A DNA stretch of 64,000 bases from Cyanophora paradoxa CCMP329. Lineage: Eukaryota; Plantae; Glaucophyta. Location: positions 77,656 through 141,655 of the forward strand of contig QPMI01000092.1 of assembly GCA_004431415.1 (NCBI GenBank), read 5' to 3'. Position 1 is the first letter of the stretch. Every line of letters begins with the position of its first letter. The notes below the pieces were generated by a model, which ran no database searches, was not told the origin of the DNA, and saw only the letters and a list, made by a program, of their open reading frames with translations. Below, piece after piece: positions 1 to 64,000 of the stretch. A program made the position numbers and the translations under genes.

Positions 1-909
1 TGAAGTATGTTGCAAGTGAAGACTTTTCCGGGCACTGAGGCTTCTGGATGGCCGGGACGTAGTCAGTTTGAGAGCAGCAAAGGAGTGCACACATTTTGCA
101 GCAGGCAGGCGACGCGCGAGACAGCTCTCTTGCCTGTGTAGGCGCTAGTGATGATGTTGCGCGGAGCTCCCTCCTGCTTCCACCGCCGAGGTGCGCTGCA
201 AAGACGCGGGTGCGGCTTCTGGGTACAAGATCAAGGCCTTTTGCGGGTACCAGTGTTCAAAAATTTAAACGCAACTTCATGATTTTCGCCCTTCGAAATT
301 AATAATACTTTGGCCACGGAGATCGCTGTGAAAGTTAATAAATATCTGTGAAATGGACATAATTATACTGGAATTGCGATAATTTTCGCATCCTAAAATA
401 CCGTTACATTTCCGAAATTGTTCTAGTTTGGGTCAGCCTTGGGAGCCTCTCAAAGCGCCGGACCGCCGCCGGTTGTTATGTTTTATTAATTATGGGAAAT
501 AATTTGGTACCGGGATGCTAGCCATTGGTTAGCAAAGTATTTGTTTGGCCCAGCCGGCGGCGCCGGCTCTCTTGCGATTTGCCGACGCTAATTCTTAATT
601 AATTAATTCATGTGCCTAGTAGGGTAGCTCGGCTAGAACTAGGTTACTAGTAGCCTGAGTGCCAGTGACTCATGATCAGTGACGGTCGCGATCGGACAGT
701 CCGGGAGTACTAGTGCACGTTGCCCGGCGAGTCGGTGTCACAACGGTAGTCATGTCACGATGCTACTATCATGCTAGTACTACTAGGGCTACGGTACTAC
801 GGATTCTTAGTACGGAATACGTAGCCTAACATACGGTGTGGCTCGAGCCTCGGCCCTCGGAGTGCAGGCCTAGGCCAGCGCTGTGCTGATCATCATGGCA
901 TGCTTGCAG

Positions 910-1908
910 GTGTCTTTGGGGCCGCATTTTTTCCACCGGTTGGTCCCCACTTCGAAGACAGATAAAAAACGGTTCATGATCAATCGGTCAACTGCGCATG
1001 CCGGCCGGACTCGGGATCTGGAGTCTGCACTGACCGGACTCTGCCACTGAGTGCAGTACTAGTTCTACGGAACTTCTACCTATACAAAAAATATTTACTG
1101 CTAATTATATATAAGGCCGCTACTAGGCCCGCTAGTACCAGGCTACTACCAGCCAACTTGCAAGTGTCTTTAGGGCCGCATTTTTTTCACCGGTTGAGCC
1201 TCCACTTCCTAGACAGATAAAAAAAACGGTTCATGGACTAGCCTACTAACTCAGTGAGAGCCTGAGACTAGTACTACTACGGTCACCGGGTACTACAAGA
1301 AACATACAGATAACTAATTATTATAGGTACCACTACCACCGGTAACAGCCTGGCCCGCTGGCCCACTACCGCCCACAGCCTAGTCTCTCTACTAGCTATA
1401 GCTAGCTATATAGTGCACAGAGAAGGTAGGACTAATTATTATAAAAACTTAATAGCTACATAGTGCACATGCAGAGAAGGTAGGACTAATTATTATAAAA
1501 TATTAATTTTTTTGTAAATCGGCGGCCAGCGTCGGCCACGGCGGCCTAGTCTCTCTACTAGCTATATATAGTGCACACTGCACAGACAAGGTAGGACTAA
1601 TTGTTTATATAATAAGACAACATATATATATATATGTGTGTATGTAGGCTACAGTATAGTCTGTCTTCGAAGTGGAGTCAAACGGGCGAAAAAAAAGCGG
1701 CCCTAAAGACAAACAACTTGGAGACTCCTGCGCAGCTGCGCTGCGAGCCAGCGACTGTGCATGCTGTGCTACCATTAATATTGCAGCGTTAGCAACTTGA
1801 ACATCTAGGCCTAGCCTCCTAGGCTATAGCTATGTACATATATATATATATATAGTCTGTCTAGGAAGTGGAGGCTCAACCGGTGAAAAAAATGCGACCC
1901 TGAAGACA
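910..1908. repeat. Direct/inverted ~52-70-bp repeat cluster in the Rep-H3 intergenic region (copy A)
   Basis: tgtctt..ggccgcatttttt..caccggtt..ccactt..agacaga forward at ~910 and ~1164, inverted at ~1660 and ~1856. Three tagtgcac..aaggtaggactaatt repeats lie between them. Confidence 0.85.
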
Positions 1909-2048
1909 AGCTCCTAGCAGCTGCTAGCCGCCCGATGGCCTGCTCGGAGGAGGCTGCTCCTGCCTGGTGCACGACATTCTTTCGTCGTCCTCATTCCTAG
2001 GTCTCGCCCTCTAGATCTCGTCCGACATCAGTGAAGGCAGCTGAAGGG

Positions 2049-2628
2049 ATGGCGCGCGTCAAAGCCACACCCAAGAAGAACACTGCTGGCAAGGCTCCTA
2101 GCAAGGAGGCAGTGCTTCGGGCCGAGAATGGTCGCAAAAATGGCTCAGCTGCAGCCTCTGCGACCAAGCCCGCTCGCTACCGCCCAGGTGCGACCCTTTG
2201 CGTCTCTCACGATGCGCAAACACTTAACTGATGTCTGTGCGCGCTCAGGGACCGTCGCTCTGCGCGAAATCCGGAAGTACCAGAAGACCACTGACCTGCT
2301 CATTCGCAAGCTGCCATTCCAGCGGCTGGTCAGGGAGATCGCTCAGCCATTGAGTAATGACGATCTGCGCTTTCAAGCAAGCTCCATTCTCGCGATTCAG
2401 TCAGCGGCGGAGGCCTTCCTGATCAGTCTGTTTGAGGATGCGAACCTGTGTGCCATCCACGCCAAGCGTGTGACTCTGATGGTGAAGGACATTCAGCTGG
2501 CTCGTCGCATTCGCGGAGAGATCTCGAAGATTGAGAAGTCTCAGCCTAAGCCTGCAGCTTCGACGTCTCCGGACGTAACCCCTATTACAGCTCTCGCGGC
2601 CAATTTAGGTGATCAGCTTCAGCTGTAG
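2049..2628 (+). CDS. H3: Divergent histone H3 variant, join(2049..2187,2249..2628), 172 aa (copy A)
   Basis: [17 protein letters not shown]...RYRPG spliced over a 61-bp GT-AG intron to [12 protein letters not shown]...[12 protein letters not shown]...[10 protein letters not shown]...[11 protein letters not shown]; 35-aa C-terminal extension. Confidence 0.93.
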
Positions 2629-2726
2629 CTGTGCAAGCCTTAAAGAAAACGTGATGATAGTTATCAATCAGAGATTGTGCGCGCTGAATTTCGAAAAAGT
2701 TTTCTGATTGTATCATTAATCGAAAC

Positions 2727-5700
2727 ATGAGCTCCCGAGCCGTAAGAAACAACCTTAGAACCGAAATCAATGAGCTTGCACAGAGGCTATATGAGCGAGG
2801 CTATATTAATGGCACGTACAGGAACTCGCTAGTGCGTCCTCTAACAAACACCAGGACCCACACTGACACACTCCGATCCTCTCTAGCATCACTGCTCAGG
2901 CTGCAGGGGACAGAAAGGCCTCAGCGTCCGCTGTACGGGCGAGACGTTGCCGCACATTTCGAGAGGGGGCAGGCTGCGCGAGCAGCAGCAACACAGGAGA
3001 TTGATGACGTTGCGGAAGCTATATCAGGGCTATTCCGCGAGCAGGCGTCGGCCAACGTTAACGTAGTTCGCACCTATACTCACCACGAGTATCCAGGGCT
3101 GCTTTTCACAAAGGACGTGATAGAGATAGAGCCGACAGCTGATCCAGAGAGAGTGAAAGAATTGACGATAGCGTTTCTGAACGAGCTGCGAGTCCCAGAG
3201 AGGATTGGAGCTGCTGTTTTAATTCGCTTTCATTTTGAGAATTTCCACATGTACCGCACGCAGCTTGCGACCATAGAGGAGGCACAATGCAGTCACTTCT
3301 AGCAAATCTCGCGGAGAAGATGGAGAGCTGGATGCTAGCGCAGCAGCCCTACGAGGACACTGATGTCTGGCCAGTCGTGCAGATCGAGGTGCTTATTGCA
3401 GAAAACGCAGCAGGGGCTCTGGGAAATGTACCTAAGCTGCCCTTTGGAGGGAAGGCCCTAACGATGAACAAGATCTACTGTCCGATCTCTCCAGAGGACA
3501 ACTGCGTGCTTGAATGCTTTGAGCATGAGAAGCTCAATCCCGGTCGTCTGAGCCTTGAGAGAGTATACAAGCAGCTTCAGCATGTTGATTACGGTTCGAT
3601 TCGCACTCAGCTGGGGCTTCCCCGGGGACTAATTGCAGTCGATGAACCTACCATACGCAAGCTGAGCCAGCACTATAGAATCGATGCAAGCATTTTCGAG
3701 TGGATCTCGGACCGCAGCGCGTCGAAGTTCAAGCTCCTATTTTCAACTGAATTTGGCTTTGAACGCCGAGCCCACCTTTGCGTGGTCGATGCTCACTGCT
3801 TTCTAATTAAAGATAAGAGAACGTGCGAGATGCAGAAGTGCAGAGCCTGCGGAAAGATGCAGTATGATTTGGCGACTCACAAGGAAACCTGCCGCTTCTG
3901 CTATACCTGCCGCTGCGCCTACAATCCGAAGGAGGACCATGCAAGCAAATGCGATGAAGCAGTGAGGAACAAGAGCGTTATTGAACGCAAAATCAAGCCA
4001 TGCGAGCCCGAGGAAGAGTTTACAGCCCTAAACTCAGTCATAGCGGCAGACTTTGAAACGTTTGCACCCAACCGCACGACCCACGTTCCGTACGCAGTCG
4101 ATATGGACATAATTAGCAAAGGAGAGATCACGGAAACGAAATCGTTCTGCGGCCCCGAAACTCTGGAACAGTTTATGCTCTGGCTTGACGACTGGAAAGA
4201 AAAGTCGACTCTAGTATTCTTCAATGGCAGCGGCTTCGACTTGATATTTATCTATAAGTGGCTTGTCCAGAACCGCCCAGACTGCCAGGTCAAGGTGATG
4301 CGCTCATCCGGAAAGATCAAGAGCATGGAGTGGAAGACGCTGGCCGGGGGAGAGTTTAAAAGCTTCGATCCCTGCTTGCACATACAGGGCTCACTGCGGC
4401 AGGCTGGGAAGGACTACGGGTGCACCACCTTGAAAGGGGATTTTGACCACCGAAAGATAAGAGCTTGGGATGACGTTGAGATTCACAAGGAAGCCTGGAG
4501 CGAATATTTGAGAGCTGACGTTCGGTCAATGACTGAGCTGTATATTAAGTACGCTCGGACATGTTTTGATCTATTTGGGATAAATGTGAATTCGAAGCGC
4601 ACCTTGACAGCATCGGCGATGGCTTTTCAGATCCACAGGCAGCTAATGAAAACGGAAGTGCTGCTACCGAAATACAAGGAGGACCAGATTTTTCGCAAAG
4701 CGATTTACGGAGGGCGATGCCTACCATTCAAGCGGAAGTTTGTCTCGAAGGGTCCAGATGATTACTTGGTAGATCTGGATGTGGTCTCTCTCTATCCGAC
4801 GGCTATGTACTTTAATTACTTTCCCACTGGTAAATTTAAATGCATCACCGATCAAGCGGAGCTAGAGCGATTCCGCAAGTTTATGCTGAGCAGGAAAATG
4901 GAACAGCTGTTTGTTGCAAAGATTAGCGCTAAAATTCCTCAGGATCTTGTGCTCTCTCCCCTTCCCCGCCACGAAGCCAATCTGGGATGGTCTAACTTGA
5001 AGCCTATTGAGAAAGAAATGTACACCTCAGTCGATATCTACCGGGCGATAGCACTGGGAGTTGAGATCACAGAGCTGCACGAGGTGTACTTGTTTGAGGG
5101 CAAGGAACGAATGTTCAAAGATTACATTGAGAAGCTGTACTGCATGAAAGCACGCTCACGAAAGGGAACCGCCCAGTATGCTACGGCGAAGATCCTCTTG
5201 AATGGGCTCTATGGAAAATTTGCTCAGCGTCCAGTAATTGAGACAACCGAGCTGGTCTCAAACTACAGACGATTCAAGGAGATACAGCGATCATCGACGA
5301 TTACGGACATTGACATAGAGAATGATACGAGAATGTACGTCACATTTGAGATCCCTGAGTATAGGCGGGATGCCTGCGTTTCGAAGCCTTGCTTTGTTGG
5401 TGCATTTATCCTCTCCTACAGCCGCGAAATCATGGATCGATTTTTGGTGAGGATGAACTCATATAAGGACGTAGAGGCAATGCCATACTACACAGATACA
5501 GATTCTATGATCGTGCACAGGAGGTTTGCTGAGCTTCTGAAGGACTGCATGAAGCAGCCATATTCAGTTGAGGAATGTCAGAGGAGGAAGGGAATAGAAT
5601 GATCTGCGAGAGCGAGCTGGGGAAACTAGATTATGACATCCAAGGGAGAATTACTGAGGCTTACTTCATTGGTCCAAAGGTTTATTGCTGCTACTTTGTG

Positions 5701-6098
5701 AGGTCGAATGGGGAACCAGATCTGCATGTGCGGGCAAAGGGAATTCCGAAGAGCTGGATAGAGGAGAACTGGCTCCCGAGTGATCCAGTGGCAAAGAAGG
5801 AATCCCTTGATAACCGAATTGCTTTGGAGGCCTTCACAAGGATGCTAGAGGAACGTTATCAGCCGCAGTGCACACTAGATTCTAAACTAGCGCGTGTTTT
5901 CAAGCCCAATGGAAAGCAACGCGAGGCTGGGATCGACTTCAGCTCTATAATTCAGATTCCATTCAGCCGAATACTCAACAAAACGGAGTATACGAAACGA
6001 AAGATTATTCCTGACGAATATTACAGCACGGTTCCCATGAATACGTTCGAGCAACAGGCGGCAGCCAAGAAGGCAACCTTGACTTTGTCGATCTCTGA
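2727..6098 (+). CDS. polB: Protein-primed family B DNA polymerase (copy A; three 1-bp deletions relative to consensus)
   Basis: ExoI ADFET, ExoII FNGSGFD, ExoIII YLRAD, motif A DVVSLYP, motif B KILLNGLYGKF, motif C YTDTDS, GPKVY. Confidence 0.93.
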
Positions 6099-7254
6099 TG
6101 CTTACTATGATCCTGAGACAGGGCTCCAGTCAGCTGCACGGATAGCTAAGAAGCTGAAGATGCCGCTGGCAAGGGTGCAGGCAGTGCTCGCGAAGCTGTC
6201 CACAGCTCAGCGCTTTGCAAAACCGGTGAAAGAGAAGCCGTACACCAGTATCACGTATAATCACCCAGAGAAGTATTATGAAGTGGATTTGATCGATGTC
6301 AGTCCCTATGCTAGAAGCAACCGCGGAGTGCACTTCATCATGAACGCTGTGGATGTTGTAACCCGGAAAGCGTACAGCATTCCAATGAAAAATAAAAGCG
6401 AGGGGACCCTGCTTTCGACACTGCGGCAGCTCATAGCAAGCTTTCCGGTGAAGCCCGATATCATTCAGACGGATCAGGAATTCAAGGCTACAGCTGCAAC
6501 TATGCTAGCAGCCGAGGGGATAAAGCACAATGCTGTCGAGGCGCATCGTCCGCAGGCAAATGGAAAGGTAGAGCGCTTTAATGGTACTCTGAAGCGGATC
6601 ATTGCAAGATACATGGAGGCGTACGACACCGACCGATATATCGATAAGCTGCCATCCTTTCTGCGCAACTATAACAGCTCCGAGCATAGAGCTATTAAAA
6701 CTACGCCTGATGAGGCAGCAAAGAACCCAGCACCTGTTATTGCAAGAAACGATTATCAGAGAGAGGCGTACGAGCAGCAGCACTATCTGAAAGAGGCCGA
6801 GTTCAAGGTAGGAGACTCTGTGCGCGTAAAGCTGGCGAGGAACACGTTTGATAAATCAACGAAGCCGACGTACTCAAAAGAAGTCTATCAGATTGAAGCT
6901 ATAGGAGGATTTGGCCCTCTGCTCAAGTTCAAGCTTGCTGGATACGACAAGGAGGTGAGCTACCAGCAGCTGCTGAAAGTGCCAGCAGAGACAGAGCAGC
7001 GGCGGGCTGGAAGTGCTGCACAGAATGCCCTTCGCCGTCGAAAGCAGGAGCTGAATTTGATGCAAGAGAATCTGGACAAGTCAGACATCGAAAAAAATAA
7101 GAGACTTCTCCGGGTTCAAAAGCAGCTGCTTACTGCTGGAACCAAGGCGTTAAATCCAGGAGGTTCGACAGCTCGGTGGTACACGTCTTTTGAAAATGCG
7201 AAGGCCTCTTATTCTGCGCCCAGCAACACGAGGACACTTAGACCGAGACGCTGA
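6037..7254 (+). CDS. Retroviral-like (rve/DDE) integrase (copy A)
   Basis: EVDLID, QTDQEF, NGKVERFNGTLK; identical to 22960-24177. Confidence 0.92.
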   Translation: MNTFEQQAAAKKATLTLSISDAYYDPETGLQSAARIAKKLKMPLARVQAVLAKLSTAQRFAKPVKEKPYTSITYNHPEKYYEVDLIDVSPYARSNRGVHFIMNAVDVVTRKAYSIPMKNKSEGTLLSTLRQLIASFPVKPDIIQTDQEFKATAATMLAAEGIKHNAVEAHRPQANGKVERFNGTLKRIIARYMEAYDTDRYIDKLPSFLRNYNSSEHRAIKTTPDEAAKNPAPVIARNDYQREAYEQQHYLKEAEFKVGDSVRVKLARNTFDKSTKPTYSKEVYQIEAIGGFGPLLKFKLAGYDKEVSYQQLLKVPAETEQRRAGSAAQNALRRRKQELNLMQENLDKSDIEKNKRLLRVQKQLLTAGTKALNPGGSTARWYTSFENAKASYSAPSNTRTLRPRR

Positions 7255-7468
7255 TTCCAGCGGAAGCTAGGGCACTCTCAAGTACAGAGATTCGATTTAT
7301 CAACCGAGTGCGATAGCGCTTGTTTGCCTCGTTGTGAGCATCTTTGTGCGAAGCCTGATATCTGCTGCTCTGCTCAATGTGTCTCTGGCGATATGCAGGG
7401 TCCTCGCTGTATTTTCTGCGGTGGTACTCTGCTTTCTTCTCCCTTCTTGCTTGAATAATCTCTGGCGT
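7238..7468 (-). pseudogene. 5'-truncated copy of the small basic viral ORF (intact at 24161-24451)
   Basis: Same C-terminal sequence (TPEIIQARREKK...AGISVSV); the start is replaced by GC-rich element sequence. Confidence 0.85.
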
Positions 7469-7469
7469 C

Positions 7470-7528
7470 GTGAGATCCGTCGACGTCCTGGGATTAGTGA
7501 GATCCGTCGACGTCCTGGGATTAGTGAG
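7470..7528. repeat. 27-bp tandem duplication at the copy A / GC-element junction
   Basis: gtgagatccgtcgacgtcctgggatta x2 followed by gtgag. Confidence 0.9.
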
Positions 7529-10500
7529 GTCGTTGTATGCGATCGTGTACGTGTGCTGCCGTGTGAGCGGTCCAAGGAGGCCGTGGGGGGCGAACGCGGA
7601 CGACTGCACGCGCGAGGCTAGGCTCGGCGTCCCGGCCGACGGGGTCTCCGATGGAGCTACGGACTCGGCGGTGGAGCCACCACTGTCCGAGCTGGAGTCG
7701 TCGCCGTCAGAGGTTCCCGTCGTCTCGGTCCCCGTAGGACTACGACGCGGAGGCCTGTTACTGCCAGATGGCTTGAAGACAACACCCTGGATGTGACCGA
7801 AGCGTGCCAGTCCCGTCGGCTCGTTGGTGCGCAGATCCTTGAAGTCGGTCGACCAGACGACGAAGGGTCGGACAAAGGGCTTGCGCGCAATCCCAGGGTT
7901 CCGACGAATGTACTCGTCCGTGCCCACGAGCTTGATCTTGCCGTCGAGGCGCGGGTCCCAAATGTACGCGCGCGACTCCTCTGCCTTCGTCGTAGTGATG
8001 TAGTTCATGATGTTAGTGAAGCGCGTGCGGCCTTCGTACGGGTCGACAGGCGCGCCGTGGGGGCCGTGACCAATGTAAATGTGGGGATCTGACGAAGGAG
8101 GCTGTCGTTGTCCGGATCGCCCAGGGAGTGACGCAGGGGGAGGACGTCGACGATCTGTACCGCCCGGTAGGCTTCGCGGCTAGTGAACGTGATGGGCCGC
8201 CTCGTCGCCGCGTCGACGGTGGCGTGATTGTAAACGAATTGTTCCAACCAACCGTGGAGTAGCGCCCGCGCCTGCGGTTCGCGACTGAAGATGGCGGCGC
8301 CGAATTCATTGTAGAATGGATCGAATGTGAAGTTGCCATATTCGGCGTGACGGAATTGCTCGTGTATGTCGGCGTATCGCTGTTCGAAATCCATAATAGC
8401 GTTGCGCACTGCGCTCGCGTTGACGTCATAGACACTGGGACGATGCGGGTGTGACGGATCGTTCGTGGGATCGAAGTCAGCGCCCCGGACTTGGGCGTTG
8501 AGTGCGTTGATGACTCCATCCGGGAGTCGGAATGCTACGGGCCAGCAGTGGTTTCGATCCATGTCGACATCTTCGCGAGCCGCCGGGGGTGTCTCGTGCT
8601 TGATCTGGACCGCCAACCAGTCGTTGGTTGCCTTGTGCAGTAGGGATTCGAAGGCTGTGATTAAATGTGCCGGGTCGACGCGTTCGCAGTCAGGGTACTC
8701 GACCTCGTACCATTTGTCGAGTTTGGCACTGCGCGCCACTTCGCCTGAAGCCGTGAAGCGGAAGTGCAGCTCATCCTCGTGGCTACGAACGTAGTCGATG
8801 ATGATGTTCCCGAGTTCCCCGGTAGGGGCTCGAGGAAGAACGACAAGGCACCGTGCAGCTTGACTGCCGCCGCCAGGTACGCTGCGATTCCGTACACCCA
8901 AGTGTGTACCGAAAGCGGGAACCCCAGGACCTGGTGGACGACGGGGGCGTTGCAGGCGCGGTGCCCGTGGGCCCGCGACGACGCAGAGACACGACGACGC
9001 CCCAGGGCCAGTGTAGTCATTGACGGACACCGGGAAGTACTTGGGTCGGGCCGCACGGGTGCGGCCCCGCCGCCTCGTTTGGGGTTTCCTCGTGCCCGCG
9101 ATGATCTGCTGCCAGGTGTTCCGGTTGTTCGCGTCGAAGATAGTGATGTGCGAGCGGTTCTGGATCGTGTTGGGGCACCGCGGCTGGGTCCGGCCGGTGC
9201 AACGTGCGTGAATCGGACGATTCGAGGGCCGCACAGGTCAGCATTGGCCGGCGTAAGAGTCATGGGCGGCGCGTTGAGGTCGTCGGGCATGGCAATCTCG
9301 TAGAAGCATCGTTCGACATCTTGACGTGAAGCGGAGTCACGGAGGTGCGCGTGGTTGTCCTCGTCGTAGATGCAGTCGAAGTAGTCGGCATACTTGTTGG
9401 CCGGGTGGAACTCGTCGGCGGCCGTGATCAGGAACGATCGGAAGGGCAGGCCCGCGCGGTTGTGCTGGCTGAGTTCGCCATGGCCGGGAGCACCGGCGCG
9501 GTACGGGTAGGTGCCGGGGCCGACGCCGTAGCGTAGGACACGACTGAGTGCTCGCGAGAAGTTCGACCAGCGTACGTGCATCTTCATGAGGAATGGGCGC
9601 ATGTACGGGACGCGCCGGAGAAATGCCTCGAGACCAGAGTCGCCGAGTTGCACGTATGGCATGTGGACCTCACCTAGGACGTGCATGTACTTCTTTGTCG
9701 TGGTGGCGGGATGAACTGGGGGTGGGTCCCGAGTCGGGATTCCCTCCAGCTCTTCGACCGGCGGCGGCTCCGGGAGCTCCTCCGGTCTGTGCCCGTCCTC
9801 CACAGTGAGCTCCTCGGTCAGATCAGCCGTCTGTCCGAACGGGGCTGGGCCTCCGAGGATGTGAGCCGCGACGGCGAAGATGTGGGCGCGTGTCGCCCAT
9901 GTTCCTGGATCGTTTTGCAGTACGCTGTGGCCAGGAAGTCCGTGTTCGTGAAGAGAAGCGGTGTCATGAAGATGTGATAGGAGGTATCCCGTCCCGGATC
10001 AGTATCCAGAGGTAGGAAGTCACCTCCAGCTCGCGTCTCCTCGGGGCTGTATGTGCGCATGCCGTACGGGAGTGGGGGGCGAGGATTGTGGAGACGGATT
10101 GGGTACCAGTCGTTGATCGTTTGGGCGAATAATTCCCCGTTGATGTGATTGTTGCGCCGTCCAAAACCCGCATAGAACGTGTCGCGCTCGTTCTCCGTCG
10201 AATCAGGTCGCGGTTCCCGTCGGACCATCACGCCGCTCAGATCCGGCCACACTCCGTGCTGGTAGCCAGCGCCGTCGACGACCGTGAAGCCCTTCGCCCA
10301 TTCCTCGTTGAGGAAGGCCCAGAAATAGACGTCAGGAATGTCAGCGTTCTCCGAGAGTAGCACCTCCTTGAAAGGAACAGTGTGGAGTTCGCTCAAAATT
10401 CTGGAGATGATGGAGTCGACCTCCTCGGGAGTGAGCCGGGCGGCCTTGCGCTCCTTCTTCTGCAACTTCTCGTCATTCGGTCGCTTCTTGCGGGGCGCTT

Positions 10501-11205
10501 GCGCTCTGTTCCGTAGACCATAGCGCGGGCACGAAGCCCGAAGTACGTGTTGGAGTTCCAGAAAGTGTCCTTGCTCATGTCGTCGACAAGTCCAACGAGG
10601 GAATCCCAGTCAGGAACGCGAGGCAAGATGTCGATGCCGTCCGACGTCCACTGTGTCAGGTATCCGTACTCGTCAACGTCGCGCTCAGGGGCCGTGGGAC
10701 CGGGACGGCGAGAGGGTCGGTGACGGGTACCATCGGACTGGGGAGGACAGGGAGTAGGTGATCGCGGTAGCGCGGGTAAAGCATGCAGTAGAACAGATTC
10801 AATCGATGCTCGGCGTCCAGGAGGAAGGCCCGTGTTACCGCCAAGCGCTGGGTGGTCGTAGCCTTGCTAAGTGCAGTGTCGAGTCGAGCGACGAGGCCGA
10901 AAGCAAGCTTGCTCGCAGTACGAGTGCTTGACTCCGTCTCGAGCTTGTACGCGCGACGCATGGCCTCGAGAGTCAGCTGGAGGATATGGGAGCGCCACGC
11001 AGTTTTGCACGCCAGGAGCGCCGCCTCTTCAGGGTGCACCATTATGTAACGGTCAGAGTTGTAATAGAGCTCGACAGCTGGCTCGGGCTGCTTCGGGGTG
11101 AAGACGGGGGCGTGCAGTCGCGATTCGAGACGGATCGGTTTGCCCTTCTTGGCGAGTTGACGCTTGTGCATGAACGTAGTGATTGACATCGCGACAACGG
11201 TGGTG

Positions 11206-13710
11206 TCATGTAGCTCGGCGAGCCTTGCCAGCGCAGTCGTCTCCGTGACAGACGCGGCGACGACGTTCGTGAAATTTGAGGGAGGACGCCGGAGCGGTGA
11301 CGGGACAGTCCGTGCCGAAGACAGTGGTGTAGGTCGGACTCGCTGACGGGGGCGTGCGCAGACGATGGACATCGCGTGCCGCGACCACTGCTAACTGGCT
11401 GTTCAGCCGGATCTCCTCCGCGAGCTCGGCGGTCGCCCGCTGGTTCGTAGCCGGGTTCGCGTCGGATTTCGGGTTGAAACGGGACGTGTAGTAACGGCGC
11501 AGGAAGTTGCCGGGGCCCTCGACGTCGGCTGTGATGTTGACGAGGCGGAGTACGTTCTCGACTTGCTCGGTGAGCATTGACAGCAACGGCGCGTGACTCG
11601 TCGGCCATGGACGGTCGGAGCTCGGTGCTGGGTCACGAACGTCGTAGAGGTGAGCAAATCGGCTATCCCCGTAGCGGTCGCGCGTCTCGTCCCACTTGTA
11701 ATGGTCGAAGTATGCAGCGATGTCCCACGCCCGCGCCAGGGCCGTCGAACGCATCGACAAGGCGATGTCGGGCGGCGGTGAACCGTGTCGAAGCGTAGAC
11801 AGATAGATGTCGTCAGGTCCTGTGAGCGGGGCCGTGAACTTGACAGTTTGGACCAGTTGCCTGATTGTTGCAAGGCGCGTCGCCGTGTTCGTGATCTTGT
11901 CGAAGTTCAAGAACCGTTCATCGCTCTCCGTCATCTCCACGTCGTAGTGCAGCGTCCGGAGATTGCGGGCAAGGTTGACAGCCACCTGAAGGATGCACGG
12001 TACGACTGGAGTCTTGGACTGGTGTACAAGAGTGAACTCTGTCGGTGTCAAACCAAACAGCTCCAGCATCTCTGGCCGTCCGAGGACATCGGCGAGCGGG
12101 TCGTTCGGGTGAGGCCACGTGGTCGCCGTCTCCCCAGGCGCGAAGGGCTGAGCCCGCGCGAGGCGCATGATGACGTGGATGACGGAGCGGAATTCGGTCA
12201 GATGTTGAAGGAGGTAGTGAGCCTGGTCACTCGGGCGAGTACCCAGCAACGGTTGCCCAGTAGGCGTGTTGCTGCGGGCAGCTGCGAGGTGCATGCAGCT
12301 CGTGAGCTCGCTGGCGGCGAAGAGGGTCGGCGTCTCAGGGGTCTTGCGCCAATCCGTCGTCGTCGTTGTGACCATGAAGCGTCGCGGCGTGTCCAGGTAC
12401 GCACGCAGCTGGTTGTGCACCACGGGCTTGAGGCGAAGGATCGTCCAGGCGTGGCGGTGTCCAAGGTCGGCGGCCACGTCCTTGATCTCGGGCTCCGAGT
12501 CGCTGGACGTGTCTTCGTCGGTGTCAGGAGGACTGTCACGGTCGTCGTGAGGGCTCGGCAAGGTCGGCGTGTCGACGATGATTCCCCTCGAAACGCGCGG
12601 GTCGCCCATGGGCACGTCCTCGGTCCTCTCAGTGCCCGACGAGTCGGCAGTCGTCGAGTCAGGCATCGACGCGTCGGTCGGTGCAGTGTAGTCGGGGTGA
12701 AGTGACGGGATCGGCAGCATCGGGGGTTGGGCCGGGCTCTGCGGCGGGGCCGCCGTCACAGTCGTGGCCGGGGCTGGCGGGGCGTCGGACGGGGCCAGTA
12801 GCTCAGGCGCAGGCGACGGGGCCGTCGAGACCGCAGCCACGGCCGTGGGGGACGGGACGCTGTGCGGGGTCGTCAGCGAGGTCGCCATCGCCGGTGCGAT
12901 GGGCGAAGCATCTCGAGCGGCCGTCGACGAGACCGGCGTCTCGAGAGCGGGCGTCGGGGCCACCGGAGTCGTTGTCACGGGTGCAACGGGCTGGGCGTCC
13001 GGAGTCGTCGTCGCGGGTGCAACGGGCTGGGCGTCCGGAGTGTCCGTCGACGAGGCCGTCACCTCGGGCGCAGGGGGTGGGTCGTTCCGCGGGGCCGGGG
13101 GCTCCGGGGCGTCGGTCGGCGGTGTCACCGGTGCCGTTGGGCACGTCATGTCGTCGTCGTGGTAGTGAGGGTTGCCCGGGGTCTGGGGCCGGCTGGTATG
13201 AATCGGGAGCGCGCGGCCGCGGCCCCTGACCGTTCCCCCGTGCCTCGCCGATTGGCGCGGTGGAGCCTGTGCTGCCGCAGTACGGCGACGGGCGTCCATG
13301 GTGCGGCCACGAGCAATACCACCGATTGCAGCCTGCAAGTAGGGGGCTTGCGCCGCGGCCTGCACCGGGTCCTCTCCCTTGGCAGCTTCGGCGTCGAGGC
13401 GAGCCTGCAGTTCACGTGCGAGCTGTTCGTCGGCCAGCAGCTGCGCGTGCTTGTCGGGCGGAGTGGTCGGGGACGGCGTTCCAGGCGTGCGGCGACGAAG
13501 GATGTCTGTCAACACGTTGTGGACTTCGAGGTACCTCGCCGAAAACTGCGTCGGGTCCCGAAGTCGCGCGTTCTCGGCGGCGAGTCGCAAGTACTCCATG
13601 TCGACGTCGTTGGTTCGGAGAGTGAGATGCGGCTTAATCTTGTCCCGCTGTCGAGCCGGCCAGTCGTGTAGAACGGCAGCGACGTAAATCGACGCCAACT
13701 TGCGGCTCAC
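11206..13710 (-). CDS. Unknown protein segment (834-aa ORF, Pro/Ala/Thr-rich linker plus globular region), probably part of a larger polyprotein
   Basis: Longest ORF of the GC-rich element; GTG start; flanking frames continue across single-base shifts; no recognisable domain. Confidence 0.55.
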   Translation of the reverse strand: MSRKLASIYVAAVLHDWPARQRDKIKPHLTLRTNDVDMEYLRLAAENARLRDPTQFSARYLEVHNVLTDILRRRTPGTPSPTTPPDKHAQLLADEQLARELQARLDAEAAKGEDPVQAAAQAPYLQAAIGGIARGRTMDARRRTAAAQAPPRQSARHGGTVRGRGRALPIHTSRPQTPGNPHYHDDDMTCPTAPVTPPTDAPEPPAPRNDPPPAPEVTASSTDTPDAQPVAPATTTPDAQPVAPVTTTPVAPTPALETPVSSTAARDASPIAPAMATSLTTPHSVPSPTAVAAVSTAPSPAPELLAPSDAPPAPATTVTAAPPQSPAQPPMLPIPSLHPDYTAPTDASMPDSTTADSSGTERTEDVPMGDPRVSRGIIVDTPTLPSPHDDRDSPPDTDEDTSSDSEPEIKDVAADLGHRHAWTILRLKPVVHNQLRAYLDTPRRFMVTTTTTDWRKTPETPTLFAASELTSCMHLAAARSNTPTGQPLLGTRPSDQAHYLLQHLTEFRSVIHVIMRLARAQPFAPGETATTWPHPNDPLADVLGRPEMLELFGLTPTEFTLVHQSKTPVVPCILQVAVNLARNLRTLHYDVEMTESDERFLNFDKITNTATRLATIRQLVQTVKFTAPLTGPDDIYLSTLRHGSPPPDIALSMRSTALARAWDIAAYFDHYKWDETRDRYGDSRFAHLYDVRDPAPSSDRPWPTSHAPLLSMLTEQVENVLRLVNITADVEGPGNFLRRYYTSRFNPKSDANPATNQRATAELAEEIRLNSQLAVVAARDVHRLRTPPSASPTYTTVFGTDCPVTAPASSLKFHERRRRVCHGDDCAGKARRAT

Positions 13711-13864
13711 TCCCCAGCTGCAGCGACCGTGGTCTCAGGCACCGGGTAGGGCGGAAGATCAGTTGGTGTCGGGCCGAGGCGCGTGTTCGGCTCATCGACG
13801 GGGTGCATTAACGCGTGAGCATGGTAGAACGCCGGTGCCGACAAGCAGACGGGAAGCGACGCGT

Positions 13865-14930
13865 TCACAGTCGTTCGCGCGAGTCGGGACGTGTCCTGCC
13901 CAGAGGTGTTGACAACTCCCGGGCGAGAATGATTGGCCGAGTGCCTATCGGTCCAGTACTCGCGTCGCGAACGCCAGGCCGGAGGGTGCTGGCACGGACG
14001 GTGAAGGGGCTGACGTCGACGTTAAGGAAGATGTCAGCGACCCGAGGCCAGTCGTCGTTCCCCGTCAAAGACGTCGTTCCCTGTGGGGTGATATCCATTA
14101 ACAGACCGATAATCCGCAGGAAGAGCGTCTTCATTTCCATCGTCACTCCGTACAGAGCGTCGAGCGTGATGTCCGCCGGTGCATCGTCAGGTCGCAGAGT
14201 ACTCGGGTACGGCGTGCGCTGGCGTGAGGTTGGCGACGGTACGGGGCAATTGCGGACGAACTCCATGTACGGCGGCGTTGTGCAGAGGCGGCAGTGCTCC
14301 TGAAGCTCGACGTTAGTCATTGTCACCGTGTTGCCCGTGGTCGAGTCGATGTACTCGTAGTAGCGGTGCGCAATGCTGATCACTGATGCACGGAGCCGGT
14401 GGTTCACGATGACGGGTGAGCCATCGGGGCCGATGCTGCACGTGTGGCACGGTGCAGGCATGTCGACTGGCGACAGGAAGAGAAGAATTTGCTGTCCCCC
14501 AACACTGACCATGATCTTCTCGACCGTGCGAGAGGCGAAGACGCGGTCTCCACCCTCGCGCTCATACCTCCCCGCTGCCTGGTGGCGACGAGCGATGAGC
14601 GTGATCGAGTCTTCCGCAATGTCCATCAGCATCTCGCGCAACTTCCGGTTGCGGTTGATGGGGTCATTGTCAGCCCTGTCCTCCGACGCCTTGGGCCGCA
14701 GTACGGCGGGCGCGGGTGGAGTGGGCGTGGTCGGCGGGACGATTGGCGTCTTGTCCTCAGGGGCGAGGCCCTCTGCCGTCGCGACAGAGCTGGGTCCGGC
14801 GACGGGGTCGGTCGGAGCGTTTGCCGCGACGAAACGAGCGTAGGCGTCAGCAGCCTTTGCCGAAGTCGCGTCAGGGCCTGAGGCGAACCGTAGCTCACCC
14901 TCGCGCTCGAGAATGTAGACGAGAAGTAGG
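13865..14930 (-). pseudogene. C-terminal half of an ORF interrupted by the virus (N-terminal half at 40312-41087)
   Basis: Rejoined reading ...YDVESTI/LLLVYILERE... gives 613 uninterrupted codons; CHTC and HCRLC suggest Zn binding. Confidence 0.8.
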
Positions 14931-14936
14931 ATCGTA
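14931..14936 (+). repeat. Left target-site duplication ATCGTA
   Basis: atcgta immediately precedes the TGTTGTAC terminus; the same hexamer follows the right terminus. Confidence 0.95.
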
Positions 14937-15251
14937 TGTTGTACACCCATGGACCCCGCTTACGGCCACTTCGCTTCGCTCCGGGCCGCGGTTCCATGGG
15001 TATTTAGCGTCTTCCCCTATCTAGATCGATCTGATTTTGCCGTGCGTGTACCAAAATCGTTTTACACGTTTCCCTCTGCTATTACGTGCCGGAGGGCGTG
15101 TGCGGGGGTACCTTCGGGGTTGAAAAATAAATTTCGATTTAGCTTCGAGGAGGTAGCTAACGGGAGAGCCTTTGAGGCTGATTGTGAATTCACTTTAGGG
15201 TATGAGCTTAGGCATTCTAGTGTCCACTGAGAGGCCGCACTAGAAATTCCC
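14937..15251 (+). repeat. Left terminal inverted repeat (315 bp)
   Basis: Reverse complement of 39982-40311 except for a 15-bp deletion (atcttggctgacacc) near the inner end. Confidence 0.95.
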
Positions 15252-15317
15252 TCACCCCGACCCTTTCTCAGCTTCTAGCATAGGAGCAGTGATCGCAATT
15301 TCATTTCAGAATGTTTT

Positions 15318-16698
15318 CTACTCGTCATCACTCATATAGACTTCAGGGCCCTCCTCTGGGCTGTCTGGCTCGTTCAAGTCAACCTCCATGTCCCGAGGGA
15401 TGTTCGCAGAAATGTGCGCGCGAATCATTGCAGTAGCGTCTCTGATGTCCATTCCCTGAACGTTGAATTCGACAGGTGCCTGAGCAGCCATCGCAGCTCC
15501 ATTCTGCGCTTGCATGACATGCCCTCGCACTCTGATGTTGGTCACAACTCGGCGAAAGAATGCATTCCAAACTTCCTCGGGAACGTCTGCTTGTGGAGTT
15601 AACTGCTGTGGATTCAGTTACACGTGGAGCGATCTTACCCTGCAGCGCTGGAATATCCATTATATATGTGTTCGAAACAATGACGATATCGGTTGCGTAA
15701 CACGGAACCCAGCCGTATAGAATTCGAAGTCGTTTCTTGCCCTTGTTGCACAAGTCGTTGAACATAGCGATTGCATACTCGCCATAATATTCGTCGAAGC
15801 CGAGAATAGGTTGGCCATTGAACTCATCAGTAAATTTTTCGTTGTCGCGAGGATTATTGCTGATCTTCGGCTTCCAGTAGACAGTGCCAGGCGGAAACAT
15901 GTTGATAGCTGTGGTTTTACCAGAACCAGGGTCGCCACAAATGAGATGAATTCTTGAGAAATGTAGCTTGGGCCTGGCCACAGCAAGGCATACTTCTGAC
16001 AGATAGGATCTGTATCTGAACGCTCTCGATCCGAACTCGTGGATAACTTGTTCGATTGTAGCTTGATTTTCGACGATGTATTCCGTTATTACGTGCAAGT
16101 CGGTTCGCTTCCCTCGGCAACTCAAAATTTGGCCAACCTCCTTAAAGTCGAAAATATCCGAAGTGAACGCATAATCACCCCGCATCGACAGCAGGTTAGA
16201 TCGGCGACCCTGATTCGACTGATAGGGCCATCGAATGTTGAGCCCTGAGTTTATAAACATTTTGGCCACACTGCTGAGGCGGTGCTGTTTGTTGAAGTAC
16301 AGGAAACCCTGGGCAAGTATTAAACTGAGAATGAAGATCAACTTTGCGGGAAATCTGATAAACCGTACCTGCAGTAACATAAACCATGGATTTTCTGGAT
16401 CAATGACTGCAATGAAGCAAGCATAACGGCATTTTCGCCGTGGTTCATTCGTGTTTTTATCGATGATCGGTTCGCCCGTATCTCTGTTGACAAGAACGCC
16501 AAAACGTTCCAGAAATTCTCTATCAAGTTGAGGTCCTCCCCAAAAGTGCTCTTGAGTGTCGGGATTAAAAATGATGGGCTCACGAATCTCGAAATGGAAT
16601 ACGTTCGACTTGTGTGTTGATTTGCAGTTCGCGGGCGGTATCACCGGCTGAGCGAAGGCCGGTTGCGGAGGTGCAGCCATAGCCATTGATCTGCGCAT
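15318..16698 (-). CDS. CRESS-DNA-virus Rep-like protein (degenerate HUH domain + SF3 helicase), complement(join(15318..15586,15639..16308,16369..16698)), ~422 aa
   Basis: Walker A GDPGSGKTT, Walker B region DEFNGQPILGFDEYYG, motif C IVIVSN. Splicing two GT-AG introns (60 and 52 bp) restores LLQGFLYFNK (motif II-like) and NAFFRRV (Arg finger). Alternative start at 16686. Confidence 0.82.
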
Positions 16699-17833
16699 TA
16701 GCGAATTATATTTCAGCGCCAAAAAATAATTACGATCTCAGAGCAATTTATACGAAGGGCCCCGACTGCGCTGATATTTGCCACTTTTTTGGAATTATTT
16801 TAAAAACATTTAAGAAATTATTATTTTCTGTACCCCCCTCCGCTTCGCCCCTCCCGCTCGCTTTGGCGCGCGCGCTCGGCCTGCCGGAAAAAGTGAAGAG
16901 CGCACATCTACTCGAGCAGAGAAGTGAAGTATGTTGCAAGTGAAGACTTTTCCGGGCACTGAGGCTTCTGGATGGCCGGGACGTAGTCAGTTTGAGAGCA
17001 GCAAAGGAGTGCACACATTTTGCAGCAGGCAGGCGACGCGCGAGACAGCTCTCTTGCCTGTGTAGGCGCTAGTGATGATGTTGCGCGGAGCTCCCTCCTG
17101 CTTCCACCGCCGAGGTGCGCTGCAAAGACGCGGGTGCGGCTTCTGGGTACAAGATCAAGGCCTTTTGCGGGTACCAGTGTTCAAAAATTTAAACGCAACT
17201 TCATGATTTTCGCCCTTCGAAATTAATAATACTTTGGCCACGGAGATCGCTGTGAAAGTTAATAAATATCTGTGAAATGGACATAATTATACTGGAATTG
17301 CGATAATTTTCGCATCCTAAAATACCGTTACATTTCCGAAATTGTTCTAGTTTGGGTCAGCCTTGGGAGCCTCTCAAAGCGCCGGACCGCCGCCGGTTGT
17401 TATGTTTTATTAATTATGGGAAATAATTTGGTACCGGGATGCTAGCCATTGGTTAGCAAAGTATTTGTTTGGCCCAGCCGGCGGCGCCGGCTCTCTTGCG
17501 ATTTGCCGACGCTAATTCTTAATTAATTAATTCATGTGCCTAGTAGGGTAGCTCGGCTAGAACTAGGTTACTAGTAGCCTGAGTGCCAGTGACTCATGAT
17601 CAGTGACGGTCGCGATCGGACAGTCCGGGAGTACTAGTGCACGTTGCCCGGCGAGTCGGTGTCACAACGGTAGTCATGTCACGATGCTACTATCATGCTA
17701 GTACTACTAGGGCTACGGTACTACGGATTCTTAGTACGGAATACGTAGCCTAACATACGGTGTGGCTCGAGCCTCGGCCCTCGGAGTGCAGGCCTAGGCC
17801 AGCGCTGTGCTGATCATCATGGCATGCTTGCAG

Positions 17834-18832
17834 GTGTCTTTGGGGCCGCATTTTTTCCACCGGTTGGTCCCCACTTCGAAGACAGATAAAAAACGGTTCA
17901 TGATCAATCGGTCAACTGCGCATGCCGGCCGGACTCGGGATCTGGAGTCTGCACTGACCGGACTCTGCCACTGAGTGCAGTACTAGTTCTACGGAACTTC
18001 TACCTATACAAAAAATATTTACTGCTAATTATATATAAGGCCGCTACTAGGCCCGCTAGTACCAGGCTACTACCAGCCAACTTGCAAGTGTCTTTAGGGC
18101 CGCATTTTTTTCACCGGTTGAGCCTCCACTTCCTAGACAGATAAAAAAAACGGTTCATGGACTAGCCTACTAACTCAGTGAGAGCCTGAGACTAGTACTA
18201 CTACGGTCACCGGGTACTACAAGAAACATACAGATAACTAATTATTATAGGTACCACTACCACCGGTAACAGCCTGGCCCGCTGGCCCACTACCGCCCAC
18301 AGCCTAGTCTCTCTACTAGCTATAGCTAGCTATATAGTGCACAGAGAAGGTAGGACTAATTATTATAAAAACTTAATAGCTACATAGTGCACATGCAGAG
18401 AAGGTAGGACTAATTATTATAAAATATTAATTTTTTTGTAAATCGGCGGCCAGCGTCGGCCACGGCGGCCTAGTCTCTCTACTAGCTATATATAGTGCAC
18501 ACTGCACAGACAAGGTAGGACTAATTGTTTATATAATAAGACAACATATATATATATATGTGTGTATGTAGGCTACAGTATAGTCTGTCTTCGAAGTGGA
18601 GTCAAACGGGCGAAAAAAAAGCGGCCCTAAAGACAAACAACTTGGAGACTCCTGCGCAGCTGCGCTGCGAGCCAGCGACTGTGCATGCTGTGCTACCATT
18701 AATATTGCAGCGTTAGCAACTTGAACATCTAGGCCTAGCCTCCTAGGCTATAGCTATGTACATATATATATATATATAGTCTGTCTAGGAAGTGGAGGCT
18801 CAACCGGTGAAAAAAATGCGACCCTGAAGACA
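17834..18832. repeat. Direct/inverted repeat cluster in the Rep-H3 intergenic region (copy B)
   Basis: Forward units at ~17834 and ~18088, inverted units at ~18584 and ~18780, a central triple repeat, and (TA)n tracts. Confidence 0.85.
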
Positions 18833-18972
18833 AGCTCCTAGCAGCTGCTAGCCGCCCGATGGCCTGCTCGGAGGAGGCTGCTCCTGCCTGGTGCACGACA
18901 TTCTTTCGTCGTCCTCATTCCTAGGTCTCGCCCTCTAGATCTCGTCCGACATCAGTGAAGGCAGCTGAAGGG

Positions 18973-19552
18973 ATGGCGCGCGTCAAAGCCACACCCAAGA
19001 AGAACACTGCTGGCAAGGCTCCTAGCAAGGAGGCAGTGCTTCGGGCCGAGAATGGTCGCAAAAATGGCTCAGCTGCAGCCTCTGCGACCAAGCCCGCTCG
19101 CTACCGCCCAGGTGCGACCCTTTGCGTCTCTCACGATGCGCAAACACTTAACTGATGTCTGTGCGCGCTCAGGGACCGTCGCTCTGCGCGAAATCCGGAA
19201 GTACCAGAAGACCACTGACCTGCTCATTCGCAAGCTGCCATTCCAGCGGCTGGTCAGGGAGATCGCTCAGCCATTGAGTAATGACGATCTGCGCTTTCAA
19301 GCAAGCTCCATTCTCGCGATTCAGTCAGCGGCGGAGGCCTTCCTGATCAGTCTGTTTGAGGATGCGAACCTGTGTGCCATCCACGCCAAGCGTGTGACTC
19401 TGATGGTGAAGGACATTCAGCTGGCTCGTCGCATTCGCGGAGAGATCTCGAAGATTGAGAAGTCTCAGCCTAAGCCTGCAGCTTCGACGTCTCCGGACGT
19501 AACCCCTATTACAGCTCTCGCGGCCAATTTAGGTGATCAGCTTCAGCTGTAG
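18973..19552 (+). CDS. H3: Divergent histone H3 variant, join(18973..19111,19173..19552), 172 aa
   Basis: H3 tail and complete histone fold; 61-bp intron gtgcga...ctcag splits the Gly codon of YRPG; lies between the TIRs. Confidence 0.93.
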
Positions 19553-19650
19553 CTGTGCAAGCCTTAAAGAAAACGTGATGATAGTTATCAATCAGAGATT
19601 GTGCGCGCTGAATTTCGAAAAAGTTTTCTGATTGTATCATTAATCGAAAC

Positions 19651-22600
19651 ATGAGCTCCCGAGCCGTAAGAAACAACCTTAGAACCGAAATCAATGAGCT
19701 TGCACAGAGGCTATATGAGCGAGGCTATATTAATGGCACGTACAGGAACTCGCTAGTGCGTCCTCTAACAAACACCAGGACCCACACTGACACACTCCGA
19801 TCCTCTCTAGCATCACTGCTCAGGCTGCAGGGACAGAAAGGCCTCAGCGTCCGCTGTACGGGCGAGACGTTGCCGCACATTTCGAGAGGGGGCAGGCTGC
19901 GCGAGCAGCAGCAACACAGGAGATTGATGACGTTGCGGAAGCTATATCAGGGCTATTCCGCGAGCAGGCGTCGGCCAACGTTAACGTAGTTCGCACCTAT
20001 ACTCACCACGAGTATCCAGGGCTGCTTTTCACAAAGGACGTGATAGAGATAGAGCCGACAGCTGATCCAGAGAGAGTGAAAGAATTGACGATAGCGTTTC
20101 TGAACGAGCTGCGAGTCCCAGAGAGGATTGGAGCTGCTGTTTTAATTCGCTTTCATTTTGAGAATTTCCACATGTACCGCACGCAGCTTGCGACCATAGA
20201 GGAGGGCACAATGCAGTCACTTCTAGCAAATCTCGCGGAGAAGATGGAGAGCTGGATGCTAGCGCAGCAGCCCTACGAGGACACTGATGTCTGGCCAGTC
20301 GTGCAGATCGAGGTGCTTATTGCAGAAAACGCAGCAGGGGCTCTGGGAAATGTACCTAAGCTGCCCTTTGGAGGGAAGGCCCTAACGATGAACAAGATCT
20401 ACTGTCCGATCTCTCCAGAGGACAACTGCGTGCTTGAATGCTTTGAGCATGAGAAGCTCAATCCCGGTCGTCTGAGCCTTGAGAGAGTATACAAGCAGCT
20501 TCAGCATGTTGATTACGGTTCGATTCGCACTCAGCTGGGGCTTCCCCGGGGACTAATTGCAGTCGATGAACCTACCATACGCAAGCTGAGCCAGCACTAT
20601 AGAATCGATGCAAGCATTTTCGAGTGGATCTCGGACCGCAGCGCGTCGAAGTTCAAGCTCCTATTTTCAACTGAATTTGGCTTTGAACGCCGAGCCCACC
20701 TTTGCGTGGTCGATGCTCACTGCTTTCTAATTAAAGATAAGAGAACGTGCGAGATGCAGAAGTGCAGAGCCTGCGGAAAGATGCAGTATGATTTGGCGAC
20801 TCACAAGGAAACCTGCCGCTTCTGCTATACCTGCCGCTGCGCCTACAATCCGAAGGAGGACCATGCAAGCAAATGCGATGAAGCAGTGAGGAACAAGAGC
20901 GTTATTGAACGCAAAATCAAGCCATGCGAGCCCGAGGAAGAGTTTACAGCCCTAAACTCAGTCATAGCGGCAGACTTTGAAACGTTTGCACCCAACCGCA
21001 CGACCCACGTTCCGTACGCAGTCGATATGGACATAATTAGCAAAGGAGAGATCACGGAAACGAAATCGTTCTGCGGCCCCGAAACTCTGGAACAGTTTAT
21101 GCTCTGGCTTGACGACTGGAAAGAAAAGTCGACTCTAGTATTCTTCAATGGCAGCGGCTTCGACTTGATATTTATCTATAAGTGGCTTGTCCAGAACCGC
21201 CCAGACTGCCAGGTCAAGGTGATGCGCTCATCCGGAAAGATCAAGAGCATGGAGTGGAAGACGCTGGCCGGGGGAGAGTTTAAAAGCTTCGATCCCTGCT
21301 TGCACATACAGGGCTCACTGCGGCAGGCTGGGAAGGACTACGGGTGCACCACCTTGAAAGGGGATTTTGACCACCGAAAGATAAGAGCTTGGGATGACGT
21401 TGAGATTCACAAGGAAGCCTGGAGCGAATATTTGAGAGCTGACGTTCGGTCAATGACTGAGCTGTATATTAAGTACGCTCGGACATGTTTTGATCTATTT
21501 GGGATAAATGTGAATTCGAAGCGCACCTTGACAGCATCGGCGATGGCTTTTCAGATCCACAGGCAGCTAATGAAAACGGAAGTGCTGCTACCGAAATACA
21601 AGGAGGACCAGATTTTTCGCAAAGCGATTTACGGAGGGCGATGCCTACCATTCAAGCGGAAGTTTGTCTCGAAGGTCCAGATGATTACTTGGTAGATCTG
21701 GATGTGGTCTCTCTCTATCCGACGGCTATGTACTTTAATTACTTTCCCACTGGTAAATTTAAATGCATCACCGATCAAGCGGAGCTAGAGCGATTCCGCA
21801 AGTTTATGCTGAGCAGGAAAATGGAACAGCTGTTTGTTGCAAAGATTAGCGCTAAAATTCCTCAGGATCTTGTGCTCTCTCCCCTTCCCGCCACGAAGCC
21901 AATCTGGGATGGTCTAACTTGAAGCCTATTGAGAAAGAAATGTACACCTCAGTCGATATCTACCGGGCGATAGCACTGGGAGTTGAGATCACAGAGCTGC
22001 ACGAGGTGTACTTGTTTGAGGGCAAGGAACGAATGTTCAAAGATTACATTGAGAAGCTGTACTGCATGAAAGCACGCTCACGAAAGGAACCGCCCAGTAT
22101 GCTACGGCGAAGATCCTCTTGAATGGGCTCTATGGAAAATTTGCTCAGCGTCCAGTAATTGAGACAACCGAGCTGGTCTCAAACTACAGACGATTCAAGG
22201 AGATACAGCGATCATCGACGATTACGGACATTGACATAGAGAATGATACGAGAATGTACGTCACATTTGAGATCCCTGAGTATAGGCGGGATGCCTGCGT
22301 TTCGAAGCCTTGCTTTGTTGGTGCATTTATCCTCTCCTACAGCCGCGAAATCATGGATCGATTTTTGGTGAGGATGAACTCATATAAGGACGTAGAGGCA
22401 ATGCCATACTACACAGATACAGATTCTATGATCGTGCACAGGAGGTTTGCTGAGCTTCTGAAGGACTGCATGAAGCAGCCATATTCAGTTGAGGGAATGT
22501 CAGAGGAGGAAGGGAATAGAATGATCTGCGAGAGCGAGCTGGGGAAACTAGATTATGACATCCAAGGGAGAATTACTGAGGCTTACTTCATTGGTCCAAA

Positions 22601-23021
22601 GGTTTATTGCTGCTACTTTGTGAGGTCGAATGGGGAACCAGATCTGCATGTGCGGGCAAAGGGAATTCCGAAGAGCTGGATAGAGGAGAACTGGCTCCCG
22701 AGTGATCCAGTGGCAAAGAAGGAATCCCTTGATAACCGAATTGCTTTGGAGGCCTTCACAAGGATGCTAGAGGAACGTTATCAGCCGCAGTGCACACTAG
22801 ATTCTAAACTAGCGCGTGTTTTCAAGCCCAATGGAAAGCAACGCGAGGCTGGGATCGACTTCAGCTCTATAATTCAGATTCCATTCAGCCGAATACTCAA
22901 CAAAACGGAGTATACGAAACGAAAGATTATTCCTGACGAATATTACAGCACGGTTCCCCATGAATACGTTCGAGCAACAGGCGGCAGCCAAGAAGGCAAC
23001 CTTGACTTTGTCGATCTCTGA
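19651..23021 (+). CDS. polB: Protein-primed family B DNA polymerase, consensus 1124 aa (four 1-bp deletions in this copy)
   Basis: All Exo and Pol motifs present. Taking the longer homopolymer at each A/B discrepancy gives 3375 nt in both copies. N-terminal EDNC...HC region and Cys/His cluster. Confidence 0.93.
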
Positions 23022-24177
23022 TGCTTACTATGATCCTGAGACAGGGCTCCAGTCAGCTGCACGGATAGCTAAGAAGCTGAAGATGCCGCTGGCAAGGGTG
23101 CAGGCAGTGCTCGCGAAGCTGTCCACAGCTCAGCGCTTTGCAAAACCGGTGAAAGAGAAGCCGTACACCAGTATCACGTATAATCACCCAGAGAAGTATT
23201 ATGAAGTGGATTTGATCGATGTCAGTCCCTATGCTAGAAGCAACCGCGGAGTGCACTTCATCATGAACGCTGTGGATGTTGTAACCCGGAAAGCGTACAG
23301 CATTCCAATGAAAAATAAAAGCGAGGGGACCCTGCTTTCGACACTGCGGCAGCTCATAGCAAGCTTTCCGGTGAAGCCCGATATCATTCAGACGGATCAG
23401 GAATTCAAGGCTACAGCTGCAACTATGCTAGCAGCCGAGGGGATAAAGCACAATGCTGTCGAGGCGCATCGTCCGCAGGCAAATGGAAAGGTAGAGCGCT
23501 TTAATGGTACTCTGAAGCGGATCATTGCAAGATACATGGAGGCGTACGACACCGACCGATATATCGATAAGCTGCCATCCTTTCTGCGCAACTATAACAG
23601 CTCCGAGCATAGAGCTATTAAAACTACGCCTGATGAGGCAGCAAAGAACCCAGCACCTGTTATTGCAAGAAACGATTATCAGAGAGAGGCGTACGAGCAG
23701 CAGCACTATCTGAAAGAGGCCGAGTTCAAGGTAGGAGACTCTGTGCGCGTAAAGCTGGCGAGGAACACGTTTGATAAATCAACGAAGCCGACGTACTCAA
23801 AAGAAGTCTATCAGATTGAAGCTATAGGAGGATTTGGCCCTCTGCTCAAGTTCAAGCTTGCTGGATACGACAAGGAGGTGAGCTACCAGCAGCTGCTGAA
23901 AGTGCCAGCAGAGACAGAGCAGCGGCGGGCTGGAAGTGCTGCACAGAATGCCCTTCGCCGTCGAAAGCAGGAGCTGAATTTGATGCAAGAGAATCTGGAC
24001 AAGTCAGACATCGAAAAAAATAAGAGACTTCTCCGGGTTCAAAAGCAGCTGCTTACTGCTGGAACCAAGGCGTTAAATCCAGGAGGTTCGACAGCTCGGT
24101 GGTACACGTCTTTTGAAAATGCGAAGGCCTCTTATTCTGCGCCCAGCAACACGAGGACACTTAGACCGAGACGCTGA
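22960..24177 (+). CDS. Retroviral-like (rve/DDE) integrase, 405 aa
   Basis: DDE triad in EVDLID / QTDQEF / KVERFN; YNSSEHRAIKTTP and FKVGDSVRV typical of Polinton integrases; consistent with the 6-bp TSD. Confidence 0.93.
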   Translation: MNTFEQQAAAKKATLTLSISDAYYDPETGLQSAARIAKKLKMPLARVQAVLAKLSTAQRFAKPVKEKPYTSITYNHPEKYYEVDLIDVSPYARSNRGVHFIMNAVDVVTRKAYSIPMKNKSEGTLLSTLRQLIASFPVKPDIIQTDQEFKATAATMLAAEGIKHNAVEAHRPQANGKVERFNGTLKRIIARYMEAYDTDRYIDKLPSFLRNYNSSEHRAIKTTPDEAAKNPAPVIARNDYQREAYEQQHYLKEAEFKVGDSVRVKLARNTFDKSTKPTYSKEVYQIEAIGGFGPLLKFKLAGYDKEVSYQQLLKVPAETEQRRAGSAAQNALRRRKQELNLMQENLDKSDIEKNKRLLRVQKQLLTAGTKALNPGGSTARWYTSFENAKASYSAPSNTRTLRPRR

Positions 24178-24451
24178 TTCCAGCGGAAGCTAGGGCACTC
24201 TCAAGTACAGAGATTCGATTTATCAACCGAGTGCGATAGCGCTTGTTTGCCTCGTTGTGAGCATCTTTGTGCGAAGCCTGATATCTGCTGCTCTGCTCAA
24301 TGTGTCTCTGGCGATATGCAGGGTCCTCGCTGTATTTTCTGCGGTGGTACTCTGCTTTCTTCTCCCTTCTTGCTTGAATAATCTCTGGCGTAAGAGCAAT
24401 CGGTTTGCGCCCTGGTTTGCGACGCTGCGCTGACTCCATTCCCTCGTTCAT
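24161..24451 (-). CDS. Small basic helical protein, possible DNA-binding regulator (96 aa)
   Basis: RRKPGRKP and a bZIP-like basic stretch HNEANKRYRTRLINRISVLESAL; AT-rich upstream region. Confidence 0.65.
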   Translation of the reverse strand: MNEGMESAQRRKPGRKPIALTPEIIQARREKKAEYHRRKYSEDPAYRQRHIEQSSRYQASHKDAHNEANKRYRTRLINRISVLESALASAGISVSV

Positions 24452-24525
24452 ATAAGGATCTAAATTATTTAAGCGGTATAAATCGCGCTAGAATCACGAG
24501 ATTTATTTCTATCTTTTAAAGCATC

Positions 24526-24861
24526 ATGGAATCGCCGCTGCGCCTGACAATACTGAGAATTGGGAAATACAAAGGGCATACACACCTTGAAGTTGCTTTC
24601 AGAGATCCATCATATGCTCACTGGTTGTGTCGATGGGCCAGGCTAAGTGATTATGATCGCGCTCAGTTTGTCAAGGCATCCAAGCTAATCCGAGAGACAA
24701 AACCAGACATTATGTGGGGATTGTACAAAAAAGAAAGAGCTGCTAGGATTGCTCAGGCTGCAGCCCAAAATTCTACGCAGCCACAAAATGTGGAGTTATC
24801 ACCAGCAGATGACCTAGACATTGACTTATCAGAGGCGGATGCGCCGCCCACCCAGGGCTGA
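24526..24861 (+). CDS. Small protein with GKYKG...DPSY..W motif (DUF3820/ExoX C-terminal-like)
   Basis: LRIGKYKGHTHLEVAFRDPSYAHWL. Confidence 0.65.
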   Translation: MESPLRLTILRIGKYKGHTHLEVAFRDPSYAHWLCRWARLSDYDRAQFVKASKLIRETKPDIMWGLYKKERAARIAQAAAQNSTQPQNVELSPADDLDIDLSEADAPPTQG

Positions 24862-25488
24862 CTTCACTTGTGCACTCGCCGAATTGGGCTCGCTCTGATA
24901 AGGTGTAGCAGGTTTCACATCGGCAGAGTCTGGTGATTGCTCTGCCTTTACTTTTTCGTTTTTCAAATAGCGCAGATCAGGGACATCGAGTGGCCGGTGC
25001 TTGAACATTTCGCTGCGAAGCATATCACGAATTTTCGCACGTTCTTGCTTTTCTTTTACATACGATTCGATATTAGCTGATCGAGCCTCCAGGTCGCGGA
25101 ATTTAATAAGTAAATCATCGAATTGACTCTTCGAAACCGTGGGCCCCTTCAGTTTCGGGCCAGAATATTTAGGCTCGCTGGCCATAGCCTTCAGCACGCG
25201 CGCAGCATCCGCATCAATATCAGACTGGAATTCTTCAACAGTTTCCATCTGGTCCTGTCGGTCATCGCTTGCAGATGCGTTTGCAGTGGCAGAGGCAATC
25301 GTTTTTGCAACCGAAGTGTTTAATTTGGGGTTGCTCGCCAGTTCACCACTTGGATTCGCAACTGCAGCACCCTCAGTGGCACCGCTCTCAATCAGTGGCG
25401 ACGCAGGCGAGCCAGCTTGTCTGGCGACGTTCGGCTCTGAAATAGTGCGACGTTCACGAAAACCCTTTCTTGGGATCCCACGGGGCAT
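24829..25488 (-). CDS. Hypothetical coiled-coil protein (219 aa)
   Basis: ATG start just downstream of the ATPase stop; basic N-terminus and charged helical segment. Confidence 0.7.
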   Translation of the reverse strand: MPRGIPRKGFRERRTISEPNVARQAGSPASPLIESGATEGAAVANPSGELASNPKLNTSVAKTIASATANASASDDRQDQMETVEEFQSDIDADAARVLKAMASEPKYSGPKLKGPTVSKSQFDDLLIKFRDLEARSANIESYVKEKQERAKIRDMLRSEMFKHRPLDVPDLRYLKNEKVKAEQSPDSADVKPATPYQSEPNSASAQVKSALGGRRIRL

Positions 25489-25497
25489 CTTATTTTA

Positions 25498-26319
25498 TTA
25501 AGATAAGAATTTAATACGTTTCTTTTTAGGGATAATAGGGGATTGCTCTTGTTTCGATTCTTCTTCTTTTTGTCTTAGCCCGAAGGGCAAGGAGCCCTCC
25601 TTGGGCGACGCCCATTTCGTAAAACGAAAACTCTTATCTTCAACAGCCTTATCAACATACCATGCAGTATCATACTTGGTTCCATCCAGCACAATGCACT
25701 GATAATTATGCGCCCACTTTTCAAACATGTCTATAAACTCATCCTTTGGTAGGTGGCTAAACTCTCGATAGATAGCCTCAAGCTCTGTGTGATTAGAATA
25801 GCTAAAGAAAAAACAGTAATCAGCATTAGAACGAATCGATTGACTAAGAGCTGTTAACTTTTGGGTCATTAGAATAGTTGAAATGTTAAAATGCCGCCCC
25901 TGAGTGAAAAGACGATTAACAACCTTGCTATTTCGAAGATCAACTGTTTCGGAGGCGGCAACAAGATCATCAAGCACAAGCAATATCTGCGGTGATCTCT
26001 TTTTATTTTCAATCAGACTGCGCTGAGAATCTATAATTTCTGCAACGATTGCTGGGATAAAGTCATCATAGATCTCCTTAGTTATTGCAGCATATTCACC
26101 ATTAAATTTGGTGGCTGTGAAAACAACAACCCTATCAATTTTTGGATACAGTGATCTCAAAAGATGTTTGGTGCAGTAGTACGATTTGCCGCTATTACTT
26201 TTGGAAATAAACAGCCCTTTGAAGGGAACTTTGATATCGCCTGGTTGAAACTGAGATAAGTCATCAGTGTTTTCGCTATCCATCAAAAATAAAGTCGCAG
26301 AATTGAGAGCTGATGCCAT
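25498..26319 (-). CDS. Genome-packaging ATPase (A32/FtsK-HerA family)
   Basis: Walker A variant SKSNSGKS, Walker B LLVLDD, FTQGRHFNISTILMTQ. Confidence 0.92.
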   Translation of the reverse strand: MASALNSATLFLMDSENTDDLSQFQPGDIKVPFKGLFISKSNSGKSYYCTKHLLRSLYPKIDRVVVFTATKFNGEYAAITKEIYDDFIPAIVAEIIDSQRSLIENKKRSPQILLVLDDLVAASETVDLRNSKVVNRLFTQGRHFNISTILMTQKLTALSQSIRSNADYCFFFSYSNHTELEAIYREFSHLPKDEFIDMFEKWAHNYQCIVLDGTKYDTAWYVDKAVEDKSFRFTKWASPKEGSLPFGLRQKEEESKQEQSPIIPKKKRIKFLS

Positions 26320-27708
26320 TTAAAGGTTGACCTTGCGAAGGCCCGCAGCATCAACAATTAGGACAGTGTGCAGAAGAGCTCGGACCTGAACGTAGATCTT
26401 GTTGGCTGCATCATAAGCGGCAGGGTTCATGATATTAAGGAAGCAGCTGCTGCTGTTGGTGAGATCCACGAAACCTGTTTGAGCTGCATTGCGGATAGCC
26501 TTCTGGCCGTCTACACAGAATGGCAGGCCAGTCAAGACATACCGATTGAGAGGAGCATCCAGATTAGAGCATTTGAAGACATCAGCGAGAAGCTCAGCAC
26601 CTTGCAGCAGGGGCACAGGCTCGTTAGAATAAAGTCGCTGGCCATTCAATTCGCAGGAAATAGTTATGTCACGAGCATTGGCCTCGGTTTTGAGGACACT
26701 GTGTTTTCCATCAGTTTGGTTCACATTTGTTTGCTTGCGAATGCTAACGAAAAGGCCATAGCAGAGTCCACTGATTTGAGACAGATTAATCCGGGTGGGC
26801 GCACCAGCACCTGCATAGGTAATTGAGTCAGCATCAACCCAACCAACTTCAGTTGCAGGAATGGCAATCCCCGAAGATTTGACTTTCTCAATCACCTGGG
26901 CAAAAGTGGCCTCATCAACGTTGATGCAGTGAGCTATAATCTTCGGATTCGAAAGCTCGGGTTTTTCAGGAGTGACAGTGAGGACATTGGGAGTTATATT
27001 CTGGCCAATGTTTGCAGGGGATGCAGCAGCAGCTCCTACGCTCCCAAGGCCATCGTCTTTAGAGGCATCACCGTTTGCGGCATATTCTGCTACAAACCTT
27101 CCACCATAGCTGGTTTCAACGAAGCCCTGGGCGCGGTCACGGAACCAAACCTCCACAGACACCTCGCCGGAGAGCGCACCAATTGGAAGCACTGAGCCCT
27201 CCCAGGGGCAGGGGATCTTTACACTGAAAATACCTCCAGCGCGATTGCTCCCCTGAGGTGGGGTTCCATGGAGCCAGCCACCAGACCGGTATTTCTTTTT
27301 AAGCTGAGCATCGTCATTGAAAATCAGAGCGCTGTGAACAAGCCAGTCCTCAGGGACGATGTAGCTGTAGGAAGCATATTTGATTTCAATTCGCTTTACA
27401 AGAGCACCAACAGACCGCAGATAACCAGTGCGAACCAGGTCAGTGTCACCAGTAAAAGCGGTCAGCTCGGGCAGGGTAAACTGGAGTTCAAGCCCCTGAA
27501 GGAAATTGTAACGGGGTAGGAAATAAGTAACCCTCTTTCCGAAGCAGTCTCCATAGTCATTGCTAGGGTTGACAACGACACGCACAGGCTTTGTTTGGCT
27601 GGTTAGACCTAACATAAGCTCGTTATTCATAAAGAAATCCTTAGCTTCCTGCGGAGTTGTGAGCAGCTCCTTTAGACCAAGACGTTGCAAGTTCTGGGTA
27701 ACATCCAT
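26320..27708 (-). CDS. Major capsid protein (double jelly-roll), 462 aa
   Basis: FGKRVTYFLPR..LQGLELQFTLPEL, LVKRIEI, LPIGALSGEVSVEVWF resemble DJR MCP N-terminal strands; size and position between ATPase and penton. Confidence 0.82.
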   Translation of the reverse strand: MDVTQNLQRLGLKELLTTPQEAKDFFMNNELMLGLTSQTKPVRVVVNPSNDYGDCFGKRVTYFLPRYNFLQGLELQFTLPELTAFTGDTDLVRTGYLRSVGALVKRIEIKYASYSYIVPEDWLVHSALIFNDDAQLKKKYRSGGWLHGTPPQGSNRAGGIFSVKIPCPWEGSVLPIGALSGEVSVEVWFRDRAQGFVETSYGGRFVAEYAANGDASKDDGLGSVGAAAASPANIGQNITPNVLTVTPEKPELSNPKIIAHCINVDEATFAQVIEKVKSSGIAIPATEVGWVDADSITYAGAGAPTRINLSQISGLCYGLFVSIRKQTNVNQTDGKHSVLKTEANARDITISCELNGQRLYSNEPVPLLQGAELLADVFKCSNLDAPLNRYVLTGLPFCVDGQKAIRNAAQTGFVDLTNSSSCFLNIMNPAAYDAANKIYVQVRALLHTVLIVDAAGLRKVNL

Positions 27709-27750
27709 TGAAGTGTTTATAATTCAAACGGAAGAAAATAATTCGGGGAC

Positions 27751-28707
27751 TCAGTTTGACGAATTGATCCAAGGATATGTCTTTGACCTTTTCTGGAGCT
27801 GAAGCTTGGCGAGCTCGTAGACAACATCACCATTTGGTTCATCTGGGCCATAACGAATTTCGAGTATAAATGAGACAGGACCTCCATTTAAATCAGCAAT
27901 TCGCTGCATAAAATCGTAAATCTCAATAGTCACAGAGTAGAGGTCCAGCTTTGAATAAATATACTTGTACAAAGGATGTGCTTCAGTTGAATCATAGTAT
28001 GCTATCTCGCCTGGACGAAGGACACTTGGAATGCTCAGCTTCGAGAAGAAGCCAGGTATTGACGTGTTCGGCATACTGACAAGGTCACCAATTTCAGGAA
28101 TTCGTAGGAGCACATGATCATCAGGAGTGACATCAGGCTCATAAGCGCCTGCTATATATTCAGTATTTATAGATAATGTCTTTGACCGAATTGGTAGAAT
28201 TGATCTCAGCCCTAGAAGCTTTGCAGTTCGCTGAGCCCTTGCAACGGCCTGGTAGTTTCTGACTTCCCGCCCACCCTGGTTCGTTGGCAACATCAGAGCA
28301 ATAAAGAACTCGAAGTTAGCTGTGAACCCTATTAATTTGATCGCTGAATTATACGTGCACGTGATACCTGTTCCCGTCAACCTTTCGTTTATCTCTGTCA
28401 CAAGCGAGGTGACGTCGTAATTTCCAGGTGGAATTGCAATGTTATTCCACGCTCCAAATCCGGCCTGAGGTGGGTCGGGTCCTTCATTAGTGGGATCATA
28501 TTTGCACCAATATATATAGGTGTTAAAGACTAAATCCTCTGCCGGATCGAGTACATCAATTGTGCTCATAGTGTTGGGGATCTCAGCTGATACCAAGCGC
28601 ACGGCTTTCACATCCTGATAAACTTTAGGCAGTCTTACTTTAAATTTCGAGGTGGATGTCAGCTCCTCCGCTTGGTGACTTGCAATGCAGACGTAGTCCG
28701 TAGGCAT
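27751..28707 (-). CDS. Minor capsid (penton-like) protein 1
   Basis: FKVRLP..YQDVKAVRLVSAEIPN, IPPGNY, VTIEIYD..RIADLNG..VSFILEI single-jelly-roll pattern. Confidence 0.78.
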   Translation of the reverse strand: MPTDYVCIASHQAEELTSTSKFKVRLPKVYQDVKAVRLVSAEIPNTMSTIDVLDPAEDLVFNTYIYWCKYDPTNEGPDPPQAGFGAWNNIAIPPGNYDVTSLVTEINERLTGTGITCTYNSAIKLIGFTANFEFFIALMLPTNQGGREVRNYQAVARAQRTAKLLGLRSILPIRSKTLSINTEYIAGAYEPDVTPDDHVLLRIPEIGDLVSMPNTSIPGFFSKLSIPSVLRPGEIAYYDSTEAHPLYKYIYSKLDLYSVTIEIYDFMQRIADLNGGPVSFILEIRYGPDEPNGDVVYELAKLQLQKRSKTYPWINSSN

Positions 28708-28734
28708 CTTTTTTATATCAGTTAGAGAATAAAA

Positions 28735-29622
28735 ATGCGGCTTACCTTTGACAGCAGAGACAGAAGGCCAATCGATTCAGAGGCAAACTTTGTGCTCGAA
28801 ATCAATGAACCGATAATCAATCCAGTTGCTGTTCGACTAACCCAGTGTGAGTTCGCAAACAGCCTTTACACCAGCATTAAAGCTGAGTATCTTTCCATCA
28901 CCTTTCCCTACCTTGGAACGCAAAACGTGGAGGTGTTTGAGCCTGGCATAATTACGACTGCAAATCTGGGCGAAACAGATATTTACAACTTTGGCCTATC
29001 ATTTAATATTGAGCTAGAAGGGATTTCAATTGCGTATTTTAAACTATTTCGAGACCCAGAGACGCTGAAAATGTCTGCGTATTGCAACCGTTCCTGCACA
29101 CTGACCTGCCAGTTCAAAGCTTTATCGAATCTGCTCGGGCTGAACCGAAATGAGCCCCTCCAGCTGTCTCCTATTGTACTTGAAGGGCCGCAAAGACCAG
29201 CAACTGCAGCTGAGCGGTATCTAGAGGTTGCTGGCATTCCAGTGACACCTGCTCACCCTGAGTACGGCGTGGATTTCACCGGAAGAATGCAGAGTATAGC
29301 ACTTGGTTACGCCGTCGAATTTCCAAAGATAATCGACATGAACAGCGACCAGTACCTCTTCCTTGTCTGCGAAGAGCTACGGCCGTTTGCTTCGAAGCTT
29401 CGCCGTGGGGCTAAATCAATGTGTAATTACGGGCTCGCTCGAATCCAGATGAGCCAGGATGTTGGCAAGTTCGTTTATATAAATCAGGAAAATGACGAGT
29501 GGATCCCCATCGAAGAGCGCCTGGTGCTGACCTCTCTGCGACTGCGCATTGTCGACAGAGATGGTGATGACGTCTCTCTGAATGGCCTGCCTTGGTCTGG
29601 TGAACTGCAATTTTTAGTTTAG
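28735..29622 (+). CDS. Minor capsid (penton-like) protein 2
   Basis: FDSRDR..NFVLEI..PVAVRL and LTSLRLRIVDRDGDDVSLNG..WSGELQF. Confidence 0.75.
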   Translation: MRLTFDSRDRRPIDSEANFVLEINEPIINPVAVRLTQCEFANSLYTSIKAEYLSITFPYLGTQNVEVFEPGIITTANLGETDIYNFGLSFNIELEGISIAYFKLFRDPETLKMSAYCNRSCTLTCQFKALSNLLGLNRNEPLQLSPIVLEGPQRPATAAERYLEVAGIPVTPAHPEYGVDFTGRMQSIALGYAVEFPKIIDMNSDQYLFLVCEELRPFASKLRRGAKSMCNYGLARIQMSQDVGKFVYINQENDEWIPIEERLVLTSLRLRIVDRDGDDVSLNGLPWSGELQFLV

Positions 29623-31098
29623 GTAACGTCCCCGGAAATCAAGCCGGAACGCATTTACATTTATAAATTCGTTTGTTATAATTTGCACATAGTTATACAC
29701 CTGTGGGGTGATCAAGTGCGAGTCACTATGCATTAGATCGAAGCCTGTCATAGATGGGTTTGCAGCAAGCACATTTGCTAGGACCGTATTTTCAAATAGT
29801 GACCCGTCTCGTAAATATCCTAAATTGGTCAGAATGCTGAAATTAAATAGGACTCCGGCGGCAAAGGCTGGCCCATACATAATTATTTGATGTAGCTCAA
29901 AAGGCTTAGGAAACTCGACTTTAATCCAGGGATTAGGTAAAGTGCCCCCTTGGAACCCTGTTGAGTTAGGTCGAACGTGAGAAGGTGGGTGCAATTCCTC
30001 AAAGTCGTTGCTTGTGATGTTTGCATCTGGAATTATAAACCAGTTGACATCAAATGGCGGCTCAACTGTTAAGGTAGACGATATGATAAGTCTCTCATCG
30101 TTCAGTAGGTCGTAGTTCGCCAGTAGAAAGCTACAGAGTGCATTTATTTTAGCATTTATTTCGGTTTGTTTCAGCCATAAATCAGTCGTGGAAATCAAAT
30201 AAGAAATATTCGAAGGCGAGGCATCATCAAGCTTGCTCATGACTGCAGCTGGCAGCGGAACACTTAAACGCCAGTATCTAGTGAGATTCCTATCTGCATC
30301 AACTGGAAGCAGCTCCTGCATTTGAAAGTGCGATTCCAGCTCGCTCCCAGCCATTAGCATAGAAATAATAGGGCTGCCTGAGAGGGATAGGATCCAGCCC
30401 AGGGCGCCCCAGCCTGACGTCTCTGCATTCGAAAAGCCTGCAGTCAGTTGCTCACTAGCTTGGACCTCACCACAGCTGATGCTCACAAGAACAATTGGAT
30501 CCTCTGCATCATAAATTTTGCTGGCGTGGCTTAGCGCTGCAACTGAGGGATTATTCAAACAGGCGATGGCCCCGTCAACAAGGTTTTTGTCTCCTAGAAC
30601 CTTCGGTGGAAAGAATGTTGGCGCTGCAGAAGATGCTCTAACTGCATCACGAATCAGCGTGCTCGAGTATGGCCCATCTTTGGTGAAAACTACGGGCTGC
30701 ATCCGAACTGTATCAAACGCTGTAATTAATATGTCTTTGGTCGATTCTGCAATTGTGTAGTCCAGGGCAACGTCTGTGAGCACCGACTCCAGAGGGTTTG
30801 CATCATAGCGGCTTCCTGAGAGCAAGCTTGTGAGTGATCTCGGATTTGCAAATATTACAGGTAGGTTCGTTTGATATAAACTGAAGATATCACTTGCAGA
30901 ATATCGATAAGCGAGAACAGAGCCTGGGCTGGATGGGGTCGCTAAACCAGCCGCTATTATTGCCCCTGTCGAGGTGCCTGCAAAGAAATCAAACAGCTGT
31001 GGAATTGCTTTCCCAGTAATCGCCTCGATCCGCTGTAGAATTCGGGCAATGACTATGCCACGAGCACCTCCACCTGATAGTGAGAGAATGACCTTCAT
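29614..31098 (-). CDS. Patatin-like phospholipase with C-terminal beta-sandwich (discoidin/F5/8C-like) extension, 494 aa
   Basis: SLSGGGARG oxyanion loop, GTSTG nucleophile, ASSAAPTFFPP, DGA; C-terminal PWIKVEFPKPFELHQIIMYG...FRLDFRG. Confidence 0.88.
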   Translation of the reverse strand: MKVILSLSGGGARGIVIARILQRIEAITGKAIPQLFDFFAGTSTGAIIAAGLATPSSPGSVLAYRYSASDIFSLYQTNLPVIFANPRSLTSLLSGSRYDANPLESVLTDVALDYTIAESTKDILITAFDTVRMQPVVFTKDGPYSSTLIRDAVRASSAAPTFFPPKVLGDKNLVDGAIACLNNPSVAALSHASKIYDAEDPIVLVSISCGEVQASEQLTAGFSNAETSGWGALGWILSLSGSPIISMLMAGSELESHFQMQELLPVDADRNLTRYWRLSVPLPAAVMSKLDDASPSNISYLISTTDLWLKQTEINAKINALCSFLLANYDLLNDERLIISSTLTVEPPFDVNWFIIPDANITSNDFEELHPPSHVRPNSTGFQGGTLPNPWIKVEFPKPFELHQIIMYGPAFAAGVLFNFSILTNLGYLRDGSLFENTVLANVLAANPSMTGFDLMHSDSHLITPQVYNYVQIITNEFINVNAFRLDFRGRYLN

Positions 31099-31122
31099 TT
31101 TTAAAAGGGGGCTTATATAAAA

Positions 31123-34100
31123 ATGTCCTACATCTTAAAGAAGCCAGTGCCACTTCGTAAAGCTCCAGATCTCGTGGATGATCGGCATATAAATATTCGC
31201 GTATTTGGGAGTACTCTAATTGAGTACAATGCTGACAAAGATATACACCAGACTGAGTTAAATCGCCCAGCTGCATTAATTCTGCGCAACTCACATGTTG
31301 GCGCCCCGGATATTGCACAGAGATTTTGTCTGGGTCCAGCTGAGAATTATGTTGCTGAAATAGTCGGATCCAGGGCTTTACCGCGTCACCTACGCATTGC
31401 CTCTTCAGGCACAGTTTCCAAGTATGATTCTGGTAGATTAATATTTAGGCTTCAAAATGATAGAGGGGTCCACACATCAGCTCTACGCCTTATTGATGAA
31501 TCCAATGCCATCACGAACAAGACAGCTGCTCAAATTACAGGGCGAATCCTCCTTGGTGAAGACGCAGGGATATCAGTGCTATCATCGCAAATCCAACCAT
31601 TTCCCTGGGATTTACTTTATACAGCTGCACGAGAAACAAATATTTTATACGGATTTGATGTTAATCAAATTGATACAGAGCCTGCTACCAGGTTAGATAT
31701 TCCTGGATGCACCTTTGGCTCTATCCTGATTGAGGGTGACAGACACCTGCTCCCGGCATTGCATGATAGATATGACCTAGGGCTTCGCACCAGGCAGTGG
31801 CGAAATATTCATGGAACAAATATTTATCAGGACGGTAAGAAAGTAAGCACTGAAGAGGAGGTGATCAACATTTTCAACTACTACTTTGGACCTATTGTCC
31901 CTATACCACCTATACCACCTCTTCCAGGGCTACCAAAGCCGCCAACCCCGGATGGACCAGGTCGAGAGCGAGTTGCTGATGAAACAATCCCATTTGGTCA
32001 AAATATTATATCGTGGGAGGCTGTCAGGAATCGCCCAGTGATTGAACCCTATAAGCATCCGCATGAAGAATACCTACCGCCTGATATAGAAGTTTTTCCA
32101 CTCGAGATGTACACAGAGCCGGAAGAGCAGTTACTTCCTGATGGCTTAGATGTTCAAGAACTCGAGTACGAGCAGCCTGTGATTCCGCATGAGCAGCTGC
32201 TTCCAGACGGCTTTGAACCTATTCTCTTCCCCTTGGAGTTCACCGTAGACTGGGAATCAATTACGAACAAACCTGAGATTTTTCCGCCGGAGGAACACAG
32301 ACATGATTGGGACGAGATTGATAATAAGCCTTTAAGGTTTCCCCCAGAGGATCACAGGCACGATTGGGAAGACATTGATAACGTTCCTCCGGAGTTTCCT
32401 CCAGAAGACCATAGACATAATTGGGACGAAATCGATCAACAGCCTACCTTCGCATCCGCAGGTAATATATTAACAGACTTTCCACATGGTGTAAGTCTCT
32501 ATCAGAACATTGAGATACCAGAAAGATTACAATTAAATGACTACTACGTAAGTCGCAAAGGAATAGATGCAGGCACCACTATGGAGGGTGAACTTTATAT
32601 TAGACCACCTACAAGAAATGTAATATTACCACTTGGTGGTGGCATAGAAATTAAAGACACTAAACCAGGAATCTACTTAACCAATTACTACGTGGATGAT
32701 GTCCCGATGACAGGAGGTTTAATATCTCTCCCTTCTGATCCAGCAAACTTTGATAACAAAGATGCTACTCTACAAATCAATGTGACTAATGTTAGCGATT
32801 TCGATGGTTCAAGGCCAAAATTAATATTCAGCCGTGAGCAACTCGCAGCAGAAACCCTTTTAGGAAATCGTGACGATTATAAACAGTGTGAGGTAGCATG
32901 GATAAAAACAAATTATAATGGTGGAGTTCCTGAGGGTCTTTTAGAAATCAATCAGAGAGCCTCAGCGAAAAACATTCATAACGAAAATATTTCAAGAGTC
33001 GTAACAGAAGATTATTTTAGATGGGATAATATCCCTGACGCACCCGAAAAATTCCCACCCTCAGATCATGAACATGTAAAAGCAGATATTACAGATTTCG
33101 CCCATACTCACACAAAAGACCAAATAACAGATTTCGCACACAAACATGTCAAAGCAGATATTACGGATTTCGCACATGAACACGTCAAAGCCGATATTAC
33201 AGATTTTGCCCATACTCACACAAAAGACCAAATAACAGATTTCGCACACAAACATGTCAAAGCAGATATTACGGATTTTGCACATGAACACGTCAAAGCC
33301 GATATTACAGATTTCGCCCACACTCACACAAAAGACCAAATAACAGATTTCGCACACAAACATGTCAAAGCAGATATTACGGATTTTGCACATGAACACG
33401 TCAAAGCCGATATTACAGATTTCGCCCATAGGCACGATTGGGACGAAATAGATCAACAGCCAGTATTTGCACAATTGAATGCAATCGGAAATGTTTTTAA
33501 TGGAGTCACACTTTACCAATCGATTAATACACCTGACAGGTTATATTTGAATGATCATTACGTTAGTCTCAATGGATCGTTTACAGGTCAAGAAGGCACA
33601 CCGATGGTGGGAACTCTCGCTGTAAGATTACCCAGGGATCCAATCGTAAATGGAGTGTATAGTGGTGATTTCAACGTAGGAGTAAACGATACTTTCCCCA
33701 GTATTTATGTTACGAATTATCACCCAGGGGAAACAGGACAAGTAGCGGATTTTTCAGCAGCTATTCAAATTAATGTAACAGATCAAAGCGCATATGATGG
33801 AGCAAGACCTAAAATAGTATTCACAAGGGAGAAAGTTGTTAACTATCTTCCCGTTGCGGGACAACCCACAGATGATCACGGAAAATGTGAGATGGCGTGG
33901 ATTAAAACGACATCAGGTGGCGCCTTAGAAGTCAATCAGAGAATGGCGGCGAAAAACTTACACAATACAACCCTTTCAGGAGTGGTTACAGATGATTACC
34001 TAACCAATAAAGGATATCTTACCACCGCAGATTTAAGCAGTTATGCAACGGATGCAGAATTAGCGGCGGCACTTGCGAATTACTTACCTCTTACAGGTGG

Positions 34101-36945
34101 GACTGTTAATGGAACCGTTAACGCTACCACTTTACAAATTGGCGGAACCACAATACCAAAAGGTTTCGAATTCGATCAATTAGACACTGTTTCAACAGAT
34201 AGAAGCGCAAATAATTGGACTGTTAATTGGACAGGACAAAGAACAGGACAAACAGGATGTTACACAAACCCACTAAATGATGAAGATTGCAGCGGATGTT
34301 TTATGCGTTGGACAGTTCCAGAAGGTATGAAATCGTTTTACATTCAACTTTTACTTTGGGATAATTGTAGATATTTCGATATATACGGACAAACCGTGAA
34401 TAACCATCAACATTTCCTTAGACGCGTTAATAACTATCAAGCTGTTCAAGTTGGCGCCGTTCAAGATGGAACGTATATGGCTATTGCGTTTACTTCTGTA
34501 AATTGTGAATTTTACAGTAAAATATATGTTCAAGGGCGAAAAGGTCGCATTTATCTAACGGGTGTTTTCGGTTGGAGTAGACAAAGAGCAACTGATACGG
34601 ATGTAGGATTAGTGCATTATGATAATATCGCTTTTAATCCTGTCGGCAAATATTCAGATTTCGATGTAGTGAGTGGTTGGAATAGCACTGGTGTAGCGTT
34701 TGTTGGAAGTTGGCAGACCGATTGGAAACCTACAACAGATAACCCAGTAGCAGGATTTTATAGCAGCACAACAGACGATGCAACCAGTAGTGACTACGCG
34801 CAAGTTGTAGTGCCGACGGGAATGAAAACATGTCACATCCAATATTTATGTTGGACGAATGCAAGATACTTTGATATTCAGGGATTCCGCAACAGTCGAT
34901 GGAATCATATTATGAGAGTGAATACTTACCAGAATGTATCAAACACAGCCGATTCATTATGGCATGACAGTTTATTATGGACTTCCGTATTTTGTGGGAA
35001 TTTTACACATATTAGAGTTGTGGCAAGAAAAGGACGTGTTCATATTGGATATTTTGCATGGACGAAAGAAGTAGGAAGAACAGCACCAGCAAATGGAATG
35101 ATAAGTTGGGATAATATTTACAGTCGTCCGGCATTAATTACAGCCGCAGACCTTCCAGGAACGGCAACATGGGCAATTGATACATGGTTAAAATCAGCAG
35201 ACAACTACTCGCGGTTTTATTTTGCAAATGCAAATGCAACATACATTAGAGGTAGACCTAATAACGATAATGCGTGTGTTGTATTCAGAAACTCAGCAGA
35301 TTCTACAATTTTACAATCATATGAAAATGGCAACCTTGCGGTTACTAATACTTTGATTGCTCCGACCATAAGTGCAACAACCATAGATGTTGCAACATTA
35401 AAAAGAAATGGTTATGAAATTCCGAAATTCTACGGTTTTGATGACACAGTAGCAGGTGGTGCTTATCATTCATCGGGCGGAACTTGGTCGGTTGGGTATG
35501 GAACAGCTTGGGATCCAGGATATAATTATGGTAGTCATGTGTATAATAGTGAAAGTCAAGATGAAGTGTCTACAACAACTTGGATTCAGTATACAATTCC
35601 CACCGCATTAGTGAATGGAACAGCATACCTTACACATTTACCATGGTATAATTGCCGTTACTTTGAGATTTGGGGAGTCCGTAGTAATGGGGCAATAGTA
35701 TTTATTACAAGAGTAAATAACTATCAGCCACATGATGGTAACGCAGACGGTCACCACAACGGGTTAAACAATGTCCCAATTTTCCTTGCCGGTCGATTTA
35801 CTCACCTCCGTATTTATCCCAGAGTTGGAAGAGTTCACATTATGGGTATTGGTTTTACGCACGATCGAGCAAATAGTAGTTCATATGGTGGTCACACAGG
35901 TTACATTTCTTGGGATAACATTTATAGTAAGCCAAATCTACTTACACCGAGTTTAGTTGGAAACATTACAGGTTTTGATACTTGGAGTGGAACAGGTAGT
36001 GGTGGTCTATCATTTAGCGGATCTTGGGTATCAGGTTGGACGGCTACTAATGATAATCCTGTGGACGGATTTTATAGCAGTATTGAAGGAGAAACGACGA
36101 GTAGTGATTGGGCGCAAATCGAAAAACCAGCAAATATGAAAACATGTCACGTTCAATACTTGTGTTGGACAAATACAAGATATTTCGATATTGGAGGTTA
36201 TCGATCGGGTAGATGGTTCCACATTATGCGAGTAAATACTTACCAGGCTATCTCAAATTATGGAACTTCTGATTATCACGATGGGTTGGCGTGGGCTTCC
36301 TTTGCTTGTGATAACTTTTCACACGTAAGATTTGTTGCAAGTAAAGGACGGTGTTACATCGGTATGGTTGGATGGACAAAAGAAAAAGGAAGAACCACAC
36401 CAGCAAATGGGACGATCAGTTGGGATAACGTTTTTAGCAAACCAAATAGCGCAACTTGGGCTACCGGAACTTGGATAACATCAACTGATAATTATGAAAG
36501 AGTATATTTCGGTTCAGCATCAACTACATATATTAGAGGACATGCAACAACAGTAGTAGAATTTAGAAATACGATAGATACACATGTAGCATTTATAAAT
36601 GACGATGGTTACATGTGGGTTAGAAACTATCTCGGACAAGGTAGCGATAGAAGATACAAAACCGATATTAAAAAGATAACGGGCGCTCTTTCAGCAATTG
36701 AAAAGTTAGAAGGAGTGAGTTTTAAACGAATCGGAAGTGAAAAAGACGGAACAAGATTAGGGTTAATTGCGCAAGATGTGCAACAGGTTATACCAGAAGT
36801 TGTTAGAGCAAAACAAGATGATGGCTACTTAGCTCTCGAATACACGGGTTTAATTCCGGTTCTCATAGAAGCTGTTAAAGAATTATCTAAGAAATGCAAG
36901 GGTCTACAAGATCAAATAGATCAATGGCGCAGCCAGGCTGCTTAA
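31123..36945 (+). CDS. Giant fibre/spike protein with HxH repeats and C-terminal peptidase S74 intramolecular chaperone, 1940 aa
   Basis: W..I.NKP..FPP..H.H repeats, 12-aa HxH repeats, four RYF[DE]I domains, SDRRYKTDI...GLIAQDVQQVIPEVV...LIEAVKEL. Confidence 0.88.
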   Translation: MSYILKKPVPLRKAPDLVDDRHINIRVFGSTLIEYNADKDIHQTELNRPAALILRNSHVGAPDIAQRFCLGPAENYVAEIVGSRALPRHLRIASSGTVSKYDSGRLIFRLQNDRGVHTSALRLIDESNAITNKTAAQITGRILLGEDAGISVLSSQIQPFPWDLLYTAARETNILYGFDVNQIDTEPATRLDIPGCTFGSILIEGDRHLLPALHDRYDLGLRTRQWRNIHGTNIYQDGKKVSTEEEVINIFNYYFGPIVPIPPIPPLPGLPKPPTPDGPGRERVADETIPFGQNIISWEAVRNRPVIEPYKHPHEEYLPPDIEVFPLEMYTEPEEQLLPDGLDVQELEYEQPVIPHEQLLPDGFEPILFPLEFTVDWESITNKPEIFPPEEHRHDWDEIDNKPLRFPPEDHRHDWEDIDNVPPEFPPEDHRHNWDEIDQQPTFASAGNILTDFPHGVSLYQNIEIPERLQLNDYYVSRKGIDAGTTMEGELYIRPPTRNVILPLGGGIEIKDTKPGIYLTNYYVDDVPMTGGLISLPSDPANFDNKDATLQINVTNVSDFDGSRPKLIFSREQLAAETLLGNRDDYKQCEVAWIKTNYNGGVPEGLLEINQRASAKNIHNENISRVVTEDYFRWDNIPDAPEKFPPSDHEHVKADITDFAHTHTKDQITDFAHKHVKADITDFAHEHVKADITDFAHTHTKDQITDFAHKHVKADITDFAHEHVKADITDFAHTHTKDQITDFAHKHVKADITDFAHEHVKADITDFAHRHDWDEIDQQPVFAQLNAIGNVFNGVTLYQSINTPDRLYLNDHYVSLNGSFTGQEGTPMVGTLAVRLPRDPIVNGVYSGDFNVGVNDTFPSIYVTNYHPGETGQVADFSAAIQINVTDQSAYDGARPKIVFTREKVVNYLPVAGQPTDDHGKCEMAWIKTTSGGALEVNQRMAAKNLHNTTLSGVVTDDYLTNKGYLTTADLSSYATDAELAAALANYLPLTGGTVNGTVNATTLQIGGTTIPKGFEFDQLDTVSTDRSANNWTVNWTGQRTGQTGCYTNPLNDEDCSGCFMRWTVPEGMKSFYIQLLLWDNCRYFDIYGQTVNNHQHFLRRVNNYQAVQVGAVQDGTYMAIAFTSVNCEFYSKIYVQGRKGRIYLTGVFGWSRQRATDTDVGLVHYDNIAFNPVGKYSDFDVVSGWNSTGVAFVGSWQTDWKPTTDNPVAGFYSSTTDDATSSDYAQVVVPTGMKTCHIQYLCWTNARYFDIQGFRNSRWNHIMRVNTYQNVSNTADSLWHDSLLWTSVFCGNFTHIRVVARKGRVHIGYFAWTKEVGRTAPANGMISWDNIYSRPALITAADLPGTATWAIDTWLKSADNYSRFYFANANATYIRGRPNNDNACVVFRNSADSTILQSYENGNLAVTNTLIAPTISATTIDVATLKRNGYEIPKFYGFDDTVAGGAYHSSGGTWSVGYGTAWDPGYNYGSHVYNSESQDEVSTTTWIQYTIPTALVNGTAYLTHLPWYNCRYFEIWGVRSNGAIVFITRVNNYQPHDGNADGHHNGLNNVPIFLAGRFTHLRIYPRVGRVHIMGIGFTHDRANSSSYGGHTGYISWDNIYSKPNLLTPSLVGNITGFDTWSGTGSGGLSFSGSWVSGWTATNDNPVDGFYSSIEGETTSSDWAQIEKPANMKTCHVQYLCWTNTRYFDIGGYRSGRWFHIMRVNTYQAISNYGTSDYHDGLAWASFACDNFSHVRFVASKGRCYIGMVGWTKEKGRTTPANGTISWDNVFSKPNSATWATGTWITSTDNYERVYFGSASTTYIRGHATTVVEFRNTIDTHVAFINDDGYMWVRNYLGQGSDRRYKTDIKKITGALSAIEKLEGVSFKRIGSEKDGTRLGLIAQDVQQVIPEVVRAKQDDGYLALEYTGLIPVLIEAVKELSKKCKGLQDQIDQWRSQAA
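33067..33426 (+). repeat. Coding tandem repeat, 10 x 36 bp with a 108-bp higher-order period
   Basis: (HEHVKADITDFA-HTHTKDQITDFA-HKHVKADITDFA)x3 + HEHVKADITDFA. Confidence 0.95.
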
Positions 36946-36976
36946 CTGCCGTAATAAAAATGTCACAGTATAGTAA

Positions 36977-37285
36977 ATGGCGACCTATCCACTTGGTGGA
37001 TCTCCTTCCACTACTACTGAGCCTGTCGCTCTTGCATTCGATACTATTAAACTTGTAGCCGCGCTACAAAACGTCGAAAAAACAATTCAGCAAACTAACA
37101 AACTGTCCCCAGTTGTTCATGAATATAAAAACCTCTTGGTTAATGTCCTCGCGCAATCGGCTTATGGTGATCCTGCCGGCAAATATAATGAGCTCGATTC
37201 AAACCTGAAAACTATGATGATGTCACTTCATAACCTATCCACTATCTATCAAGCTCTCGGATCAAATCTGATCACTCCAGCTTGA
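36977..37285 (+). CDS. Hypothetical helical protein (102 aa)
   Basis: ATG in A-rich context; tightly packed after the fibre gene. Confidence 0.65.
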   Translation: MATYPLGGSPSTTTEPVALAFDTIKLVAALQNVEKTIQQTNKLSPVVHEYKNLLVNVLAQSAYGDPAGKYNELDSNLKTMMMSLHNLSTIYQALGSNLITPA

Positions 37286-37322
37286 CGTTGCTGCATTATT
37301 TTTTCTCTTTCGTTTCTATCAA

Positions 37323-38171
37323 ATGACCGAGTACAATCGGGTCCAACTACCTATCTACTCGCTCGGCTCCCCAGCCATCCATATGAGGCAGCACGAAGTT
37401 AGCGATGCCATTGCTGGATTAGAGTCCACTGAGCGGCCAAATTCAACTAACGCCTTTGATCAGCGATCGGTGATTCGGTGTAAAGAATTGCGCGCAGATA
37501 AAAACTCTGGGGTTGTCAAAACAACGCGATTACTAGTTACAAATGCCAATTTCTCACAGCCCATAACAGGGGGAGTTGATTCGTACAGTGTTGACCTCCG
37601 AAGCATAAACTATGATCAAAACACTGCTGCCCTCACTGTGCGCTCCGGAGGAGCGGCTATTACCGGTGCTTGCCGAGTTAGTGGAGGGCTATCATCATCG
37701 ATTGCCATCAATGATGTCCCAGACTTTTCATTAGAGAATGCTGAAAATCGTAAACGAGTTCGCATGTATGTACCCTGCTGTGACCTCCCCTATGCACAAG
37801 CTCTAGTAGAAGTTGAAATTACAATAGCTAATTCCAGCACACCAAATGGTCTCGATGGAGAGAGGTTGCTTTCAAACAGAGAAATCCCCAAGGCACTTCA
37901 ATCGCTCTGTCAAGATCAAAATGATCAAATAGGCCATGTTTACACGTTCTTTGTACAGGGTCTAGGACACGCAGGACGTGGATACGTTGTTCGTAATATT
38001 AATACAAGGCATCTTTTCGATTTATATGCTACTGCTATAGGCAGATATTCTATCCTAATCATTGGCTATCGCTCCGATGTGGCTGCATCTGTGGCCACTA
38101 GAGGACTGAATCCTGATCCGGCACTGAATAATATGTATGAGGAAGGCAATCCGGAAAATCCTATACCTTAA
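37323..38171 (+). CDS. Hypothetical protein, paralogue of 38201-39034 (possible structural/fibre-associated)
   Basis: Shared blocks GLESTE, DKN.GVVKTT.L.VTNANF, RSGGA, R.YVP. Confidence 0.75.
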   Translation: MTEYNRVQLPIYSLGSPAIHMRQHEVSDAIAGLESTERPNSTNAFDQRSVIRCKELRADKNSGVVKTTRLLVTNANFSQPITGGVDSYSVDLRSINYDQNTAALTVRSGGAAITGACRVSGGLSSSIAINDVPDFSLENAENRKRVRMYVPCCDLPYAQALVEVEITIANSSTPNGLDGERLLSNREIPKALQSLCQDQNDQIGHVYTFFVQGLGHAGRGYVVRNINTRHLFDLYATAIGRYSILIIGYRSDVAASVATRGLNPDPALNNMYEEGNPENPIP

Positions 38172-38200
38172 GTGGAAAGTTTTATCTCCTGTTTTCTAAA

Positions 38201-39034
38201 ATGGAAGCTGTTGAAAGAATAGTAGTTCCAACTTTAACTCTTGCGGCCCCAGTAAATCACGTCCTGCAGCATGCGATTTCCGACGACGTGCCTGGCCTAG
38301 AGTCTACAGAGCAGCAGCCAACTCTTAACACTTTTCGGGAGAATCACATATTACGTTTAGGAGAGGTTAGATGTGACAAAAATAATGGAGTGGTCAAAAC
38401 AACAAATCTTGTCGTAACAAACGCAAACTTTAATGCACATTATGGGGATCCTGATAGCTATGACGACGCTAACAAGGTTAACACGTTTACCTACGAATCA
38501 AGAACAGGGGCTGTTACCTGCAGGTCCGGAGGTGCTTATATTGGAGATGGCCTGAGAGTGGGTGGAGCTGCTTGCGCCCCTATATTTGTAAATGATCAAC
38601 CTAACCCTGAAAACACTAATGAAAGAATCAGAACGTATGTTCCTGGTATGAATTTGCCTTATATTATCAAAGTCTTCACGCTAAACATAAATGAGCAAAC
38701 ATCGATCGTAGATAACGTTCAGCCACTCGGAAATCATTTCAAGAGTGTTGTTGATATTCCCCCGGATATCTACTTCCTTTGTAGGAGAAACGATGCTCTC
38801 CGGCCAAACATAGCTGTTTTAATTAATCCTATTGACAATTTTGGTGTCGCTTTCCATTCTACTCCAGTGGGGGTTGAAGATTACCAGTTTATTGTGAGGG
38901 CTACGCTTATGGGCGCCTACAAAATTATTCTATTTGCCGAAAGAACAGATGTGATTGCAAATGGTGTTAAGTACGGTGAGACCTTCAATTCGAATCGTTA
39001 TTTCCCAATTGGTGGGGCCGATCCTAATCCCTGA
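38201..39034 (+). CDS. Hypothetical protein, paralogue of 37323-38171
   Basis: Same shared N-terminal blocks; divergent C-terminal half. Confidence 0.75.
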   Translation: MEAVERIVVPTLTLAAPVNHVLQHAISDDVPGLESTEQQPTLNTFRENHILRLGEVRCDKNNGVVKTTNLVVTNANFNAHYGDPDSYDDANKVNTFTYESRTGAVTCRSGGAYIGDGLRVGGAACAPIFVNDQPNPENTNERIRTYVPGMNLPYIIKVFTLNINEQTSIVDNVQPLGNHFKSVVDIPPDIYFLCRRNDALRPNIAVLINPIDNFGVAFHSTPVGVEDYQFIVRATLMGAYKIILFAERTDVIANGVKYGETFNSNRYFPIGGADPNP

Positions 39035-39068
39035 CTGAGCCCCGAATTATTTACTGAGACCTCTGATA

Positions 39069-39314
39069 ATGGCCTCATGTCTTGCAGGGCTGTTTGAGTT
39101 GCTACATCATTTCCATGCACACTCCCGCTTGCAATCCCAGTGCTGCACAGCTGACCTAGATCTTTCTTTTGGTGGTGATCATGACAGCAACAGCGCCAAC
39201 CGTGAAGCTGAACTCGATGCTCTTCAGCACGTAGAAGATCCAGCACCGCCCGGTGTGCACTACCAGAGGCCTCGGACGCCGTCAATAACGTACCATCTAT
39301 ATCAGGATGCTTGA
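39069..39314 (+). CDS. Small hypothetical protein (81 aa)
   Basis: ATG-started ORF filling the gap between two genes; no motif. Confidence 0.4.
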   Translation: MASCLAGLFELLHHFHAHSRLQSQCCTADLDLSFGGDHDSNSANREAELDALQHVEDPAPPGVHYQRPRTPSITYHLYQDA

Positions 39315-39409
39315 AGACTCGCTGAGGCGTCCTGGACATCCTTTTGTTTGCTTTTGAAAAAAAGAAACGGGGACAGCCAGCCGTTTCAAACACATAGATA
39401 GCTTTTTAT

Positions 39410-39913
39410 TTACGCCCTGTTTTCAATTGGGAAATTAAGACGTAGAAAAGGCCGGTCTGCCTCTGCAGTGTGCTCAAGTAGATACTGATCTCGAGCTCTG
39501 GCTGCTTCCTCCGCTGTGGAGAAGCATCCGACATCGATTGTTTTTCTATTTTTGCCAATGGTAGCAACCCATCTGCTTTTCGATCTGTTGTAACTCACTC
39601 CAAGGAATCCGCTGGTGTTATTCGAATTCTTGTCTCGATGCATTCGGTGCTGCTGTTTTGTTACGAACTTTAGATTATCTCTGCGACAATCCAGTTTATC
39701 CCCGCTGACACAGAGGATGCTATGATCTGCAGGAGCTTTCCCCTTCACCAGATCTCTAAATTTCTTATGCCATCTCTCTTCAGGGTGGAATGCTACTGGA
39801 TAGCCATTCGAGTCTATGTAGAACCTCAGACCAGAGAATTTCTCCTCGTCATCTTTCGAGATTAGCACTGAGTGCACTGTGTTTGGTGTCTTCACCTGAA
39901 TTGCAGAGTCCAT
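39410..39913 (-). CDS. HNH-AP2 domain protein with degenerate nuclease site
   Basis: NNTSGFLGVSY...RWVATI...VGCFSTAEEAARARD (AP2); GDKLDCRRDNL (HNH-like, without the usual DH and N). First ATG at 39913. Confidence 0.82.
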   Translation of the reverse strand: MDSAIQVKTPNTVHSVLISKDDEEKFSGLRFYIDSNGYPVAFHPEERWHKKFRDLVKGKAPADHSILCVSGDKLDCRRDNLKFVTKQQHRMHRDKNSNNTSGFLGVSYNRSKSRWVATIGKNRKTIDVGCFSTAEEAARARDQYLLEHTAEADRPFLRLNFPIENRA

Positions 39914-39981
39914 GTATCTTCCTTTCGATAATATAAGAGATTGTGTTCTCTTTATGTCATACACACCCCTCATATTAAACC

Positions 39982-40311
39982 GGGAATTTCTAGTGCGGTG
40001 TCAGCCAAGATGGCCTCTCAGTGGACACTAGAATGCCTAAGCTCATACCCTAAAGTGAATTCACAATCAGCCTCAAAGGCTCTCCCGTTAGCTACCTCCT
40101 CGAAGCTAAATCGAAATTTATTTTTCAACCCCGAAGGTACCCCCGCACACGCCCTCCGGCACGTAATAGCAGAGGGAAACGTGTAAAACGATTTTGGTAC
40201 ACGCACGGCAAAATCAGATCGATCTAGATAGGGGAAGACGCTAAATACCCATGGAACCGCGGCCCGGAGCGAAGCGAAGTGGCCGTAAGCGGGGTCCATG
40301 GGTGTACAACA
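39982..40311 (-). repeat. Right terminal inverted repeat (330 bp)
   Basis: Ends ...gggtgtacaaca; reverse complement of the left end. Confidence 0.95.
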
Positions 40312-40317
40312 ATCGTA
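40312..40317 (+). repeat. Right target-site duplication ATCGTA
   Basis: Identical to 14931-14936. Confidence 0.95.
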
Positions 40318-42363
40318 GACTCGACGTCGTAGCCACGGAGGTACGTGCGGAGTGTGCTCTCAACGTAATTGACAGCGGCCGTTCGTCGGTTGGGGCGCAT
40401 GAATGTTGGGCTGCGGTTCTGCGCGTCGGTGAAGGACGTCTTGACACGGTTCAGGAGGGACTCGACGACAGCAGCTCCTGGGAGCGTCAGCGTTGTCGTA
40501 GGTGCAGGCGGCGCGTCGGTTGTGTCCATGGCGCCGTCGGTGAAAGTGAAGACACGACGGGCGCACAGAGCGTTGACGATTGCCTGAACCGTAGTGTCAA
40601 CATCGAATGCCTCGAGCTCCTTACGCAGTACACTCGTGACGTGGTTGGCCGCAGCCTGCCGCGTGCGAGGCGGCGGGGCGCCCGTGTTCGTGATGGCCAT
40701 CGCTGCCATTTCAACCAAGTGTAACAGCTGCTCGCCCTCAGCGCCCCGGTAGGGCCGGCGAAGCTGCTCGTTGGTGTTCGAGATGTTAGTGTTAATTGCC
40801 GCGATAGTCGTCGTCTCACGGGCGATTGCGATCCACGTGCGCAACGTTGTCACGTCATCCTCAGTGGCCGTGTCTGCAATGATGCGTGTGACGGCCGCAT
40901 TCAGACGCTTGTGCTCACTGTGGCCTTTCGGGTTGATGAGCGGGCGGGTCGCCAGCAAGTGCCAATGCGGGTGGCTGTGGTGAGCGTGAGTGCCGTCAGC
41001 GCACGGGATGCCGGGGTTCACGTCGAGCGCCGGCGGGATCGGGAACCGCCCGTTCTTCGCGTGTCCGGAGATGTCGCGGGCGATCACAAAGAACTCCGTC
41101 TCCCTGGTCGGGTCACGAACGGGGTGCGACGTAGGGAGGCTTTCAAGCGCAGCGATGAGCGCGGAGTGAGCAGTACGAAGTCCGTCATTGGGCGCGTCAC
41201 GACGGTGTGCCGAGGGAATGGGGCGGGCAACAAGGGTACCATTCTCCTGGCGGCCGACGACATGGGGTGGCAGTCAGCACACGTCTCGTTGGCGAAAGAC
41301 AGGTCCCGACGGCGAGGCATGTGCGCATCCTCCGTGAATACCGCGGTACGGTAATTGGAGGCCTGCGTGAAGACGGGGTACATGTTGTCGTGGGGCTTGG
41401 GAAGCGGTGCGCGCGCGCCTCCTCCGAGTCGCCTTCCGCATCGATAGCGTTGCGGACGCGAGCCCAGCAGACACCGGGGCCCTTCGGCTCGAGGTACGTC
41501 GTGAGCATCTGGAGGGCGGGGCAGTAAAGGATGGTACGCGCGTGGATCTGGCGCTGGTCGCTCGAAGGGATGCCATCACGAAGCCAGTCAGTGCACTGGA
41601 TGCCGTCGACGTGCATGCGGTTGTTAACACGGCGAGTGTGCATGTTGTAAGCAACGTTGTCGAGCCAGTCAGTGCAAAGGGGTACCAAGGACTCGCAGCC
41701 CTCGACCGCCGGTAGCGAGTCGATTTCGGGCATCTTGGCGGGCGGGGCCTTGTAGTTCGGGGTCGGCCGCCCACTTCCCTTCGAGACGTTCCCCTCCTGC
41801 TGCGAGGTGGCTGCGGGGGAGTCGGTGCTCGATTTGGAGGTTAGCGGGCCGAGTGCAGTGTCCATCGGCGACTCTGTGACGGGGTCCCCCAGGGCGCAGT
41901 ACGTCCGGGTCTTCGGCTCCCGCACAGAGTCAGCGTCGGAGTTCGTGCTCTTCGCCGAGGGGGCGGCCGCGAAGGTGAGCGACCTCGTGACTGCGACGCG
42001 GGCGACGGGATTGATGGCGTTCGGGCGCGGGCGGTGCATACGGCCAAAGTTTCGAGTGAAGAGCGGGGTTTTCTTGGACGTGACGGGAGCCAAGGCGGCG
42101 GACATGCGAGTGTGGTCGTGCCGGCGGAGGCCAGCGTTGATGAGGTCGCGGATACTGCCGGCAGTGACGCCCCGCCGGGGCTGCGCACACCGAATTGGAA
42201 CACGGGACTCGGCCGCAGTACGGCTTCCCGTTTCCATCTCTGTCGACAAGTCAGACGGGGCCGGCGACGACGGGCCGGTCGCGTGAGTCGACGAGGGGAC
42301 GGCGACGCGGGTTCAGCGACGGGGATGGCGACGGGGACGGGGCCGTCCTCTCCGCCGCCGACG

Positions 42364-44894
42364 TTACCGGCTGCGTCGCCGTCGTGGCGTTGACGTCCCG
42401 AACGAAGTGCGCGATGTCCGATGCCGAGGGCTGCGTCGGCGTGATCGGGACAGTTTGCACCGGAGCGATCGGTACCATGGCCAGGCTGTCCGTCGTAGCC
42501 TCGGTCTCCCGGCCCGAGTCAGGACCACCGGACTGCACGGCGTCTCCGTGGTCAGTCGGGCGAGGGTTCGGGGCGGCGCGTTAGCGATGGGGCCGGTCGG
42601 GCGCGGAGACGGCGCGTCAGCAACGGAGCCAGTCGGGCGCGAAGGCAGCGCGTCAGTGACGGGGCCAGCCGGGCGCGAAGACGGCGCGTCAACAACGGGG
42701 CCAGTCGGGCGCGAAGACGGCGCGTCAACAACGGGGCCAGTCGGGCGCTGCATCGGGGCGGGATTGCCGAGGAGGGTGGCGTTAGATCCCGTCCCGCCTT
42801 GGCCGCCGCCTCCACCGCCGCTCTGGTAGCCGCCCCTGCCACCGCCGCGATGGCCACCACGGTGCCCGCCGCCTCCTGCGCCGCCAGCACCACCATCGGG
42901 GCCACGCTTCGGGGACGGACCGTGTGGGGGACCGCCGTCGTGCTGGCGCTTGCCACTGGGGCAGCGGTTCTGCGTGTGACCCTCCCCTCCGCAGTTGTAG
43001 CAGCGCACCGGCTTCGTGCACGCCGACGCGTGGTGGCCGTGCTCGCCGCAGTTCCTGCAAGGGGCGGTTTGTAGCTGCGCCGGAGCGACGGGTACAGAGT
43101 TCGACGGCGGGGGGACCGCGTTGTAGGACGGTGCCTGCGGGCCGCCAGGGATGAGGCCGCAGAGGCGGGCCGCAGCCAGGACCTCGGGGTCTTGGCAGCC
43201 TTGGTTGACGAATTTGAGTAGTTCCCGACGGTACGGGTGAGAGCAACACTCGTGGTAGTCGTCAGAGTAGTGATGGATGTCCGCGGCTCCCAACGACCGA
43301 CAACGTGTGCAAATGTGATCGTTGGTGCCGGGCCTCACCCTCGGGCGCGCGTCGCGCGGGTAGCCCTGGCTCGTACGGATCGCCGTGACCGTCTGCGTAC
43401 GGGCGTAATCGTAGGGGCGGCCGATGGGCGGGCGATTGCCGTAGTCCTTCCCGGGCACCGGTGCGTGCCAGTCGCAGCAGCCGGGACGGGCTTGTGGCCC
43501 GGCGCCGGCTGCTGGGGCGCGGGGAGGGCGGATTGGTAGATCGGATTGGTTGTCGGCGGGGTCGACGGCGTCGTGTGGACGAGATTGACCGAAGAGCCGA
43601 GTAACTGCGAGTGCGGGGCCGAGGGCGCAGGGGACGACGAAGGCGGTGGGGTGTACGGAGTGCCGCTGTACGGCGCCGTGTACCCGTCGTCGCCATCGTT
43701 GTCGTAATCGTACCCGTCGACGTTCGCCGCGTTGATGCTGGCGCCCTTCTTCGAATTCCCAGTAGGAATCGAGGGCTCCCCAGCAGTCGTCGTCACAATC
43801 AGAAAGCCCGCCTCCCGAATGAGCGACTGCGCACGAGTGCAGAAGAGGTTAAACCAGGTCTCCTTGTCCTTGGGAGTCATCCCATCGGTCGGCGACAGGT
43901 CCTGCGCCATCGTCTTCAGCTTCGGCAGTAGATTCAGCGCCAGGTCGTAATTGGCCTTGCGCTGCTGCTCGTACGGGAGGCCGGAGTACAGGCCGTGGTG
44001 TAGCGTCTTGCGCTCCGTGATCTGCTGCTCGAGCGTGTCATAGACGTCCAGCGCCTGCACAGTGTGGCCCGTCTTGTCACGCGGCAGGTCAGTGAACGCG
44101 ATGAGGTCACAGATGTTGGCGAAAATACGGTCCAGTTGAGTGCCATCGTACGCCGCGATGAGCTCCTCCTTGAGACGCTTGCGCTCAGCGGGGTCAATCA
44201 TGCGAACGAGGCTCTTAATGTACGAGGGGACGCCGCGAATAATGTCCGAGGGCATCTCAGCCCGGAGTTTGTCGACGACGGCCTGTCGCGTCTGGACGGC
44301 CTTCTGCGCCGCCTCCTTGGCCGCCTCCTCCGTAGCCGTCGCGAGTGTCGCCTTCGCCTTCGTGAGCTCGCTCTCTGCGTCGACGAGGTTTTCGACGAGA
44401 GACCGGTGCAACTCGACCGTCGAACGGTAGACTTCCGTTAGTCCGCCGGCAGCGAACGGACACCGAAATCGACGGCGTGGTACGCCGCCTGCGAACCGTC
44501 GTCCAGCAGGGAGTACTTCTTGTCTCCGCGAGTAGCCGAACGGATGGCGTTGTGATGTTGGAAGACGCCGTTGGGCGAGACGGGAATCCCGGTGGTGTGG
44601 CCCATCTTGCCGTCCTCCATCTTGATCGCCTGCGGCGGCTCCGCGCCCATGACCCGCCGGCGCGCGATCTCCTCGGCGTGCGCCGCTGCGACTCGGGCCG
44701 TGCGGTTGAGCATTGTCAGTTGGCCGGGGGAAGGTCGGGCCATCTCGCCGGAAGTCATGCCTTCGCGCTCCATCACGCGGTCGTTCGACGTAGACGTTGC
44801 CGTCGGGCCGCGACCGCAGTACGGTACGCGAGCTGGCCCGTGACCGTCGTTCGAGTCGGACCGCCGCAACCGATCCCCGATGCGCGCGCGGCAC
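42364..44894 (-). CDS. Gag-like nucleic-acid-binding protein (frameshifted fragments) with coiled coil, two CX2CX4HX4C zinc knuckles and an RGG-rich segment
   Basis: CRNCGEHGHHASAC and CYNCGGEGHTQNRC (42961-43059), followed by GGHRGGHRGGGRGG. Confidence 0.7.
42585..42750. repeat. 36-bp coding tandem repeat (~4-5 units; RPTGPVVDAPSS)
   Basis: gggccagtcgggcgcgaagacggcgcgtcaacaac repeated with variants. Confidence 0.8.
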
Positions 44895-45614
44895 GAACGA
44901 TGAGCCAGGGAGCTAGCCGATGCCGCGGTACGGCGGGCTGCTCCCCAACTGCGCGAGTGAGCGGCGGAGGCGCGTCCGAAGCTTCGAGAAGGGAAGCGTC
45001 GGCGGCGAGGCGGGTCAGCGGAGTGCGTCCGCCAGTAGCGGTGCTCTCCGAAAGCGTCAAGCGTTCGTCTCCTCGTAGTCCAGCGGGTTCACGCTCGCGG
45101 CCAACGGACGTGCGCAGCAAGTCCGTCAGCTGGCGTGCGCTGGTCCCGGCGAGGATGTTTTAGGAGGTTTTATACGTCCCAGTAGACCTTAGCAACCTTC
45201 CCGTAGCGTACCAGCAGCAGGCGAGCAGGCTGTCACGTTGCAAGAGAAAGCTGCTAATCACAGACTACTGTGTACCCTAGGACACGGCTACCGGAAAGTA
45301 TCAAGCTAGAGTCAGAAAAAGTAGCTAGGGTCGCATCTTCGTACAGGGGTACAGTGACTCAGGAAATCGCGAGAAGCCGCGGGTCAAGTCACGGTACTAC
45401 TGCGAACGAAGTGCAAACGAAGCACTAACGGCTAGGAAACCCTATCGGCAACAATGTCTCCTGAGTGATCCTCGCGCGCCCAGTTGCATGCAGCGCTCAG
45501 GGCACAGAATATAAGTCATTTACATGCTTTTGAAACAAAATATAGGCTAAATAGAGCGCTCGCGGGCCTCTGAGGCGAGAAAGCAAAGCTACACTAAGCT
45601 ACGTGGCTAAGCTG

Positions 45615-47078
45615 CGGCGTCGGCCGCATCCTGGCGTCGTCCCCTCGCGTCCTGGCGGCGGCGCCGCGCGGCCTCCTGCGGCGGGGCGCGCGGCGGGCGG
45701 GCGGGGGGCGCGGGCGGGGCTGCACGGGCGGGCTCGGCGTGGGCTGGAGGCGTCGGCGGCGTCGCGGCGTAGTCCCCTCGCGTCCGGGGCGCCCGCGGCG
45801 GCGCCGCGCGGGCTCCTGCGGCGGCGGACGCGGCGGGCGGGCGGGGGCGCGGGCGGGGCCGCACGGGCGGGCTCGGCGTGGGCTGGAGGCGTCGGCGGCG
45901 TCGCGGCGTCGTCCCCTCGCGTCCGATGAGCTCGGGGGCGGCCCGGCGCGGGCTCCTGCGGCGGCGGACGCGGCAGGCGGGCGGGGAGCGCGGGCGGGGC
46001 TGCACGGGCGGGCTCGGCGTCCGCTGGCGGTGTCGGCGGCGTCCTGGCGTCGTCTCCTCGCATCCGAGGCGCTCGAGGGCGGCCCGGCGCAGGCTCCTGC
46101 GGCGGGGCGCGCGGCGGGCGGGCGGGGGCGCGGGCGGGGCTGCACGGGCGGGCTCGGCGTGGGCTGGAGGCGTCGGCGGCGTCGCGGCGTCGTCCCTCGC
46201 GTCCGGGGCGCCCGGCGGCGGCGCCGCGCGGGCTCCTGCGGCGGCGGACGCGGCAGGCGGGCGGGGAGCGCGGGCGGGGCTGCACGGGCGGGCTCGGCGT
46301 CCGCTGGCGGTGTCGGCGGCGTCCTGGCGTCGTCTCCTCGCATCCTGGCGGCGGCGCCGCGCGGCCTCCTGCGGCGGGGCGCGCTGCGGGCGGGCGGGGA
46401 GCGCGGGCGGGGCCGCACGGGCGGGCTCGGCGTGGGCTGGAGGCGTCGGCGGCGTCGCGGCGTCGTCCCCTCGCGTCCGATGAGCTCGGGGGCGGCCCGG
46501 CGCGGGCTCCTGCGGCGGCGGACGCGGCAGGCGGGCGGGGAGCGCGGGCGGGGCTGCACGGGCGGGCTCGGCGTCCGCTGGCGGTGTCGGCGGCGTCCTG
46601 GCGTCGTCTCCTCGCATCCGAGGCGCTCGAGGGCGGCCCGGCGCAGGCTCCTGCGGCGGGGCGCGCGGCGGGCGGGCGGGGGGCGCGGGCGGGGCCGCAC
46701 GGGCGGGCTCGGCGTGGGCTGGAGGCGTCGGCGGCGTCGCGGCGTCGTCCCCTCGCGTCCGGGGCGCCCGGCGGCGGCGCCGCGCGGGCTCCTGCGGCGG
46801 CGGACGTGGCAGGCGGGCGGGAGCGCGGGCGGGGCTGCACGGGCGGGCTCGGCGTCCGCTGGCGGTGTCGGCGGTGTCGCGGCGTCGTCCCCTCGCGTCC
46901 GATGAGCTCGGGGGCGGCCCGGCGCGGGCTCCTGCGGCGGGGCGCGCTGCGGGCGGGCGGGGAGCGCGGGCGGGGCTGCACGGGCGGGTTTGGCGTCCGC
47001 TGGCGGTGTCGGCGGCGTCGCTGTGTCTTCCCCTCGCGTCCGAGGCGCTCGGGGGCGGCCCAGCGCGGGCTCCTGCGG
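45615..47078. repeat. Extremely GC-rich minisatellite, ~10 units of ~133-141 bp
   Basis: Anchor gcacgggcggg recurs at ~45722, 45861, 46002, 46142, 46282, 46415, 46556, 46697, 46837, 46978. Confidence 0.9.
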
Positions 47079-47799
47079 TTCTGGACAGCGGCACGCCGCG
47101 CCAGCGAGTGCGGACGTGTTCTGCGAGCGCAAATGATGCTCTTAGTTGTGCAGAACGCTGCTCTGGGTGCCGGCGTCGCACCACGCTCGCCCCCGCGAAG
47201 CGCCCCGCGCTCTCCCGAGGACACTGCGGCCGCGGTCAGCGGAGGTGCCGCCAGCGGACCGCAAACGCATGTTGGGCATTGTATAGGCGCAGAAGCATGT
47301 ATGTGGCACCTTCGGAAGCGATACAGCGGCACCGGGAGCGACGGATCGCCCGCAGTCACCGAAGCCGCGCAGGTCGGCCGTTCGCAAGGCGCGGAGCGTC
47401 CGCGGTGCTGGCTGTAGCTAGCTACGTGCCGGCTGGAACATATAGGACGTGCTGCCAGCGGCCAGACTAGGCCAGGCTCGCCGCGCGGGGCGTGCGACCG
47501 CGCGGAAGGCAGGGTGTCGGGTTGGTCGGCGGCGCGGGCGCCGGGGAGCTAGCCAGCGCGCCCAGCTACCCGCCTAGTGCTTCCGATACGTGCCCTGCGC
47601 TCTCCTGGCGCGGCGCTGCTACAGTCCGGGCCAGCTGCTTAACAGTTCCTGTACGCCCCCCGAGTAGCTCGGTTTCGCCGCAGGATAATGGATTTCCGAG
47701 TCGGCCATTTTGGGGTATACAAGGGCCTCACACGCAGAGCGCCACGTGCACCTGCACATGGAGCTCTAGTGCCCCGTTCAGCACCAGATCTCCAGCTGG

Positions 47800-50700
47800 G
47801 TATCCATGGCCAGTCCACGTCCGCATCTTTTTCATCGTATTCGTATGTCTGGCGGCGTGTCGAACTCGAACAGCGGACGCCGCCCTGAACGGTGAGCTCG
47901 CGATCGCCGTGGCCGGCGTCCGACGGGCGTCTCTCCCTGCGCGCTCTGGCGCTCCCGAGAGCGGGCCATGGCTCACGTCTCTCACCATGGGCACTGCGGC
48001 ACACGTGCACCCTCGTTTCAGGTATCCGAGTCAGCCTCGCCGACGGGGCACAGGTCCGCGCACGCATTTGCATGAGAGTTCTCCAAGTTCACCTCTTGTG
48101 CTAAAAATGAAACAGGAAATACTATTCGCTGCACCACTTGCGGGTTGGGGCATCGGTGCACGCGGCGCAACGCACAGGATTGGAGTCATCGGCAAGAACA
48201 TGTCGCAGCAGGTGAATATTAATGTTTGGTTCATTCATCTTTATGCGGAAAATTTCTCATGTGCATGTGGTGGCGCAGTTATTCTACGCCGATATCGATC
48301 TCGACAGGAACACGTACAATATCTACCGCTTCCTGCCCTCGGTTGCCTTTTTTATTTACAGCTGGCAATATAACGGCCTCATGTGCGTCGACATTTAAAT
48401 AAACTCTTCTTATTTTCGCAGCTTGGGCCCGCGGCTCAGACCGAGTACTTGACTTCGAACCCCGTCGTCGAGTTTTCCTTCTCGAGCTACACGCCGTTCC
48501 CCGGCCACGTACGCGCACGTCTACCGTATCAAAACTATCTTTTGTAATTTCGCGTGCCGATCTGTCAATCCTGCTCACAGGATCTCGATGGGCGGTCGTA
48601 TGTGTACCCTGGAGACCTGAGCTTTTTCCAGGTCCGAATGCCAGGGCCAGCTGATCATGAGCATGCCGCAAGTACATGTGCTCCCTTCTAGCTATAGATC
48701 TTTAATTAATTTTGCTCTTTCTTTCGCCAACGACGGGCCTCGAGCGCCTTTAATTTACGCGCGTGTGCAAGCAGAACAATTGGGCGGGGACCGGCGGGCT
48801 CGAGAGCCAGATCCCCCAGGAGCTCATCGGGTCGGCTGGCTTGAATATGAATCCGTTGGTCGCAATGGCCAAAGAGTCGTTGTACACGAGGACGTGCTGG
48901 AACACGGGTACCTGCCCTACATTGGCTGTGCGCACGCGCGCAATTGTAGCACCATGATCAGAGCGACAATTGCAAGCTCTCGCTCAATACTCGTGTTTCC
49001 TTTGAATTCATCCGGCAGCCGTACATGTGGGCGAGCTATGCTTACTCGGCCAGTAAATGCGCGAGTTCGGTGCGCGCGGCGTGCGCGTGCGTGGCAAGCT
49101 TTAGAGCGCAGTGCTTACGTTTGTGCGCGGCTCCGATGCCCACACGTGCACTTTCTTGCAGCCGAAATACGGTCTGCTGGAGAGCTGGCCCAGCACACAT
49201 TGCCCTGGTGCGGCTTTGAATAAATATTCGTTGACTTGTTTGAAAGTAAAATACCCCTGCAAATGGCTCACTAGCAATATCGTCGCCAGGGGCCGACCCA
49301 TACGACTTCATTGCTGCCGGACGCAACTTCACTGTGGATCCCCGGTTCGGTTCCCGCGCGCCGCCTTCGTCTACACACACCAGTCGGATGGCTAACGTTG
49401 ATTTAAATTTATCTCGTGGTTCACGCAGGTGGTTTCGAACGAAATTCGAGCACACCCAGTTCAACCACGTACGCGCGTCTCTAGCTATAGGACGCGCTGC
49501 GCATTGCCTCGACGAATTACAATTAATTATTATATAAACCGAGTGAACGTGCACGCAGATGACGGAACTTGTGAACTCGGCGTTCTCCACGCCATCCCCG
49601 CTACTGTGAGCTTGCGCTTCCCGCTACTACGGAATCGAATGCTCCTAAATCGATCCCACGATATCGATTTGACTCACTTTAATGCCAACGCGCTGCGTTT
49701 ATATATACCCCCCGCGCCGCGCGTGCGCACCCATACTTCGACGCAGGCAAGCAGCTATCGGCATGATCGGCTCGGTCTTCCTGTTTAGTTCTAGGGTGCG
49801 TTGGCATCTCTAGATCTTGAATCCCGGCATAAACGACGGATTCGAATCCAAAAGCGTACGCGTGCAGACTGGGGGCCTGTTCCAGCTCCACGTGCGCGAG
49901 TCCGGGTAGCCCTTGTACCTGTCCCATCCGCTCGCTGATTCCAGCGCACGCTTTAGGCCGAGCGCCTGTACTACTGGATGCTGTCCGGGACAACGGACCG
50001 GCTCGCCGATGCGCCGAGCCGCAGCTTGTACAGACTCAACCTGCAATCAGGCATCGATGCGAATGGTGGCTCATTCACAACGCTGGGGTGTTCAGCATTT
50101 AGTGGCGCCTCCTCCGAAACTTCGATCGAACTCGTCGACGAACTTGGCATGATCAACCAGTTCGCTGGAGGGTGCGCGCCCGCGCGGTGGACGTCGACGC
50201 CGATGTCTCTTCGCCGATGTCTCTCTCTTCGCCGATGTCTTTAATTTAATTCGCGCAGAATAATGCTGGACCAGCAGCACTTCGTTTTCCAACATCGGTG
50301 ATTGTTGAAATACATAGATTTGACGTTGATGCTCTGACGCGCGCCTACAGAGGCACGGCCTTCTTCGCTTCGTACATGCTTCAGCCGGTGCCCGCACTTC
50401 GTTCAATGCCTTCATGATCAAGTATACATGGGGCCAACTGCTGCGCAGTGGGGCTACCTGCACGCGAGCCTTCGCCTGTGTCGCGTCGGTGGGAACGTCG
50501 ATTTGCCGCTGGACCTGCGGCTGCCGCTCAAGGCAGGCATGACCAACGATGGTGTCGCGGTCTACCTGATGGAAGGGTCCGCCTCTGAATATCGCGCTGC
50601 GACCATTGCGCAGAATCGAACTTAAATTTCGAACTCGCCGCACCCGTGCGCCTCCGCAGGTTTCCGGGAAATTTCGGCACGCAGGGCCTGGAACCCTACC

Positions 50701-53700
50701 AAGTCGCTTCTCCTGTCGTAATTCAGGTGCGAGTTTCACGGCTGCTCAATCGAGATTGTGAGGCCGATGGGTCCGGTGGACTCGAGCTCATTGCCGACTT
50801 CGCACACAGTCCATGCAGACAGATGGCCGCGTGAGGGCGGGTGGCCCGCTGCAATACCATGCCGTCATCCGTATACCGAGCTTTCCCCGCTCAACGGAAC
50901 CTTACAGGTGGGGCTCGTCGGCGTGCGAGGCTTCTGTTCCTGGATTCTATGCTTCCGGCTACGTCTGCCCGTGGAACATAACGTGAGCATATTTTCACGG
51001 GCTACCGCTTGAGTTTGTTATCGGTTAAGCGCGTTCGTGAATTTCTTTGAATTTCAGGTACACGACCGCGATCTACAGCTGGGCAGTCGACACGACGACG
51101 TCGCCCGTGTCCGCGATTCTCATGCGCTCGCCCGTGGTCATACGGCACGACGAGCTGCCCTTCATGTGGCAGTACATCGTCGCGAACGAGCGGCCGGGCG
51201 TTGCGGGGCAGGGCATCGGCGCGCTGGAGGGCAAGTGGGTGCAGAGCCTGCGCTACGACTACTACGTTCTCGGAGACGAAATTGTTCGTTACAGGTTCGT
51301 GATCGCCGCCGCCTGCGACTTTATTTGCGCGTTTAAATATCGATAGCACAATTTGAAGCGGCAAGCATGCATACGTCTAGCAAGCATGCATATGTCTAAG
51401 AGCCCTTGCAGCCGACCCGGTAGCTTCGAAAGCGGAATGGGCGGTGTGGAGAGCGGACGCCTCCGACTGCAGCCTGCTGGCTGGAAGCCTTCGCCAGAAG
51501 AGTGGTACAGCGTGCGCTCTTGCTTCGATTCCTCTCTGCCCTTTCTGCTCGAAGCTTGAAGCTGAATGTTAATCTGAATGAAATTGAAAATTTGCAGGTT
51601 CCCGCCGTTGTCTACAAAGACGGAATGCTCTACGTTGTCAGAGAGCGGCACACAAAAACAAATACCAAGTACGCAGTACGAAAACAATTTCAAGATTAAT
51701 TTTAATGTGCAACGGTGTTGTCAGATTTGTAATGATCGACGGACTTCGGAGCGATTCTACGCTCATCCGATCCGGAGCCAGATTTCAGAAGCTTTCCTCA
51801 AGGGCGCCGAGCTCGGAGCTCGTAAAGGTGAAAAATTGAATTAATAGAACACAAGTCTGTTCCCGAGCGCATTTTTACGGCGCTGATCGTGAACTTTCTG
51901 TATTTGTTTTGTCTACGTAGGTGTTGAACGTCGATGCCGCCGTCATGGGACCTGCGATAAGCGTAATATCGCCGTTTCCCGATGAGATTATGTGCGTTTG
52001 TGACACGTCACCCTTCACGGCGTCGACCGCAAAGTAACTGTTTTTATCTAATTTAAACCCGCAGCTCGGGATACGCCATTGAAGATTATAGGTTCTTTTC
52101 TCTCTGTTCTGGAATTTTCTTCTATCATCTAGCTTGATCCTGCGCTCTGGGCGATTTACATTTGCAGCGATGGAGTGATGATAGATACAGAAGTGACACG
52201 TCCTATGAAATTCTTCCAGTTCATCGTGTTTGTTGCTAGGAAAACGTATGCGCATGCCCTTGTGTTCATTTGTAGATGCCATGATACATGTTGATATCGA
52301 TGTTAAAATTGCGTGCGCAGGGGCTCGATCTACCGCGTCCACACTGAATGCCCATTAGGTAAGCATTAATATACTTAACCATGGATATCGATTAAGGATA
52401 AATTCGAAGCACATGGTGAAGTGAAATTGCTGTACTAATGAACAGCGCGTAGGCACCTACTTCAACAGCGAGTCCCTCTTCCGCAACGTGGCTGGAGACG
52501 ACTGCATTAGCTTGCCAGCGGGTGCCTTCTTATAGAAACAGTGGCTTCGAAATCGTGCTAGAATGCTCTTGCATAATCAAGAGTTGGTTTTAATTCGACG
52601 TGTACCGATGCAGGGCGCTACAGCAACTCGACCGGTCTTATCTCGTACAAAGAAGCGGATGAGTGCGTCTTGCATGTGCCTGCGCATAATGCGCAGCTGC
52701 GCATGCAATAGATCTAGATCTAGATCTGAGTCCCAATCCGGCATTATTAAGATTCGCGCGCATCCGGCAGGTGTCCTCCAGGACAGTACTCGATTGCCGG
52801 CAGCACGAAGTGCCTCCTCTGTGCAGCGGGCACTTACTCAGAGAGAGGCGCATCGAGCTGCTATGACTGGTAGGACGCTGATGCCGCCTACGCTCTATAT
52901 ATGTGACATTCTTTCTTCTTACAGCGTTTTAGCCCGCAGAATACATACTCGCTTGAAGACGGCGCGGCGTGCTCGCCATGCGCAGCGAACGCATTCACGC
53001 AGACCACAAAATGGACGACGCAGTGTCTTGTGTGCGGGTATGCAATGCTACACAAATATAACGCCCCATCGAAATCGCCCATTTTATTTCCTTGCAGCCC
53101 AGGGACGTACCTTCCGTACACGGGCGCATCGATCTGCACACCATGCGCCCCGATGACCTACTCGAGCGGCGGTGCGTGCTGGGCGTCGAAACGTCGTGGA
53201 ATGCTGCCAGCTGACGTTCGAATGCAATATCTCATGATCAGGGGCGCTACAGAAATGCAACGAATGTGCGCGCTATAGCTGGTTGCCTTCTGCTCGATCT
53301 ATAGCTATTATGCAACTGTACTATCCGGATCCTTCTAAGCTTTCCGCTCTTGCAGGCCAGCAGGGATACGTGCCATCGGCAGATCTCTCCCGCTGTGAGC
53401 CGTGCCCGAAGGGTCAGTATCAGCCAGGAAACAAAACGGCATGCATCGCCTGCCCAGAGCTGCACTACACCGCACAAGCGGGCACATTCGGATCTTGCAC
53501 GAGATGCCCCGACGGGAAGCTTGCGACGAAGGAGCAGGACGGGTGTCAGTACTGCAAGGCTGGCTCCCAGCTGCCCATCAACGCGACAGAATGCGAGCTT
53601 TGTCCTCAAGGCAAGTTCACCGCATCTCCAATGTTGTGAGACGCATACGCGTCCAGATACCGAGCCTGTGCCCAGGGTACTACTCGCCGGATGGCGGGGC

Positions 53701-56700
53701 GTGCAGGAAATGCCCGAGCGGCAGCGTATCATCGGCCTCGAGGACCGAATGCAGACCGTGCTCGGCCGGATACTACGCAAATGAAGCTGGCGAGTGTATT
53801 GCGTGCGGACTCAACACTATTTCTCCGGCGGAAGGACGCTCGAACTGTACCGCATGCGAGGCGGGATACGTCGCCGCAGCCGACTCGCAGACGTGCACGC
53901 CATGCGCTGCAGGTTCGAGAATCGCACCGATATCCCGCTGCTGCGCGTGTAGACCCCACGCGCCGCGCTGACGCCCTGGGCGCAGGGTCGTACCGGTCGG
54001 CGAGCATGGCGGCGTGCCTGCCGGTGCCGGAGAAGGCGGTGGCGCTGACCGGGTCGGCGAACTACACGACGTGTTTGGCGGGCCACGTGCCGAACGGGGC
54101 GAGGTCCGAATGCGTTGCCTGCGCTGCAGGTGCACCGGTTGCAATGGCGGGAGGCCCCACGGCGTCGCGCGGGCTCCTCGGCGGCAGCTGACGCGTTTGA
54201 TTCGTCGCAGGGACATACGACAAGGCGGGGGTCTGCGAGAGGTGTCCGCTGAATTCGATCGCGCCGACGGCGGGATCTGCAACCTGCACGGCGTGCCAGG
54301 CGGGCTACTCAGCAGCAGACGACGCGCAATCATGCCAGCCGTGCATGGCGGGTGCGCCGCGAGAGCCCTTAAGCTTGCAAGGGCGCCCGTAGCGGCTACG
54401 CCCGGCCCGCCGTCCGCGGGTGTTGACGGCGCCAGCGCAGGCACGTACCGGTCTGCCGGCATGCTGGCGTGCATGGCAGTGCCCGCGCGGTCGGTGGCGC
54501 AGACGGCTGCAACGAACTACACGATGTGTGCGCCAGGCAGCGTCCCGAACGACGCCCGCAGCGAGTGCGCCGCCGCGGCCTGCAGCTGTTTCGAATTCAT
54601 CGACATCACGATTCGCACACGCACTAATTTACGGTCGCCTGCGCGACTACAGGTGCGTTGCATGCCGAAAGGGGACCCGAGAGGCCGATGGCGTGTGCGA
54701 GAGGTGCGCAATTTAAACCGATAAATCGATGAGATCGGGATTTGTCGAGCTTTAATGGCTTTCGTGTGGCCTGCCCGAACTGCGCATCGCGAGCCCGAGG
54801 GCTGATGTTTATCGGCGGTCGCAGGTGCCCGCTGAACACGGTGACATCGCTGGACGGCCAGCGGGACTGCACCGCATGCGAGGCGGGATACGTCGCCGCT
54901 GCCGACTCGCAGACGTGCACGCCATGCGCTACAGGTTCGGGATCTCTAGATCTTGAGCACACCCTCATCACGCCGCTGCACGTGTAGACACTACGCGCCG
55001 CGCTGACGCTCTGGGCGCAGGGTCGTACCGGTCGGCAAGCATGGCGGCGTGCCTGCCGGTGCCGGAGAAGGCGGTGGCGCTGGCCGGGTCGGCGAACTAC
55101 ACGACGTGTTTGGCGGGCCACGTGCCGAACGGGGCGAGGTCCGAATGCGTCGCCTGCGCTGCAGGTGCGCTGGTTGTAATGGGGGAACGCGCCGATGTAT
55201 CGCGCGAGCTCCTCGGTGGCAGCTGACGCGTTTGGGTGGGCGCAGGGACATACGACAAGGCGGGGGTCTGCGAGAGGTGTCCCCTGAATTCGATCGCGCC
55301 GACGGCGGGATCCGCAACCTGCACGGCGTGTCAGGCGGGCTACGCAGCGGCAGACGACGCGCAATCATGCCAGCCGTGCATGGCAGGTGCGCCGCGAGAG
55401 CCCTTAAGCTTGCAAGGGCGCCCGTAGCTGGTCCGCCCGGCCCGCCGTCCGCGGGTGCTGACGGCGCCAGCGCAGGCACGTACCGGTCTGCCGGCATGCT
55501 GGCGTGCACGGCAGTGCCCGCGCGGTCGGTGGCGCAGACGGCCGCAACAAACTACACGATGTGTGCGCCAGGCAGCGTCCCGAACGACGCCCGCAGCGAG
55601 TGCGTCGCGGCAGCCTGCAGCTGTTTCGAATTCGTCGACATCGCGATTTGCAATCGTAATAATTCACGGTCGCCTGCGCGACTACAGGTGCGTTGCATGC
55701 CGCAAGGGGACCCGAGAGGCCGATGGCGTGTGCGAGAGGTGCGCAAATCAAACCGAGAAATCGATGAGATTGGGATAGATGTCGTGCTTGAACTTCTTTA
55801 GCAGGGCCTGCCCGGGCTGCGCATCGCAAGCCCGAGGGCTGATAAACGTCGGCGACCGCAGGTGCCCGTTGAACACGGTGACATCGCTGGACGGGCAGCG
55901 GGACTGCACCGCATGCGAGGCGGGCTACGTCGCCGCAGCCGACTCGCAGACGTGCACGCCATGCGCTGCAGGTTCGAGAATCGCACCGATATCCCGCTGC
56001 TGCGCGTGTAGACACTACGCGCCGCGCTGACGCTCTGGGCGCAGGGTCGTACCGGTCGGCGAGCATGGCGGCGTGCCTGCCGGTGCCGGAGAAGGCGGTG
56101 GCGCTGACCGGGTCGGCGAACTACACGACGTGTTTGGCGGGCCACGTGCCGAACGGGGCGAGGTCCGAATGCGTTGCTTGCGCTGCAGGTGCGCCGGTTG
56201 CGATGGCGGGAGACCCCCAAGCATCGCGCGAGCTCCTCGACGGCGCCTCACGTGTTCGATTCGGCGCAGGGACATACGACAAGGCGGGGGTCTGCGAGAG
56301 GTGTCCGTTGAACTCGATCGCGCCTTTTGAAGGATCGGCAAGCTGTGCGATTTGTCCAGCTGGCTCGATCGCTGCTCCCGACTCCCAGAATTGCATTCCC
56401 TGCCCCGCTGGTGAAACCGTCGTCGGTGCAAGCGTTGTTTGAGTGAAGAGTGATTAATGCTCCTGCAGGCTTCTATGAGTTCAACGCTTCATGTCTACGG
56501 TACGTCTGAACAGTACTCTGGGTTCTTTTTTCTCATTTGACGGTCGAGAAATGCAACCAGCTGCCCGCTTAACACCGTGTCGGCGACTCCCGGTTCGACA
56601 ACCTGCTTCGCATGCAATGCTGGCCTCGTGGCGGCTGCTGACAGCCAGTCGTGTATCCGTGCGTCCTCTATGCCCCCAATGCGGTTCGAAGTTTTAATTG

Positions 56701-59700
56701 ATAGCGCAATCCTCAGCTTGCCCCGATGGTTTCTACCGCAACGATGCGATGCCTGCATGCCAGACCGTGCCGCTCGGCGCCGTCGCCATAAGCGGCTCCG
56801 ACAGCTTTGCTAGCTGCCCCCGCGGAACGTGCGCCCAAGGTTCTCTTCGTTCGCCATGAACTAACGCCTGACGAAATGTGCAGAATTGCAAACGTGGAGC
56901 GCACCAGCTGCCGCCCCTGCGGAAAGGTCCTCGAACACGATCCGAGCCGCCTTGCTTGGCCATAAGAAACCATTTTCAAGGCTTAAGCTTATCGTTTCAT
57001 GTGGCAGGGTTTCTTTGAGGATAATCAAGAGTGCCGCCCGTGCACGGGAAACACGTACACGGCGTCGGAGACCTCTACCGCCTGCGATGCCTGTGCGCTT
57101 GCTTTTGTAACGTTAAACATGAAACCTTTCGATTTCCGTTCGAATATTAATATCGGATCGCACACACCGCTCTGAAATTGCAGGTCCCGCCGGATACGTG
57201 GCTTCCGCCGACCACGAAAGCTGCCAGCCGTGCGATGCATCTCGTTTTCCTTGCATGCGCCATTGCCGAATTACCGTATTCACATACACATCCCCACTGT
57301 CTCGCAGGTGCCTGGCGGGCGAGTTCCGTGCAGGCAAGGACAGCATGTGCCGGCAATGTCCCTTCGGCACATACAGCACCGGCGCTGCTGCCAATTGCAC
57401 CGCTTGCCCACGCGGTGCCGTCAGCACAGCGGACCGCACTTTCTGCGAACCATGCCGTCCAGGTATGAATAAATGCGATCATCGCTCTGAAACCGTTTCC
57501 GACGTTCGTGCTCAACAGGCTTCTTTGAATCGAACGGCGTTTGCGTCGAGTGAGTGTCCATGTTCATGTTCTTTTGCGAGAGCTCTTAATGCAAGTGCTC
57601 GTGTGTATTTACGCAATGTGCAATTGCGATGGCGCAGGTGCCCGCTCAACACAGTCGCACCGGCGGCCTCCTCTGTCTCCTGCCGCCCTTGCGGAGCTGG
57701 CTCGCGCGCCTCTCCCGATCGCCAGTCGTGTCCGGCCTGCCCTGCAGGCACCGTCGAGCGCGGTGGAGAATGCGAACAGTGTCCGATAGGATACTGGAGC
57801 CCGCAAGGGGCGAGTGGAGCCTGCGTGCGCTGTCCGCACGGTCAAACGAGCAACGAGGACCGCACGGGATGCGTCAACTGCCCTATCGGCATGTATGAAA
57901 ACAGCACTTTCTGCATCCCATGTACTCCCCCGTTGTGAATTACCAGGTGAAGGCTTCATAATGACTTGCGACAGGTCCTCTTGGCTTCGTTTCGGTACCA
58001 GGAGGGGCCTGCATCAAATGCGATGAGGTATTCTTTCAATTGACGTCGACGTACGCCGCACGCTCATCGATCAACTTGACAATCGCGGTCGATTTCGGCC
58101 CTCGCAGGGTTCAATATCTAACGAAGACCGCACTCGCTGCCTCGCGTGCCCTGCGGGCTTCTATCAGCCTTCGGATCAGAATATTTGCCTCCCGTGCGAA
58201 AAGGTGCTGCGTGTCCGCAATCTCACTATCCATTTACAAGGCCTTGTTAACGCTTTTAGACCCGCAAATTTAAGCCGTGTACGGTGATACAAAAATCGAA
58301 AACGAGAATGAAACGATAGGAATACCTATAAAATCATAATATTAATTACTTACAATAAGCAGATAGTTTCATTCTTTTAATGGTTCCTTTTGTTGGCCTT
58401 CCAGGGTCTCTACGCTCCCGCCAAAACATACGGCGCGTGCCGGAAGTGCGAGCAAGGGTCTTATGCGAGCCCGGACTCGTGAGTAATGTTTTGCGTCGCG
58501 ATTTGATGGCGACATGCTCACACGATTCACTCATATGTATTTCCGTCGGCAGCGCGCGCTGCATCCTGTAAGTGCTCGGCTCCTTATGGCGGTTGCTGCT
58601 TTTTCTCTGCAGCTGATTCACTCGCGCCTTTCGCTGGCCATTCCTTGGATTTACAGATGCGACAGCGGTGCGGGGCTTTCTTGCTTGAGTCGTCTTTTAT
58701 TTGCCATGCATGTATCTGCCCGCCTGATCAAGAGCGAACCCGCATGCGCAGGGACCCATATGCCTAATGACAGCAGCATATGCGTACCAGTGCGCATTCC
58801 GCGATGGTTCTCCGCACCACAAGAATTTATATTGATTTTTGCGTCCTCAGTGCACAGGAGACACCTTTGCTGATCAACCCGGATCGTCCTCATGCCGCCC
58901 GTGTGCGGCGGGCTACGCCGGTGCTTTCGACGGACGCTCATGCTTCCCTTGCCGGCCCGTGCGCAAAATTTAATATATTATAATAGTTACCCGGCATTCT
59001 AACTTTTAAGCTCTTTTTGCAGGGCCAGTACCGCAACGCGACGATGACAGGTTGCACAGCGTGTCCGGCGGTGCGGTTGCTTTCTCGCGGCCTCGCTCGC
59101 GCGTGCACTTAGATTAATTAGCTTGTGGTGCTGATCATGATCTATTATTGAATTTCGAATAGGGCGAGGTCTCGAGCGACGATGGCGCCGCGCAATGCAC
59201 GGCCTGGTGCGTGCTTCGCCACGGTTCTGGCATCTATAATGCATATGCATGTGTTTATGTGATTCGCGACTGTAACCGCGCAGCGAGCCAGGCACGGTCG
59301 CGAGGGAAGATCGCATCACGTGCCTCCGTGTGTCTCCCTCGCGCTCTCCTCGCTCGCTGATTGAGGCATCGACCCTTGCCTTTCACTCCCCCACCCAACC
59401 CGTCGTCTGCAGCATGCCCGGCCGGCCGCGTGCCCGTGAACGGCATTTGTACACTCTGCCCGCCAAAACACATCGCAAAGGACGCTGGTGCGCTGCCTAG
59501 CTTGCGCTTGGTCTAGGCCAAGGCTGTCCTAGTCCAACATTTCTCGATTCTCATTTCATTTGTAGGACTTCACTCGTGTGAGGCGTGCCCTGCCGGGCAC
59601 GTGGCGGACGACGCCCGCGTCCGTTGCGTGGCCTGCCCGGCGTCGACACACCTCCCCGCCGGCTCGGAAGTCTGCCTTCGCTGCCCGCTGAACCAGTTCT

Positions 59701-62700
59701 CGGCCGCCGCCGCCGTCTCCTGCTCTCCTTGTCCCGCCGGCCAAGTCTCGAACGACGAACGAACGGATTGCGTCCCCTGCACTGTGCGCATTTCGAGTTA
59801 ATTATAATATACGTCTCTATCATTTTAAGCTTTGGTGTCGAGTTTCAAAGCTCAACGCATCGATATCGCAGCCCGGAACGTTCCGAGACGAGAGCAGCGC
59901 TGAATGTTTGGCATGGTTCGTCGGGCTCCAAGAGGCCGAGGCGAGTCCTGGATAGAATCTGACACGCGTTTGTGCGCCGTGCACGTGCAGCCCCTTTGGA
60001 ACGTACGCGCGCGAGGCGGGGAGCACGGTTTGCACGAACTGCTCCGCGAGCCAGCTGTGCCCCGTCGCTTCTAGCGAGCCTCTCGAGCTCGGCTTTGTCG
60101 ACGTCTCCGGCGGCGCCGCCGCCGCCCGCGCCGGGACATCGCGCCAGCTCCTCAGTGAGGACCGATCGCGAGCGAGGAAAAAGCGGCGGCGACAGCTGGA
60201 AGACGACGACGACATCGAATACGAATACACGACCGACAGTTTCGCGCTTGGGACAACCACGGGCAACATCACCTCGCCCGTGCGCCCTCCTTATGATCGT
60301 CCGTCTATATATATAAACTATAAAATGACGTATACATGCGCATGCAGGTGGTTCGCACGGAGAAAGAAATTTTCGACCGCCTGTACCACCTGTTCGCGTT
60401 GTTGGGGGCGGGCCTCGCCGGGTTCCTCCTCCTCGCCCTCCTGGCCGTGTTCTCCTACCTGCGCCTCGTTCCGGCGCCCGACACCGCAACTCTGGCTGCG
60501 CGATACGCCCGCGTCAAGGCGAGCATTCCTCAATCGTCTTCGATTCGAATGCTGAACACTTCGAGCAGAGGTTGCATCTGATGTACCGAGGTCCTAGCGA
60601 TCCGCAGCCCGCTCACGCGACGTCTTCTGGCGACGCTTTGGCCGGCGTCGGCGAGGGCGAGGCCGATTTTCGCAAGGCGGACAGCAAGGGACGCACGGTT
60701 TCCGGGGCGTACTTCACGCTTCTCGGGCTGGCTCTCACCGCAATCGCTGGTGAGAACGCCAGTTTGAATTCCCTGCACTCCGCCAGATCTCGAATGCTCC
60801 GACCTCATGCCTGCATGCGCACCGTGCAAATGGCCAGTCTCGTTCGTTGCGGCACAGTTCTTCACAGCAAACTATCAGGTGTGCATGCACAGCAGATGGC
60901 AACTATTTACTCGTTTACTGACGACGCGTGCGCGCTCGCGTGGCCGCGCAGATCGTACAATCGCTCAACCCGGGGTCCTCCCCCTCCGTCGGCTCGATCT
61001 CGGGCGCCTTCGCCGTGTCTGCGACCATGCGCGGCTACTCCGGCCTCTGCGCTCCCGCCAGGTGCGCTTCGAATTCCCGAATTTCGAACCGATTGTGCAG
61101 TCTCGTCAACTGCAGTCGGATATCGATCCATTTATACTATATATATACCACCGCGGCTGGGCGCTCACACCGATACCCGCGGCCATTCGCACGTGCACGC
61201 TGTGACAGCGATGGGATTTCGGGCGTTGCCTTCGTCGCGCGCGGCTTCTCCTCTTCCGGCACCCTTGCGACTGCCGCCACCGACGGCGGCCGCTCCTGCA
61301 AGTGCGCCGCTGCCAAATCTAGCTTATAAAATCTTATCAGTCTTATAATCTTATACAAAAATCTTAAGCTTGTAAGACGCTGCCTGATCATGTTTTCAAT
61401 TAAACGCGCAGCGCGACGTGGTCCTGCAGGGGCTGCCGCATCACGTCGTCTTCGGAGGCGGGCGTCAACTTCCGATTTCGGTCCCGCCTCGCCTTCGCCG
61501 TCTCCGTCGCCTACGCCGTCGCTGTGCGTTGAGCCGCTGAGCCTCGGAGCCGCCGCCGGGCGTTCTGTAAAGTCCAGGCAGTGTTATTAGAATCGAAAAT
61601 CGTGATATATCGGCCTTGATAGATTCCGCAACCTCCTTTAATTAAGATGGAGCGTGACGCACACGCGCGCGCAGCTGCCCGAGGGAGTCTCTGCGTCCGG
61701 GACCATCGCGACATCCGTCGGCGACGTCGTCTTTCGCGGCACGGAGCCCGTCACGCTCCCCGTCGAACTCACCCGTGCGCTCCACTCGTAACTCGCCGAG
61801 TCGGCTAGCGCGGATTAAAATTAAACGTTAAACGATTGCGTCGAGCTCACCACCGGCCCGGCGCCGCGCGCGTCCCGACAGCGACGCACTTCTCGTCCGA
61901 CTCGGACGGTCGCCCGCGCTACCTCGCCGCCGTCACCGCCGCCGACGCGCGCGTCGCCCAGCGCGATGCCGCCTCCTTCGTGCGCCTCCCCGTCCTTCGC
62001 CATCGTTCGTTGGCCATGGCAAGATCGCGCGGATCCGCATCCGCAGTCCGTGTGCCCGCCGGGTCGTGACCTCTCTCTGTGCCCCGACGAAGAGGTCCTT
62101 CCCCCTTTCCTTCGCTCCGCGACGCTGTATCCACTGGCTATAGCCTGCTGACCGTCGGACGTTTTCGGGATCGATCGAAGGTTGGATTTTCCGCGGCGTT
62201 TCGCCTCGTGTCGGTGTACCTGCTCGTGGACCGCAAAATACGATCCACGCCTCTGGACGCCCTCGCCAACGTGGCCTCTCTCGCCTCGTGCGCGCGTCCG
62301 CTTAAAGCAAGAACGGCTGTGAACATAGCCGAGAGTGACCGGTCTAGACCTTCGAATTCGGACCGGAGGGGGCCGGGTTGACCCAGGCCCACCTGCGCAG
62401 CGCGGCGCTGGGCTTCGGCGGACAGCTGCTCCTTGCGTGGCTCGTCGCGAAGAAATTTGCCAAGGCGCGAAACTATACACCTCTTTCCAACGTTTTTGAG
62501 TTTTTGACCTCAGCTAATTATAATATCAACGTGCTGAGCAGGCAAAGATTATTCAGAAAGCGGACGCAAAGGCGAAAATGCCGAAGAAATCTTTTGCGAG
62601 GACGCGAGGGCGGGAAGATGAAAGGTCGGACGAGGCGCCGGCGGCGATAGAAAAGGGCAAGCCGACCGCTTCGAAGCCTTCGACGACGGCGAGTAGTACG

Positions 62701-63108
62701 CTGGAGCCAGCGGGGAAAAGAAGGAAAGAGGAAGTCGTATCCCCCAAGCTGAAGGGGAAGACCCCAGTGCCGTCGCCGTCGTCGACGTCGCCCGCCGCAG
62801 TCTCTCGAGTGGCGCTGGCCGAGTTCGAGCTCGAGCTCGCCCCCGAACGCCTCCGCCGGCTTCCCGCCCCCCTCGTCCCCCCTTCGTCTTCCTCGGGCTC
62901 CGGATCCTCCAACATTAACGCGCCCGGATCCGCCGGCAAGGGCGCCCCCCGTCCTGGGACGCCTCGGGCCATGGCTTCGTATGCCGCGAACTCGGAGCCT
63001 GGCGCGAACGGACCTCCACTTTCATTGCAAAGTGTGCCGATCGTGGCCGGCTCTGGGAACGGCGGCGGCGCGGCGGCCGACCACCTCTGGTCAATCAGCC
63101 ATCTGTAG
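47800..63108 (+). CDS. Host multi-exon gene: large membrane protein with many Cys-rich (GCC2/GCC3, ephrin-receptor-like CxxCPxG) repeats, several TM segments and Ser/Pro-rich tail; exon structure and start only approximate, may be more than one gene
   Basis: Signal-like RIFFIVFVCLAAC near 47820; dozens of short gtgcg...gcag introns; CEPCPKGQY/CRQCPFGTYS-type repeats at 53-60 kb; TM segments LFALLGAGLAGFLLLALLAVFSYL, YFTLLGLALTAIA, LGFGGQLLLAWLV; last exon 62542-63108. Confidence 0.65.
53846..56322 (+). repeat. Intragenic tandem duplication (~1.03-kb unit, ~2.4 copies) including introns
   Basis: tg[tc]accgcatgcgaggcggg.tacgtcgccgc recurs at ~53846, ~54867 and ~55905; exons nearly identical, introns more diverged. 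Confidence 0.88.
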
Positions 63109-63630
63109 GAAAAATATTTTCTACCACTACCTCTCTCTCTTCGAGCTCTCTTCCAGTCAGATTCACTCCGGGCCATGCGCCACTATAGATCGCTTTCAGA
63201 TCAGAGACCATGCTATAGTTTCATTCAGTACTTTCGTCACCTTGATAAAATGACGTAGACCTTTTGGTTTTAAGCTTCTCGCAGCACAGATCTCTGCATG
63301 TACGGTAGGTACAATATTAATAATTATAATGAACTAGATATCTAGACCGCTGAGACTGCCAGCACAGCTAGGTTTTTGGTGAATTACCGCTAAGAATGCC
63401 AGCACTAGTCCGCTGAGACCCCTACTATAGCTGCTAGCCTAGTAGGCTAGCCTAGTAGCCTATAGCTATTAGAACCCATTGCTATCTTACACGACAGTAC
63501 TAGTATCTATAGCTCGCTTTTTCTGATCTATGTATGCTACCAGATCTTAGAATAATAGACCGTCGCACATTAGCTCGCTCTCCAGATCTGCTCTGCGCAC
63601 GGGAGGCCAGTTATTATATAATTAATATTA

Positions 63631-63650
63631 GGGGGGGGGGGGGGGGGGGG
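63631..63650 (+). repeat. Poly-G tract (20 nt)
   Basis: Seen directly, next to an AT-rich stretch. Confidence 0.85.
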
Positions 63651-64000
63651 CCTATGTACGGAGAGGCGGCGGTGCCTGCCGGTTGACCACCGACGCGGGC
63701 TGGTAGTGCGCCCGGGGATACGAGACGGTAGGGCAGGGGGTACAGCTGCGCCCCGGAGGGATGCGCGCCCGGGAGAGAGTCGCATTGGTATCGATATATA
63801 TCGCCGGCGAGGCCGCTGGTGGAGTGGAGCGCACGTTCGAATCCGGCACTGGCATCCAGAGCCTGCAGCTGAGGGATAGCGTGAGCAGTGGGGGCCAAGT
63901 GGGTAAGCCGCCCGCCGCCGCCGCCGCGCCGGCCGCTCCGGGATCCCCCGCCTTCTCCATGGCCATGGCCAGCTGCCCCGCCCTGCGGGCGAGGGGCGAG

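Follow-up and report, generated by a model that had tools for sequence, protein, structure and literature searches.

The genome of Cyanophora paradoxa CCMP329 contains an endogenous Polinton-like virus (PLV). In its left arm, a histone H3 variant is encoded together with a CRESS-type Rep devoid of its nuclease residues. On balance, both are likely captured accessory genes, which would aid persistence and reactivation in the host nucleus. These processes are at issue in many protist genomes, which are full of endogenous PLVs that are kept silent. The 4.3-kb left arm, composed of Rep, spacer and H3, is what is new here, while the viral core has already been catalogued. As far as the accessible parts of the sources describe them, each part of the arm has a precedent elsewhere, namely in apvRep, U94 and the single viral H3s. 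The features identified in the window, the whole stretch of 64,000 nucleotides that was analysed, are listed in Table 1.

Table 1. Features of the PLV and its surroundings, with positions in the window.
Feature	Position	Strand	Remarks
Truncated second copy of 16925-24391, with spacer, H3, pPolB and integrase	1..7468	+	99.9% identical
Host repeat hit by the virus, ~12.6 kb, GC-rich, zinc-knuckle ORF	7497-14936 and 40318-45453	.	
Left target-site duplication (TSD), 6 bp	14931..14936	.	Identical to 40312-40317; empty site in short-read contigs
Polinton-like element	14937..40311		25,375 bp; contig QPMI01000092.1
Left terminal inverted repeat (TIR), 300 bp	14937..15236	+	100% complementary to right TIR
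Protein derived from a CRESS (circovirus-type) Rep, 418 aa after predicted splicing	15318..16686	-	PCV2 Rep E 1.3e-8
Rep predicted intron 2, 52 nt	15638-15587	-	
Rep predicted intron 1, 60 nt	16368-16309	-	In frame
Non-coding spacer, 2.27 kb	16700..18972	.	Rep and H3 genes point away from it on either side
Histone H3 variant, 172 aa if spliced	18973..19552	+	Pfam Histone E 5e-38
H3 predicted intron, 61 nt	19112-19172	+	
pPolB	19651..23021	+	DNA_pol_B_2 matches; exonuclease and vOTU-like motifs; reading frame broken
rve integrase, retroviral-type	22960..24177	+	rve_3 E 1.2e-7; D-D-E present
A32/FtsK-type packaging ATPase	25498..26319	-	Pox_A32 E 1e-9; Walker A/B
Major capsid protein (MCP), predicted double jelly-roll	26320..27708	-	64% to P0001
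Two divergently oriented ORFs, penton candidates	27751..29622	.	
Patatin-like phospholipase	29614..31098	-	Pfam E 1.3e-25; catalytic motifs
Fibre-like protein, 1940 aa	31123..36945	+	36-bp repeats; C-terminal Peptidase_S74 chaperone
Two paralogous ORFs	37323..39034	+	35% identical to each other
HNH_3 + AP2 homing-endonuclease-like gene	39410..39973	-	
Right TIR	40012..40311	-	Complementary to left TIR, 300/300
Right TSD	40312..40317	.	Identical to 14931-14936

The provirus is real as an integrated element, with perfect TIRs, a 6-bp TSD, a lower GC content and an empty site. An earlier note on this DNA had claimed exact ends, TIRs and a 6-bp TSD, and had placed H3 and the Rep-like gene inside the element rather than among flanking host genes. 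Both claims were confirmed: the TIRs are complementary at 300 of 300 positions, the 6-mers are identical, and both genes lie within the dsDNA virus bounded by them. A 6-bp TSD is the length known from Polintons. The GC content of the element is 0.46, compared to 0.63 and 0.66 in the flanks. The empty target site, a single 6-mer with the flanks joined, was identified for each end in contigs of at least two of the four short-read runs, one run being common to both ends. The host repeat that is split by the virus is present in about 10 copies by contig depth.

Inside the TIRs, Pfam matches were obtained to DNA_pol_B_2, rve, Pox_A32, Histone, Patatin, Peptidase_S74 and HNH_3+AP2. The TIRs, the rve integrase and the size of 25,375 bp (within the range of 14-40 kb) are those of a Polinton-like virus, as are the A32 ATPase and a double-jelly-roll MCP, the latter assigned indirectly by 64% identity to an HHpred-confirmed MCP. 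This relative, P0001, is listed in Table S2 of Bellas 2023 (PMC10120064) with an HHpred match to iridovirus MCP of 98.47%. Neighbours of the MCP in the Atlas carry Capsid_N, and in a Foldseek search with a model of the MCP itself (low confidence, pLDDT 37) capsids rank first. The MCP is thereby predicted to be of a divergent double-jelly-roll type. Of the core claimed before, pPolB, rve, A32 and the predicted MCP were borne out, and the remainder of the capsid module, two ORFs which by the style of their motifs are candidates for the single-jelly-roll penton, is without a library match. No match was obtained for them in Pfam or PHROGs, nor for the one compared with PDB, and they have no detectable similarity to one another. 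The two paralogous ORFs gave no significant library match either. By what is known of these protein families, the integrase would insert the linear genome and make the 6-bp duplication, pPolB would replicate the genome from the TIRs, and the A32 ATPase would fill a fibre-bearing double-jelly-roll capsid.

The suggestion of an undescribed lineage was not supported. Endogenous PLVs of C. paradoxa are mentioned in Starrett 2021 (PMC8502044) and were catalogued by Bellas 2023 (Tables S2/S4), with 366 MCP matches in the genome in two unnamed clusters. The proposed comparison of the MCP with known sets found P0001 among them, which places the element in a known family and speaks against a new lineage. 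Table S6 of Bulzu 2025 (PMC12220804), which covers selected domains only, contains 156 elements of glaucophytes which have this core too and are without a protease: A32 ATPase was found in 139, rve in 85, lipases in 89, pPolB in 49, HNH_3 in 40 and Peptidase_S74 in 37, and the nine protease columns are all 0 when the row is aligned to the header by our own reading. PF00125 and Viral_Rep gave no matches in Bulzu 2025, where the histone matches among those listed are 3'-UTR stem-loops and a methyltransferase label in the accessible part. The word histone has no match in the main text and supplements of Bellas 2023, the largest of which was available in part. Within these sources as available, the C. 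paradoxa PLVs share the core with the element (nearest MCP 64%), but neither a histone protein nor a CRESS Rep is reported for them, whereas the element has both. No published PLV with H3 or CRESS Rep was found in the literature searched. No relatives of the element were found in IMG/VR, JGI metagenomes and viral contigs either, so that the two genes are seen together in one host and one virus family; this counts against the reading preferred here.

With Polintons/Mavericks, as described in Krupovic 2024 (PMC11161782), the element shares rve, ATPase, a jelly-roll capsid, long TIRs and a pPolB in which both exonuclease and vOTU-like motifs are present. By its sequence motifs, pPolB agrees from vOTU to palm with the TP-vOTU-exonuclease-palm layout of Polintons, and it is accompanied by rve. 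However, the Ulp1-family protease of the Polintoviricetes was not found, with no Pfam match among the element ORFs and no motif match in six frames, though a very divergent one could escape. In addition, the MCP is nearer to NCLDV-type profiles, and fibre, patatin, H3 and Rep are extra in the element. Mavirus-like virophages (EMALEs) share pPolB, rve integrase, a stand-alone SF3 helicase and the TIR-bounded endogenous form. This assignment was rejected: mavirus pPolB is without most of the exonuclease domain (Krupovic 2024), whereas Exo I-III are present here, the element is without a protease, its helicase is derived from a CRESS Rep, and the C. paradoxa MCPs fall outside the named virophage columns of Bellas Table S4.

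The element had also been called intact; the pPolB ORF is broken in the window near 19829, 21673, 21886 and 22085, all four at homopolymers, so that intactness is inferred. Homopolymers are under-called throughout the assembly. The truncated copy at 1-7468 differs from 16925-24391 at seven positions, all of them single-base indels in G/C runs, with no substitution in 7471 columns, and the extra base at 21673 is present in contigs of three of the four short-read runs. This makes assembly errors the likely cause of the breaks. Compared to the majority variant of the family, 17 of the 22 pPolB differences among those listed (19877-21569) are synonymous.

The truncated copy terminates at a 27-bp tandem duplication and likely belongs to a tandem duplication of 16.9 kb. 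By contig depth, the arm is present in about 2 copies compared to 8-12 for the viral core; the two are probably one insertion followed by local tandem duplication. Most family copies are without the Rep-H3 arm or have a version of less than 95% identity, which the earlier note had overlooked. The arm is therefore a variable accessory arm of a known family, not a lineage-defining gene set. It is very improbable that this gene set arose as a chimera in assembly, by fusion of a host H3/Rep region to a collapsed repeat family. The family is multi-copy, the homopolymer errors are general, and no single short-read contig spans the junction of TIR and Rep by 31 letters, or that of H3 and pPolB; the linkage of TIR, Rep, H3 and pPolB rests on the assembly, where spacer, H3 and pPolB appear together twice. 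However, contigs of two runs, starting inside the TIR end, match 15222-18130 with no differences, contigs of one run overlap across 19562-19591, an arm depth of about 2 in three runs fits the two assembled copies, and these carry independent errors.

For the Rep-like gene, the relationship to CRESS Reps claimed before was confirmed, its splicing is predicted, and the loss of nuclease residues had been overlooked. Among 127 homologous matches, to which Rep is 22-35% identical, 30 of the 32 scanned carry Viral_Rep. Counted over those relatives that have a residue at the aligned position, the nuclease-domain Glu (112 of 113), His (115 of 115), Tyr (121 of 121) and Lys (116 of 121) are replaced by V, L, N and R, respectively. 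In contrast, the SF3 Walker A Lys (127 of 127 relatives), the Walker B Asp and the motif C Asn are kept, as is the arginine finger (125 of 125 relatives), the latter only after predicted splicing. The Rep and H3 introns were predicted by their GT-AG borders and by the homology regained on splicing; without the two Rep introns, the profile score is 149.4 bits instead of 138.0, and the arginine finger is restored.

That Rep is an active rolling-circle initiator, with the element replicating as ssDNA circles, would fit the complete set of three Rep domains and the occurrence of a DY pair a few residues beyond where motif III is expected. Since the His of motif II, the Glu upstream and the Tyr/Lys of motif III are replaced with or without splicing of intron 1, this has hardly any probability left. 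An origin scan with the nonanucleotide motif of CRESS viruses gave no match within the arm and the TIRs, and 7 across the window versus 3.4 expected; a functional initiator was rejected. By analogy to avipoxvirus apvRep and HHV-6 U94, Rep might instead have ceased to nick DNA and act as an oligomeric SF3 helicase or DNA-binding protein that assists pPolB or has a part in latency, for which the chances appear even. Following the pattern in Krupovic 2024, a pPolB with exonuclease motifs would not obviously require a helicase. In the accessible part of Kinsella 2023 (PMC10193959), apvRep and U94 are ssDNA-virus Reps captured by dsDNA viruses, with HUH inactivated and Walker A/B kept; the element differs in being a 25-kb integrating protist virus, in the two predicted spliceosomal introns of its Rep and in its arginine finger, which is not fully kept in apvReps. 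Rep would be the third independent case of a dsDNA virus keeping the helicase of an ssDNA virus after loss of the nuclease, and it points to a circovirus-like virus that shared the host.

The identification of H3 by the earlier note was correct, and its intron is predicted. The H3 fold is ~75-84% identical to single-fold cellular H3s, whereas the tail, of normal length, is rewritten: the K9 and K27 contexts are altered, S10, S28 and K36 are absent, and K4 is kept. In addition, a 37-aa C-terminal extension and one extra loop-1 residue are present, and the chaperone site is SSIL. CenH3s are recognised by loss of Q68, F84 and T107, a longer loop 1 and low H3 identity. T107 is replaced by A, but Q68 and F84 are kept, and CenH3 was rejected. 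The extra loop-1 residue and the T107 change are CenH3-like features, which together with the structured spacer directly upstream and the lack of another identified core protein would agree with an H3 that serves viral DNA, in packaging of the virion genome or in centromeric-type partition of episomes on the spacer. The spacer is CTAG-rich, with four ~52-bp units, two direct and then two inverted, and has no Rfam match and no CRESS nonanucleotide. Such a role is improbable in view of the conserved Q68, F84 and fold, the absence of H4, H2A and H2B from a Pfam search of the element ORFs, and the position of the gene, which is beside those for replication and at a distance from the block of structural genes.

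A lone H3 with this fold identity and a permissive chaperone site belongs to the single viral H3 class of Talbert 2022 (PMC9145170), as far as the accessible part describes it. The members of this class (Manila clam xenomavirus, DSLPV1, sylvanvirus) have 73-87% fold identity to host H3, an altered tail and an xxIL chaperone site (SAIL/TAIL), and xenomavirus is likewise small with an SF3 helicase gene. Their genomes are circular or of NCLDVs and their tails normal or N-extended, whereas the element is integrated and preplasmiviricot-type, with a rewritten tail of normal length, a C-terminal extension and an intron. Polintons and virophages are not mentioned in this review.

It is unlikely, but a more serious alternative, that the arm is passenger DNA without a role in the viral cycle, which a single virus copy acquired by exchange with the host chromosome or with another mobile element. 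The ~2 arm copies suggest one event, the majority variant rejoins in a short-read contig at 19562, 10 bases past the H3 stop, and the spacer is unlike the compact remainder of the element. Rep and H3 are also the only ones of 17 genes called with predicted spliceosomal introns, whereas endogenous viruses of this type are without introns in Bellas 2023. However, the flat depth of about 2 is too low to include a donor locus of ≥95% identity as well, and the GC3 of Rep (0.54) and H3 (0.65) matches pPolB and integrase (0.54-0.60), not two flank ORFs (0.73 and 0.77). Rep is open with its helicase motifs kept despite 22-35% identity, which implies long selection somewhere, and H3 has multi-copy relatives.

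For captured accessory genes, a tentative mechanism is that H3, spliced and made by host machinery, would pair with host H4 via its conserved fold, and that the nucleosomes, with K4 kept and K9 and K27 in non-ARKS contexts, would be poor substrates for repressive methylation. Paired with Rep, it would equip a small integrating virus to resist silencing by host chromatin with tools of its own. An H3 rewritten at residues of repressive and mitotic marks in a 25-kb provirus offers a direct test of histone-based counter-silencing in a cultured alga. In the accessible part of Sarre 2025, C. paradoxa viral genes are enriched among methylated, silent genes; this was counted in favour of the accessory-gene reading.

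H3s with the same odd features, designated MARVK-type, are encoded by seven gene models of C. paradoxa, which fall into five clusters. In the tree, the group has an SH-aLRT of 91, a support value under 95, and long-branch attraction may play a part. It is rather doubtful, though conceivable, that several glaucophyte PLV families carry such spliced variants (at least seven more models) as anti-silencing histones, keeping K4, resisting K9/K27 methylation and escaping heterochromatin. If true, no histone-armed group of small integrating preplasmiviricots would have been described before, and in this element the histone is combined with a helicase derived from an ssDNA virus. Among the H3 variants assigned to hosts in protist proteomes, some may be viral, and since both arm genes have predicted introns, intron-blind annotation in PLV surveys may miss or split such cargo.

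The exact ends, TIRs and 6-bp target site duplication that the earlier note had described for the Polinton-like element were borne out, with TIRs complementary at 300 of 300 positions and the same six bases abutting both ends. The empty target was observed in short-read contigs aligned to the window from the read runs X1, X2 and X17, where the flanks are joined over a single copy of the 6-mer (left end in X2 and X17, right end in X1 and X2; four runs for each end among the matches listed). The GC content is 0.46 for the element and 0.63 and 0.66 for the flanks. Seventeen called genes together occupy 85% of the element, and the Pfam domains identified in it are pPolB, rve integrase, A32 ATPase, histone, patatin, Peptidase_S74 and HNH_3 with AP2. 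No Rfam family was matched within the element, and the TIRs were found to fold no better than shuffled sequences (z -0.66).

Positions of the element, its spacer, the second virus copy and the target repeat in the window
Feature	Position	Size	Remarks
Element	14937-40311	25,375 bp	TIRs and flanking 6-bp repeat
Spacer	16700-18972	2.27 kb	between divergent Rep and H3 genes
Second, truncated virus copy	1-7468		matches 16925-24391; 0 substitutions, 7 single-base indels
Host repeat (target)	7497-14936 and 40318-45453	~12.6 kb	GC-rich; ~10 copies; long minus-strand ORFs; CCHC zinc knuckle ORF

The nearest relative of the MCP is P0001, a protein from a Cyanophora paradoxa EukProt record, which is 64% identical and was the sole relative among 7989 scored candidates. 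Bellas et al. 2023 (PMC10120064) list this protein in their Table S2, where HHpred matches it to an iridovirus MCP at 98.47%; they also report 366 MCP hits in the C. paradoxa genome, grouped in two clusters that belong to none of the named virus groups. For glaucophytes, 156 elements with ATPase, rve, pPolB, lipase, HNH and Peptidase_S74 are tabulated by Bulzu et al. 2025 (PMC12220804). Their protease columns are all zero, and likewise no Ulp1-type protease was found in the present element by Pfam and motif searches, so that a classical Polinton was rejected. A mavirus-like virophage was also rejected, since the pPolB of the element keeps its exonuclease motifs, unlike that of mavirus (Krupovic 2024, PMC11161782). 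Because of the P0001 entry, the matching glaucophyte set, the protease result and the exonuclease motifs, the core is assigned by its sequence to a catalogued group of Polinton-like viruses, and the suggestion of an undescribed lineage is not supported for it. The named relatives also point to a glaucophyte as the host. The penton candidates had no match in the libraries searched, the AlphaFold model of the MCP was poor (pLDDT 37), and no relative of the element was retrieved by IMG/VR scans with the MCP, the MCP alignment, pPolB and the spacer motif, or by scanning JGI metagenomes with the MCP alignment.

The core is already known, and other viruses provide precedents for either cargo type. 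The combination of H3 and Rep in a 25-kb integrating virus appears to be unreported: searches of open-licence full text (PMC, bioRxiv) turned up no histone protein or CRESS Rep in a Polinton-like virus, while an annotated H3 in the EVE sets of Bellas and Bulzu is possible.

The element had been called intact. In the window, however, pPolB is fragmented, with breaks near 19829, 21673, 21886 and 22085. All seven indels between the two virus copies fall in G/C runs, each copy lacking a base present in the other. Homopolymer under-calling is the likely cause of the breaks, because the extra base at 21673 is present in the X1, X2 and X17 contigs and short-read contigs insert G or C at many flank runs. 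Intactness is therefore inferred. Of the listed pPolB differences between this copy and the majority variant of the family, 17 of the 22 examined are synonymous, consistent with two variants of one family under selection.

For the Rep gene, the read-through ORF matched PCV2 Rep with an E value of 1.3e-8. A full HMMER search returned 127 relatives with identities of 22-35% (best E 5.6e-10), and a word-index search yielded none among 1012 candidates. A Viral_Rep domain was present in 30 of 32 relatives scanned, and nine of ten looked up come from contigs measuring 2.1-3.5 kb, which match CRESS genomes in size. The gene has two predicted GT-AG introns, 60 and 52 nt long. Against a profile of the 127 relatives, the doubly spliced product scored 149.4 bits, the singly spliced ones 146.8 and 140.5, and the unspliced one 138.0; removal of predicted intron 2 restores the arginine finger, and removal of predicted intron 1 gains little. 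An AlphaFold model of exon 2 was poor (pLDDT 32) and was left out of the analysis.

In the nuclease domain, the relatives having a residue at the given column conserve E (112/113), H (115/115), Y (121/121) and K (116/121), where the window Rep has V, L, N and R. The window Rep retains the Walker A lysine, the DE of Walker B, the SN of motif C and RR. The same residue pattern is described for avipox apvRep and HHV-6 U94 by Kinsella et al. 2023 (PMC10193959). An active rolling-circle Rep was rejected, and such an initiator is considered extremely improbable; the chances are about even that Rep serves as a nuclease-dead helicase or DNA-binding accessory. One relative, P0170, is a CRESS-type Rep in which the motifs are intact; its record places it on a JGI contig of 21.4 kb, which could be a larger element with another Rep or a host chromosome.

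The H3 gene has one predicted intron of 61 nt, and the spliced product comprises 172 residues. Its fold is ~75-84% identical to single-fold cellular H3s. In the tail, aligned to the canonical one and given its numbering, K4, K9, K14, K18, K27 and K37 are kept, while T3 is replaced by V, S10 and S28 by N and K36 by T; both ARKS contexts are altered. Loop 1 has one additional residue, and a C-terminal extension of 37 residues is present. A CenH3 identity was rejected. The chaperone site is SSIL, resembling the SAIL of the small Manila clam xenomavirus, one of six lone viral H3s described by Talbert et al. 2022 (PMC9145170); that article mentions neither polintons nor virophages. In the preprint on xenomavirus, circular elements with SF3 helicases are described (10.1101/341131).

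Of 120 listed H3 hits, five have the MARVK start, four of these being C. paradoxa proteins, and two have the GEISKI extension, both from that species. Five H3 clusters (P0033, P0034, P0044, P0057 and P0064) represent seven C. paradoxa gene models on different contigs: tig00021038_g17551, tig00000523_g1854, tig00020876_g14837, tig00020693_g13009 and, as three records of identical sequence, tig00020516_g9959. These MARVK-type models may be viral and not host variants; none of the contigs carrying the five named H3 records appears by name in the Bellas 2023 supplements examined. In a tree of 26 rows (27 chosen, one dropped), the window H3 grouped with both C. paradoxa types at an SH-aLRT of 91, which is under the threshold of the tool, and in a 148-row tree, for which the careful search was incomplete, no branch was starred. 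Of 34 IMG/VR contigs encoding H3-like proteins, many of which derive from giant-virus MAGs, not one showed a match to pPolB, integrase, ATPase, MCP or Rep at a distance of up to 10 kb; this range yielded a single fibre-chaperone match and one weak match to a penton candidate.

No ATG-started ORF in the spacer exceeds 56 codons, and neither an Rfam family nor the CRESS nonanucleotide was matched in it. CTAG occurs 13.2 times per kb, compared to 1.7 outside the spacer. Four units of 52 bp, two in direct and two in inverted orientation, were identified along with several direct repeats of 28-36 bp. The simplest guess is a bidirectional promoter or cis-element.

As a rough proxy for copy number, contig depth was taken relative to a 6.2-kb unique contig (depth 37, 77 and 21 in X1, X2 and X17). 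In this order, relative depth is 2.3, 1.7 and 2.2 for the Rep contig, 2.5, 1.8 and 2.1 for the H3 contig, and 11.8, 8.0 and 9.7 for the integrase region; that of the TIR, 12-13, corresponds to ~6 elements. The majority variant, put at 6-8 copies, joins this copy at 19562, ten bases past the H3 stop. Because of the difference in depth and this junction, the left arm is variable within the family, or other copies hold versions less than 95% identical. That the gene set is an assembly chimera is very unlikely. A 27-bp tandem duplication (7470-7523) marks the end of the partial copy, and the truncated host repeat follows. This fits, and suggests, a tandem duplication of 16.9 kb that took in host repeat and the left half of the virus, so that the arm may stem from one insertion. 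The reading of the arm as a passenger, in favour of which its low depth counts, is rather unlikely.

From knowledge of the family, the rve integrase would integrate the element, replication would be protein-primed from the TIRs, and the genome would be packaged into a jelly-roll capsid. Sarre et al. 2025 (PMC12344493) report 32% CpG methylation for C. paradoxa, with methylated genes silent and enriched in viral genes, and for two further protists they find 5mC co-located with H3K9me3/H3K27me3. A provirus controlled in this way would be well served by a histone with K4 kept and both ARKS motifs altered. A role of H3 in counter-silencing is tentatively proposed, as a possibility of somewhat less than even chance; a packaging or partition histone is improbable.

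The fibre gene (31123-36945; 1940 aa) contains ten 36-bp repeats and an internal duplication of ~300 bp (34822-35114 and 36136-36428, 73%), and its summed contig depth is very high, which suggests a hypervariable receptor-binding gene across the element family. Two unknown ORFs at 37323-39034 are paralogous (35% identical), with no significant library match.

In the frames of the host repeat, the zinc knuckle was the only domain that Pfam scans identified, and reverse transcriptase, integrase and recombinase all went without a match; the repeat is possibly an unclassified mobile element. The repeat is partly covered by contigs from runs guessed to be RNA. Two such runs gave zero cover over the element where compared, which is uninformative either way on expression and splicing. 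Just past the right end of the repeat lies a GC-rich tandem array with units of ~140 bp (45600-47100), and at 53800-60500 host genes with Ephrin_rec_like cysteine-rich repeats were identified, in which a ~1-kb unit is present three times.
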